Shown piece by piece: positions 1 through 64,000 of a stretch of 64,000 bases of DNA (positions are counted from its first letter, which is position 1; every line of letters starts with the position of its first letter). This DNA is from Macrostomum lignano (Eukaryota). The notes under the pieces were generated by a model, which saw nothing but the letters and a program-made list of their open reading frames with translations, searched no databases and had not been told where the DNA came from. Made by a program: the position numbers and the translations under genes. Location of the stretch: contig NIVC01002398.1 of NCBI GenBank assembly GCA_002269645.1, positions 1 to 64,000 on the forward strand. The letters run 5' to 3'.

Positions 1-23
1 CTTGTCAACGGAAAAAGTCTCAA

Positions 24-774
24 ATGAACTCAAAACGCTCACTGCAGCTGCTGCTAAGTGCAGCCCTCTTCTGATGCCGATATCGACTCAAAGCCTGTTC
101 CAGACTGTCAGAACTCGCAGTGCGGTGGCTCCGACAGTCACGGACTCTGCGCCAGGCAGCGTCAGCCTGGAGTGCGCATCGCTCTGCGCCCTGAGACCGC
201 CTGCTTCGGCTTCAGCCTGCGGGGGCCTCTGCCGCTTCTTCGATCTGTGGGCTTTTGAAAACGGCACTTGGCACAGCTCGGATGAGTGCGACCTGCACAT
301 CATGCTGACGGGTGAGTCCTCACTGCGAACCCGCCCGAGTTTTGGTTGAATAAAAAATAACTGAAAGGAACTGTGGGACATTGCAGACAAAGCCAAGCTG
401 CATTCATCAGCTGCCAGCAGAGCTCGGTTGAATACGGCTCAGTGTGCGGGAAGGCCATCGATGGAGTAAAAAATCAGGACGCTAAAAAAGGATTCTGTAG
501 CCACACTGGTAAGGAAAAAGCGGCTGGTGGGAGGGCCAGCTGGCCAGACCTGCCTTCATCTCTCACGTCACCATCTACAACAGAGTTGACTGCTGCATGA
601 ACCGACTCAACAAGCTGTCACTGATTGCTGACGGTGTCGAGTGCAACCGGGTGACCTGACGGTGCGTTCTCTGTGGCCAGCTTCACCTGCAAGGCTTTCG
701 GCAGCAAAGTGAGGATTGTTAACCTGCAAGACGTACCTTTGAATATGTGTGAAGTGGAGATCTGCGGTCGCTGA
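24..774 (+). pseudogene. PAN-like + F-type lectin (fucolectin) gene, copy 1, frameshifted (pseudogene or sequence error)
   Basis: Collinear with the intact copy at 28213-28962, including the intron (donor 312, acceptor before 387). ATG at 24 reads MNSKRSLQLLLSAALF then TGA. About seven 1-2 nt deletions (near 72, 197, 218, 400, 520, 652, 665) break the frame. FCSHT and YNRVDCCMNR are retained. Confidence 0.8.
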
Positions 775-3700
775 TTAATTGCTGAATTCTCTTGAAAGAA
801 GACTTAATTCTGTGCTACAAGTGCAAAGTTAGAAGCATAGATGATGAGCGGTAAAGTACAGTTAACAGTCGTTATATTGAAATATTTCCCTATTGTTTTC
901 AGACAACTATTTCTCACTATTTTAATTTCGGTTAAATGAAAAGGAAAAAAACTGCAAAAACATAAAACAAACGAAAACAATCATCTAATGTTGAAGACAT
1001 ATCTACTTTAATGTTTTGATTTTTATTCATCTTGAAGTGGACTAAAAAACTAACGATATCTTTCTCTGTTTACCTGCACTGTTTCCTCATTTCTACAAGT
1101 TTTTGCTTTGTTTTCCACTGAAACATTAGGACTCAACCGCTCGCATATAATAAATAGTTAAAAAACGTAGAGCCTAAAACTATGTTTAGAGTCGGTTAGC
1201 TTTTTATGATGCATGTGCATTCAGGCAGACTAAGGAAGATAAAAAGTTTAATCTACGTTAATAAGCTCATTTGATTCGACTGATATCAAATGCAATAACA
1301 ATAGAAATTTGATGCTGAAAGTTGTTGGATATCCGTCTGTTTCCAGTTACACTTGCTGGTAAACCCGCTCTTCCGTAAATAATCTCAAGTAAAAATCTCG
1401 TGGTAGGGGAATAACCACGGGCTATGGACAGGCTGACAAGATAAGCAAGAGCAGAAGCAAAAACGAAAAATTTTTGTTTACATTAAATTGAAGACAAATC
1501 GGCGCGAAAGGAGTATATTGGAGTGTAATACGGTGGCGAGAAAATAGCCCTTGAACTTATGAAATTATTTTGTTAAAATTAAGAAGTCTCTATACTTGTA
1601 AAGACTTCACTTAGTTTGCGTGGCAGAAAGATGCTTATGCGATAGCATGATAAAATCATTCATATATGTATTTGTCGAAATAGTATTTTAACCGATCAAT
1701 AATTTGGGGACTGTAAAATAGACAAGTCACGTGCATGTACGCACAAAAGAACAAGCGAAGGAGAGAGTTAAAGAGCACGATGGTAAAGTGTACGCAGCAA
1801 CCCACTCAGCACCCCACAATACACAAGCCAAGTCACTACACTACTAATCTACAATACAACAGAGCCTCTCAAGCTCTTCCCTTGCCTGCCGAATCGGCTT
1901 CCTTGCGGAATCGGGTATTAGCTGACACCATATGACGCGTCTATCCAGGAAGGCAGATGTACTCCGGCGTAAGGCTTTCTGTTCACCGGGGTCTTAATTT
2001 GTCCGGGGGACATCGCAAAGCAAAATTATTGTCGCTTTGCGATAACCTACCCTGGATAATCCAAGGCGCAACAAAATCGGGCTTTGAAATGTCATGGGTC
2101 TTGAATTGTCCGGGTGAATAAAAATTGGGGTGGCAAGTTAGTCAAATTATTTACAAGACCAGGCGCTTGTGAATGCGTGGGGCAGAAGCCGAAGGAACAT
2201 CATTAAGCGAGAATAGGACTGACTCAGAGTGCTTGGGAGGGGCAGATAAGATGCCCGTGCAAGCGTACATCTACCCGTGCAAGCGTACATGCCATGAATA
2301 TCAGTGTACGAGCTAATAGGCCGCAAAGGAATGTTCGCTAAAATTATAATACAACTATTCTTTTCAGATAGTTGGAATAAATTTCTTGCCTAAGTCCTAC
2401 GTTTTGGAAAAATAATTCACTCGGTGGCCAAAGCAACGCTAAAACAAGTGTTTTTTTACGTTTTTAGCGACGAGCATGTTGAGCTGCCAGAACATTACAG
2501 TACAAGAGAGAGACAAATGTCTCGGCAAAATTAGCTCGTACTTATCAGCTGGCTGGTTTCCCAAACTGTGAAAACGGAAAGCATCTAAGCGGATGGCCAA
2601 TTTTTGATTTATCGAATTAGATTGGTGAATGGAGTAACAAACTGGTTTTTGGTTGACAATAGTAGCTTTAATTTTAGTTCCTTTTGGAGAGTGAAACGCG
2701 AAATGGTTTTTGAAATATGCACCGTTAAATAAGCATGACGCAGATGTTTGCCATGGAAAAAGTAGCAAAAAGTGATTTTCTACTTTGCGAAAAGTCTTCT
2801 CGAAAGTTTCTATTTCTATAGCCCCGGATATCAGTATCTGGATGTCCTAAAGCAAACCTGAAGGCTGACCCCTCTCTTTCAACCTACAATCGGATGTCCT
2901 AAGACAACTTCCCCTTCTTGTGATCTCCGGGCCGGATAGCAGAGTCGGTGCCGTAGGATGTCCGGGAGAGACATCTCAAAGTGCCCGGACAATGCAAATC
3001 AGCTCAAGATATCCGGGAAGGAGAAAACAAAGCAGTTTTTTTTTGCTTGGCAGTATCCGGGCGGATATTGTAAGTGCGTTCGGATATCCGGGCCAGACAA
3101 AAACCCCGGATAGTCTAAAGTGTAACACCAGCGTTGCCCCCGCTTTCAAGTATCCGAGGACGACCACTGTGTCCCGCTGCACCGCTGCTTCCACGAGCAT
3201 TACGATCTGCTCTAGAAAGTCTTGAGACTAATCAAGACGGGTGACAGAGGACGCAGAACAGGCGATAAAAAAAATACAAAATGCAAAATTGTTGACCAGA
3301 AACTCTACAAAGCTGATTATCTGATCTCTTATGAGCGTATTTCAATCAATACGAATTCGGAGCAATCCGTTTCAAGGCGGAATCCCCTGCTAATTTTTCA
3401 GCTGTTACCAAAACTAAAAATCGTCTTTAAAAGTGAAGGCATCCAATATTTGTCACCAATATTGGATTGGGGAGATGCCAGGGTTCGCAGGGCAACTGCT
3501 GAAATTCCAATTACCATCAATCGATGGGGGACTAAGACTAAATATATAGATTTATATAATTTTTATATATTTAGTTATAGAAGCATATAGAAGCAGCGAT
3601 GTCTTTACTCCTTGAAAGTTCTAAAATAAGAGAACACATGCAGAGCAGTACTCCCAGACTCATCAACTGATAAAACGCACGAGAGCCATGAAGCCTACAC

Positions 3701-3897
3701 TAGGATTGGCTGCGATGCCCGATTTTCACAGACTTTCTTTCCGTGTATTTGTCTCAGTCTCAATAAAATTGCCACCTGACAGCAGCTCATAAAACAGGTT
3801 GCAAACGCACTACTGAAGCCTTTTTAAGTGTATCGTCACTCAATTAAAACCAGAAAAAAGCTGAAAGCTAAAATAATCTTCGTATCGCTGCAAAAGA

Positions 3898-5286
3898 ATG
3901 GCAAAACAACTTTTATCGATAAAATTTGCTTATATATTCGGTAAGTGACTGAACTATAGCCGCCACTATGATTTTAATACCAATTAGTTTCACGCTTTAG
4001 TTTGCACTCTGTTCTTTAATGACAACGAAGTAAATTATCCCAACGCAGTTTGCTGCTCTCTCGTGCTGCGAGTACAAGGCACCAGTTTGCGGACCTATTC
4101 TGTGTGCCCAGAGCAGCAGCTTCACATGCTGGAAGCCGTTCTGAACGCCTACAACAACGTCACGACAACAACCAAGGCCACTCATATCGACTGTCTAGCG
4201 AAGTGCCAGAGGGTGAGCTGCAGCGCTGCCATCTCGGTGGAGAGCAATGCCACGTGCGAGATGGTCACCATAACAACCGCCAAGCTGTCAATCTCAGCAA
4301 ATCAGGTGCAGCAAGTCATCGGATCTCAGGTCGGTGCGAAGGTGTGGAAGGCGGACGACAGCGACTGGCCTTCGCCTGCAGTGCAGCTTTGGAGTGAGTC
4401 ATCAATGCATAGTCTTAGTCGTAAGTTCTTACCAAGATTTCGGCAGACAGAAATTGCACTCACTCCAGTTCTGCACGACGCTGCTCCGTTGCAGACAGCA
4501 GCACAGGTAGAAACGGCTCAATCCAAAGCGTCCTCATCAACACGACCGGCTGCTACCTGATCAAAGCTGCCGGCGCCAGAGGTGGCGACAACTTACTGAC
4601 GAACAAAGCCGGAGGCCAGGGAGCCCAGGTGAGCGCCAGAGTCAACCTGACAGCCGGCACCCAGCTGAGCATCGTTGTGGGCCAGATGGGCGGCTCGACC
4701 TCTCGAAATAGCGAAGGAGGCGGCGGAGGCGGCGGCAGCTTCGTGTACCGGACGGGTGACCAGCTGCTGCTGCTGGCTGCCGGCGGAGGCGGCGGAGCTT
4801 CTTGCTTAGAAAATGGTGAGCCCAGTAGCTGTAGTGTAAATTATAAAAAAAATCCACTTGAATCAACAATTTCATTTTACCGTAGGTAAACCAGGAGAGA
4901 CTGGGATAAACGGTTCTGACAGCCTGGGTAACGTCGCTAAATACACGGGATTCGGCGGCAGCAACGGTCAGCCGGGCTACAACAATCCCGCTGACACCAG
5001 AAGCGATAGAACCCATGGAGGCTGCGGCGCCGGCTGGCTCGGCAGGGCCGTCAAGCGCAGGCGGAGCTCCTCGGACGGAGAGAGAGGCGGCAGTCTGGCC
5101 GACGGCTGGGTCGGCGGCAGCGCCGGAGACGGCAGCGTCTGCGACGGAGGCTTCGGTGGAGGCGGCGGAGGCGGCGGCTCCTTCTGCAGGGGCGGCTGCG
5201 TGTTCGGTGGCACCTCTACCGGGCACCAGGGCTTCGTCTCCGTCCTGCTGGAGTCGACCTCGGCCGCTTGCGATTCGGGCACCTGA
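3898..5286 (+). CDS. Secreted PAN-like + ALK/LTK-type glycine-rich domain protein, copy A (369 aa)
   Basis: Exons 3898-3940, 4049-4393, 4495-4815, 4886-5286; all GT-AG, phase 1, open frame. Signal peptide MAKQLLSIKFAYIFVCCSLVLRVQG; PAN-like DCLAKCQRVSC-x11-C; glycine-rich domain motifs TGCYLIKAAGARGG, GGQGAQVSARVNLTAGTQLSIVVGQMG, GGGGGSFV, LLLAAGGGGG, GGGFGGGGG. Has a 96-nt in-frame deletion relative to paralogs. Confidence 0.85.
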
Positions 5287-5769
5287 TGCCATTGCAGCCG
5301 CTTGTTGACGTAGGGACTTACCAGTCTCTACTTGACGCTACTCTTCTGGGACATAAGAGTAAGGTTTAAAAAAGTAGACACAAGGAATCAGATTAGCTTT
5401 CTCCACATATATTTGATTGAGTTCAGAAGAAAAGGGTCAACCTATTTTCTCAAAACTTTAATAGCTGAATTCGTTGAATACTGAGTTCAATTACAGTTCA
5501 ATTATCATCAACTATAATACTAGTGCTGAAAACATTGTAAGAAGGGCAGGACATCAGAGTTGAGAAACTCTAATTATAACTACTTACCTTATGTATAACT
5601 GTCGCCATACAACGTGGCCTATCTAGGGAATATAAGCGCCATGCTTTCAACTGACTTTCTTCACACTTATAAGTCAACTTTTCTAAAATAAATTTTTGCT
5701 GTTTTCTTTCTGAAATAACCCCGAGATAATCTATTTTTACCTGATACTCGAATCTTTCACTGTTACTGA

Positions 5770-6020
5770 CTTTGCACTCAGACAACTCGAACAATTCCCA
5801 ATTATTAATAAACACTAAATGCACTCGTCTGTCCAAAGCCGCCCGTCTTTTTTTCCTGCCAGAGAATTTCTGGAGGTTTTTTTAGACGAGCGGAAAAGAC
5901 TCAGTTCAGCTGTCTTTCAGCGTCTGCTTTCGGTGCATGCCAAGGCCGCTCGACTGCAGCTCCCTGCAGTTGCCTTCCTGCACGCATCCGCACCCTTCCG
6001 TACCATGCTTGCTCGCTCAT
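5770..6020 (+). repeat. Conserved ~250-bp block downstream of each full-length glycine-rich gene
   Basis: Reverse-complement copies at about 9010-9190, 16450-16680, 32680-32950 and 40850-41060 (shared ttgcactcagacaactc...aaagccgcccgtctttttt...ctttcggtgcatgccaaggccgctcgactgcag). Confidence 0.8.
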
Positions 6021-6344
6021 GGGCTACGATGGGGAATTGAAAATCTTTTAAAAACTTGTTAAGTAGGCCGAGAAAATTTTAAACTGTAGCTTTCCCTAGC
6101 AGTTGAACATTTTGCCATGAAAACAAATCCTCGGGTTTACATGATGTACTTTCTGGCTCAGAAATTTGTGGTAATGATTTCGTTTTAACTTCTGTAGTCA
6201 GTGTTTAAGCTGACAAAGACTGCTAATTCAATACACCCTAATTAAATACTCGAAGCAATCTGCTTTGGTTTTTATTCTCGGAGCAACAATAGGTAAAAAA
6301 TTACTTAAGCGGTCAATATATGCTTTTGGGAGATGCGGCAAGTT

Positions 6345-6908
6345 GGTAGAGATGCAGGGAGGCAGAGATGCAGGGCGGAGGCAGAGATGCAGGGTGGTGG
6401 CAGAGATGCAGGGAGGTGATAGAGACGCAGGGCGGAGGCAGAGATGCAGGGCGGTGGCAGAGATGCAAGGAGGTGGCAGAGATGCAGGAAGGTAGCAGAG
6501 ATGCAGGGAGGTGGCAGAGATGCAGGAAGGTGGCAGAGATGCAGGAAGGTGGCAGAGATGCATGGAGGTGGCAGAGATGCAGGGAGGTGAGAGAGATGCA
6601 GGAAGGTGGCAGAGATGCATGGAGGTGGCAGAGATGCAGGGAGGTGATAGAGACGCAGGGCGGAGGCAGAGATGCAGGGAGGTGATAGAGACGCAGGGCG
6701 GAGGCAGAGATGCAGGGAGGTGAGAGAGATGCAGGGCGGTGACAGAGATGCAGGGCGGTGACAGAGATGCATGGAGGTGAGAAAGAGGCAGGGAGGTGAG
6801 AAAGAGGCAGGGAGGTGAGAAAGAGGCAGGGAGGTGGCGGAGATGCAGGGAGGTGAGAGAGATGCAGGGCGGTGGCAGAGATGCAGGGAGGTGGCAGAGA
6901 TGCAGGGA
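6345..6908 (+). repeat. 19-bp minisatellite (GCAGAGATGCAGGGAGGTG)n
   Basis: Period 19 read directly; roughly 30 degenerate copies. Confidence 0.95.
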
Positions 6909-7399
6909 TCGGTGACAGATGCTGGCTGCTTTCCTGCAGGCGCTTGTCTGAAACCGGCAATATTTGAGAGACCTCACGTGTGTTCAGGAAACTGCAGGTC
7001 GGCATCGGTCAACTCTGAGCACAGGGGATGAGTCAACATCAGTTAGAATCTTCGAGCGCATAGGACTGATGCAGTCTGCAGCTTCAACAGGTACTTTGGT
7101 AACTTAGAGCTCATGCTTTTTTACCACGGCTCCTATAAGTGAGTCATCATCCACTCAAATAATCTAATATATTGTCAAAGTCATCATTGTTATTTTACCT
7201 GGGATATTTTCACTCGTGAAATCCTAAATCAATGACTCATATCAGTTACGTTAATACTCGCAGCAGGAAACAGTGCTACGATTTCAGGCCCATTTTTTCT
7301 GAGCGTAATAATAATTAATAGTGATAATTGATTACACCTGCCCTAATTGGCCAGCTGTGCAACCGACAGCTCAGCCGCAGCTATTGCGCGGCGCGGGGG

Positions 7400-7500
7400 T
7401 CGCTACGCACCCTCAATTACCCCACCTAATGCTGGGACCCATTTTACAGCTGGGTGAAGTGAAGCAATGCAGAGTTAAGTGTCTTGCTCAAGGGCACAAA
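7400..7500 (-). mobile_element. CORE-SINE-like fragment
   Basis: cccattttacagctgggtgaagtgaagcaatgcagagttaagtgtcttgctcaagggcaca resembles the reverse complement of the CORE/MIR-type SINE central domain (pattern recognition only). Confidence 0.5.
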
Positions 7501-8404
7501 TGATGTTCATGGAGTTGGAGTTACCTACCGAATAGAAGTGTTGGTAAATGTGATAATCAAAGAAAGCTCCATTCCGCCATTGAAAGGAGTTCCAGTTTCC
7601 TAAATCTGAAAACTTAAAACTGTCCAGTCACCTTCAAGCTAATCAGCAATATTTTTCATCCAGCCTTCAATTTTGTGTGTCGATGTTGTGGAAGAGTCAA
7701 TGTTGTCAATGTCAATGTCAATGTCAATGTTGTCAATGTTGTGTGTCGCGTTTTAGAACTCTTTCTTAATTCAAAATGCACACTAGCTCTATGTACACGC
7801 GACACTGTACATTGCATGAATCAATATTTCAACCCGCTTCACTTGACAATATATATAGTCTGACTTTGGCCAACTTGGGCCTCAAGAGTTTTGTCGTGCC
7901 TAAATGTCTCGCTTGTTCCTACTTAACAGCAGTGTGTGCTTGAGTATTTGGATATAGTTTAATGATGATACAGCTAATATAAAGTTAGATGGTCTCTAAC
8001 TTACGTGAGCTGTGGCAAGAAAGCATGAATTCTAAATTGCAAATTACCTGTTGAAGCTGCAGTCTGCATCAGTCCTATGTATTCGAAGATTCTGACTGAT
8101 GCAGACCATGTGCTCAGAGTTGACTGTTGCCGACCCGCAGTGTCCCGAACACACGGGACATCAATCAGGAGCTGAACCTCGGTTAGAATACAGGAAAACT
8201 TTATTCAATTTGAATCTTGCAAGAACTAAAACAAAAGTAGCAAGCATGCCGTTTCAATTTCACTGTCAAAGTTCAGTAAGGGTATGATAAAAAACATTTT
8301 CCACGTAACATAAACAGTGAAAATTAGATTCATAAACTTTATTATACGATCTGTCTCTCCTTCATCTCCGACTGATCGGTGACTAGCGGATTCATACATC
8401 GCTG

Positions 8405-9000
8405 CACCTCGCTACATCCCTGCTAGCTCCCTGCATCTCTGCTAGCTCGCTGCATCTCTGCTAGCTCCCTGCATCTCTGCTAGCTCCCTGCATCTCTGCT
8501 AGCTCCCTGCATCCCTGCTAGCTCCCTGCATCTCTGCTAGCTCGCTGCATCTCTGCTAGCTCCCTGCATCTCTGCTAGCTCGCTGCATCTCTGCTAGCTC
8601 CCTGCATCTCTGCTAGCTCCCTGAATCTCTGCTAGCTCCCTGCATCCCTGCTAGCTCCCTGCATCTCTGCTAGCTCGCTGCATCTCTGCTAGCTCCCTGC
8701 ATCTCTGCTAGCTCCCTGCATCTCTGCTAGCTCGCTGCATCTCTGCTAGCTCCCTGCATCTCTGCTAGCTCCCTGAATCCCTGCTAGCTCCCTGCATCCC
8801 TGTATCCCTCCTAGCTCCCTGCATCCCTCCTAGCTCCCTGTATCCCTCCTAGCTCCCTGTATCCCTCCTAGCTCCCTGCATCCCTCCTAGCTCCATGTAT
8901 CCCTCCTAGCTCCCTGCATCCCTCCTAGCTCCCTGTATCCCTCCTAGCTCCCTGCATCCCTCCTAGCTCCCTGCATCCCTCCTAGCTCCCTGCATCCCTT
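8405..9000 (-). repeat. 19-bp minisatellite (GCTAGCTCCCTGCATCTCT)n on + strand
   Basis: Period 19; the reverse-complemented unit matches the 6345-6908 unit at 17 of 19 positions. Confidence 0.95.
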
Positions 9001-9618
9001 CCGTCCCGCTTTATCAAGCAGTATGGAAGGGCGCAGATGCGAGCAGGAAGGCAGCTGCAGTCGAGCGGCCTTGGCATGCACCGAAAGCAGACATTGAAGG
9101 ACAGATGAACACACATTTTTCCGCTCGTCTAAAAAAACCTCCGACAATTCTCCGGTAGGAAAAAAGGACGAGCGGCTACGGACAAAGAAGTGTATTTAGT
9201 GTATTTAGTGATAAGAACTTAGTGAGTAGTAAGATTTCGAGTCACATAACTCTAAGGTGCTACACCACAATGTTCCCGTCACCAGAAGTATAGTGCAAAT
9301 ATCTTCAAATTAACATCTTTGACGTTGACATTTGAAAAAATTGTTGAAAAATATTAATATAAAAGAACGAACTAATTAAATTCATCATGTCTACCTTATA
9401 ATCCTACCCAGACTATATTGTCTAGGCACAAATACAAATTCTATTTATCTTTAATGGTCTACTGGTCGCTATCACAGCCTCCCTAGCACTACAAGCGTAA
9501 GCTTTTTGTATCAGAAGAAAAGCGTTAAGGTTCAAAAGAATAAGCAGCATTAATCAGTGACCATCCAAGTTAAAACATGACTGGCCAAATCCCATTTCAA
9601 CAAGCGGTTTCTGTGGCA

Positions 9619-12600
9619 TCAGGTGTCCAAGTTGCAGGTGGCTGAGTCCGACTCCAGCAGGACGGACACAAAGCCCTGGTCGCCGGTCCAGGTGCCGCCG
9701 AACACGCAGCCGCCGTTGCAGAAGGAGCCGCCGCCGCCGCCGCTGTGGCCGAAGCCCAGTCCGGCTCCGCCACCGCTGAAGCCGCCACCACCTCCAGCCG
9801 TTCCGTTAAGTGGGCTGGTCCTGCTGCCGCCTCCGCCGCCTCCGCCGAAGCCTCCGTCGCAGACGCTGCCGTCTCCGGCGCTGCCGCCGACCCAGCCGTT
9901 GGCCAGGCTGCCGCCTCTCTCTCCGTCCGAGGAGCTCCGCCTGGGGCTGACGGCCCTGCCGAGCCAGCCGGCGCCGCAGCCGCCGTGGTTGCTATGGCTT
10001 GGGGTTCCAGAGGGGCTGTTGGAGCCCGGATTACCGTTGGTGCCGCCAAATCCAGCTAGGGTAGTGCCGGCACCAAGACTGTCAGAACCGTTTATCCCAG
10101 TCTCTCCCTGTTGTCCTACGGTATAATCAAGCAAGCTGCTTATCAGTGGCTTTTCGGTTCATAATTTACATATTTTTAGCAAAATGCAGCCACTGAGCTC
10201 ACCGTTTCTACTAAAGGAAGCTCCGCCGCCTCCGCCGGCAGCCAGCAGCAGCAGCTGGTCGACCGTCCGGTACACAAAGCTGCCGCCTCCTCCGCCGCCT
10301 CCTTCTAAATCCAAGGAGGTCGAGCCGCCCATCTGACCCACAACGATGCTCAGCTGTGTGCCGGCTGTCAGGTTGACTCTGGCGCTCACCTGGGCTCCCT
10401 GGCCTCCGGGTGTGTTCGTCAGTAAGTTGTGGCCACCTCTGGCGCCGGCAGCTTTGATCAGGTAGCAGCCGGTCGTGTTGATGAGGACGCTTTGGATTGA
10501 GCCGTTTCTACCTGTGCTGCTGTCTGCAACGGAGCAGCGTCAGCGAGTTACAGAACTGGAGTGAGTGCAATTTTTGTCTGTGCCAGAATCGTAGTTGCGT
10601 TGGTTTGTGACTAGTTCTAACCTGTGACTATCCAGTTTTAAATCCCAATCTTCGGCCCTGCCAGTGTCGCCCTGCATGCGTTCTCTCTTCCACTTGTCCA
10701 CGCTGTATGGACTGCTTGGCTCTGTGTGCCTTGAGTGGTGGCCTGGTGGGGGCGGGCTTTAGCCTCGGCGTCGTCGTTCCTTGTATTTGCATCTCGCTAT
10801 GTTTACTCAGTGCTTTGGGATGTCTGTATGAGCTCAAAACTTTAGCTGTAAATTTTCGATTTGCCGTCATATCTGATATCGACCGGTTAAAAATGGCCCA
10901 AGTTCTCACGGCTCTGAGAGACAATGGCCTGCCGGCTTCGGTAAATAAACAAGAGCTTATTAAACGGCTTGATATGATGCAGAAGGAGACACAACAGAAA
11001 AGCAGCGATAAATCAGCTGCTGAACGAGGAAGAATCCGAGATATTCAACCCGACAACATCGCCCAGACTTATTAGCGAGATTCAGAAAACTGGATGGTGG
11101 ATCGAGCTGCAAGAAATGAAGAAGCGATTGGTGCAACTCCGGGGCAGGAAATCGGACTGCATACCGCTGCCACAGCTGTAGATTTCAACCCGATTTTAAC
11201 ACTTTTTGGTCTGCTTTCAGCGAAGATGCGGCCGGCTCGACGTCTTCTGCTCATCTCGCATTGGATCGCTGCAAACTCCAGAATAATGCTGCAGCTGCTA
11301 GACCCCAACCAGCTCGTCTCTAAAGAAAGCGATTGAAGTATTGACGTGTGTCGCTTGAAGGCTTACCCCAATTTCAACATAAATATTGGCCAGCTCATAG
11401 CAGCAAACAACCATTAGAATATCGTCTTTTGATATGATGAGGACATGTGTCTGTTACTGTACGAGCTACAAAGAGACTCAGACAGCCCAGACCTCAATCT
11501 TACTCGTATAATCTATCTATCAAGCACATGACGGCGGCGCCGAACCTGCGAAGAAGAAGCAGCAAGAAGTCTTCCAGTAGTAACGTCTAATGGCAATATC
11601 ATAGGGCCAGACGATTTGCGCCTTTTTCAACCGCAACCAGGGAGGTCCGGGGCAGCCTTGCAATTTTGCATACGTCTGCTGGATTTGTGAGCTCTGTCCA
11701 TCAGCACACCAAAGGCGCGGGCCCAAAAAGCTGATCGACGTTGCCTCACCCTCTGCCTCGCCTTCTGCTTTGCCTGCTGTCTCGCATACTGCTTCATTCT
11801 CTCCCGTCTCCGCCTCCTTCGTCATACTCTATACAGTCACGTCTGATGGCGCCTTAACTACCGACAAATGTAGAGGTTTATCCATTCATAGAATGTTACT
11901 GTAAGTAGACTAATGCAAACACGCATAGCAAAACTTAAACTGTTAATCATGTTACTATTAAAACGGAGAAATTGATCATGTTATCATTTATAATGAAAAA
12001 GATGAATCATGCTACTCGTATTATTCATATCTCGCAAAAATTGCGTACGTATAAATACAAGCAAAAATCCGATATGGAATCTCATACTCGGCCGACTTCA
12101 GAATCCAAGAAACTCCGGAGGAAGACTACATTGAGGAGACAAGCTCTATGGATCTGTCTGACAACTGAGGAGCCCGCAATAGTGAGTGATCACTAAATTC
12201 TGTTCCCAGACTTGCGGTCTGGAAGTGGGAGTTTTTGAGTGACTAATCACCACTCTTAAACTACTCACAAAATCTAACCAGCCCGCCAAGCCGCCAGGCA
12301 AAGCCGCCAGGCAAAGCCGCCAATTCAGACACCGGGTCGATTTTTCACCCGGTGTCTCACCATAGTTTCAATATACTAGCCTGCGTCATGAATTCTTCAT
12401 CGTCAAAAAGCCAGCTCAATCAGTCGCCGAAGTCAGCAACTACGAATCCGCTCTTTGTGAGGACAGAAAGACAGCTGGTTGAGTTCCAGATCAAAGAGGA
12501 AGATGAGACTGGCCGCACTTGATTAGAATCAGGTTGCTACCGCGCATCTCCGTTCGTGGCAATGCTGCTGTTGATCTTCTTTAGGTTTAATGCGTTGGTC

Positions 12601-13464
12601 TGTGACTGCTTCTGACTTGTTACTAACCAGTTTTAGGCAACACTACTCTGCCCTGTCTATGTCGCCTTGCGTGCGTCCTTTCTCTCTCTCTCTGCCCGCG
12701 CTGTAGAGGGGGGAGGGCGTTACTCGGCTCTGCGTGCATGGGGTGGTGACCCGATGGGGGGTGGGCGCCGTCGCCCTTATATTTGCGTCTTGCTCCGTCT
12801 AATCAGCGGTTTTGGCTGCCTGCGACAACTCAAAGTTTTTTCTCTAAAGTTCTTCTTTGCATCACTGTTTTAATTGGTTTTGCCAACTACACTTTGATTT
12901 CGAACTTTTGCTTTTACGTGCCATTGCTGCTTTTGTATCTTCTCTAGATTTAAAACCACCCACGACTATGAATTGCTGACTCACTCCGAAGATGCACTGC
13001 AGGCGAAGGCCAGTCGCTGTCGTCCGCCTTCCACACCTTCGCACCGACCTGAGATCCGATGACTTGCTGCACCTGATTTGCTGAGATTGACAGCTTGGCG
13101 GTTGTTATGGTGACCATCTCGCACGTGGCATTGCTCTCCACCGAGACGGCAGCGCTGCAGCTCACCCTCTGGCACTTTGCTAGACAGTCGATATGAGTAG
13201 CCTTGGTTGTTGTCGTGACGTTGTTGTAGGCGTTCAGAACGGCTTCCAGCATGTGAAGCTGCTGCTCTGAGCACACAGAATAGGTCCGCAAACTGGTGGT
13301 GCCTTGTACTCGAAGCACGAGAGAGCAGCAAACTGCATTGGTGCAATTCGCAGTCAGTAATGAATAGCATGCATTGAATAACTGTGAGCAGCGGTTTTGA
13401 GTCAGGAAGGGAGTCACTTACCGAATAAGAAAAGTAATTTTAAAGACAAAATTTTATCAGTCAT
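9619..13464 (-). CDS. Secreted PAN-like + ALK/LTK-type glycine-rich domain protein, copy B (402 aa)
   Basis: Exons 13464-13422, 13332-12985, 10523-10203, 10115-9619; GT-AG, phase 1, open frame of 1209 nt. Intron 2 is enlarged to about 2.46 kb by a retroelement. Confidence 0.85.
10595..12953 (+). mobile_element. Deleted Ngaro-like (DIRS order) retroelement with split direct repeats A1-gag-B1-A2-B2
   Basis: A1 ~10595-10850 matches A2 ~12591-12850 (tgcgttggtytgtgact...ccagtttta...gtgtcgccytgc). B1 ~12515-12590 matches B2 ~12888-12953 (cgtgscaWtgctgct...atcttct..tagRtttaa). Absent from the equivalent intron of paralogs. No RT or tyrosine recombinase recognised. Confidence 0.7.
10872..11730 (+). 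pseudogene. Degenerate gag-like ORF of the Ngaro-like element (SAP-like motif + C-terminal zinc knuckle)
   Basis: SDIDRLKMAQVLTALRDNGLPASVNKQELIKRL resembles a SAP motif; (W)NIVF(x)YDEDM near 11415-11445; ICAFFNRNQGGPGQPCNFAYVCWICELCPSAH at ~11614-11710 resembles DIRS/Ngaro gag Cys/His knuckles. Several stops and frameshifts. Confidence 0.6.
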
Positions 13465-13577
13465 GCTCTCTTGATTGTCGGCATTCGATTTCTTGCGATT
13501 CTTCTTGAGCAGAAGGCTTGAGAGATAGCTAATTTTGACTACTAAAGTCGCGAATCAATTACTCATATGTCCGTTGC

Positions 13578-13714
13578 TTATATACTCGCAGGCGGGAAGC
13601 AGAGTGGGGTTGGTGCTATTTGTTTTTGAGAGCTGCTTGTGAGAAGACGCTTGCTAGAGACTAAATCAAGTAGATGTGGAAGTAAGTCTGAGCAGAGGCA
13701 GGTTCGCAGCCAAT
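13578..13714 (-). promoter_or_regulatory. Putative core promoter of glycine-rich gene family (TATA-like box + CCAAT)
   Basis: Minus-strand TATATAA at 13584-13578, about 114 nt before the ATG, next to a conserved ggcgggaagc; CCAAT at 13710-13714. Equivalent TATA-like boxes at 18770-18776, 36881-36887 and 43222-43228; CCAAT also at 18905. Confidence 0.5.
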
Positions 13715-13853
13715 CCCAGACTTGAGCTGCCCTCATGGCTCAGGAGCTTTGTCTATCGATGGCTTTTGGGTGCTGCTCTGCAGGAGCTTCTTAAATAGTA
13801 ATCATAATTGCAGGAGAGTTGTCGTTGCCTTACACAGAAAGCGGTGCGGCAAT

Positions 13854-13972
<119 letters not shown>

Positions 13973-13998
13973 AAAGTATCAAATTTGTTTACAATTTT

Positions 13999-14032
13999 CG
14001 ACGCGTTTCGCACACTAAGGTGCATCATCAGG
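13999..14032 (-). ncRNA. Minimal hammerhead-ribozyme-like motif (Penelope-like element type)
   Basis: Minus strand: C-CTGATGA-T-GCAC-cttagt-GTGC-GAAA-CGCG-TC-G. Shows the core, a 4-bp stem II and a palindromic stem III; stem I is only 1 bp. Confidence 0.5.
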
Positions 14033-15329
14033 TTTATTCCGCAATGATTGATCAAACAATTGAAACGAACTGAGACAATTCGTATTAAATAGTGTCGGCA
14101 TATTAATGTGGGAACGGCATTCAGCATGGTTTAATAAAACTGTGAGGTTGAACTGAATAGCCAGGGGTAGGAAACGTCAAACAGAACAATGCTGATCAAA
14201 TTTTAAAATGTCAGTGGTGCGGTGAGCGCATCATCAGCACACGCGGACAGCGTGAGCTACGCCACTATCCATAATCTTGGTGCTGAGGGCTTCCACGTTG
14301 GCTTCCGGCCTGGCTGTTGTGAAAAAAAACTGAAGAAAAAACAAATAAGAATGGGCTCCTGCTCTGAGAAAGTCGATATCATTTTTTGCATCCAAGCTTT
14401 GGACCTCCGCATTGTTTCACAAACGGCAGCATAAGGGGTTTGGTAGTTGCGGAAGCTGCCGAAAAAATTGCTAGAGCCCGTCTCGCGCTGTCTTTCTGTG
14501 GAGACGGAAGTAAAGGGACCGGCGTAACACAACTGTCTTGCTTTTTTTAAATTCGATGGTGTACCGCAGCAGTATGATATTGATTTTTTTTCATATGAGC
14601 TCCGAGATTTAGGTTTTTGGGCTTTTGGGCTTACTTGTCTTACTCCATTGACGCCCGGACACGGTGGATAGGACGCAAAAACCATACGCCAGTTTTAATA
14701 ATAGAATCAGCATTTATTTTTTGTGCACATATTCCTTTGTTCCTGCTCCTTTTGTTAAACTCACCCGTCCCCCTCGCGATGTGATTTTTGCGTCAATGAG
14801 AAGAGGGGCAATGAAATATCGGTAGACCAGCCCTAAAATTCCAGTCAATAATAGCAAAATAATACCGACTTTCCGCGACTTTGGCGCAGAATTTGAAGCT
14901 TAATCCCCTGAGTCGCATAAAGATGCGTTGTGGTAATTGCTGGCACAAAATAAATACCATTGACACATCACCCAGAGCCGCAGCATTTTCTGCAGAAGCG
15001 ACTCCAACTCCAATTATTTCTGGTTGTTTGCTTGGTTTGAGAAGGTATTTAACCGGTCTGTGAGTTTGCATCCGGTTTTCAGCGATACTCATTCAGAATG
15101 AGAGTAGCGTACTCCAACAGTAACTGGAAACTTGCAGTACTACAGCCGAGTCAGTTGCGTCAGACGCTGATAGATTACAAGCAGTTCAACCTGCCTCAGA
15201 TCTCTATGCTCGATCGTATGATTCATTTAAAAATCGATCTACCCCATTTATAATTCGGTCAGAAAGTTTCTCATTTGCTCATTCTCATTATTTTAAATGT
15301 TGATGATCATAATCATATGAACTGCGAAG

Positions 15330-15578
15330 GCGTTCAGGTACAGAATCAGTTCTCTTTGCAAGACTTCGGTGCCAGGACAAAGCAGGGCAGAGGCAGAGGA
15401 AAATCATTCCAATATTGAAAGAGAAGCCATAGCCATTGTTTGCGCTGTGTCTCGCCTAAAGCACTACCTTCAGAATCGGACGTTCGAGTTCCACACTGAA
15501 CATCAGCCGCTGCTCCGGCTGTATGGTTGCAGCACTCTCGCTGGCACCTCGGCGAGAATCAGTAGATGGGCACTGTAG
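15330..15578 (+). mobile_element. Ty3/gypsy RNase H remnant
   Basis: AEENHSNIEREAIAIVCAVSRLKHYLQNRTFEFHTEHQPLLRLYG...SARISRWAL matches the gypsy RT-RNase H pattern; a more decayed paralog lies at ~21480-21600. Confidence 0.8.
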
Positions 15579-17134
15579 TAACACTGACTTGAATTACTTG
15601 CCTTTAGGAAATTAAAAAAATAGCCAAAGACTTTTCCGTAGTAAGTTTAGGATGGGTGCAAATATATTTCTGCTTTTTGGTTGACAGGTTTAGGAGTCCA
15701 TAGCGATCAAATTTGTACACCGGTAAAAAGACTTTTTATGTATAGAGTACAGATTTTCTCTGATTGCAACAAAGTTATAATAGTAGCTGTCATAATCCTC
15801 AATTATTACTCCATTACACCTTTGACACCATTGGGTTTAAAGTGCCTGATTAACATTCTAAGCGTTGACTTCTACTTGATTCTCAGGATTTGTTCTCAGG
15901 CTCGTGCTGTCGATAATGGAAACCTGTTAAAACAACTGCAAACTGGAAGCTCCGTTGCCTGTCCATCTGCGCCTTGGCACAAAATGGCAGCCTCGATGGC
16001 GTCCCGCACGCAGAGCACGACGATCTTCTGCGTGTAGACACCTGCGTGTAGGCACGCTTAAGCCACACATCAATCTCAAATGTGTATAGCGAGCAGAAGG
16101 CAGCAGATTTCGCTTGCTGCGAAAAGCACGTGACGATGATGCAAAACGGACTGGAAGATATACTTGAGCACCCGAAAAAATGACAAGGTATGGCCCTTAT
16201 CGTCCAGGCGCTCCATCAGTATAGATGACACTGGTGATTCGTTTCAGCCGGGTCAGTAGAAGCCTTCCATCGTTCGCCGCCCAGATTAGGGTAGTGAACG
16301 GGGAAATCGCTCTAGGTAGATGTCTCAGACACAGCACATGGAAACCCAAGGATTCGCCTTCAAGGCAAAATGTTTAACTTGTAAGGAAAGCTATCGTTTA
16401 CAAGTTTTGCGTTCTACTTAACAAGTTTCAAAGCATGCAATTCCAATGAGCCCTGGAGTTGCAGCCGAGCGGCCTTGGCATGAGCCGAAAGCAGACACTG
16501 AAAGACAGCTGAACTCGCAAACATTTTTCGCCCGTCTAAAAAAACCTCCAGAAATTCTCTGGCAGGAAAAAAGACGAGCGGCTACGGAGAGACTAGTGCA
16601 TTCAGTATTTATTAATAATTGGGAATTGAGAACTGTTTGAGTTGTCTGAGTGCAAATTCAGTAGCAGTGAAAAATTCAAACAAAATTTCAAGGCAGTTTA
16701 GTTCGAAAAGTTTAGGAGGGAAACAGGAAAAAGTGCTGCACTACTTACAATGTTCTCATCGCCAGTAGTATAGTGCAAACAAGTCTCGAAACAGAGCTCG
16801 AAACGATTCGGCGATTTCAGGTGTTGGAATTGAGAAATGGATAGAATTCATCGGTTTAACAGAAAGAACTGTGAAAATGATGAATATGAAACTGCGAACT
16901 GATCAGATTTTTTATGCTTACTGTATTATCCTACCCTTTTTATATTGTTAGCAACTTTAATAATCCATTTACGTGCTATGCTCCCCTAATCACTATCACG
17001 ACTTCCCAAACACTAAAATTCTTGTCCCAGAAGGCAGGCGTCAAGGTTCAGAAGACCAAGCGGTGTTAATCGGTGACCATCCAAGCCAAAACTCGACTAG
17101 TTAAACCCCACCTCATCAAGCGGTTGCAGTGCCA

Positions 17135-18644
17135 TCAGGTGCCCGAGTCGCAGGCGGCTGAGGCCGACTCCAGTATGACAGACACGAAGCCCTGGTCGCC
17201 GGTCCAGGTGCCGCCGAACACGCAGCCGCCCTTGCAGAAAGAGCCGCCGCCGCCGCCGATGTGGCCGTGGCTCAATCCGGCTCCGCCGCCGCTGAAGCCG
17301 CCGCCGGCCCCAGGGGTGCCTTTCAGTGAGCTGGTCATGCTGCCGCATCCGCCGCCTCCGCCGAAGCCTCCGTCGCAGACGCTGCCGTCTCCGGCGCCGC
17401 CGCCGACCCAGCCGTCGGCCAGACTGCCGCCTCTCTCTCCGTCCGAGGAGCTCCGCCTGGGGCTGACGGCCCTGCCGAGCCAGCCGGCGCCGCAGCCTCC
17501 ATGGGTTCTATCACTTGGGGTGTCAGCGGGATTGTTGTAGCCCGGCTGACCGTTGCTGCCGCCGAATCCCGTGTATGCGCTGTTTGCTCCGATGCTGTCA
17601 GAACCGTTTATCGCAGTCTCTCCCGGCTGTCCTACATTTAAATCAATCCAACTGCCGATGTAATCTATGTAATCTAATGCCGGTTTTTGGTTCGCATATT
17701 GTAGAATCTACCCTACTGCAGCTACTGAGCTCACCATTTTCACCGGTTGATGCTCCGCCGCCTCCGCCGGCAGCCAGCAGCAGCAGCTGGTCGACCGTCC
17801 GGTACACGAAGCTGCCGCCCCCTCCACCGCCTCCTTCGATATCCAACGACGTCGAGCCGCCCATCTGGCCCACAACGATGCTCAGCTGGGTGCCGGCTGT
17901 CAGGTTGACTCTGGCGCTCACCTGGGCTCCCTGTCCTCCAGATGTGCTCCTCAGTAAGTTGTGGCCACCTCTGGCGCCGGCAGCTCTGATCAGGTAGCAG
18001 CCGGTCGTGTTGATGAGGACGCTTTGGATTGAGCCGTTTCTGCCTGTGCTGCTGTCTGCAATGGAGCAGCGTCAGCGAGTTACAGAACTGGAGTGAGTGC
18101 AATTTCTGTCTGAGCCAAAATCATGATAACCACACAGGACTAAGAATGTTATTGATGACTCACTCCGAAGCTGCACTGCAGGCGAAGGCCAGTCGGTGTC
18201 GTCCGCCTTCCACACCTTCGCACCGACCTGAGATCCGATGACTTGCTGCACCTGATTTGCTGAGATTGACAGCTTGGCGGTTGTTATGGTGACCATCTCG
18301 CACGTGGCATTGCTCTGCACCGAGACGGCGGCGCTGCAGCTCACCCTCTGGCACTTTGCTAGACAGTCTATTGCAGTAGTGGCCTTGGTTGTTGTCGTGA
18401 TGTTGTTGTAGGCGTTCAGAACGGCTTCCAGCATGTGAAGCTGCTGCTCTGAGCACACATAATAGGTCCGCAAACTGGCGCCTCGTACTCGAAGCACGAG
18501 AGAGCAGCAAACTGCATTGGTGCAATTCGCGGTCAGTAATGAACAGCATGCATGGAATAACTGTGAGCATAGGTTTTTAAGTCAAGATTGCAGTCACTTA
18601 CCGAATAAGCAAAGTAATTGTAAAGACAGAACTTTATCATTCAT
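17135..18644 (-). CDS. Secreted PAN-like + ALK/LTK-type glycine-rich domain protein, copy C (402 aa)
   Basis: Exons 18644-18602, 18511-18164, 18055-17735, 17631-17135; GT-AG, phase 1, open frame of 1209 nt. Confidence 0.85.
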
Positions 18645-19905
18645 ACTTCCAGGAGTAGCTTGATTGTCGGCCTTCAATTTTTTGTATGCTTCGTGAACAA
18701 GGGAGGCTGATAAATAGCTATTTAACTTGGCCTTTGACTACTGAAATTCCAAAATAGTTACTCTCAGTTTTTTATAGACTTGCAGGCGGGAAGCAGGTTG
18801 CGGTTGCTGCTACTTGTTTTCTGGGAGCTGCTTCTGAGAAGACGCTTGCTAGAGACTAAATCACATAGATGTGGAAGAAAGTCTGAGCAGAGGCGGGTTC
18901 GCAGCCAATCCCAGACTTGAGCTGTCCTCATGGCTCAGGAACTATCGATCTATCTATCGATGATTCTATTGGAGTTTCCTGAATAATAAGAATTACGAGC
19001 GTATAAGTTCAAGAAGGTCGCCTGTGGCACACGCAGAATCGCCAGATAATTTTCGTGTCCAACACCAAATTAATGCGGGAATCAAATCAGGATTCGTGGT
19101 GGGTTCGTTGCACCAGAGCCAGAAGCGTTTTCTCCTGTGCTTCTGCTTAGAACTTTCTTAAACCAAGGACAGAGCTGCCTCACAATTCGAAACTTTTTTT
19201 TTCTACTTGCTGAAAAAATCTACAAATATGTTAGCTCGTATCAGCGTTTTGTTAATTTCGAATCGAATATACTTTATACTAGCAGTTGCACTTGCAGTAG
19301 ATGTCATTTCAGTTAGCAACATATATATTAGAAAACAGGAATCCTCGCTGTTGGCAATAATTTTTGGGATTAGCTTCAACTGTAACGACTAAAAGTACAA
19401 GACATGTGTCTGTCGACTTGAGATGAAATTTACCACATCTAGAAGAGTGTGCATCTCCCAAAAACGATTCCTTTTTACTTTCTTTGCTCTCTTCTTGTTT
19501 ATTCCTCCAATTATCCGGTTTGAATTCGCATTCTTTCAAACAATTATTTTGCTACTCAAAGACTATAGATTCCATCAGCTTTCAACCGTCAGAGCATGGA
19601 CCCTCCTAAAAACTATTTACAAAATTGTTTCCAGTTGTTTCCCAAGGATTCAAATTTACAAATTGTACAAGGAGTTCTGGCACCAAGTAGAAATGAAAGT
19701 TTCGAATGTTTATCAGGCACTTAAATCCAACTGGTTGCATGGGTACTATATTGAATAATAATTAAGGATTATTAATTATTAATTAATGAGTTATAATTAT
19801 TGGTTTCACAGCTACTATAAGTTTGCTGGAATTGCCAAGCAGTTACTGTAGGGTCCCACGACTTGAAAGATCTCTCTCTGACTACCAACATTGGCTTGCG
19901 ATTTT

Positions 19906-19939
19906 CGACCGTTTCGCACTACCAAGGTACATCATCAGG
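19906..19939 (-). ncRNA. Second, more degenerate hammerhead-like motif (paralog of 13999-14032)
   Basis: Minus strand: CCTGATGAT-GTAC-cttggta-GTGC-GAAAC-G-GTCG. Confidence 0.4.
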
Positions 19940-22900
19940 TTTAATCTACAATGATCGGGCAACTGTTAAAACGAACCGAGACTAGTTATACGGCGTAAAT
20001 AGTGTCTAGACGTTTGGGCTTATAACAGCATTCAGGATGGTTGAAGGCAATCGTGGGGAGAAACTATAGGTAGCTACAGGTACGAGTAGGTTGGGTAAAC
20101 GGCACAATGTTGCAAGAATGTAAAGATGTCAGTGATGTGGTGAGCGTACTCTCAGCACACTCCGGAAACGTGAGCTGCATAAGCTGGGTAGTTGTAGCCT
20201 TCCGCGTTGGCTTCCGGCTAAAACGAGTGAAAAAACAAAAAAGCATGTGATCCCTGCTCTGAAAAAGTCGATGCTACACCGGAGACGAACAATATCGATT
20301 TTTTCATCCAACCTGTGGACCTCCGCAGTTTTACAAAGATATGTTTCGTTTGATAGCTGCGGAAGCTGCCGAAAAAATTTCCAGAGCCCGTCCTGCGCTG
20401 TGGTCTTGCCTGAACCCATGAGGAGAGAGGAAAGATAAGAGACCGGAGCTAACACAATTGTCTCACTTTTTAAATTCGATGTTATCCGGTAGCAGGATGA
20501 TTTTTTTACATACGCTCTGGATCTGCACTCTGCACCTGTTGGGCATTCTTGACTTCACTGCATTGAAAACCCAGCAAGACACGGTGGATAATACGCTAAA
20601 AGACCACAGGCAAGTTTTAAAAAAAATCAGCAGTCACTCTTTTGACCGAATATGCCTTTGTTCCTGCTCGTTTTGTTAAACTCACCCACCCTCCTCGCAC
20701 TTTGTGATTCTTGCTTCATCCGCCGCGTGCATGGAGAGTGAGGAAAGGAAATACCGATAGACCAGCGCCGTCACTACTGCCCTCCTCGGTCAGAATCGAT
20801 ATTTTACCGAAGCCAAATATCGAGTTAAGTTTCGGAAAGATACGAGTACAAGACTTTTTTGCAGGACTTGGCGTAGATTTTGAATCTTAATCAAATCAAA
20901 TAATCAAGTAAGTCACTTGAAGAGGCGCAGTGCAATTGCTGGCACAAAATAATCTTTCTGACTTACCATTAAAACATCACCTGGAGCCGCCGCATTTTTC
21001 CCAGAAGCAACTCCAACTGCTTCTGGTATTTTGTTGAGTTGCGGAGTTTAATCAGTCTGTGATTTTGCATCCGGTTGGATACTCATTTAGACTAAGAGTA
21101 GCGTTTTCCAACAGATTGGAAACTGGAACCTTGCAGTACTGCAGCGGGGCTGTTGCTTCAGAAGCTGATAGATTACAAACATTTTCTGCACAAACATTTT
21201 CTCTAGTCATCGAATACTCCAGCAACTAGCTCGCATTTGACCTGTTTCACCTGCCTTGATTTTGTCTTCTTATAACGCATCATCCCGCGGCACCGAAGAC
21301 CGCAAGCAGACTTGCTATCTGTTCGCAGTTCAACTTGTCTCAGATCCCTATGATTCATATAAGAATCGACCGACTCCATTAGGAATTCGGTCACAATGCT
21401 TCTCATTTGCTCATTTTTATTTTTAAATCCTGATGATCTTCGGAGCTAAATGAGCTGCGGAGGCCATCAAATACCTAAGCAGTCCTCGTTGCATGGCTGC
21501 CATGCCCGGACCGAGCAGAGGCAAAGGAAAATTATTCAAATATGCGCTCGTAGAAGAGCAGCCCTAGCCATTGTTCGGGCTGACAAGGTCGAGTTTAAAG
21601 TTTAAAGTTTGAGATCCACAATGACTATCAGTTTTGTCCAGCTGTATGGTGACAGCATTCCTGCCGGTACCTCGGTGAAAATCGGTAATCTTCGGCGAGA
21701 ATAGGTCAAATTTGTACACCGGCACACAAACTTTTTCTTTTTTATATACTCAGATACTCTCTGATTGCAACAAAGATATATTAGCTGTCATAATCCTTAA
21801 TTATTGTTCCACACCTTTGAAACCAGTTGGATTTAAGTGCCTGATTAAGATTATAAACGTTAACTTCTACCTGAAGCCAGAACTTTTGCGTGTACTGGGT
21901 GCTTCGGCGCATTCTTTCCTTGGGCTTGTAGATGAAGAGCTTGAAGGTGAGATCATGCACAATCAGATAGACGAGTCACCTGCTCCCGCCCGGCATGAAG
22001 ATGAGAGCATGCACAATCAGATAGATGATAGCTCGTAAGATGATACAGCTTATTTAAATAGTTTTCATTGTTTATTTGTTACTAATCATAAGTATCTATA
22101 TCTTCTGCCATCGCAATCTGCATATTTTTAAGCCATTCCATGCGATATCTCTAGAAACTGTTGTCTGTTTCTGTTTGACCCAATTCCAGCCATCCTTGTC
22201 GGTTACCGATGCACCAAATTCAGAGAGTTTCTGCCGTGGACTTGAGAAATCTCCCCAGTTTGATTCGGGACTTGATGGGACATGATGGGACTTGACATGG
22301 AGACATGGGGCCGTCTGCTCGCTTGTGGTTATATTAAAATCACTTCAGCATAGCGTGCCGCAACTGCAGAATACACCAGAACGCCCAGTCGCCTGGCGGA
22401 ATGCGTATTGAATTAAAGTTCTTTAGATGCTACTTTTCCTGTGGTGATTAATAAGTAGTTTTAATACTACTTAACTGTTTCAGTAAGAGAGCTGTAACTG
22501 CTTCAATAAATTTTACTACCTGGTGTATGGTTTTACGTCAACAAAAAAAGCATTTGTTACAGCGACTCGAATTTCCTTTTTGCTCAATTGTAGAATCCTA
22601 ATTTGAAAAAAAAACATTCTAAATGTACAGGACGTTGAAAGCTTTCTCCCTTACTTTGACTGCTTGCAAGGGATCCTGCTCAATGGTACGCTGTGTGGTT
22701 TCTAGCTCATAAAAGCGCAAGCACTTGCACCAAGGTTATCTATAAATGTAGCTTTTTGCAGCCCATTTGGACTTACGTATAAGATAATAGCTTTATAATG
22801 CGCATTCTGTGGTCAGAAAGTCCGAGGTCGCATATAATGGTCTTGAGGCGAGCTATTATAGTATATAAAATACGATTGCTTATTTAATCGTTAAAAAAAT

Positions 22901-23169
22901 TGTACTATTCTGAGCCGGGAATGTGTTGTCTGTGGTAATTTTTAACAAAAACTAGGATATTATATCATACGAGGCCAACTCCTCCGTTGGCGGAGTAAGG
23001 GGATAGAACTCCCATTGCCAGAATTTCATTCCCTGAAATCCATCAGCTGAATCCAATGACACGAATCCCATCGTCCAAATCCTCTCCAAATCCTCTATTA
23101 ACCCCCAAAAAATCATGTTGTTTTACCTGTTTGCAAAAATTGACTGCCTGCCATTGTCCAGATTGAGAC

Positions 23170-24750
23170 TCTCGTCTGTCCCTCTCTCATCTTTGCTCTC
23201 TCATCTCTAATCTCTCCTATCTCCTCTCTGCTCTCATCTGCTCGTTTATCAATCATTTCTCATCTCATCTCTTATCTCTCATCTCTACTCTCCTATCTCT
23301 CCTTTCTGCACTCTCATATCTAGACTCTCTTCTTTCTCCTCACTACTTTCTCCTCTACTTTTTCCTCTCTTCTCTTTTATCTCTTCACTCTCCTCTCCTT
23401 TATCTCCTCTCTGCTCTCTCATCTTTCTAATTTCTCCCCTCTCCTCTCTCCCTTATCCTCTCGCTTCTCTCTCCTCTCTCTCCCCTCATCTTTACTCATT
23501 TATCTCTTCTCTCTCGTCTTTTGGCTCTACTCCCTCCTGTCTCCTCTTTCTCCTCTCTTACCCCCTCTCCTCTCTCCTCTCAATTCCCCCATCTCTTCTC
23601 TCGCCTTTATTCTCTTTTTCTTTTCTCTAATCTGCCCTTTTGATTCTCTCTTTTCATGTTCTCTTTCCTCTAATATTTTATTCACTCTTTCCTTTCTCTT
23701 TTCTCTATTCCCTTTCATTTAGCCATTTCATCCTCTCTATGAAACAGATATCATCAAAATCATCTCCGTTAAATGCAATCCAGCGTGTATCATCTCCTTC
23801 AAGCTACAATCCATCATTTAAAAAAATATTATCTCTATCAAATTTCAGTCACTCAAGACTATGAAACTGAAGTCAATAAAATATGCTTTTTACTTGTCTG
23901 GATATACGTCAAAAAATTTAAAAAATCCTCCATAAAACCTCTGAAATATCATAGCATGTTTTCCCTGTTTGCAAAAATTGACTGCCAGGTCCAGACTGAG
24001 ACTCTCTCCTGTCTCCTCTCTCCTCTTTGCTCCTTTATCTAATCTCTTCTCTCTGCTCTCATCTCCTCTCTCCTCTCCACTCTTACTTTCTTATCAATCA
24101 CCTCCCATCTCTCATCTCTCCTCTCTGCGCTCTTATCTCTTTTTTCTTATCTCTATTCTCTCATCTTTTCCCTTTGCTCTCTCATTTCTTTTCTCATCTC
24201 TCTCCTGAGTCCTCTCTCTCTTCTCTTCTCGCTTCTCTCTCTCCCGTCTTCTCTCCTGTCTTCTCTCAATTCTCTCTTATCTCTCTTCTTCTCTCCCATC
24301 TCTCATCTCTACTCGCTTATCTATCGCCTCTCCTCTACCCTGCCCTCTCTCTCTCTTCTCTTTTCTCTCTCGTCTCTTCTCTCTGCTCTCATTTCTCATA
24401 CTCCTATTTTCTCTCTTACCCTCTCCTTTTTCATCTCTCATCTTTCCCCTCTCCTCTCTACCGTCTCCTGTCTCATCTCTCATCTCTCTTCTCTCTCCTC
24501 TGTACTCTCTTATCCCTCTCTCCTCCCATCTTTCCTCCCTCCTTTGCTCTCTCATTTTTCCTCTCTCCCCTCCTTTCTTCCCTCTACATTCTCTTCTCTT
24601 CGCTCTCCCTCTTCATCATTCCCGCCTCACTCCCCTCTTTTCTCCCCTCTGTCGTCGACTCGTCTTTAATCTCACAGCTCTCATATCTACTGTCTTTTCC
24701 ATCATCTTTCTATCCTCTCTTCTCCTTGAAATCTCTTCTCTCTACTCTCT
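23170..24750. repeat. Two CT-rich polypyrimidine low-complexity tracts (23170-23730, 24000-24750)
   Basis: Degenerate (CT)n/(CTCT)n tracts, each preceded by the same ~100-bp leader (cctgtttgcaaaaattgactgcc...ccagaYtgagactctc). Confidence 0.9.
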
Positions 24751-25676
24751 TATCTGACGGACTGAAAGCGCCGATAATCAAACCAATTGAAATTTATCAC
24801 CCGCCTCCTCCATTACTGAAATTACTCAAATGATAGCTGGCTTGAATTTGTGTACGCAACCTCCCCCCAACTACAATCTTGGCAGAAAGTTTAAAAGTAT
24901 GGAAATCGTTTTTTCAATGCTGTGCTTTTTGTTTTCATATTTAAAGCAAATAACTTATATCCCCAAACTCAGCGTTGCAAGATCTTTCCAGCAATATAAA
25001 ATCTCTCCTCTCAAAGCTTAAAACTCAAGGAACAGTTAGCGTTTGAACTTCCCGATTTAAAGAATTGAAGTATCTATCGAGTGTACATTCACTGCCTGCT
25101 AGCTAGTAAGAGGCTCGCAAGTTTATTCATTGAATTTAGCTGCCCAGCTAAATACAGTCTTGAAAGACGCCGATAATAAAACCAATTGAATCTCGACACA
25201 GTCCTTATCTATCTGTTTACACAGTACATTGCTATGTACACTCAGCCCAAACCAACCCCCCTATTCCGGGGAATCATTAAATTTTACTTCACCCCAACAC
25301 GCGGGGGTTTTATTAGCATTGAACCCAGAACACGCGTCACCCACCCCTCCAAAACAGCGACCCGCGGGAGGAGGTTGGGGTGGTTGTTTTTACAATTATG
25401 CCACTACCCCTCCACTGGAGAGGCAATGTGGCCAAAGAAGGTTAAGAAAACAGTTTTCTGCTTTTTACTTAATTTTGAAAATTTCAACATTAAAATAGCC
25501 TATTTGTTGCGTAGGAAAATTCTGCATTGATATATATAAGTCCCGCATTTGAGTTGCCAGCCGTTTAGGAGGAGATACGCGTTAAACCCGGCCGGTCGAT
25601 CGATCGATCGACCCACTCAGCTTTAGATATAAGAGATAATCTCCTCGAAATCAGGAGCAATCGAATTTAATATATG

Positions 25677-25821
25677 ATAAACGCCGTTTAATTCATCATA
25701 GTCTATGGTTAGAATATCCTCGGCTACAATCAATGGTCCTCGGCTCGCTACGCTCGCCTCGAGACCATTAAACGCAGCCTCGGACATTCTAACCACAGAA
25801 TGTGAATTAAACGGCGTTTAT
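25677..25821. repeat. 145-bp nested inverted repeat (MITE-like or hairpin element)
   Basis: Perfect 19-bp IR ATAAACGCCGTTTAATTCA / TGAATTAAACGGCGTTTAT; inner IRs TGGTTAGAAT/ATTCTAACCA and AATGGT/ACCATT around ctcgctacgctcg. Confidence 0.75.
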
Positions 25822-27059
25822 TATTTACGTAAACTTCACTTACGCCAAACTGCATGGATTTCAATGAGCAGGACCAAAGAGTGGTATTGAGGCGACCTCA
25901 ATACTCTTTGAGCAGGACGATTAGAAAAATTTCAAATGCCATAGACAAATGTATACAGTATTGGAAAATTACTGAAGGCACACACAAGCTGACTAGCTGG
26001 AGGCAGGCTTTAACCACTTTTCAACTCGTGCTATACGTCGATCTTGACGAAATCGATTTGTCGTTCGACCAATTATTTATGGATATGAAGCCAGCTCAAG
26101 ATGCAACAAGAGTCAATAACGATGACACACCTACGAGACCGTTTGATAATAATATTGACGGCTGATGATTTACAACGACACCTGGACGACATCTGAAGGC
26201 ATCTCGTACGCAGGCTCGACCTATGGCTGAGACTCCTCGGTGATGGTACTATCTTTAGAACTATTTTGTCTCTGGTTGTCTCCAGCTCTCAACGGATTGA
26301 AGTTCGCGTTGAACCTCTTGGATCGACAGGTCAGGATACTGTACCACCTAGCTGCTGAGAAAAGACAAACGTTCTGTCGACAAGGTGGAGATTGACGGTG
26401 AGAGGGTTGTGGTGTTTTTGAAGTGAGTCTAGTAAAAAATTCGATGAACTTTGGTTGAAGCTAGTTGATCAAACTGTTATTTACTTTTATCTTGATTATT
26501 TGCTATTTTGTATATGAACGAGTATATAAATATGTTTTACTTCCTGAAGACACTTTTGCTTTAAGTTTTTTACGGACCAGTGCACCATGGACTTACGGAC
26601 CATATAATACGAGCTAACAAGCGCACTGGTCTTGCTGACAGCAAGCCCATTTTCTAAATAATGGTCCAGTAATACTTGAGTGTGGCCATAGACAAGCCCA
26701 TTCCCGAAAAATAAGTGGACCATTATACGAGCTTTTTGGCGTAAGTGGAGTTTAATTTTTTAGTATTTGATAGAATATTTCATCTTTTAACGATGCATGT
26801 TAACCATACCTATTAGCGAGTCATCGTGTAGAGCAAGGCTTGCAGAGAACCGGTAGCTACCGTTGGTAAATTTAGCTCAATATTGATAGAATCAGGAAAA
26901 TGAAAATCAGAAAGTCAGCTGCCTTGCAGGCTTGAGTCCTTATCGTCCAGGCATCCAGGCACTCCAGCGCTATACGTCTTTACGTTTATTTCTGTGGATG
27001 GCTCGGGAACTCGTCTTGCACCTCGTAATTAGGGACGGACTGTGCCGGAATTCGCGAAG

Positions 27060-27185
27060 CCACCTCACGCACCGGTTTGAGGTTTGAGCTTGAATTGCAG
27101 AACTATCCCGAAATGACGCCTTACAGGAATCGAACCAGCGTTCTTTGATAAAGGCTGCGACGCATTACTGCATATACTCCAGCTA
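27060..27185 (-). mobile_element. Possible tRNA-derived SINE head
   Basis: Minus-strand B-box GGTTCGATTCC at 27136-27126; A-box poorly conserved. Confidence 0.3.
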
Positions 27186-27291
27186 CCTTGCTGGAATATG
27201 CTTGCTATGATGTAGCCGTGCATTGTGGGCTTGAGCAGCTACTCAGTAAAGCTGGGATATTTGGGCACAGATAGTTAATTGCACAACCGGC

Positions 27292-27545
27292 TGATGCTGC
27301 TCCATTGCAGACAGCAGCACAGGTAGAAACGGCTCAATCCAAAGTGTCGTCATCAGCATGACCGGCTGCTACCTGATCAAAGATGCCAGCGCAAAAGTAG
27401 GCAGAAACTTACTGACTTGCACATCCGGAGTCTGCCTGACAGCCGGTGCACAGCTGAACACCGTTGTTGGACGGATGGGCGGCTCGACCTCCTTGGATTT
27501 GGAAGGAGGCGGCGGTGGCGGCAGCTTCGTTTTCCAGACGAGCAT
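27292..27545 (+). pseudogene. Isolated degenerate exon 3 of the glycine-rich gene family (fragment D)
   Basis: Acceptor ccattgcag followed by SSTGRNGSIQSVVISMTGCYLIKDA...VVGRMGGSTSLDLEGGGGGGSFV, with an internal deletion; no neighbouring exons found. Confidence 0.8.
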
Positions 27546-28097
27546 CGCAGCAACATGAGCGGTAAAATAATTTCTTTTAATCAAAGTGAATTTGCTGTTA
27601 GTAGTACGAGCGTGTCATTAGTCAAACAGTGCAGTGCCGAATGCATTTTATTTAATGGGTATTTTGTTCTAAACGCTACAGGTCTGTACTTAGTAGTTCC
27701 GTACCAAGAGCACGCGCTTCTTTCCAACCTAGGTTTAAAACGAATAAAGAGCCTACACCAATTTTATACATTTTATTTACCTGTACATATTTAGTATTTA
27801 CTAGAATCGATCACACACATACACCTACCTACCGACTGACCATTTTTAGTATTGGGAAGTAAATCAATTGTTATTCAAAAGTTGCTGAGATGCCGTGACT
27901 CAAGGGAATGCTGATTTCTTGACTAGAAATATTGGCTGCTCATACTGTTTGAACCTTATTAGAGAAAAACAATGACTGTACAAGGCATTTTACATGTTTT
28001 TATTGGCAAACGAGAGCTTTAATTTAGTAGGTTTGACATCTGCGACTGTGGTAATGTCAGTCAGCCTTTCTAACCTCACACAAGCCCTAATATTAAG

Positions 28098-28102
<5 letters not shown>

Positions 28103-28152
<50 letters not shown>
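28103..28152. repeat. (TA)n microsatellite
   Basis: About 50 bp pure TA run. Confidence 0.97.
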
Positions 28153-28154
<2 letters not shown>

Positions 28155-28212
28155 TTCGTCATTCTTCCAATGCCTAAAAAGACAAGCCCTGTAATATGAG
28201 TACATCAATTGA

Positions 28213-28962
28213 TCAACGCCCGTAGATCTCGACTTCACACAGGTTCATAGGTTTTTCCTGCAGGTTGACAATTCTGACTTTGCTGCCAAAAGCCTTGCAG
28301 GTGAAGCTGGCCACAGAGAACGGCACCGTCAGGTCCACCCGGTTGCACTCGACACCGTCAGCAATCAGCGACAGCTTGTTGAGTCGGTTCATGCAGCAGT
28401 CAACTCTGTTGTAGATGGTGACGTGCGAGATGAAGGCAGGTCTGGCCAGCTGGCCTTCCCACCAGCCCTTTGCTCTATTAGCCGTATGACTACAAAATCC
28501 TGAGTTTTGATTTTTGACTCCATCGATGGCCTTCCCGCACACTGAGCCGTATTCAACCGAGCTCTGCTGGCAGCTGATGAATCTCAGCTTGGCTTTGTCT
28601 GCAATGTCCCAGAGTTCCTTTCAGTTATTTTATTGATTCATACCAAAACTCGGGCGGGTTCGCAGTGAGGACTCACCCGTCAGCATGATGTGCAGGTCGC
28701 ACTCATCCGAGCTGTGCCAAGTGCCGTTTTCAAAAGCCCACAGATCGAAGAAGCGGCAGAGGCCCCGCAGCAGGCTGAAGCCGAAGCAGGCGGGTCTCAG
28801 GGCGCAGAGCGATGCGCACTCCAGGCTGACGCTGCCTGGCGCAGAGTCCGTGACTGTCGGAGCCACCGCACTTCTGACAGTCTGGAACAGGCTTTGAGTC
28901 GATATCGGCATGAAGAAGAGGGCTGCACTGAGCAGCAGCTGCAGTGAACGTTTTGGCTTCAT
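28213..28962 (-). CDS. Secreted PAN-like + F-type lectin (fucolectin-type) protein, copy 2 (223 aa)
   Basis: Exons 28962-28677 and 28598-28213 (78-bp GT-AG intron, phase 1). Signal peptide MKPKRSLQLLLSAALFFMPISTQS; PAN-like ECASLCALRPACFGFS-x5-C; exact F-type lectin fucose-binding motif H-x26-R-x-D-x4-R (CSH...NRVDCCMNR); terminal LCEVEIYG. Confidence 0.85.
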
Positions 28963-30435
28963 TAGATGCTGTGCGTGGATAAAACAAGGTTTCCTTAAAA
29001 GATCGGCCTTTTAGACATGTTTTAACTCTGCGTACGCACTCCATTGGAGAAAGGCTCCATCATTGATCGAATTGGTTGAGCTTGTAGTTGAGATGCTTCA
29101 CGGCTATTGGTGGGAGTCGCGCAATAGTCATGCAGTAGGTATTTTAAACTGTGTTTAGTGCAGAAATACAGTTTTGTACAAGTTTTTTTTGTTTATTGTT
29201 TGTCTCCAATCTCAAATGATCATCGGCTTCATTAGACAATAGACCCACACTGGTGGTAACAGTTCCATCGTGAGTAGAACTCTTTGTTTCAAATTCGAAT
29301 TCAGCAAAAAGTTTCATCTACAGTTGAATGAATCCCCGACAGAAGCGCAAGATCAAGTTCTAGCACTGCCCAGACAGCTCAGATGAATTCCAATTTACAA
29401 GTTCGCTGCTGGCGATATTAAACTGGCTACCTGAATATTTACTTAATCAAGAATAACTTTGATTTGGCGTGTCTAGAAAACTCCAGAAAATATCTGGTAC
29501 GATATAACGACAAGCGGCTGGTGACATACAGATACAAATCGATTGTGTTCAAGGTTAGTTTTACTGCAACAGGTGTAGTGTGTTTCAAATGCGTAGTTGA
29601 TTAGTTCAGCAAAGGTTCCAGACCTACGGTCCAATGGGTCCCTCTTTTTACACAGAAAAGCTGCACAATTTTGTCAAGATCAAAAAAAAACTTTATAACC
29701 CTTGTGTTGGGAAGTGAGCGAAACAGAAGCAGCATAGAAGTCAAGCTAATCTTAACATTCCTAGCTCTGCAGCAACGAAGGCGAATACGTTGAAAAGTAG
29801 CTCGCCTATGATATTATCTGACAGAAGTTCCAGGCGATGTTTCAGGTGCAGCACGATGGCAGAGATCGTGCGTAAGGATTTAAAACAACCAAAGTTATAA
29901 AATCTCCAGCACCTGTTCCCTTTCTTACTGATGATAACTCTTGCGTCTCTTCTCTTGAATTGAATCGTAGATACTCGTGATGAAACTGTGGTCAGCAAAA
30001 TCAAGTGTCTTTTGTTCCTAAATTTTCCAAGACTTGAAATCTACTGAGACAGATAAAAGCAATCAAGCTACTTCAAAAGTATCAGGAAAAATCGATCAAT
30101 TAGAAGTAGACCAAAAAAACAATTGAACCGGTGCCAGCATTAAATCGCATATTCCAAATTTAAGTTGCGAGTTAGGGTTAGGGTTTGAGTTTGGGTTGGG
30201 CTCGTAGGGATGCAAAATATTTAATTTTTATCACTATCAGAAAATTTCTCAACGAAGATAAAATAGAATAAATTGTCTGCGTTGGCATGAAAACAACCAA
30301 AAGCTCACTAAATCAATACATCCGCTCTATGAATACATCTTCGTTCTTGTTTTAGTCAAGTTAATACACGTAAAAACAACCTATGGAATTCATTCGACGC
30401 TCGTATGGCTACTGAGAAATAATCGAGCAGCAGCA

Positions 30436-31041
30436 TCAGGTGTCCAAGTCGCAGGTGGCTGAGGCCGACTCCAGCAGGACGAACACGAAGCCCTGGACGC
30501 CGGTCCAGGTCCCGCCGAAGACGCAGCCGCCCCGGCAGAACCGCCGCAGCCGCCAATGTGGCCCCGACCCAGTCTGGCCCCGCCGACGCTGAAGCCACCG
30601 CCGCAGCCGCCAATGTGGCCCCGACCCAGTCTGGCCCCGCCGACGCTGAAGCCACCGCCGCAGCCGCCAATGTGACCCTGACCCAGTCTGGCCCCGCCGA
30701 CGCTGAAGCCACCGCCGCAGCCGCCAATGTGGCCCTGACCCAGTCTGGCTCCGCCGACGCTGAAGCCACCGCGGGTCCATCGAAGACGCTGCCGTCTCCG
30801 GCGCTGCCGCCGAACCAGACATCGGCCAGACGACTGCCGCTTCTCTTTTACTCTGTCCGAGCAGCCTGCCTGGGGCAACTCGGCCCTGCCGAGTTAGCGG
30901 GCTCCGCAGCCGCCGTGGTGCTAGCGGAGGTGTTAGTTGGGTTTTTGACGTCTGGCTGACCGTTGATGCCACCGAATCCCGCGTTGAGGCTGTAGCCGTC
31001 CAGTCCGTCGAAACTGTCAATTCCAGCCTCACCCGGTTGTT
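30436..31041 (-). pseudogene. Frameshifted exon 4 of the glycine-rich gene family (fragment E) with internal 57-bp x4 expansion
   Basis: Acceptor at 31042; QPGEAGIDSFDGLDGYSLNAGFGG followed by frameshifts; ends with GCVFGGTWTGVQGFVFVLLESASATCDLDT*. Confidence 0.85.
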
Positions 31042-31067
31042 CTACGGTGAAATCCATCAATCTGCTT

Positions 31068-31434
31068 TTTTAGAGGCAGGGGGGGTTGTGTGCACCCTGG
31101 CGCACTTTAAGCGACATTGGCACACAACCGGCGAGAGGAATGACTGCCCATTCCGCCGACTCCCCTGAGCAGGCACACAAGCGCGCGGATACGTACGCAG
31201 GCACACACTCACACAGGAGTGCACAGCCGCCCTAACTTTATATTATCGTTAGGCATGTACACTTCACTGCGCCTTGGGGGGTTGGCTCTCAAGGCCGTTA
31301 ATTGCACGAGCAGAGCCAAGCCGAGATTCAAATTCAGCCCCAAATTAATGTGACTGCACTTGGAATCGAGCCTGGGTCGCTGGCACACCAGAGCAGCTGC
31401 GCTACCGCTGGGCTACGGCCCCCCCCCCGCCATT
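31068..31434 (-). mobile_element. tRNA-derived SINE with 12-bp target-site duplication
   Basis: Head GGCCGTAGCCCAGCGGT (A box)...GGCTCGATTCC (B box); flanked by ATCAATCTGCTT at 31056-31067 and 31435-31446. Family copies at 53290-53572 and 63910-64000; diverged fragments at ~37150-37340 and ~48335-48410. Confidence 0.8.
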
Positions 31435-33566
31435 ATCAATCTGCTTACTCGCGTGGTTGCGGATTTTCATAATTTACAATTTAAGCAACTGCTGCTACTG
31501 AGATCACCATTTGATTGAAGGAGGCCTCGGTGCCTCCTCTGATAGTTTGATTGTCAGCCTTCATTTCTTGCGATTTTTCTTGAACAAAGGCTCGAGAAAT
31601 AGCTATTTTACCTGACAACTAAAATTCCAAATCGATATTGAGTTGTGTGAGGTGCCCTGCTTCAGCGGGCTGCTGCGATTAATGAGTGAGAAATTGACGC
31701 AGCTGCAGTCTGGTGCACCAGAGTGGCAGAATTCAAGCTAAGTCTGAGACAGCTCCATCAATAGATGATTCTGGGTGCTGCTACTCAGAAGTGAGCTCCA
31801 TTGTTATCGAAAAATTTTGCGTAGTGACTGAGACCCAGAAGCTTTTATGCGTTTCCTGAAAAAATTCCTTACTTTTCAACTAAAATAAATAAGTGATTAA
31901 ATCTGCCTTAAAGAGAAAATATGCAACCGACAGCCCAGCAGCAGCTATTCCGGCTTTTCAACTACAGTTGTGACAGCCGTTAAATCTTTCAATTAGTTTT
32001 GCGCTGAAGCTCTACCACTGTATAAACTTTCAGTATAAATCTTGAAATGTCCTAACTGCCGTGAATGCTGTTGTTTTTCAGCAATTTAGGAGCTTTTGCA
32101 TCATTGCGCTGGTCATCTTCTAAATGTTTTAACCATGCATTCCTGACGTCCTTATTTGCGAGTCATTGTGCAGAGTTGGGGAACCTGTAGTTAGGTTTAG
32201 CTCGATAGAAAGAAAATCAGAAAAAAAGAAAAGCAGAAAGTCGGCTGCCTTCCAGGCTGAAGCCCTTATCGTACAGACACTTCATCAATATAAAAAACTG
32301 GTGGTTCGTGTCAGCCAGGGCGGCGGGTGCTTTTCTTCTTTCGCCGCCCTGATAAAGGGTACAAGGACTACTTTTTACGTTGATTTCTGTGGTTGGCTGA
32401 CGAACTCGATTTGCGATTAGGGAGGACTGTGCCGGGATTCGCGGAGCGAACTCACGCCCCGGTTTCAACTCGTTTCGGCCGGGGCGGCAGAAGCCATCCT
32501 TCGCTCGTCCCCAAGATTGAGGGTAGCGAACGGGCGATTCCCTTTAGATAGATTGAGACACAGCAGATAGCAACCCGAGTATTAGAATTCATGACTATAT
32601 TTTCAACTGCTGATAAAAATACTTTTTGGAACTTAAATTTAAATGCTGTTGACTAAATTGTGGTCCATCAGTGAGCCCTAGCGTGCAGTACGGAAGGGCG
32701 CAGATGCCAGATGCGTGCAGCAAGGCAACTGCAGGGAGCTGCAGTCGAGCGACCTTGGCATGCACCGAAAGCAGACACTGAAAGACAGCTGAACTCACAA
32801 ATCTTTTGCACTCGTCTAAAAAACCTCCAGAAATTGTCTGGCCGGAAAAAAGACGAGCGGCTTCGGACAGACGAGTGCATTCAGTGTTTATTATTAATAA
32901 TTCGAAATTGAGAACCGTTTGAGTTGTCTGAGTTCCAAGTCTGTAGCAGTGAAAGGTTCGAGAACCAGTTAAGTAGCTGTTTAGTTAGGGATTAAGGAAA
33001 GAAACAGCAAAAATGTATTGACGAAAAATTGCTTACTCGCGTGAAAATAATTAAATTAATAGAAAATAACAAGTCTTGAGTAAAAAGCCACACAATAGTT
33101 AAGCGCCTGAGTCTTATGTTAGAGACTTTAAAAGCCACTCACACTACTAGTGATGAGACGTTACTAAGTATTTAGTTAGATTTATAGTTACTAAACTCTG
33201 AAGTCCTACACTACCTACGAAGCTTGCATTTCCAGTATTATTGTTTTAATAATTATGCTTTAAGCAAATTTCCAACCTGGGAGCACGTATGGAAATTGAG
33301 AATTTGTAAACAGAAATTTATTATTGAAAATTAGAACTGCAGAATTAAATTAATTAAAAATAGCCAACTCAGATTCATTTTGTCTACTTTTATAAACGAT
33401 AGTTCCACAAATATTTACTCCACTAATCGCTACCACGGCTCCCTTGTTCGAAGCCTTTTTTCACACAGGACAAGCGACAATGTTCACAGGAATAAGCAGT
33501 ATTAATCAGTGATCGAGTTAAAACACGACTGGCCAATCCCCACTTCAAAAAGCGGTTTCTGTGACG

Positions 33567-35056
33567 TCAGGTGCCTGAATCGCAGGCGGCTGAGGCCGAC
33601 TCCAGCAGGACGGACACGAAGCCCTGGTCGCCGGTCCAGGTGCCGCCGAACACGCAGCTGCCAATGCAGAAGGAGCCGCCGCCACCGCCGCTGTGGCCCT
33701 GGGCCAGTCCAGCTCCGCCCCCGCTGAAGCCACCGCCGCCTCCAGGGGCGCCTTTCAGTGAGCCGGTCCTGCTGCCGCCTCCACCGCCTCCGCCGAAGCC
33801 TCCATCACAGACGCTGTCGTCTCCGGCGCTGCCGCCGACCCAGCCGTCGGCTAGACTGCCGCCTCTGTCTCCGTCCAAGGAGCTCCGCCTGGGGCTGACG
33901 GCCCTGCCGAGCCAGCCGGCGCCGCAGCCGCCGTGGTTGCTTTCGCTTGGAGTATTGGCGGGGTTGTTGAAGCCTGGCTGACCGTTGCTGCCGCCGAATC
34001 CTGCGTTTGGTTTGTAGTCACCCAGACTGTCGGAACCGTTGATCCCAGTCCCTCCCGGTAGCCCTACGATGAAATCAATCAAACTGCTTATCCAAGTTAA
34101 ATTTTCGCTTTTAAAACTTCACAATTCTAGAAACAAAGTTAATGAGATCACCATTTCTTTTGAAGCAAGCTCCGCCGCCTCCGCCGGCAGCCAGCAGCAG
34201 CAGCTGGTCGACCGTCCGGTACACGAAGCTGCCGCCGCCTCCGCCGCCTCCTTCGATATCCAACGACGTCGAGCCGCCCATCTGGTCCACAACGATGCTC
34301 AGCTGGGTGCCGGCCGTCAGGTTGACTCTGGCGCTCACCTGGGCTCCCTGGCCTCCGGATGTGTTTGTCAGTAAGTTGTCGCCACCTCTGGCTCCGGCAG
34401 CTCTGATCAGGTAGCAGCCGGTCGTGTTGATGAGGACGCTTTGGATTGAGCCGTTTCTACCTGTGCTGCTGTCTGCAATGGAGCAGCGTCAGCGAGGTAA
34501 AAAATGGAAGTGAATGCAATTTCAGTCTGTGCCAAGATCATGGAAACCACCCACGACTTTGCACTCCTGACTCACTCCAAAGCTGCACTGCAGGAGAAGG
34601 CCAGTCGCTGTCGTCCGCCTTCCACACCTTCGCACCGACCTGAGATCCGATGACTCGCTGCACCTGATTTGGTTAGATTGACAGTTTGGCGGTTGTTATG
34701 GTGACCATCTCGCACGTGGCATTGCTCTCCACCGAGACGGCAGCGCTGCAGCTCACCCTCTGGCACTTTGCTAGACAGTCGGTTGCATCAGTGGCCTTGG
34801 TTGTTGTCGTGACGTTGTTGTAGGCGTTCAGAACGGCTTCCAGCATGTGAAGCTGCTGCTCTGAGCACACAGAATAGGTCCGCAAACTGGTGCCTTGTAC
34901 TCGCAGCACGAGTGAGCAGCAAACTGCGTTGGGGCAATTGGTTGTCAATAATAAATAGCATGCATTGAATAACTTTTAGCTGTGGTTTTTAAGTCAAGAT
35001 TGCAGTCACTTACCGAATAATAAAAGCAATTGTAAAGACAGAATTTTATTAGTCAT
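33567..35056 (-). pseudogene. Glycine-rich gene copy F with one in-frame nonsense codon
   Basis: Exons 35056-35014, 34923-34576, 34472-34152, 34063-33567 have intact lengths and splice sites. TCA in paralogs is TAA here at 34675-34673 (codon 98). Confidence 0.8.
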
Positions 35057-36323
35057 ACTTGCAGCGATAGTCTGATTGTCCACCTGCAATTTCTAGTGAT
35101 TCTTGCGGCACAAACGGCTTGAGAGCTATTCTAACTGTATTTCCTCAACTTCAATCCTAAATGAACTATCCTAAGACTCGCAGTAGGGATGCTGAGTGCG
35201 GTCGCTGATCCTTGTTTTGGGAGCTGCTTTAGAGGAGACGCTTGCTAGAGACTGAATCAAGTAGATGTGGAAGGAAGTCTGAGCAGAGGCGGGTTCGCAG
35301 CCAATCCCAGACATGAGCTGCCCTCGTCGATAATGCTTGGGCGCTGCGGTGCAAGAGTTTCTTAAATAATAACAATTAGCAGGAGACTCAATTTTTTTTA
35401 TCATCGTCTCACGCATAATGCGCTGGGGTAGTTCTTCATATTCCGCTTACTGATGAGCACGTACTTTACACGCACACTCTGTGCCTTGGGATTTGGCCTT
35501 TGTTGTGGTTGGTTGTGAATCGCACGACAACCGCTGACAATTTCGTGTACAACCCCAAATAAATTTTGGCCACGAACTTCGTGGTGCGAAAGCCAGTCGC
35601 GTTTACCACTGACCTACTCTGACCCCAACAGTTCGTGTATTTGGGAATTTTTAGACTGAAAACTGCCTCATATTGCGGACCCGTTTTTGTAGGATTTTTG
35701 TTAACTTGCCGAAAAATCTGACGCTCAGCTACAATTGTTCTACAAAATTCGAATTGGATAACCTGTGCTCGAGTAACCAAGCTAGGCAATGCAGATGGAT
35801 TCAGATGGATAAGCAGATGGATAAGCATGAAGGATGTCATCGCTGTTGGCAGGATTTTCTTGATTAGCCTCAAGTGTGCAGAATAAAAGTAAGTGCAAAA
35901 GAGGGCGCCGGCTTAGAATAAAAGTTTAGCACACTCAATAACTAGAAGAGTTAACACCTTTCAATAGTGGGTGTTTCACGCATGGTTTCGACACCAGCTG
36001 AATAAAAAAATGCTGAACCTTGCATAGGCGTGCGGCAAAAATCTTGAGTTGTGTAAAGTGCCCTGCTTCAGCGAGCTGCTGCCAAGAATGAGTGGGAAGT
36101 GGGAAATAAGTTCCATTGTTGTTGGAATATTTCGCACTAGGCTGAAAACCAGAAAAGCTTTTATGCATTTATTAAAAACGAACGAGCTGTGACAGTTGTT
36201 TTAGCTTACAATACGCTTTGGGCTTAAGCTTTAACAACGTTTAAAAATTACTGTTCTATAGTTTTTGAAACTTTTTGAAAATACCTGTCTTACCAGTGTT
36301 ACATGTACATTGCACCACACACT

Positions 36324-37100
36324 GAAGAGAAGCAATTGTAAAGACAGAACTTGATCAGTCATGCTTGCAGCGATAGTCTTCAATGTCTTGCATTTCTTCT
36401 TTTTAAACCCAAAAGAAGAATCAAAAGCAGCATTGGCACGAAAGGGGATGCGCGGAAGCAACCCCATAAGAGCAACAGCTCGAATTAAAAGTGTATTTTG
36501 CATTACGAAAGCAAACAGCGATGCAAGAAAATTGGAAAAATAAAACTTTAAAGAAAAAAAATTGAGCTCATGCAGGCAGCCAATAACGCTGAGTCAACTG
36601 AGCGAGACGCCAATAAAAGGGGCGACGGCGCAGAGGCTAAAGCCCACCCCACCAGGCCACCACCCCACACACGCAGAGCCAAAGCACCACCCACACAGAG
36701 CGGACAGGAGAGAGAAAGTACGCAAGGCGACACAAGGCGGGCAGAGGAGTGGGCTTTAAAACTGGCTATTGACTAGTCAAGACCAGTCACAAACCAACAC
36801 AAATAAAAGGCTCGATTGATAGCTTTTCTACCTGTCTTTTTAGTGATGAAATACCAAATCAATTTTATCATATCAGAAGTGTATATACTTTTAGTCAGGA
36901 AGCAGAGTGCATTCGCTGCTAGCTCGTACTTTTCCTCTGGAAGCTGAGAAGTTGTTTGCTACTCTAGAGACTAATACAAGTAGGTGTGGAAGAAGGTCTG
37001 AGCAGCGGACGGCTAAGAGGACGACCAATCTCAGACATGAGCTGCCCTTATCGCTCAGGAGCTTTACCTACCGATGATTAATAAGCGCTGGAGTTTCTTA
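36324..37100 (-). pseudogene. Orphan exon 1 + promoter of the glycine-rich gene family (fragment G)
   Basis: ATG at 36362 reads MTDQVLSLQLLLF with the donor lost; TATA-like box at 36881-36887 and promoter homology to ~37100; no exons 2-4. Confidence 0.7.
36404..36800 (-). mobile_element. Solo A-B repeat of the Ngaro-like element
   Basis: Reverse complement matches A (10595/12591) followed by B (12515/12888); interrupts the 5' UTR of fragment G. Confidence 0.7.
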
Positions 37101-37235
37101 AAAAGTAATTTTTATTATTGCCCAAGGGCAGCCGTAGTTCCCACACAAGCGCAGAGACACTTCTGCCCATTCCGATGACTTTTGAGCACATTGATGTGCG
37201 TCAATAATTTACGCGCGAGTACTGTATGTAGCACC

Positions 37236-37279
<44 letters not shown>

Positions 37280-37399
37280 GAGGGGTACAGCGGCCCTGAC
37301 TTTTTAACTGTCAGAAATGTACACTCGGTTTACCCTACGGGTTGTTGGTCTTGGTTGTGGATGGTTGTGAATCTCACGACAACTGCCGGTGACCAACTT

Positions 37400-38200
37400 T
37401 TTTTGCCGCGAAATGAAACGAACCATGTGCTGGAGGCTGTCAGGATGGAAAGCAAGCCACCAGATCTCGAGCGGCACTACCGGAAGTTGTGGGCGGCTAA
37501 ATGGAACCAGCTAAGCCGCACAGACACGAGCTCGCTCCGTTGGGAGCTCGTCAATTAGGGGCCGGCGCAAAGGCTGAAGAAACTAGGTTGGAGGAGACCA
37601 GGCGGTCGCCGAGCTAGAGAGTATGGATATGCTGAACATTCCCAGGACCAGAGACGCACCCCCTGAAGCGCTGTGGAGCAGCGGGAAGCTCGTCAGCTGA
37701 ACCATGAGGGGAACTAAGCACAAACGACTAAGCACAAAGGAAGTCAACAGAGCTAAATGTGTGGCTACTGTGGCGGAGGTCAGTGCCGGCATCGACCTTA
37801 CTATTTTCACTAAAGGCTTGGATAGCAAGGAAGGTAGAGGCGGCAGCAGAACCGATATTATGCGTAGCGCCGACGTCTGCAAGAATGAAATCGAAACGGG
37901 AGACATCATCGAGACGATCGAGAAGCCAGCGGGCGCGGTGAGCAGCTCCGTCGCTGCCAAAGCGAGTCTCCGGAACAGCGTCTGGGACTGGCGAGCTACC
38001 GCCATCATCTCAGACAGCGCAAGCGCTCTTAAGGGTCTCATGGGCACTGGGGGGGGGGGGGGGGCAGAAATCGCATCGCCGAAATTCAGGACCTGAGGTG
38101 CGAGGTTAAGCTCGCGTGGGTGCCTGCGTACTCCGGCTTGCCGTGCATCGAAGCAGCCGATGCTACGGCCGGTAGAGCCAATCAGCTTCCCCAGGAGGGA
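37400..38200 (+). mobile_element. I/Ingi-type LINE remnant with RNase H domain
   Basis: DLTIFTKG..EGRGGS, TIEKPAGAVSSSVAA, AIISDSASALKGL and VKLAWVPAYSGLPCIEAADATA match the RNase H motifs of RNase-H-bearing LINEs; degenerate. Confidence 0.65.
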
Positions 38201-38419
38201 ACTGAAATCACAGACTGAAATCCAAACTGCGCCATGAGAGCACCAGCTTCAGCCACAATAGAGGCAGCAAAGGAAGCAATGCAGCGTTCAGCTCCAGAGC
38301 CGAAGCTGTTATTTTCCGCCGCTTTGGATCCGGGCACTCCCTAGAGCTGGCGTCCTCGCGCCCTGGATCTTCGACGGATGCAGCGTCGCGCCCGACCGAC
38401 TATCGCAGTGTGAGTGCAC

Positions 38420-38700
38420 GCTTAATGGCAGTAGTGTGAAGGCGCTTTTAGAAACACCGGAAGCCAGTGTTCACTAGTTGAGTCCAGCATCCTGACAAAA
38501 TCCCAGCTCAGACAGGCAAACACAGTCAGAGTGCAACCTCATTCTATGAGCAAGCAGCCAATTAGCATAGAACGGCAAATTGAATTGCCGGTGGTGGAGT
38601 GGTAGCTCAGCAATTGTTTTTCGTTGTGTCAGGTTTGGTCTGTCCTGTCATTGCTGGAGTCGACTTCATCGGCAACCAAAATTTGCAACTGGACTTCACA
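38420..38700 (+). mobile_element. Ty3/gypsy aspartic protease remnant
   Basis: CTLNGSSVKALLETPEASV (decayed LLDTGAS) and FFVVSGLVCPVIAGVDFI. Confidence 0.55.
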
Positions 38701-38814
38701 GGATCTTCACAAGAAGCTGGCCAAGTCTGCAGCACTGAGGCTGACACCGACGATCCAGTTGACATCGAAGTCACACTCGTCCCCGAGTTAATTGTCCCCG
38801 CTGAGAAGGGTCGG

Positions 38815-39560
38815 CGGCACCTGGAGAAGCGGCTGTCCGTTCTCGGCTATGCGGACGACCTCGCGCTGCTGTCAACGACGGCTGAAGGCGCCCAGCGGCT
38901 GCTGGATGGCCTGACGGCAGCAGCGTCGCGAGTCGGCCTCAAGCTGAACGCGCGGAAGACGGTAGTCTTCACTGTATACTCCAAAAAGCCTGCCGAATAA
39001 TCGAGACGCTGCCGGGGATGCAATCATGCTTACCCACTGCCAGCGGTTCCTGTATCTCTGCGGCCTCGTGCCGGACCTTGCCGACGACCTGGTGAGAGGA
39101 CGAGGATTGGCCTGGGCCGCGCTCCGTGCTCCATTCTGAGGCCCTGGATGAAAGGCTCAAGGCTCGGCTGTTTCAGGCAGTCGTTAAGACTGTCCTGTTG
39201 TACAACGCCTAGACCTGGACCCTGCCGCACGCCTTAGAGAGGCAGCTGGACGCTGCGCATGCGGCCATGCTGCGTGCGGCGTTCAGAGTGCGCAGCGGTC
39301 CAGACAGCGAGACCAACGCCGCACTCTACGCAAGAGCGCGCCTGATGCGGCTTTCTGACCTGCTGCGCGGGCGACGACTTTGACTAGCTGGCCATATCAT
39401 CCAGTCGGAGGCCCGCTGCCCTGAGCCGCTACACGAAGTGCTGCTGCTCAAGCTGCAGGGACCGCGCAGGCGAGGCCAAGGGCGAACGGCGAGATATCCT
39501 GACCAGCTTTTGACTGATGCTGGCGCCTCGGACCAAGCTGGGGGTGTGACTTTTTGAGAG
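38815..39560 (+). mobile_element. RTE-like LINE reverse transcriptase 3' fragment
   Basis: LSVLGYADDLALLSTTAEGAQRLLDGLTAAASRVGLKLNARKT (YADD motif), followed by a frameshifted C-terminal region. Confidence 0.8.
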
Positions 39561-41593
39561 CTTGAGGACGCGCTCTCTGACTTCTCCCCCCATTTATGGT
39601 CACTGATCAAGTGTCTGGCGGGAGAAGTCTTGTTGTTTTTAATGTATTGGAATTAGGGATGGAATCTGTGGGAATTTGCAATTCTCTCGATTGGCCAGGT
39701 CGGCAGAACCATTTTTCGCTCGTCGTCTGATTAGGGTAGCGAACAGGAATTTCCACCTAGGTAGATGTCTAGGACGCAGCACATAGCAACTCGAGAATCT
39801 GTCTTCATGTAAACATGTTCAACTACTATGTAAAGCTACCGTTAAAGGCTTGAAGAGTTTAAGAGTGGTGATCAGTCACTCAAAAACTCCCACTTCTAGA
39901 CACTGGGGAACAAGTGCCTAGGTTTTACCAGTTCAAACTACTTACTGCAGCGGATCCTCTTGGGGTCGGCAGCCGGTGGAGTTCTGTGGCACGTCGGGAT
40001 AGCAAGCTTGCTGAGCGGTTACGGCGACCGGTTCCGGTGAACAACTGTTTTTCTTTGGTGTCCTTAACTTTATCTGTGGGTCGACCAGAACGAGAGCGAA
40101 TCAAAATTCTTGACGGTCCTCGAGCTCGAAATTAACAGTAGAACGTGCGCCCTAATGAACAATTGAATTCTCTAATTTTCTGTGATAGGTCCTCCTGAAG
40201 GGCGGCTTCTTCGTTACGTCCGAAACGTAACGGATAACTCAATTAAATCAATAAATCCTCTAGGAATATCCTAGGAAACAAGGAGGCCTTTCTCAAATGT
40301 ATCGACAATGAACTGCTCTCGTATACTCAATTAACCAACTTATTAGCGCTAGTAACAAATATCTAAATCGGGTAAACGCTTACCAATTGGACAGGTGTGG
40401 TCCCTCAGAGATTGGTCTTCTTATTTCTTCAGAGTCTTCTTAGAGACCGCTCCGAGTCTGAATTTTTGACTCAAATTTCACTTATATTTATAGCAAAATT
40501 TTGGAGAAAAACCGGTTTGGGATTGGGTACATGTATTTACTTAGGTCAAAAATGTTTGATTAAGCTGTCATGCATGTTTGAGCATTACCATATATGGGGT
40601 TAAGCAAATACAGCTGTTGGAATCCGGTTCCTTGATCAAACAATGTAGGTTTCTAAATCATTCTGTTTGCGCGTGATTCCTAAAATAGATATGACTCATT
40701 TTGAAAGAAATTGACTTCCTTAGAATATTACTTCAAGTAGAGCATTACGGTATGGTCTAATAACTCTACAGGCTTAGCGGCCTACATACAAAGTTTAAAA
40801 CCTTGCAATTCCATCGTGGTTGTTCATACTTGAGCCTAGCAAGCGGTATGGAGCAACTGTAGGAATCTGCAGCCGAGGGCCGAAAGCAGATACTGAAAGA
40901 CAGCTGACCACACAAATCTGTTTATCTCGTTTAAAAATTGCCCTGAAATTCTCTGGCAGAAAAAAAGACGAGCGGCTTCAAACAGACGAGTGCATTGAGT
41001 ATTTATTAATTATTGGGATTTGAGAACTGTTTAAGTTGTCTGAGTGCAAAGTCAGTAGCAGAGAAAAGATTCCATAATCGGGTGAATAGCAGTTCAGTAT
41101 GGCGTGATTTCAGGACAGAGACAGCAAAAACATACGAAAACTAAGCTTTGTACGAAAACTAAGCTAAGAATATAAAGATCTAATAAAAAGTAACAACATG
41201 ATTAATCACATTGGCTGCAAGTTATGAATTTTATAATGCACATACACTAGGGAGGAGAAGTTAGTGACTACAATGTTCTTATCACTAGCAGCATAGTGCG
41301 GATAATATGGAATTAAATATTGTTTAGCTACATTTATAAAAGCAAACTAACAAAATTTATTATGCCTACTTTAAAACCCTTCCCCCAAATAATTGCTAGT
41401 ATTTTGCAATGACTAAAATTCTATTGAACTGCTATGTTCTACTAGTAGCCATCCAAGCAGTCAAAGAACTAACCCATTTGAACCAAAAGAAAAACTTCAC
41501 GGTTCACAAGAATAAGCAGTACTACACAATGACCATCAAAGTTGAAACACGACAGCTCGCCAGGCCCAAAATGAGCAAGCAGTTGCAGTGCAA

Positions 41594-43088
41594 TCAGGTG
41601 CCCGAGTCGCACGCGGCTGAGGCCGACTCCAGCAGGACGGACACGAAGCCCTGGTCGCCGGTCCAGGTGCCGCCGAACACGCAGCCGCCACTACAGAAGG
41701 AGCCGCCGCCTCCGCCGATGTGGCCGTAGGCCAGTCCAGCTCCGCCGCCGCTGAAGCCGCCGCCGGCTCCAGGGGTGCCTTTCTCTGAGCCGGTCATGCT
41801 GCCGCCTCCACCGCCTCCGCCGAAGCCTCCATCGCAGACGCTGCCGTCTCCGGCGCTGCCGCCGACCCAGCCGTGGGCCAGACTGCCGCCTCTCTCTCCG
41901 TCCGAGGAGCTCCGTCTGGGGTTAACGGCCCTGCCGAGCCAGCCGGCGCCGCAGCCGCCGTGGTTGCTTTTGAGGTGGGTGCTAGCGGGGCTGTTTGAGC
42001 CTGGCTTACCGTTGGCGCCGCCGAATCCCGGGTATGCGCTGTTGGCTCCGTTGCTGTCGGAACCGTTTGTCCCAGTCTCTGCTGGTTGTCCTACCATCAA
42101 TAAAACTTCTTATTAGAGTGGTTTAATGGCTTCTGATGATTTACAATTTAAGCAACTGCTGCTACTAAGCCCACCATTTCTAGCGAAGGAAGCTCCGCCG
42201 CCTCCGCCGGCAGCCAGCAGCAGCAGCTGGTCGACCGTCCGGTACACGAAGCTGCCGCCGCCTCCGCCGCCTCCTTCATAATCCAAGAACGTCGAGCCGC
42301 CCATCTGGCCCACAACGATGCTCAGCTGGGTGCCGGCTGTCAGGTTAACTCTGGCGCTCACCTGGGCTCCCTGGCCTCCGGATGTGTTCGTCAGTAAGTT
42401 TCCGCCACCTCTGGCGCCGGCAGCTTTGATCAGGTAGCAGCCGGTCGTGTTGATGAGGACGCTTTGGATTGAGCCGTTTCTACCTGTGCTGCTGTCTGCA
42501 ATGGAGCAGCGTCAGCGAGTTACAAAACTGGAGTGAGTGCAATTTCTGTCTGTGCCGAAATCATGGTAGCCACCCTCGACAAAGACTATGCATTGATGAC
42601 TCACTCCGAAGCTGCACTGCAGGAGAAGGCCAGTCGCTGTCGTCCGCCTTCCACACCTTCGCACCGACCTGAGATCCGATGACTTGCTGCACCTGATCTG
42701 CTGAGATTGACAGCTTGGCGGTTGTTATGGTGACCATCTCGCACGTGGCATTGCTCTCCACCGAGACGGCAGCGCTGCAGCTCACCCTCTGGCACTTCGC
42801 TAGACAATCGGTAGCATCAGTGGCCTTGGTTGTTGTTGTGACGTTGTTGTAGGCGTTCAGAACGGCTTCCAGCATGTGAAGCTGCTGCTCTGAGCACACA
42901 GAATAGGTCCGCAAACTGGTGGTGCCTTGTACTCGAAGCACGAGAGAGCAGCAAACTGCATTGGGGCAATGCGCGGTCAGTAATACACAGCATGCATTGA
43001 ATAACTGTGAGCAGCGGTTCTTAAGTCAGGGTGGCAATCACTTACCGAATAAGAAAAGTAATTGTACAGACAGAATTTTATCAGTCAT
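41594..43088 (-). CDS. Secreted PAN-like + ALK/LTK-type glycine-rich domain protein, copy H (403 aa)
   Basis: Exons 43088-43046, 42955-42605, 42495-42175, 42090-41594; GT-AG, phase 1, open frame of 1212 nt. Confidence 0.85.
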
Positions 43089-44759
43089 GCTTGCAGCGAT
43101 AGCTTGATTGTCGGCCTTCAATTTACTGCGAATCTTCTTGAGTAAAAGGCTTGATGGATAGCTATTTAACCTTTCTTTCAACAGTTGAAATCCAAAATGA
43201 ATTAATCATATAATCACCAGTGTATATACTCTTAGGCGGGAAGCAGAGTTCGTTCGAGAAGTCACTTGCTACACTCTAGAGACTGAATCAAGATGTGGAA
43301 GAAAGTCTGAGCAGAGGTGGGTTCGCAGCTAATTATAGACTTGAGTTGTCCTCGTGGTTCGGGAGCTTTATCTATCGATGATGCTTGAGCGCTGTTCTGC
43401 AGGAGTTTCCCAAATAATAACAGTTATACTCGCAAAAGGATGCAGGTATAGCCTTAGGTGTACAGAAAGAAAGTGTATCGGATTATGGCCAAAAATTGTT
43501 ATACTTAGCATCTTGATTAGTTAGGTTGTTCACGCATCGCTACGATGGCAGCTGAACAAAAAATAACAGCCTTTGCATTGCGTGCAGCAGAGTCGTGTGT
43601 GGTGCCCTGCTTCAGTGAGCCGCTGCCAAAAATGAGTGGGGACTTGACGCAGCTGCTCAGTCAAGTGCATCAGAGTCGCAAAACACCCAAATCTTCAGTC
43701 AGCTGCATCGGTAGATGATTCTGGGTGCTGCTGCTTAGAAATGAGTTCCGCTGTAGTCGGCAAGCTTCGCACTGGCACTGAGAACCAGAAGATTCTATGC
43801 ATTTGTCATTTAAACTGCAGCTGTGACAATCGTTTAAACTCGCAACAATGTTTGCGTTTATGCTTTACCACCATTTAAAAATACCTGTAACACGGCTTAT
43901 CTACTGTAATATAAAGTTTACCAGTCATATATCATGTTCAAATCAGCAAAAAAGCACATCATTACGAGTAATAGCCTCACATAGTGATGTCATCATAAGC
44001 ATGGCGCATGTACACCATATTTTCCTTCAGCAGTGTATTAATAGTTGAAGGCTGGCTCCATCAATAGATGATTCTGGGCGCTGCTAGTCAGAGCTGAGTT
44101 TCATTGTTGTCTGAAAAATTCTCGCGCAGGGACTGAGACCCATAAGCAAACAGATATTGTCTTTTAAAAGTCAGACTAACTGTCAGACTCACCCTGGTTA
44201 AAGTTGATTTCTTGTAAAACTGGCTTGGAAATGCTGGCTACAGTCTGTAAATATTTAGTCGATTTTATTAATAAATAAAATAATTAGAATAATTATATAT
44301 GATTTCTAGGCTTAATGAGTCTGATTCGTGTTGTTTTTGCCATGTAACCAATGTCTGGATTCTATTCCATTTAAACAAATGAATTCTATGCATCATTTCT
44401 CAATTTCATTTCCCGAATTAGCAGAAAATATAATAAAATAATGTCTGTACTTACACCGCTGGTGACACAAGCATTTCAAGTAGTGTGAGACTAAGTTAAA
44501 TATCTCTAATTCTAACTATCCGCTAAACCTCTTATCACTAGTAGTGCATGTGCATTTTAAGTTTCATTGCACACCCGAGAGTCAATTGTTCTTCAATACA
44601 TTTTTTATGTTTCAGTTCGTAAATCACTTCGGGTTAAACTGCTATTTCACTGATTCTTGAACCTTTCACTGCTAATGAATTTGCACTCAGACAACTCAAA
44701 GGTTTCTCAAAAAGATTACATTTCTCTCCCTGTGGGCTGAAATCCAGAAGGTTGCGTAC

Positions 44760-45680
44760 TGCAAATCGAATTTGTCCAGAGTCCGCGCTTCCTCGATGAC
44801 TTGGCGAAGAGCCAGGATCTGCGCCACTGTGCCCCGGTGGGGCCGGAACCCATTCTGCTCAGGACGCAGGTACGGATCCAGCACGGGCTGCAACCGCGAT
44901 AGCAGCATACGGTTGAACAGATTCGCAGCGCAGGACTGCAGGCAGATACCTCAGTGCTCTTCAAGCCGCGTGATGCACGGCTTCTTCGGAATAGCGACGA
45001 TGTGCGCCGTGGTCAATTCGTTGGGTGCAGCCTCTCCGAAAAGCACGCGGTTCATCACTCTGGCGACCTCACTGGCCACACAGTGAGTCGCAGCGACTCG
45101 ATGGGCACCTCGTCCGGACCCAGCGCTTTCCCGCCCGGTGACTGTTGGGCGAGCCTCACAACGTCGGCTGTGCTGACTGGTGCAAAGCTGAAACTCTCCT
45201 CTGCCGGCAACGGCGTCTCCGGCGGCAGCCTCAAATCGTTTGGCAGCGGGGGCGACGGCGCGTTGACGATGGCGGCGAAGAACTCGCGCAGCTCATTTCT
45301 GCGCTCCTACGGAGTGTCGCCAGCCAGGTTGAGCGGAGTGTTGCCCAGTCAGAGCATTAATGGTGGACCAGGCCACGCGCCCTTTGGCGTCGGGTCCAGC
45401 GGCGGTGACGGCCTGGATGGCGTCGTCAACAGCGGCCTGTTGCCGCTGCAGGTAGACAGCCGCCAGAGCCTCCTCCGCCTCGCGAGTTGGCCGCCTGCTC
45501 AGACGGAGCCTCTCCAGCTCTGCCCTCGCTTGCCGAATCGATCAGGGTCATCCTGCCAGACCGGCTGTTTATGTTGGGCCGGTTGCATCAACGGGACTGC
45601 TTGCTCCGCCGCGGCTCTAACCGCGGCACTTACCTCAGTGTACTCGGCGCGCCCGCACCTGTCGCCAGGTCGCAAACTTG
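44760..45680 (-). mobile_element. RTE-like LINE fragment (N-terminal RT region)
   Basis: GGKALGPDEVPIE, TAHIVAIPKK, LFNRMLLSRLQPVLDPYLRPEQNGFRPHRGTVAQILALRQVIEEA; frameshifted and truncated. Confidence 0.8.
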
Positions 45681-46800
45681 CATAACCTTGGCTATTCCAA
45701 GGAATTCTAAACCTAGCAAGTCTCGTACGCGTTAGGCTCTGGCATTCTAATAGTCTTGTGCATTTTTTTAATATTGGAACTTTGACTCGTTGAGTAACAC
45801 AATAAATTAAAACCACAAGTAAGTCATATGGAAGGCTTATTACATAACATTATTAAAGCTTTTGGAAGTTGAGTTCTAAGGCTTAGCCGTCATCATGTTC
45901 AAATATACCCTTCAGAAAAACTAGCGCTTCGACTTAAGGATGAGATAATGCACAATGAGATAGATGAGATACCTGCTCTCGCAAGATTGAAGATGAGATA
46001 ATGCACAATGAGATAGACAAGGAGATGATTCAACATAATAAAAAAAATCGTTTTTATTGTTACTAATTATAGTCAGCTACATATATCTTCTGCATTGAGA
46101 TCTGCTATTTGCGATATTTCTAAGAACTGCTGTCTGTTTCTTTTTTGATCCATATCAAGCTATCCCTGTCGGTGTCAAGTGCATCAAATTTAGAGAGTTT
46201 CTGCCATAGACTTGAGAAATCTGACTGTTTGATCCGGGATTTGACGTTTTATACTGCCTAAAACTGAATTTGAATAACGGTAGAATAGGAGTGCTATAGC
46301 TATAGCAATTACCCAGCCATGGTAAATCCCACGAGACAAGCTTTCTTGCTTTCCAAGAAACTCACCTCGTTCTCTTGGGCGCCTCATCAATCGATAATTC
46401 TGGGGATCGGAGCTTCTCTGCTGTTCCATTGTTCCCGATTTTCGTGGGACCAAGAGTGACTAACAATGCATGGCTTTTCTCTTTACCTTGAAGAAAAAAT
46501 TGCTTTAGAACTCTTTCTTAAACTGCGTTGTGAGGAGTTTCTGCGCGCGGAGATTACTCCTACAGGTGGAGCTATGCGCCAGATGCAAGCATACAGTTGT
46601 ACTGCTGAAGTGGTTGCAATTATCAAACTACTTCGAGAGTAGTGGAATAAGCCGCACACATGTTGATTTCATCATTGACATTGCACGTGTACGAACTACA
46701 CCATATTTCTTTTTTCAACTACACAGGATATAGGCCTCAAGCCTCTGCAGTTGAAAGGTGGGCACCCTGCTTTAGCGACAGCTGCTGTTAAGAATGCCTA

Positions 46801-47300
46801 GAGACTTGATGCAGCCTACCAAAGAAGCGTGACTCCGTCTCTCAGGCTGGCTCCATCAATGGATGATTCTGGGCGCTGCTGTTCAGAGCTGAGTTCCATT
46901 GTTGTCTGCAAATTTCTCTATCTGAGAGACTTGATGCAGCCTACCAAAGAAGCGTGACTCCGTCTCTCAGGCTGGCTCCATCAATGGATGATTCTGGGCG
47001 CTGCTGTTCAGAGCTGAGTTCCATTGTTGTCTGCAAATTTCTCTATCTGAGAGACTTGATGCAGCCAACCAAAGAAGCGTGACTCCGTCTCTCAGGCTGG
47101 CTCCATCAATGGATGATTCTGGGCGCTGCTGTTCAGAGCTGAGTTCCATTGTTGTCTGCAAATTTCTCTATCTGAGAGACTTGATGCAGCCTACCAAAGA
47201 AGCGTGACTCCGTCTCTCAGGCTGGCTCCATCAATCGATGATTCTGGGCGCTGCTATTCAGAGCTGAGTTCCATTGTTGTCGGCAAATTTCTCTACCTGA
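46801..47300 (+). repeat. 125-bp tandem repeat x4
   Basis: Unit starts (gagacttgatgcagcc) at 46801, 46926, 47051, 47176; the unit is related to dispersed blocks at ~31740, ~43700 and ~44050. Confidence 0.95.
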
Positions 47301-48412
47301 GGACTGGGACCCTGAGAAGTGGGCGTACTGCAAACCAAATTTGTCTCTTTTTAAAACTAAGACATAGAAGCTGCTACCAGGGACTCGCCGACTCGCGGTC
47401 AAATACTCGCTAACAAAGACTTGCTACGGTAATGGACCTTCAACAGGTAGCGCCAGGTGACTACTATTGGGAATTTCTGTTGCAAATTTCTCTAGTTTCG
47501 CTGATCAAGCCTAGACAGTGGGCAAACATCAATTGCTGGACACCTTCAGCTAGTCTCTCGAGAATTCCATCATCACCCCGACGCCGTCGGCCGCTTCAAC
47601 AAATGGCAACAGATGACTATGGACACCGGAACGAGATTTTCATCATACTCTCAACATTTATAAAGCTCTTAGGAGTACTCCAAGCGAGTTTCCTTGGAGC
47701 GCCTGTTCAGAAAGGCTGAGTTCGTTCCAACGGGACCCTCACACCCTCACCTGACCGCAGACTGAGGTCTGAAGGAACCGGTGGCAGCCCAAACTATCCG
47801 ACGCTACAACTCAGGCTTTAAGTTGGAGCCACCGGTTACAACACTACCAAATTCTTGTGACATTCTAACTTGCTAAATTATGAGATCTGATAAGGTAGAA
47901 AACTGATTCTGATTTTGAAACTAAAGAATTCTGCTTCAATCAACACGTCTTAATTCTGTATTTGCTGTCAAAGGTTTCCATTAACAAACAGCTTTGACAT
48001 AATATATTTCAATAGTAAAGCTTCTAAACAGCATTATAATTAGTAAGCTAATTGAATAAAAAAAAGATTACCATAGGAATGTTACCAAGGTACTAACAAG
48101 GGCACGGTAATGCTAGTTTGAAGACAACCGCAATTTTTCAAGGCCTTGCGACCAAAAAATAAACAACGATAAATTATCGGGTGGAAATATTATAAATCAT
48201 AATTGATTAATTTAAAAATATTCCTACGTCAACTGAGTGCGCCAAAAAATGACCGCAATAAAAAAACATTCAGAACACAACAAAACAGACTACAGGATAA
48301 TGATGTGTCAATTTAGTCAAATAAATAAAAAATCACACACACGCTCACACAGGGTGTATACAGGAGCGGCCCTTGTGACTTTCTAATCGTCAGGCATTGA
48401 ATTATGTCAAAG

Positions 48413-51400
48413 TCATGTGCCAGTATTGAACACCGCTGCCCCGCCAGACGCATTGCACACGTAGAAGGTCGGCCTACGTTCCGGCGAAGCGTAGCCATCG
48501 TAGATGGCCTTCATCAGGTCGTCAACGTGACTGCGCTTCACCAGGGTGACGGTGCAGCCGCCGAAGCCGCCGCCCGTGATGCGGCTGCCATACACGCCCG
48601 GCTGCCTCTGGGCGATGTCAACCAGCAGGTCGATCTCCGGGCAGGAGACGGCGAAGTCTTCGCGCAGGCTGGCGTGCGACTCGTTCATGAGGGCGCCAAG
48701 TCGGTAATAGTCGGTGGTCTTCAAGCTCTCGATGGCCTGCTGGACTCGGGCGTTTTCGCTGATCACGTGATGAGCGCGGCGCTTGATGGTCTGGGGTGGG
48801 CAAATCAGCGAGTGAGGTTAATGGCTGTTAATGTGTCCACTGCTGTGCCTGCATGTTTAATGGGATGTGTCCACTGCTGTGCCTGCATGTTTAATGGGAT
48901 GTGTCCACTGCTGTGTCTGCATGTTTAATGGGATGTGTCCACTGCTGTGTCTGCATGTTTAATGGGATGTGTCCACTGCTGTGCCTGCATGTTTAATGGG
49001 ATGTGTCCACTGCTGTGCCTGCATGTTCAATGGGATGTGTCCACTGCTGTGCCTGCATGTTTAATGGGATGTGTCCACTGCTGTGCCTGAATGTCTGTCA
49101 CAACGTGTCCGCTGTATGTCTGCATGTTTATCCAAATTTGTCCACTGCTGTGTCTGAATTTCTGTCCGGATGTGTCCACTGTTGTGTCTGAATGTCTGTC
49201 GGGATGTGTCCATTGCTGTCTGAATGTCTGTGGGGATGTGTCCATTGCTGTGTCTGAATGAATATCACAATGTGTCCACTGCCGTGTCTGCATGTGTCTA
49301 TCGCAGGATGTACCCGGTGGAACTCACCTCATCCTCAATGCCGGCAGCTTCCAGATCCTCCAAGGTGCACAGTCGCAGAGACCGCTTGCCCATGGCTTTG
49401 CTCGCAGCTTCGCACTGCTGCCGCCTCACAGGGTACTCGCTGCTGCCCAGATTGTGGCGCACATTTGAATTAGTAATCAGCACCACCACATGAGGATTCT
49501 GGAACGGCACCTGGGTGACTCGCATTGACTCGCAGTCGATGCACAGCAGGTGATTCTCTGTGGCCATGACGCTGACAAACTGGTCCATGATGCCGCAAGG
49601 AACGTTAGCGTACACGTGCTCGGCTTCCTGACAGGCCAGGGCCTTCTCCACCTGCAGCGGTTTGCGGCGAGTGTCATTGAGTTCACTCTGGTGCAAATTA
49701 ACGTCAATTAACTTTTAATACCACTCAGCTGTACCTAATGTCTCTTCGATACATCAATCATGTCTCTCCGATACATCAATCACGTCTTTCCGATACATCC
49801 ATTATGTCTCTCCGATACATCAATCATGTCTCTCCGATACATCAATCATGTATCTCCGATACATCAATTATGTCTCTCCGATACATCAATCATGTCTCTC
49901 CGATACATCAATCATGTCTCTCCAATACATCAATCATGTATCTCCGATACATCAATCATGTCTCTCCGATACATCAATCATGTATCTCCGATACATCAAT
50001 TATGTCTCTCCGATACATCAATCATGTCTCTCCGATACATCAATCATGTCTCTCCGATACATCAATCACGTCTCTCTGATACATCAATAATGTCTCTCCG
50101 ATTTATCAATCATGTCTCTCCGATACATCAATCATGTCCCTGCAATACATCAATCATGTCTCTCTGATACATCAATCATGGCTCTCCGATACATCAATCA
50201 AGTCTCTCCGATACATCAATCATGTCTCTCCGATACATCAATCATGACCCTGCAATACATCAATTATGGCTCTCTGATACATCAATCATGTCTCTCCGAT
50301 TTATCAATCATGTCTCTCCGATACATCAATCATGTCTCTCCGATTTATCAATCATGTCTCTCCGATACATCAATCATGACCCTGCAATACATCAATCATG
50401 TCTCTCCGATACATCAATCATGTCTCTCTGATACATCAATCATGTCTCTCCGATACATCAATCAAGTCTCTCCGATACATCAATCATGTCTCTCTGATAC
50501 ATCAATCATGTCTCTCTGATACATCAATCATGTCTCTCCGATACATCAATCATGTCTCTCCGATACATCAATCATGTATCTCCGATACATCAATTATGTC
50601 TCTCCGATACATCAATCATGTCTCTCCGATACATCAATCATGTCTCTCTAATACATCAATCATGTATCTCCGATACATCAATCATGTCTCTCCGATACAT
50701 CAATCATGTATCTCCGATACATCAATTATGTCTCTCCGATACATCAATCATGTCTCTCCGATACATCAATCATGTCTCTCCGATACATCAATCACGTCTC
50801 TCTGATACATCAATAATGTCTCTCCGATTTATAAATCATGTCTCTCCGATACATCAATCATGTCTCTCCGATACATCAATCATGACCCTGCAATACATCA
50901 ATAATGTCTCTCTGATACATCAATCATGTTTCTCCGATACATCAATCACGTCTCTCCGATACATCAATCATGTCTCTCCGATACATCAATAATGTCTCTC
51001 CGATACATCAATCATGTCTCTCCGATACATCAATCACGTCTCTCCGATACATCAATCATGTCTCTCCGATACATCAATCACGTCTCTCCGATACATCAAT
51101 CATGTCTCTCCGATACATCAATAATGTCTCTCCGATACATCAATCATGTCTCTCCGATACATCAATCACGTCTCTCTGATACATCAATAATGTCTCTCCG
51201 ATTTATCAATCATGTCTCTCCGATACATCAATCATGTCTCTCCGATACATCAATCATGACCCTGCAATACATCAATTATGGCTCTCTGATACATCAATCA
51301 TGTCTCTCCGATTTATCAATCATGTCTCTCTGATACATCAATAATGTCTCTCCGATTTATCAATCATGTCTCTCCGATACATCAATCATGACCCTGCAAT

Positions 51401-53916
51401 ACATCAATCATGTCTCTCCGATACATCAATCATGTCTCTCTGATACATCAATCATGTCTCTCCGATACATCAATCAAGTCTCTCCGATACATCAATCATG
51501 TCTCTCTGATACATCAATCATGTCTCTCTGATACATCAATCATGTCTCTCCGATACATCAATCATGTCTCTCTGATACATCAATCATGTCTCTCTGATAC
51601 ATCAATCATGTCTCTCCGATACATCAATCATGTCTCTCCGATACATCAATCATGTCTCTCCGATACATCAATCATGTCTCTCCGATACATCAATCATGTC
51701 TCTCCGATACATCAATCATGTCTCTCCGATACATCAATCACGTCTCTCCGATACATCAATCATGTCTCTCCGATACATCAATCATGTCTCTCCGATACAT
51801 CAATCATGTCTCTCCGATACATCAATCACGTCTCTCCGATACATCAATCATGTCTCTCCGATACATCAATCATGACCCTGCAATACATCAATTATGGCTC
51901 TCTGATACATCAATCATGTCTCTCCGATTTATCAATCATGTCTCTCTGATACATCAATAATGTCTCTCCGATTTATCAATCATGTCTCTCCGATACATCA
52001 ATCATGACCCTGCAATACATCAATCATGTCTCTCCGATACATCAATCATGTCTCTCTGATACATCAATCATGTCTCTCCGATACATCAATCATGTTTCTC
52101 CGATACATCAATCACGTCTCTCCGATACATCAATCATGTCTCTCCGATACATCAATAATGTCTCTCCGATACATCAATCATGTCTCTCCGATACATCAAT
52201 CACGTCTCTCCGATACATCAATCATGTCTCTCCGATACATCAATCACGTCTCTCCGATACATCAATCATGTCTCTCCGATACATCAATCACGTCTCTCCG
52301 ATACATCAATCATGTCTCTCCGATACATCAATAATGTCACTCCGATACATCAATCATGTCTCTCCGATACATCAATAATGTCTCTCCGATACAACAATCA
52401 TGTCTCTCCGATACATCAATAATGTCTCTCCGATACATCAATCATGTTTCTCCGATACATCAATCACGTCTCTCCGATACATCAATCATGTCTCTCCGAT
52501 ACATCAATAATGTCTCTCCGATACATCAATCATGTCTCTCCGATACATCAATCACGTCTCTCCGATACATCAATCATGTCTCTCCGATACATCAATCACG
52601 TCTCTCCGATACATCAATCATGTCTCTCCGATACATCAATCACGTCTCTCCGATACATCAATCATGTCTCTCCGATACATCAATAATGTCTCTCCGATAC
52701 ATCAATCATGTCTCTCCGATACATCAATCACGTCTCTCCGATACATCAATCATGTCTCTCCGATACATCAATCACGTCTCTCCGATACATCAATCATGTC
52801 TCTCCGATACATCAATCACGTCTCTCCGATACATCAATCATGTCTCTCCGATACATCAATAATGTATCTCCGATACGTCAATCATGTCAGTGAGGTACAC
52901 CAATCATGTCACTCCGGTATGCGAGTTGAATTCCACTCACAGGCGTCACGGGATGATCGATAGGAAACAGCTGCTCAAGCAGAGTATAGGTGGCAACCTC
53001 GAGCGCGGCAGACGAAGACAGGCCCCCGCCAAGCGGCACAGTGCTGACAATAGCCGCATTGAACGCGCCGCACAATCGTTTATAATTGACCAGCACTCCT
53101 TTCACATAGTTGGCCCACTCGACGTCCGGGATGCGTTGAGCCCCTTCGCGTCGTTCCTGTTTAGGATCGGGCACAGGAAAACTGACGCAGATGTCCTTGG
53201 GCGAGCCGGGCGTTAAGCGGGTGGTGACGTCCTTGCCGCCTGTGACAACATTGACCTGGCAAATAGGATGGATGCATATAACTTAGAAGCATTGGGCTGT
53301 GCACCCTGGTGCACTTTAAGCGACATTGTCACACAACCGGCGAGGCGCATTACTGCCCATTCCGTAGACTCCCCTGAGCAGGCACACAAGCACGTGGATA
53401 CGTACGCAGCAGCCATTTATTTATCGTTAGGCATGTACACTTCACTGTGCCTTGGGGGTTGGCCCATCTCAATGGCGTTAATTACACGAGCAGAGCCAAG
53501 CCGAGATTTCAATTCAACCCCAAATTAATGTGACTGCATTTGGAATCGAGCCCGGGCCGCTGGGCTACGGCCTACCCCAAACACTACCTATGGATTGTAT
53601 TAAAACGGCCCTTTTAAGGACTGCAACTAGCGGTATGATGAATTTTGCATTTAATTATAAGACTTTTCCTTCACGTAAGATTTCGGCAACCTACCACATT
53701 GCCTTCAATTCGTTTGCCAGCCATCATAGTAACCAGGGGCAGCGCCATCGGCAGCACAAACCCGTCATTATAGTCAGTGTGCTCGCCAATGATGTTCACC
53801 CGGCCCGGCGCGTACACAACACTGTCCGGTTTGCAGCCAAACTCGCGCAGAAACAGACTTTCCACTTCGTGGTGCAGCTCTTCTAGGCTGGCTGTGCGGC
53901 CAAGGCAGTCTTCCAT
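48413..53916 (-). CDS. GALK1: Galactokinase (GHMP kinase), 424 aa
   Basis: Exons 53916-53695, 53255-52941, 49687-49328, 48790-48413; GT-AG, all phase 0. Motifs [58 protein letters not shown]. Confidence 0.93.
48825..49295. repeat. 34-bp minisatellite in galactokinase intron 3
   Basis: Unit atgggatgtgtccactgctgtgcctgcatgttta, period 34, decaying towards 49295. Confidence 0.93.
49738..52905. repeat. 22-bp minisatellite (ATGTCTCTCCGATACATCAATC)n in galactokinase intron 2
   Basis: About 140 copies; variant blocks (gaccctgcaatac, gatttatc) recur, indicating higher-order duplication. Confidence 0.98.
53290..53572 (-). mobile_element. tRNA-derived SINE copy in galactokinase intron 1
   Basis: Close match to 31085-31420, with a deletion in the tRNA head. 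Confidence 0.75.
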
Positions 53917-54039
53917 GGTGACCTGCTCTGGTTGGCTGTAATGCGAACCAATGCCAGCTTATTGATCAGACCAATTTTAACTCATTGTGTTGCTTTAATT
54001 AGAGTGGCTTTGCTGGCTGGGTCTGTCCGGAATATAGGC

Positions 54040-54118
54040 AGACAGACAGGCAGGAGACAGACAGACAGACAGATAGACAGATAGACAGACAGACAGACAG
54101 GCAGGCAGACAGACAGAC

Positions 54119-54153
<35 letters not shown>

Positions 54154-54172
54154 GGCAGACAGACAGAGAGGC

Positions 54173-54229
<57 letters not shown>

Positions 54230-54250
54230 GGCAGACAGACAGACAGACAC

Positions 54251-54293
<43 letters not shown>

Positions 54294-54326
54294 GGCAGAC
54301 AGACAGACAGACAGACAGACAGACAC

Positions 54327-54397
<71 letters not shown>

Positions 54398-54422
54398 GGC
54401 AGACAGACAGACAGACAGACAC

Positions 54423-54473
<51 letters not shown>

Positions 54474-54476
54474 GGC

Positions 54477-54513
<37 letters not shown>

Positions 54514-54516
54514 GGC

Positions 54517-54553
<37 letters not shown>

Positions 54554-54604
54554 GGCAGACAGACAGACAGACAGACACACAGACAGACAGACAGACAGAC
54601 AGGC

Positions 54605-54637
<33 letters not shown>
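54040..54637. repeat. (AGAC)n microsatellite
   Basis: About 600 bp of AGAC with AGGC/ACAC variants. Confidence 0.98.
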
Positions 54638-55304
54638 CAATCAGCCTAACCCAAAGGAATGAAAAAGAACATATAGTAATTGTTAGTAGCGCGAATGAAC
54701 CGCAAGGACAAAAAGCAGAGTGTAAGAAGCGCAAGTCACACTGTAGCAGTGAGTGCAGTATATTTGAGATGCGCACAGGGCCACACGGCAGAGCAGAACA
54801 GTTCAGTCTCAACTAAAATTTGCAATGCACAACAAATAATATTGACGGACAGGATGAATGGCTTTCAAAAATTTGAAAACGCGATGCAGCTTATTATAAT
54901 AAAGAAATAAAAATGGACTATTCTACGAGTAGAAATAAGCAATAAGCAGAATAACTAAAGTACAGAAAAGGTTATTGATTCTATAAAAGACTTCACTAAC
55001 ATATTTAAGCATAATTATTTACAGTAATATTAAAAGTGCACACAAAAACTTCGGTAGATGTAAAGTCACAGGTTTCAACGCAAAGCAAAAAAAACAACAA
55101 TTTTTAATAGTTACGATAGTTATTTCTTAGTTCACAATTGAGTAAACAAGTTGAAAAATTAAAGAACAAGTTATATAAGACAAGTACATAAAACAAGCCA
55201 GTATAAAAACGTTACAATGTTTTTAAATCATAAGTTGACTCCTGAAGAATGCAAGCTTTTAAAAAATTGCAAAATCTTATTAAAACATCGATTTCAGATA
55301 GCCT

Positions 55305-56110
55305 CCACCGGTTAATCCAACATAGATATCGATTTCAGATAATCGATAAATCCAATAAAGATATCAATGTCAAATAATCGATAAACCCAATGAAGACATC
55401 GATTTCAGATAATCGATAAATCCAATAAAGATATCAATGTCAAATAATCGATAAATCCAATAAAGACATCGATTTCAGATAATCGATAAATCCAATAAAA
55501 TATCAATGTCAAATAATCGATAAACCCAATGAAGATATCGATTTCAGATAATCGATAAATCCAATAAAGATATCAATGTCAAATAATCGATAAACCCAAT
55601 AAAGACATCGATTTCAGATAATCGATAAATCCAATAAAATATCAATGTCAAATAATCGATAAACCCAATGAAGATATCGATTTCTGATAATCGATAAATC
55701 CTATAAAGACATCGATTTCTGATAATCGAGAAATCCAATAAAGACATTGGTTTCTGATAATCGATAAATCCAATAAATACGTCGATTTCTGATAGTCGAT
55801 AAATCCAATAAAGATATCAATTTCAGATAATCGATAAATCCAATAAAGATATCGATTTTAGATAATCGATAAATCCAATAAAGATATCGATTTAAAATAA
55901 TCGATAAATCCAATAAAGATATCGATTTTAGATAATCGATAAATCCAATAAAGATATCGATTTAAAATAATCGATAAATCCAATAAAGATATCGATTCTA
56001 GACAATCGATAAATTCAATGAAGATATCGACTTGAAATAATCGATAAATCTAATAAAGATCGATTTCTGATATTCGATAAATCCAATAAAGATATCGATT
56101 CAGGACAATC
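55305..56110. repeat. 35-bp ATCGAT-rich tandem repeat
   Basis: Unit GATATCGATTTCAGATAATCGATAAATCCAATAAA, period 35. Confidence 0.93.
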
Positions 56111-56472
56111 GATACATCAAATAAACATATTGATTTTAGTTAACCTGAATGCTGATCTAGCAAAAAAGTCTTTAGAAGTTTGTTTAAAATGCGTCATTAC
56201 AGTACTGACGATAATTATTCTTACAAAATATTAAAACATTACGAACTATGCATAAGTAAGCTAACATACAACACAAAATGACAATAGGGGATTTCCTAAT
56301 TATATAGACACATTTAATTTAATATTAAACGCAAAGCAACACACATTACAATTAATAAACAAAAATGTACAAAACCTGTAAACTTTTACAAACGGATTTA
56401 AATAAATGTTGAGAATTACTGATAACACGTTGGTATCAAGTTGTTGGATTAAAAAACACAAATTTGATGGCC

Positions 56473-59400
56473 TCAGTTGGCCACCACCTGGTACTTGTGC
56501 GGCTGGCAATATTTCCTAGATTTCTCCAATTCAAATAGCCAGTCGGGTTTAACAAACATCACGTTGGCATTGTCTTCAAGGGCGTCGTCGAAATTTTTAT
56601 CCCAAGCGTTTCTAGTGACGATGTACTTAACGCTTGGCCCGTTGTACTCATCTAAGTAGCCGTTGAAGGCGTAGATCACTCGCTTCAACTGACGCCTTTC
56701 GTCCAAATCGATTGAGTCGCCGTAAATAAAAAAATGCGAGCCTTTAAAAAAGTCCGGCAACTCTTCCGGTTTGTTGTCGGCTTTTTTGTCGTCTTCGATA
56801 TCAGTATCGGCGTCAAATTCGGCGTCATTAGCAACGGGGCCCTTGGCAACGGTGTCCTTAGCAACGGCATCCTTGGCAACTGCATCCTTCGCAACGGCGT
56901 CCTTAGCGACAGAGTCCTTAGCAACAGAGTCGTCTTCTTCGCTGTCGCTAACTGGGCGTCGCGATTTGTTTGCAGTTTTTTTCGGACTACCGCTGGCGCT
57001 ATCGCCGTCGCCCTTCTTTCGCCGAACAACCGACCAGCCGGCTCCGCTGTCGTCGCTGCCTTCATCTTTGTCGTCGCCTTTATCATCGACCTTTTTCTGC
57101 TTTCTCGGCGATCGTTTTGGCGGCGACGGGGTGGCGGTTTTCGGCTTCGGTTTTGTAGTCAGCCTCCGCTCTTCATCATCGTCGTTGTCTTCGGCGAAAT
57201 CTTCGTCGCTGTCGCTGATCTTCGCTTTGGCGGCGGCCACTACAGCGGCCGCTCTGAGCGGCCTTGACGACGGTTGCCTGGGCAACTGCGGCTTTTGAGT
57301 TTTCTTCTTTTTCGACGACGTTGAAGACGACGATTTTCGACGCTTCAAAGGCGACTTGCCGCCGCCAGATGACGCCTTCTTTCGCTTCTTGCCGCCAACT
57401 TTGTAGTCGCTGTCACTGTCTCCAGCTTCCCTGTCGTCATCTTCATCTTCCGGCAACTCTTCATCGTCGTCTTCATCATCGTCCTCGTCAGCGCCGCCGC
57501 CGCCGCGACCGCGCCATTCTTCGTCGCTGGATTCGCCGCCCCGTCGACGCTTTTTCGACGCTCGCTGCGCCCTGGCCCGCTTGTCGTCCGCGTCGCTGTC
57601 TTCGTCGTCAAAATCGTCGTCGTTTTCTTCGCTGTCGCTGACGTCGCCTCGCTGGCGACGCTTTCTTGTTGACGTTATCGCGGCCGTCGATCGCCGATTT
57701 TTGCTGCCGCCGCGGCGACCCTTGCCGTCGCCGCTGTCTTCGTCGCTGTCGTCGTCGGCGACATAGTTCGGCTTCTTGGCGGCCGCCGCTCTGGTGGGTC
57801 GGCCGCCGTTTCCAGCAGCCTTGGCGGCGAGATCAAAGAGTTGCCAATCGACTAAGCGGCGTTCTTTGTAGCACTGCTCGATCCATTCGGCTAGGACGAT
57901 CTTGCCCTTGCCGCGGACCTGCGGTGGAGTCAATGCGGGCGATTCTCTTCGGGGTGGATGGGCGATTCTCTTTGGTGTGGATGAACGATTCTCTTTGGTG
58001 TGGATGGGCGATTCTCTTTGGTGTGGATGGGCGATTCTCTTTGGTGTGGATGGGCGATTCTCTTTGGTGTGGATGGGCGATTCTCTTTGGTGTGGATGGG
58101 CGATTCTCTTTGGTGTGGATGGGCGATTCTCTTTGGTGTGGATGGGCGATTCTCTTTGGTGTGGATGGGCGATTCTCTTTGGTGTGGATGGGCGATTCTC
58201 TTTGGTGTGGATGGGCGATTCTCTTTGGTGTGGATGGGCGATTCTCTTCGGTGTGGATGGGCGATTCTCTTCAGGGTGGATGGGCGATTCTCTTTGCTGT
58301 GGATGGGCGATTCTCTTTGCTGTGGATGGGCGATTCTCTTTGGTGTGGATGGGCGATTCTCTTTGGTGTGGATGGGCGATTCTCTTCGGTGTGGATGGGC
58401 GATTCTCTTCAGGGTGGATGGGCGATTCTCTTCAGGGTGGATGGGCGATTCTCTTTGCTGTGGATGGGCGATTCTCTTTGGTGTGGATGGGCGATTCTCT
58501 TCGGTGTGGATGGGCGATTCTCTTTGGTGTGGATGGGCGATTCTCTTTGGTGTGGATGGGCGATTCTCTTCGGGTGGATGGGCGATTCTCTTCAGGGTGG
58601 ATGGGCGATTCTCTTTGGTGTGGATGGGCGATTCTCTTTGGTGTGGATGGGCGATTCTCTTTGGTGTGGATGGGCGATTCTCTTCGGGGTGGATGGGCGA
58701 TTCTCTTTGGTGTGGATGGGCGATTCTCTTTGGTGTGGATGGGCGATTCTCTTTGGTGTGGATGGGCGATTCTCTTTGGTGTGGATGGGCGATTCTCTTT
58801 GGTGTGGATGGGCGATTCTCTTTGGTGTGGATGGGCGATTCTCTTTGGTGTGGATGGGCGATTCTCTTCGGGGTGGATGGGCGATTCTCTTTGGTGTGGA
58901 TGGGCGATTCTCTTCGGGGTGGATGGGCGATTCTCTTTGGTGTGGATGGGCGATTCTCTTCGGTGTGGATGGGCGATTCTCTTCAGGGTGGATGGGCGAT
59001 TCTCTTCAGGGTGGATGGGCGATTCTCTTCGGTGTGGATGGGCGATTCTCTTTGGTGTGGATGGGCGATTCTCTTCGGTGTGGATGGGCGATTCTCTTTG
59101 GTGTGGATGGGCGATTCTCTTTGGTGTGGATGGGCGATTCTCTTTGGTGTGGACGGGCGATTCTCTTCGGTGTGGATGGGCGATTCTCTTTGGTGTGGAT
59201 GGGCGATTCTCTTTGGTGTGGATGGGCGATTCTCTTTGGTGTGGATGGGCGATTCTCTTTGGTGTGGATGGGCGATTCTCTTCGGGGTGGATGGGCGATT
59301 CTCTTTGGTGTGGATGGGCGACTCTCTTCGGTGTGGATGGGCGATTCTCTTCGGTGTGGATGGGCGATTCTCTTCGGGGTGGATGGGCGATTCTCTTCAG

Positions 59401-62400
59401 GGTGGATGGGCGATTCTCTTTGCTGTGGATGGGCGATTCTCTTTGGTGTGGATGGGCGATTCTCTTCGGTGTGGATGGGCGATTCTCTTTGGTGTGGATG
59501 GGCGATTCTCTTTGGTGTGGATGGGCGATTCTCTTTGGTGTGGATGGGCGATTCTCTTTGGTGTGGATGGGCGATTCTCTTCGGGTGGATGGGCGATTCT
59601 CTTCAGGGTGGATGGGCGATTCTCTTTGCTGTGGATGGGCGATTCTCTTTGGTGTGGATGGGCGATTCTCTTCGGTGTGGATGGGCGATTCTCTTTGGTG
59701 TGGATGGGCGATTCTCTTCGGGGTGGATGGGCGATTCTCTTTGGTGTGGATGGGCGATTCTCTTTGGTGTGGATGGGCGATTCTCTTCGGTGTGGATGGG
59801 CGATTCTCTTCAGGGTGGATGGGCGATTCTCTTTGCTGTGGATGGGCGATTCTCTTTGGTGTGGATGGGCGATTCTCTTCGGTGTGGATGGGCGATTCTC
59901 TTTGGTGTGGATGGGCGATTCTCTTTGGTGTGGATGGGCGATTCTCTTTGGTGTGGATGGGCGATTCTCTTTGGTGTGGATGGGCGATTCTCTTTGGTGT
60001 GGATGGGCGATTCTCTTCGGTGTGGATGGGCGATTCTCTTTGGTGTGGATGGGCGATTCTCTTCGGGGTGGATGGGCGATTCTCTTTGGTGTGGATGGGC
60101 GATTCTCTTTGGTGTGGATGGGCGATTCTCTTCAGGGTGGATGGGCGATTCTCTTTGCTGTGGATGGGCGATTCTCTTTGGTGTGGATGGGCGATTCTCT
60201 TCGGTGTGGATGGGCGATTCTCTTTGGTGTGGATGGGCGATTCTCTTTGGTGTGGATGGGCGATTCTCTTCGGTGTGGATGGGCGATTCTCTTTGGTGTG
60301 GATGGGCGATTCTCTTTGGTGTGGATGGGCGATTCTCTTCGGTGTGGATGGGCGATTCTCTTTGGTGTGGATGGGCGATTCTCTTCGGGTGGATGGGCGA
60401 TTCTCTTTGGTGTGGATGGGCGATTCTCTTTGGTGTGGATGGGCGATTCTCTTCGGTGTGGATGGGCGATTCTCTTTGGTGTGGATGGGCGATTCTCTTT
60501 GGTGTGGATGGGCGATTCTCTTTGGTGTGGATGGGCGATTCTCTTTGGTGTGGATGGGCGATTCTCTTCGGGGTGGATGGGCGATTCTCTTTGGTGTGGA
60601 TGGGCGATTCTCTTCGGTGTGGATGGGCGATTCTCTTCAGGGTGGATGGGCGATTCTCTTCAGGGTGGATGGGCGATTCTCTTTGCTGTGGATGGGCGAT
60701 TCTCTTTGGTGTGGATGGGCGATTCTCTTCGGTGTGGATGGGCGATTCTCTTCGGTGTGGATGGGCGATTCTCTTTGGTGTGGATGGGCGATTCTCTTCG
60801 GTGTGGATGGGCGATTCTCTTTGGTGTGGATGGGCGATTCTCTTTGGTGTGGATGGGCGATTCTCTTCGGTGTGGATGGGCGATTCTCTTTGGTGTGGAT
60901 GGGCGATTCTCTTCGGTGTGGATGGGCGATTCTCTTTGGTGTGGATGGGCGATTCTCTTCGGGGTGGATGGGCGATTCTCTTTGGTGTGGATGGGCGATT
61001 CTCTTTGGTGTGGATGGGCGATTCTCTTTGGTGTGGATGGGCGATTCTCTTCGGGGTGGATGGGCGATTCTCTTTGGGGTGGGTGGGCGATTCTCTTTGC
61101 TGTGGATGGGCGATTCTTTGGGGTGGATGGGCGATTCTCTTTGGGGTGGATAGGTGATTTTCTATGGGTAGAAGGGGGATTCTTTCTAGGTAGATAGGCG
61201 ATTCTTTTTGGGGTGGATGGGAATTCTTTTTGACTAGATTGACGATTATTTAGTGCCCCTCAACCCAAAGTAAGCAAGCCAGTCTCACCTGGTTAAACTT
61301 AGGCGTATTAGCGAACGCGCACACCAGGTGGGTGCAGCCGGGCCCCCAGTCGGGCCGGTACTTCGCCCCCATCTTAGTCGCTTTATCCCTCAGCTGTCCC
61401 CGCCTGGGATTCTGGTAGCCGGACATGGCGAACACCACACCTTTGAGCAGCTGGGAGAACTCCTCTCCCGCCACACTGCTCGACGAAGCCTTCTTATCGG
61501 CTGTCTTTTTTTCTCGGTCTCGCCGATCTTCTGCTTTTGCTGCTTTGTCTTTTTCTTCATCGTCTTCTTCTTCTTCTCCAGAAGATGCTTTGAACAGTTT
61601 TGGCTTAGCGGTTGCAGCAGCAGCAGCAGCAGCAACTGGCGTCTTCTTTTTAGCTTCCCCAGCGGCCTCCTCAGCGCCGCCCTTCTTCACCCTAGACGAG
61701 AACAAACCGCCGGGGCGGGTTATCGAGTCCTCAGAACCGTTCTTGCCGGCGGCCGGCTTCTTTTTGTCGTCTCCGACGCCATTTTTCTGATCGTCTATTT
61801 CGTCTTGGTCATCGTCGCGAATGGCGAAGTCGCCGGCCTGAGATTAGGCGAGAGGATTCTGTGTTCTCAAAAATGGGGATTCTGTGTTCTCAAAAATGGG
61901 GATTCTGTGTTCTCAAAAATGGGGATTCTGTGTTCTTAAAAATGGGGATTCTGTGTTCTCAAAGATGGGGATTCTGTGTTCTTAAAAATGGGGATTCTGT
62001 GTTCTTAAAAATGGGGATTCTGTGTTCTTAAAAATGGGGATTCTGTGTTCTCAAAAATGGGGATTCTGTGTTCTCAAAGATGGGGATTCTGTGTTCTCAA
62101 AAATGGGGATTCTGTGTTCTCAAAGATGGGGATTCTGTGTTCTTAAAAATGGGGATTCTGTGTTCTCAAAAATGGGGATTCCGTGTTCTTAAAAATGGGA
62201 ATTCTGTGTTCTCAAAAATGGGGATTCTGTGTTCTTAAAAATGGGGATTCTGTGTTCTCAAAGATGGGGATTCTGTGTTTTCAAAGATGGGGATTCTGTG
62301 TTCTTAAAAATGGGGATTCTGTGTTCTTAAAGATGGGGATTCTGTGTTCCTAAGTGGGGAATTCCGGAGGTTTCAAATGGGGAATTTCGGGGGTCTTAAA

Positions 62401-63795
62401 TTCCCTATTATAATTTCGTGGTTTTTAAATAGGGAATTCTGAGGTCGCTAATGGGGAACTCTGCGGTTTTTTAATGTGGAATTTCGGGGTTTTTAAAAGG
62501 GAAATTCTGAGGTCTCTAATCGGGATTTCCGGGGTTGTTAATAGGGAATTCGGGGTTTCTGAAATGGGAATTCCGGGGTTTTCAAGTAGGGAATTCCGGG
62601 TTCTTAAATGGTGGATTCCGGGTTTCTCAAATGGGGAATTCCTGGTTTTTAATGGGATTCCTGGGGTTACTAAAATGGAAAATTCCGGGTTACTCAGATA
62701 GGGAATTCCGGGTTTCTCAAAAGAGGAATTCCGGGTTACTCAAATAGGGAATTCCGGGTTTCTTAAATGGGGAATTCCAAGTTAATCAGATGGGGAATTC
62801 CGGGTTTCTCAATGGGGACTTCTGCGGTTCTCAATTGAGGAAATCCGTGTCTTCGAATGGGGTTTTCAAATGGAGAATTCCGGGTTTCTCAAATGGGTGA
62901 TTCCGGGTTACTCAGATGGGGAATTCCGGGTTACTCAGATGGGGGATTCCGGGTTACACAGATGGGGAATTCCGGGTTACTCAGATGGGGGATTCCGGGT
63001 TACTCAGATAGCGAATTCCGGGTTACTCAAATGGGGAATATCGGGTTTCTCAAATGGGAAATTCCAGGTTTCTCAAATGGGGAATTCCGGGTTGCTCAGA
63101 CGGGGAATTCTGGGTTACTCAGATGGGAAATTCCGGGTTACTCAGATGAGGAATTCCGGGTTTCTCAAATGGGGAATTCCGGGTTACGCAAATGGGGAAT
63201 TCCGGGTTTCTCAAATGGGGAATTCCGGGGTTTTGTAAATAGGGAAATCGTGTTTTTAAACGAGGGGTTTAACTACAGAATCGAACGAAAAGAAATCGAA
63301 AATCACCTTGGTGTGAACGGTGCCACCGCTTGTAGCGGCCTCATCAGCGGAGACAAACTTAATAAAACTCAAGCCGTACTGCAGAGACTTACTAAATGGC
63401 TGACTGCAAACTACTCTAATCTTATCCCATTTTTCATTGCAAGCCGGCTTGTGCAGCTGGTCAGATTGGAAAGTTCGCACTCGATTCAAATCGGAGCCCT
63501 TCTTAGCATCAGCCGGGCTCATGAGAGACGAAGCTGCCAGAAGCACCTGCCAGGTGTCCGTGGGATCCGCATCCCGGCTAACTAGCACTTCAACAAGCGC
63601 GGAGCCTTCATTACCAACATCAATCTGTACAATTTTAACGGGCGATTTCAATTGGAAACATACAATTGCTTTCGGTTCGCCAGGCTTGGCGCATTTCCAT
63701 TTGTGCGAGCCGCTGCTCTTCAACAGGTTGCTGGCAGGGTAAGCTGGGTCCTCTGATGAATAGCTGGACACCTTATTGAGATCCACCGTGTGCAT
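56473..63795 (-). CDS. XRCC1: DNA repair scaffold protein XRCC1 (N-terminal domain, BRCT1, long linker, BRCT2), about 827 aa
   Basis: Exons 63795-63307, 61837-61289, 57918-56473; GT-AG, phase 0. N-terminal domain VSSYSSED...IDVGNEGSALVEVLV...YGLSFIKF; BRCT1 LLKGVVFAMSGYQNPRRGQLRDKATKMGAKYRPDW...THLVCAFANTPKF; BRCT2 ELPDFFKGSHFFIYG. An alternative in-frame ATG lies at 63822. Confidence 0.92.
57935..61230. repeat. 23-bp minisatellite (GGTGTGGATGGGCGATTCTCTTT)n in XRCC1 intron 2
   Basis: About 140 copies, period 23, with a few recurring variants. Confidence 0.98.
61850..63250. repeat. Two related 23-bp minisatellites in XRCC1 intron 1
   Basis: (GGGGATTCTGTGTTCTCAAAAAT)n at ~61850-62350, then degenerate (GGGGAATTCCGGGTTACTCAGAT)n to ~63250. 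Confidence 0.93.
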
Positions 63796-63909
63796 GACTG
63801 ATTTGGATTGGCAGAAATGCATAAGGAGATATGGATTCTTGACACTGGCTTATTGGGTGTGTTTCTTAGATAGCATAACTCTCAGTTGCTTGATTGAAGG
63901 TATTTTTAA

Positions 63910-64000
63910 AGGCACTTAAAGCGACATTGTCACACAACCGGCGAGAGGCATTGCTGCCCATTCCGCCGACTCCCCTGAGCAGGCACACACTCATACAGGA
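63910..64000 (-). mobile_element. Partial SINE copy at the window edge
   Basis: Matches 31100-31220 (aagcgacattgtcacacaaccggcgagaggc...cccctgagcaggcacac). Confidence 0.7.

What the first reader, a model, noticed from the sequence alone, without database searches (positions are those of the whole stretch)
3898..43088. Array of secreted PAN + ALK/LTK-type polyglycine-domain genes with constant framework and hypervariable loops: candidate diversified recognition system
Seen: five full-length copies (A, B, C, F, H) and three fragments share one 4-exon structure. The modelled CDS ends just after the Gly-rich domain, with no TM, kinase or EGF segment, and carries several N-x-S/T sequons. Gly motifs are invariant while the loops between them differ. 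After NGSDS: LGNVAKYT / LGAGTTLA / IGANSAYT / LGDYKPNA / NGANSAYP. After NGxPG: YNNPADTRSDRTH / SNSPSGTPSHSNH / YNNPADTPSDRTH / FNNPANTPSESNH / SNSPASTHLKSNH. After MGGST: SRNSE / SLDLE / SLDIE / SLDIE / FLDYE. After AAGGGGGA: SCLEN / SFSRN / STGEN / CFKRN / SFARN. Established: the ALK/LTK glycine-rich domain is a ligand-binding module built on polyglycine-II helices, and T-even phage gp38 adhesins use conserved Gly motifs to display hypervariable receptor-binding loops. Inference: these may be soluble variable binders (innate immunity, mucus/adhesion or self-recognition), which would fit the neighbouring F-type lectins. Soluble decoys for ALK ligands are an alternative. I do not recognise a named family with this architecture.
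Basis: partly seen in the sequence, partly recalled or inferred. Interest (0 to 1): 0.88.

Follow-up and report, generated by a model that had tools for sequence, protein, structure and literature searches.

The report
Flatworm array of secreted ALK-like genes
A flatworm (Macrostomum lignano) gene cluster encodes secreted, kinase-less proteins that carry the ligand-binding domain of the ALK/LTK receptors, but their very variable loops look like weakly constrained sequence that has drifted, not like an immune-type diversified repertoire.

Summary
Two corrections apply. Copy F has a TAA nonsense codon in exon 2. Copy A lacks 32 codons of the glycine lattice.

The organism is Macrostomum lignano. 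The C-terminal ~270 residues are an ALK/LTK-type TNF-like/glycine-rich (TG) domain. An AlphaFold model has the 21 best PDB matches all to ALK/LTK, with E down to 3e-11. There is a signal peptide and no TM segment, kinase or EGF module. The N-terminal 'PAN' domain is only weakly supported.

The diversification claim fails its own test. A standard site model (M2a vs M1a) is 'significant', with omega 5.2 and p=2e-12. A model with a fast neutral class fits 20.8 lnL units better, and with both parameters free the fast class has omega 0.3-0.7. Simulations show the two cases can be told apart. The loops are as diverged at third codon positions (0.44) as at positions 1+2 (0.38), like the neighbouring intron.

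Best reading: an array evolving by birth-and-death and gene conversion, belonging to a large uncharacterised family of secreted TG-domain proteins that is also found in cnidarians.

The parts
3898..5286 (+). Copy A. Exons are 3898-3940, 4049-4393, 4495-4815 and 4886-5286 (369 aa). It is the only copy on the + strand. It has an in-frame 32-codon deletion in the Gly lattice, and its flanks are unrelated to those of the other copies.
   Evidence: UniRef fragment P0005 is identical over 222 compared residues.
9619..13464 (-). Copy B. Exons are 13464-13422, 13332-12985, 10523-10203 and 10115-9619 (402 aa). The ORF is intact. Intron 2 is 2461 bp, against about 100 bp in the other copies.
   Evidence: It is 96% identical to UniRef A0A1I8HRN4 (P0001).
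17135..18644 (-). Copy C. Exons are 18644-18602, 18511-18164, 18055-17735 and 17631-17135 (402 aa). The ORF is intact.
27304..27540 (+). Relic D. This is an exon-3 fragment covering the start of the TG domain. It has a 9-residue deletion and many substitutions.
30436..31039 (-). Relic E. This is an exon-4 pseudogene with a stop and a frameshift. It contains a 57-bp x 4.1 tandem amplification (30540-30772) of the 19-residue 'GGFSxGGAxLGxGHxGGxGG' unit. That is the same segment lost in copy A.
33567..35056 (-). Copy F. Exons are 35056-35014, 34923-34576, 34472-34152 and 34063-33567. It has all four exons, but a TAA nonsense codon lies at 34673-34675 (codon 98, exon 2).
36258..36362 (-). Relic G. 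This is an exon-1-like signal-peptide fragment ('MTDQVLSLQLLLF...') with no downstream exons.
   Evidence: weak match, E 0.05-0.6.
41594..43088 (-). Copy H. Exons are 43088-43046, 42955-42605, 42495-42175 and 42090-41594 (403 aa). The ORF is intact.

Best explanation
This is a tandem array in the flatworm Macrostomum lignano. Its genes encode small, secreted, N-glycosylated two-domain proteins.

Domain layout:
- a signal peptide;
- a cysteine-knotted, PAN/Apple-like N-terminal domain;
- a complete ALK/LTK-type TG domain, meaning a TNF-like beta-sandwich bracing a lattice of polyglycine-II helices;
- a stop codon directly after the TG domain, with no EGF, TM or kinase part.

The array evolves by birth and death. 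Three copies are intact, one is a deletion variant, one is a nonsense pseudogene and three are relics. Unequal exchange within the Gly-codon repeats adds or removes lattice units. Gene conversion moves patches between copies and keeps the 5' half and the framework similar.

The 'hypervariable' loops are the connectors between the pGII helices. They are weakly constrained in sequence but fixed in length. They have diverged at all three codon positions about as far as the adjacent intron and 3' flank. The same positions also vary in distant (cnidarian) relatives.

Inferred, not shown: the function lies in the nearly invariant PAN-like and TNF-like surfaces, so the paralogs probably bind the same class of extracellular partner, glycan or protein, in a secretion or matrix. 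They are probably not a repertoire of different specificities.
For: Organism and gene models: the best hits are M. lignano UniRef proteins, at 96% identity.

TG domain:
- The AF2 model has pLDDT 85-94 over most of the domain.
- The Foldseek top 21 PDB hits are all ALK/LTK TG structures, with E from 3e-11 to 1e-6.
- The family profile matches ALK chains at E=1e-8.

Secreted and kinase-less: plus a stop codon conserved in all copies. Coral homologues end at the same point.

Birth and death.

Conversion:
- All 10 possible bipartitions occur among 36 informative sites, with runs such as A+C at codons 272-283.
- P0001 is copy B with patches of copy C's states, and P0004 is F-like with other paralogs' states. 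The four hypervariable loops are unchanged in both.
- Non-coding divergence is 0.12-0.28 in introns 1-2 and 0.35-0.61 in intron 3 and the 3' flank.

Loops are not positively selected:
- NG86 omega is 0.5-1.1.
- The fast-neutral class model beats M2a by 20.8 lnL with the same number of parameters. Free omega for the fast class is 0.60 for the whole CDS and 0.33 for exon 4.
- In simulations, true omega=5 data favour M2a by 7-17 lnL (7 of 7 replicates). Fast-neutral data favour the rate model by 22-30 lnL (4 of 4). The real data give +20.8.
- In the loops, p-distance is 0.38 at positions 1+2 and 0.44 at position 3.

Loops are generically permissive: variable columns coincide with high-entropy columns in 47 coral-type homologues (Mann-Whitney p=1e-7).

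Framework omega is 0.00-0.15.
Against: Four-fold sites in the invariant framework codons are surprisingly conserved. K is 0.05-0.12, against 0.35-0.6 in the adjacent intron 3 and 3' flank. Measured against that yardstick alone, loop dN (0.25-0.5) is 2-4 times 'neutral'.

If the framework is kept similar by gene conversion, then small diverged loops surviving inside converted exons could reflect selection against homogenisation. In that case dS in the loops would also be raised by linkage, and omega<1 would not exclude maintenance of diversity.

Only five sequences were available, they recombine, and the intron 3 alignments are gappy.

No expression, localisation or ligand data exist for these genes, so the functional half of the statement is inference.

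The PAN assignment is weak.
Confidence: 0.62

Rival explanations
1. One reading: the array is a germline-encoded repertoire of soluble binders. The pGII lattice is a constant scaffold, and the loops are specificity-determining segments kept different by selection. The role would be innate immunity, self/non-self recognition or mate recognition. Loop 'cassettes' would be shuffled between copies by gene conversion.
For: - Variation is strongly clustered in the loops.
- At least 7 distinct loop haplotypes exist in the species.
- Loops are mosaic between copies.
- Loops remain intact while flanking framework patches are exchanged.
- The loops are 2-4 times more diverged than framework four-fold sites.
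- Standard M2a gives omega=5.2 for 11% of sites.
- Lectin-like genes lie in the array.
- There are weak fold echoes of phage fibre proteins (E about 0.01).
Against: - The M2a signal disappears once the hypervariable class may have its own rate. Omega then falls to 0.33-0.73, and simulations confirm that this test has power.
- Third positions are as diverged as first and second positions.
- Loop dN is no higher than adjacent non-coding divergence.
- The same positions vary in cnidarian homologues.
- Two of the five copies are defective and three are relics, and copy number is small for a repertoire.
- Loop lengths never vary.
Confidence: 0.14
2. The proteins are soluble decoys or modulators of the worm's own ALK pathway. 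They would capture the ALK ligand through a TG domain that mimics the receptor's.
For: The fold is the same as the ligand-binding TG region of ALK/LTK. M. lignano has other TG proteins, one of which UniRef names a protein-kinase-domain protein (P0018). The TNF-like part is nearly invariant among the paralogs.
Against: Identity to ALK/LTK TG domains is only 16-24%. From my own knowledge, the vertebrate ligands (ALKAL1/2) are not known outside vertebrates. TG domains occur in thousands of non-receptor architectures, with 4767 clusters, so the domain is not tied to ALK signalling. Pfam found no kinase domain in P0018. Nothing here links these genes to a ligand.
Confidence: 0.05
3. The proteins are bulk structural or secretory material: glycine-rich components of mucus, adhesive, eggshell or seminal fluid. 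Copy number would serve dosage, and loop sequence would be irrelevant.
For: - A signal peptide, many sequons and about 29% Gly.
- Strong GGC codon bias and low synonymous divergence, which are compatible with high expression.
- Tandem amplification.
- Cnidarian relatives are auto-named 'loricrin'.
- The loops behave neutrally.
Against: The Gly residues form a folded pGII lattice with an invariant framework (omega 0.00-0.15), not low-complexity filler. The conserved PAN-like and TNF-like domains argue for specific binding. No expression or proteomic evidence was found in the literature searches.
Confidence: 0.17

Closest known systems
TG (TNF-like + glycine-rich) ligand-binding region of the ALK and LTK receptor tyrosine kinases (PDB 7NX0/7NX1, 7NWZ, 7LS0, 7LRZ, 7MZY, 7N00; C. 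elegans SCD-2 7LIR; Pfam PF12810)
   Same: The fold and topology are the same. N- and C-terminal beta-strands form the TNF-like sandwich around a central block of pGII helices. The conserved motifs are YLIxAxGAxGG, VGQxGG, GGGGGGSF, AAGGGGGA and HGGxGAGW. Foldseek gives E=3e-11 and TM about 0.6 normalised to the target. The family profile matches ALK at E=1e-8.
   Different: Sequence identity is 16-24%. There is no EGF-like module, TM helix, kinase, MAM or LDLa domain. The protein is secreted and about 400 aa long. The N-terminal partner is a PAN-like domain. The genes form a tandem array of paralogs. Pfam's model scores below its threshold on the window copies.
Uncharacterised cnidarian secreted PAN_1 (+/- EGF_CA) + TG proteins. 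Examples are Porites harrisoni ABFA07_017308 (P0050), Stylophora pistillata AWC38_SpisGene21703 / 'loricrin-like' (P0083/P0084), Pocillopora 'putative lysozyme-like' (P0040) and Nematostella 'loricrin isoform X1/X2' (XP_048576997/8).
   Same: The order of parts is the same: signal peptide, PAN-type domain, TG domain, then a stop a few residues after the last TG strand. Identity over the TG domain is 40-50%, and the same loops are variable.
   Different: Their PAN domain is recognised by Pfam, whereas the flatworm N-terminal domain is not (hhalign P=0.044). Some have EGF modules between PAN and TG. In the loci I looked at, the TG domain sits in one exon and there is no dense tandem array.
Other M. 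lignano TG-domain proteins, which UniRef names 'WSC domain-containing', 'F5/8 type C domain-containing', 'Calmodulin', 'PPC domain-containing' and 'PE-PGRS family protein'
   Same: They have the same TG domain (38-61% identity) at the C-terminus. P0007 and P0009 have the same C-x3-C-x4-C-x11-C N-terminal core.
   Different: They have different or additional N-terminal modules. They lie outside this window, and several models may be mis-merged predictions.
Receptor-binding adhesin gp38 of T-even-type phages, which has a polyglycine-II sandwich with hypervariable segments between glycine-rich motifs (from my own knowledge)
   Same: The design principle is the same: invariant Gly motifs build a pGII scaffold and the variable segments lie between them. 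Weak Foldseek matches to other phage fibre or tail-tip proteins were seen (9D93, 7YPX, E about 0.01-0.02).
   Different: No significant sequence or fold match to gp38 itself was found. In gp38 the variable segments are the demonstrated receptor-binding site, whereas here nothing shows that the loops bind anything. The evolutionary signature differs, with omega at or below 1.

Membership tests
ALK/LTK-type TG (TNFL + GlyR) domain, Pfam PF12810 ALK_LTK_GRD | Match to the family HMM above the curated threshold | tested here: inconclusive
   Copies B and A score 17.7 and 13.7 bits against a gathering score of 24.5. Close M. lignano relatives (P0003-P0005, 80-94% identical) and most of the listed homologues carry precomputed PF12810 hits.
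ALK/LTK-type TG (TNFL + GlyR) domain, Pfam PF12810 ALK_LTK_GRD | Sequence homology to solved ALK/LTK TG domains | tested here: met
   A profile of 55 family members matches eight distinct ALK/SCD-2 chains at E from 1e-8 to 4e-7. A single-sequence search gives only E=0.11 to LTK.
ALK/LTK-type TG (TNFL + GlyR) domain, Pfam PF12810 ALK_LTK_GRD | Fold: a TNF-like beta-sandwich formed by N- and C-terminal strands, bracing a block of polyglycine-II helices | tested here: met
   The AF2 model of P0001 has mean pLDDT 75.5, with 85-94 over most of the TG part. Strands lie at 130-243 and 391-410, with a non-alpha, non-beta block between them. The Foldseek top 21 PDB hits are all ALK/LTK/SCD-2, with E from 3e-11 to 1e-6.
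ALK/LTK receptor tyrosine kinases (the receptors themselves) | Transmembrane helix and intracellular tyrosine-kinase domain | tested here: not met
   The stop codon directly follows the TG domain in all five copies. No hydrophobic window above 1.0 occurs after the signal peptide. No kinase motifs occur in any frame of the 64 kb. Poly(A) signals lie 164-401 nt downstream. Transcript data were not available.
ALK/LTK receptor tyrosine kinases (the receptors themselves) | Membrane-proximal EGF-like module after the TG domain, and MAM/LDLa modules before it | tested here: not met
   No Pfam hits other than the GRD. No EGF Cys motif occurs in the window.
PAN/Apple domain (Pfam PAN_1/PAN_4; PROSITE PS50948) | Match to a PAN family model | tested here: not met
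   No PAN hit at E<=1 for the isolated N-terminal domain. A profile search finds only M. lignano relatives. UniRef's automatic name 'Apple domain-containing protein' implies a PROSITE profile match, which I could not reproduce.
PAN/Apple domain (Pfam PAN_1/PAN_4; PROSITE PS50948) | Conserved disulfide core (C-x3-C-x4/5-C-x~11-C) and an alpha/beta hairpin-loop fold | tested here: inconclusive
   Four Cys are invariant across diverged M. lignano relatives. They align in register with the Pfam-recognised coral PAN_1 core, but only at hhalign P=0.044. The N-terminal domain has pLDDT 60-75 in the full-length model and 44 when modelled alone, so no fold search was meaningful.
Diversified recognition families (variable binders under diversifying selection) | Excess of non-synonymous over synonymous change in the variable segments | tested here: not met
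   NG86 omega is 0.5-1.1 and 0.6 for the four loops. ML omega of the hypervariable class is 0.33-0.73 with its rate free, and the fast-neutral model beats M2a by 20.8 lnL. This was validated by simulation. Divergence at position 3 is at least that at positions 1+2.
Diversified recognition families (variable binders under diversifying selection) | Variable residues form a contiguous exposed surface (a paratope-like face) | not testable with these tools
   The structure tool returns no coordinates. It can only be said that most variable loops lie in the pGII block (P0001 residues about 217-390) rather than in the TNF-like strands.
Diversified recognition families (variable binders under diversifying selection) | A large repertoire, or a somatic or allelic diversification mechanism | tested here: inconclusive
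   Five loop haplotypes occur in the window and at least two more in UniRef. Loops are identical between window copies and their UniRef counterparts, so there is no sign of rapid turnover. Population data were not available.

The most novel reading that the evidence does not exclude
The PAN-like/TG array is a germline repertoire of soluble binders on a polyglycine-II scaffold. Gene conversion homogenises the scaffold, while selection against homogenisation preserves old, divergent loop cassettes and reshuffles them among copies. This would explain why small, highly diverged loops persist inside exons whose silent sites are 3-5 times more conserved than the neighbouring intron. It would be an animal counterpart of the phage gp38 design and a new kind of invertebrate recognition molecule.
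Probability: 0.12. Interest if true: 0.8.

Novelty: new variant of a known kind. Interest (0 to 1): 0.4.

Why it matters
The TG domain is known almost only as the ligand-binding region of the ALK and LTK oncogene receptors. This array shows the same domain working as a free, secreted module. So do the 4767 sequence clusters found with its profile, in flatworms, corals, sea anemones, jellyfish and at least one bacterial assembly. No member of this group appears to have been studied, and databases mislabel some members as 'receptor protein-tyrosine kinase' or 'loricrin'.

M. lignano is a tractable model with RNAi and transgenesis, so the function of a stand-alone TG domain could be tested there.

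The case is also a cautionary one. A routine PAML-style site test gives p=2e-12 for positive selection, and that result vanishes when hypervariable codons are allowed a higher overall rate.

Tried and rejected
1. Pfam on the window proteins. GRD scored below threshold and no PAN hit appeared. I therefore turned to profile and structure evidence.

2. AF2 of the N-terminal domain alone, to test PAN. The pLDDT was 44, which is unusable, so I ran no further search on it.

3. hhalign of the flatworm N-terminal domain against coral PAN. The result was marginal.

4. Profile search with the N-terminal domain. It found only two more M. lignano proteins.

5. Literature searches. Terms covered Macrostomum with glycine-rich or LTK, PF12810, ALK/LTK evolution, coral PAN + glycine-rich, TNFL/GlyR, and loricrin + Nematostella. 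None describes secreted TG proteins. The ALK structure paper I tried by DOI is not held in the library. The Exaiptasia pedal-disc paper only cites loricrin in its reference list.

6. Looking for tandem arrays in coral loci. I found single copies within 8-10 kb flanks.

7. The first ML script timed out. I rewrote it with eigendecomposition.

8. I considered and rejected the idea that the ~300-aa ENA metagenome hits are bacterial. One hit (P0031) lies on a 4.8-Mb contig with animal-type genes and a LINE element.

9. I considered taking the M2a result at face value. I rejected that after the rate-class models and the simulations.

Full report
WHAT IS THERE

The window is eukaryotic. The best protein matches are predicted proteins of the free-living flatworm Macrostomum lignano, and copy B is 96% identical to UniRef A0A1I8HRN4, 'Apple domain-containing protein'.

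Searching the window with copy A's exons finds five complete copies of one four-exon gene:
- A at 3898-5286 (+)
- B at 9619-13464 (-)
- C at 17135-18644 (-)
- F at 33567-35056 (-)
- H at 41594-43088 (-)

All splice junctions are GT..AG, at the same positions and phases. Exon 1 plus the start of exon 2 encode a signal-peptide-like segment. Its Kyte-Doolittle score is 2.0-2.4, and no other window exceeds 1.0.

Three relics complete the array:
- an exon-3 piece at 27304-27540 (+)
- an exon-4 pseudogene at 30436-31039 (-)
- an exon-1-like piece at 36258-36362 (-)

Variable positions in the Gly-rich domain are significantly clustered, with 38 runs against 51.8 expected and P<1e-4.

Two things were missed. 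Copy F has TCA->TAA at codon 98 (34673-34675). Copy A has lost 32 codons of the Gly lattice in frame. The same 19-residue lattice unit that is missing from A is amplified about four-fold as a 57-bp tandem repeat in relic E. The Gly-codon repeats are therefore prone to unequal exchange.

WHAT THE DOMAINS ARE

Pfam alone is not decisive. ALK_LTK_GRD scores 17.7 bits against a threshold of 24.5, and no PAN hit appears.

Three other lines settle the C-terminal domain:
- Close relatives carry PF12810.
- A profile of 55 family members matches ALK and SCD-2 chains at E=1e-8.
- An AlphaFold model of P0001 has pLDDT 85-94 over most of the domain, and its 21 best PDB matches are all ALK, LTK or SCD-2 TG structures, with E from 3e-11 to 1e-6.

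The model shows beta-strands from the N- and C-terminal parts of the domain around a central block with neither helix nor strand. This is the TNF-like sandwich bracing a polyglycine-II lattice that was described for ALK and LTK (the description is from my own knowledge of the 2021 structure papers).

The protein ends a few residues after the last strand. The TGA is conserved in all copies, and poly(A) signals follow within 164-401 nt. No kinase or EGF motif exists in any frame of the window. Coral homologues end at the same place.

The N-terminal domain has an invariant C-x3-C-x4-C-x11-C core. This core aligns in register with the Pfam-recognised PAN_1 domain of the coral homologues, but only at hhalign P=0.044. 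A stand-alone model was too poor to use, with pLDDT 44. A profile search found no relatives outside M. lignano. 'PAN-like' is therefore plausible but not demonstrated.

IS IT A DIVERSIFIED RECOGNITION SYSTEM?

Pairwise Nei-Gojobori estimates
Omega is 0.38-0.58 for the whole gene, 0.00-0.15 for the framework and 0.5-1.1 for the 105 loop codons. The loop value holds even though those codons were chosen for being variable.

Neutral yardsticks
Divergence differs along the gene:
- introns 1 and 2: 0.12-0.28
- intron 3 and the 3' flank: 0.35-0.61
- four-fold sites of invariant residues: 0.05 in exon 2, 0.105 in exon 3 and 0.12 in exon 4

Because silent sites of the framework are so conserved, a conventional site model was bound to call the loops positively selected.

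Codon models
I wrote an ML implementation (GY94, F3x4, best of 15 topologies). It does indeed give M2a over M1a with LRT 53.9, p=2e-12, and 11% of sites at omega 5.2, located in the loops.

Replacing the omega>1 class with a neutral class that has a higher overall rate uses the same number of parameters and improves the fit by a further 20.8 lnL units. With both omega and rate free, the hypervariable class has these values:
- whole CDS: rate x8.7, omega 0.60
- exon 4: rate x14, omega 0.33, significantly below 1 (p=0.005)
- exons 2+3: omega 0.73

Simulation control
Simulated data show that the comparison has power with five sequences.
- Data generated with omega=5.2 favour M2a by 7-17 lnL in 7 of 7 replicates, and omega is recovered at 3.4-18.
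- Data generated with the fast-neutral class favour the rate model by 22-30 lnL in 4 of 4 replicates.
- The real data give +20.8.

Model-free counts
These agree. In the four loops the p-distance is 0.38 at codon positions 1+2 and 0.44 at position 3, against 0.10 at position 3 of invariant columns. Pairs that share a residue in a variable column differ synonymously twice as often as pairs in invariant columns.

The loops are therefore diverged at all positions, to about the level of the adjacent intron. They are not enriched for amino-acid-changing substitutions. The same alignment columns are also the high-entropy ones among 47 coral-type homologues (p=1e-7). These loops are a generally permissive part of the fold.

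HOW THE ARRAY EVOLVES

Homology between copies is limited to the gene plus about 300-400 bp of flank.

The 36 parsimony-informative sites support all ten possible bipartitions of the five copies. They fall in contiguous runs, such as A+C at codons 272-283 and B+H at 264-275.

P0001 differs from B at eight mature positions. Seven carry the residue of copy C and one carries that of copy H. P0004 differs from F at seven positions, and six of them carry the residue found in other paralogs. In both comparisons the four hypervariable loops are unchanged.

This is the mosaic expected from gene conversion. Together with the pseudogene, the deletion variant and the relics, it describes a birth-and-death array with patchy homogenisation.

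The low silent-site divergence of the framework is the one feature I cannot fully assign. Strong GGC bias, at 65% of Gly codons, suggests selection on codon use. Conversion confined to the conserved segments would have the same effect. If conversion is the cause, the persistence of small diverged loops inside converted exons could reflect selection against homogenisation.

WHAT IT MOST LIKELY DOES

Shown: these are secreted, glycosylation-competent, kinase-less proteins with a PAN-like domain and a TG domain.

Inferred: the PAN-like domain and the TNF-like part of the TG domain are almost invariant among the paralogs, and as far as I recall the cytokine contacts in ALK and LTK lie mainly on the TNF-like subdomain. 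The paralogs therefore probably share one class of extracellular partner, and the loops are free to drift. I could find no expression, localisation or ligand information for these genes.

Rivals:
- A bulk secretory or structural role is compatible with the codon bias and the gene amplification, but it fits poorly with a folded, strongly constrained scaffold.
- A decoy for an ALK ligand has no evidence for or against it.

COMPARISON WITH WHAT IS KNOWN

The domain is a member of the ALK/LTK TG family by profile and by fold. The proteins are not ALK/LTK receptors, because they have no TM segment, kinase or EGF module.

The same architecture, PAN_1 (+/- EGF) + TG followed by a stop, exists in corals and Nematostella. 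There it is auto-annotated as 'loricrin', 'lysozyme-like' or 'receptor protein-tyrosine kinase'.

A search of 1.84 billion representative proteins with the family profile finds 4767 clusters at E<=1e-3 and 1304 at E<=1e-10. Many are 300-850-aa proteins with a C-terminal TG domain. Some are giants with up to seven matched TG stretches. One is a 6308-aa protein from a Brocadiia metagenome assembly. One ~300-aa ENA hit that I traced (P0031) lies on a 4.8-Mb contig with animal-type genes and a LINE element.

This is therefore a large family that has not been described in the literature I could search, not a unique invention. The window adds a flatworm-specific subfamily arranged as a tandem array.

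The gp38 analogy is a fair description of the design, with Gly motifs as scaffold and variable segments between them. It is supported here only by weak fold echoes of other phage fibre proteins.

VERDICT

The domain identification is right. The diversification hypothesis is not supported by its own test, but it is not excluded.

Novelty: a new variant of a known kind, namely secreted, kinase-less TG proteins. The gene models are already in public protein sets but are uncharacterised. Interest is moderate, at 0.4.

Noticed in passing
window 20-784 (+) and 28203-28966 (-): An F5/8-type-C / F-type-lectin-like gene fragment is present twice in inverted orientation, at 91% nucleotide identity. One copy sits inside the array between relics D and E. 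ORF 28216-28620 (-) matches PF22633 at E=1.7e-8 and contains 'CSHT...GWWEGQL'.
   Followed up: partly
window 30540-30772 (-) and copy A (junction within 5150-5180): The same 19-residue pGII lattice unit ('GGFSxGGAxLGxGHxGGxGG') is tandemly amplified about four-fold (57-bp period, 97% matches) in relic E. It lies within the 32-codon in-frame deletion of copy A. Unequal exchange in the Gly-codon repeats changes the number of lattice units.
   Followed up: yes
exons of copies A, B, C, F and H (whole array): Four-fold degenerate sites in invariant residues diverge by only 0.05-0.12, while the neighbouring introns and flanks diverge by 0.12-0.61. Gly codons are 65% GGC. It is unresolved whether this reflects codon-usage selection or exon-limited gene conversion.
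   Followed up: partly
window 10203-12985 (intron 2 of copy B): Intron 2 is 2461 bp in B against about 100 bp in the other copies. It holds a + strand ORF (10611-11072) with a SAP-like 'LTALRDNGLPASVNKQELIKRL' motif and no Pfam hit. It is probably an insertion.
   Followed up: no
window 6344-6908 and 8397-8996: Two 19-bp minisatellites of about 30 copies each lie in inverted orientation between the convergent copies A and B. Similar short ORFs ('...FLDERK...LSVHAKAARLQLP...') lie just outside the two minisatellites (5819-6037 + and 8947-9195 -). A related repeat recurs near 16.4, 40.8 and 44.7 kb.
   Followed up: no
window 48416-53958 (-): Galactokinase exons are present: GHMP_kinases_C at 48416-48817, and the galactose-binding signature at 53674-53958 with E=3.5e-22. 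A 3.2-kb minisatellite of 44-bp units (49738-52916, 72 copies) apparently lies inside an intron.
   Followed up: partly
window 63259-63849 (-): An exon encodes a complete XRCC1 N-terminal domain (PF01834, E=6e-55).
   Followed up: no
window 57937-61232, 54039-54637, 55314-56143, 61854-63229: The 3' third of the window is dense in satellites. There are 23-bp units x 144 copies, (CAGA)n x 150, 35-bp units x 24 and 23/46/69-bp units. These create very long spurious ORFs.
   Followed up: no
window 44699-44950 (-), 15321-15575 (+), 38584-38997 (+): Retroelement fragments lie between the array members. One is an RVT_1-like ORF (E=4e-4). The other two ORFs look RNase-H-like and retropepsin-like by eye only.
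   Followed up: partly
UniRef entries P0003-P0005, P0010, P0012-P0014, P0276, P0277 (not in the window): UniRef automatically names 177-345-aa, kinase-less M. lignano TG proteins 'receptor protein-tyrosine kinase'. Cnidarian relatives are named 'loricrin'. These names are artefacts of domain-rule and composition-based annotation.
   Followed up: partly
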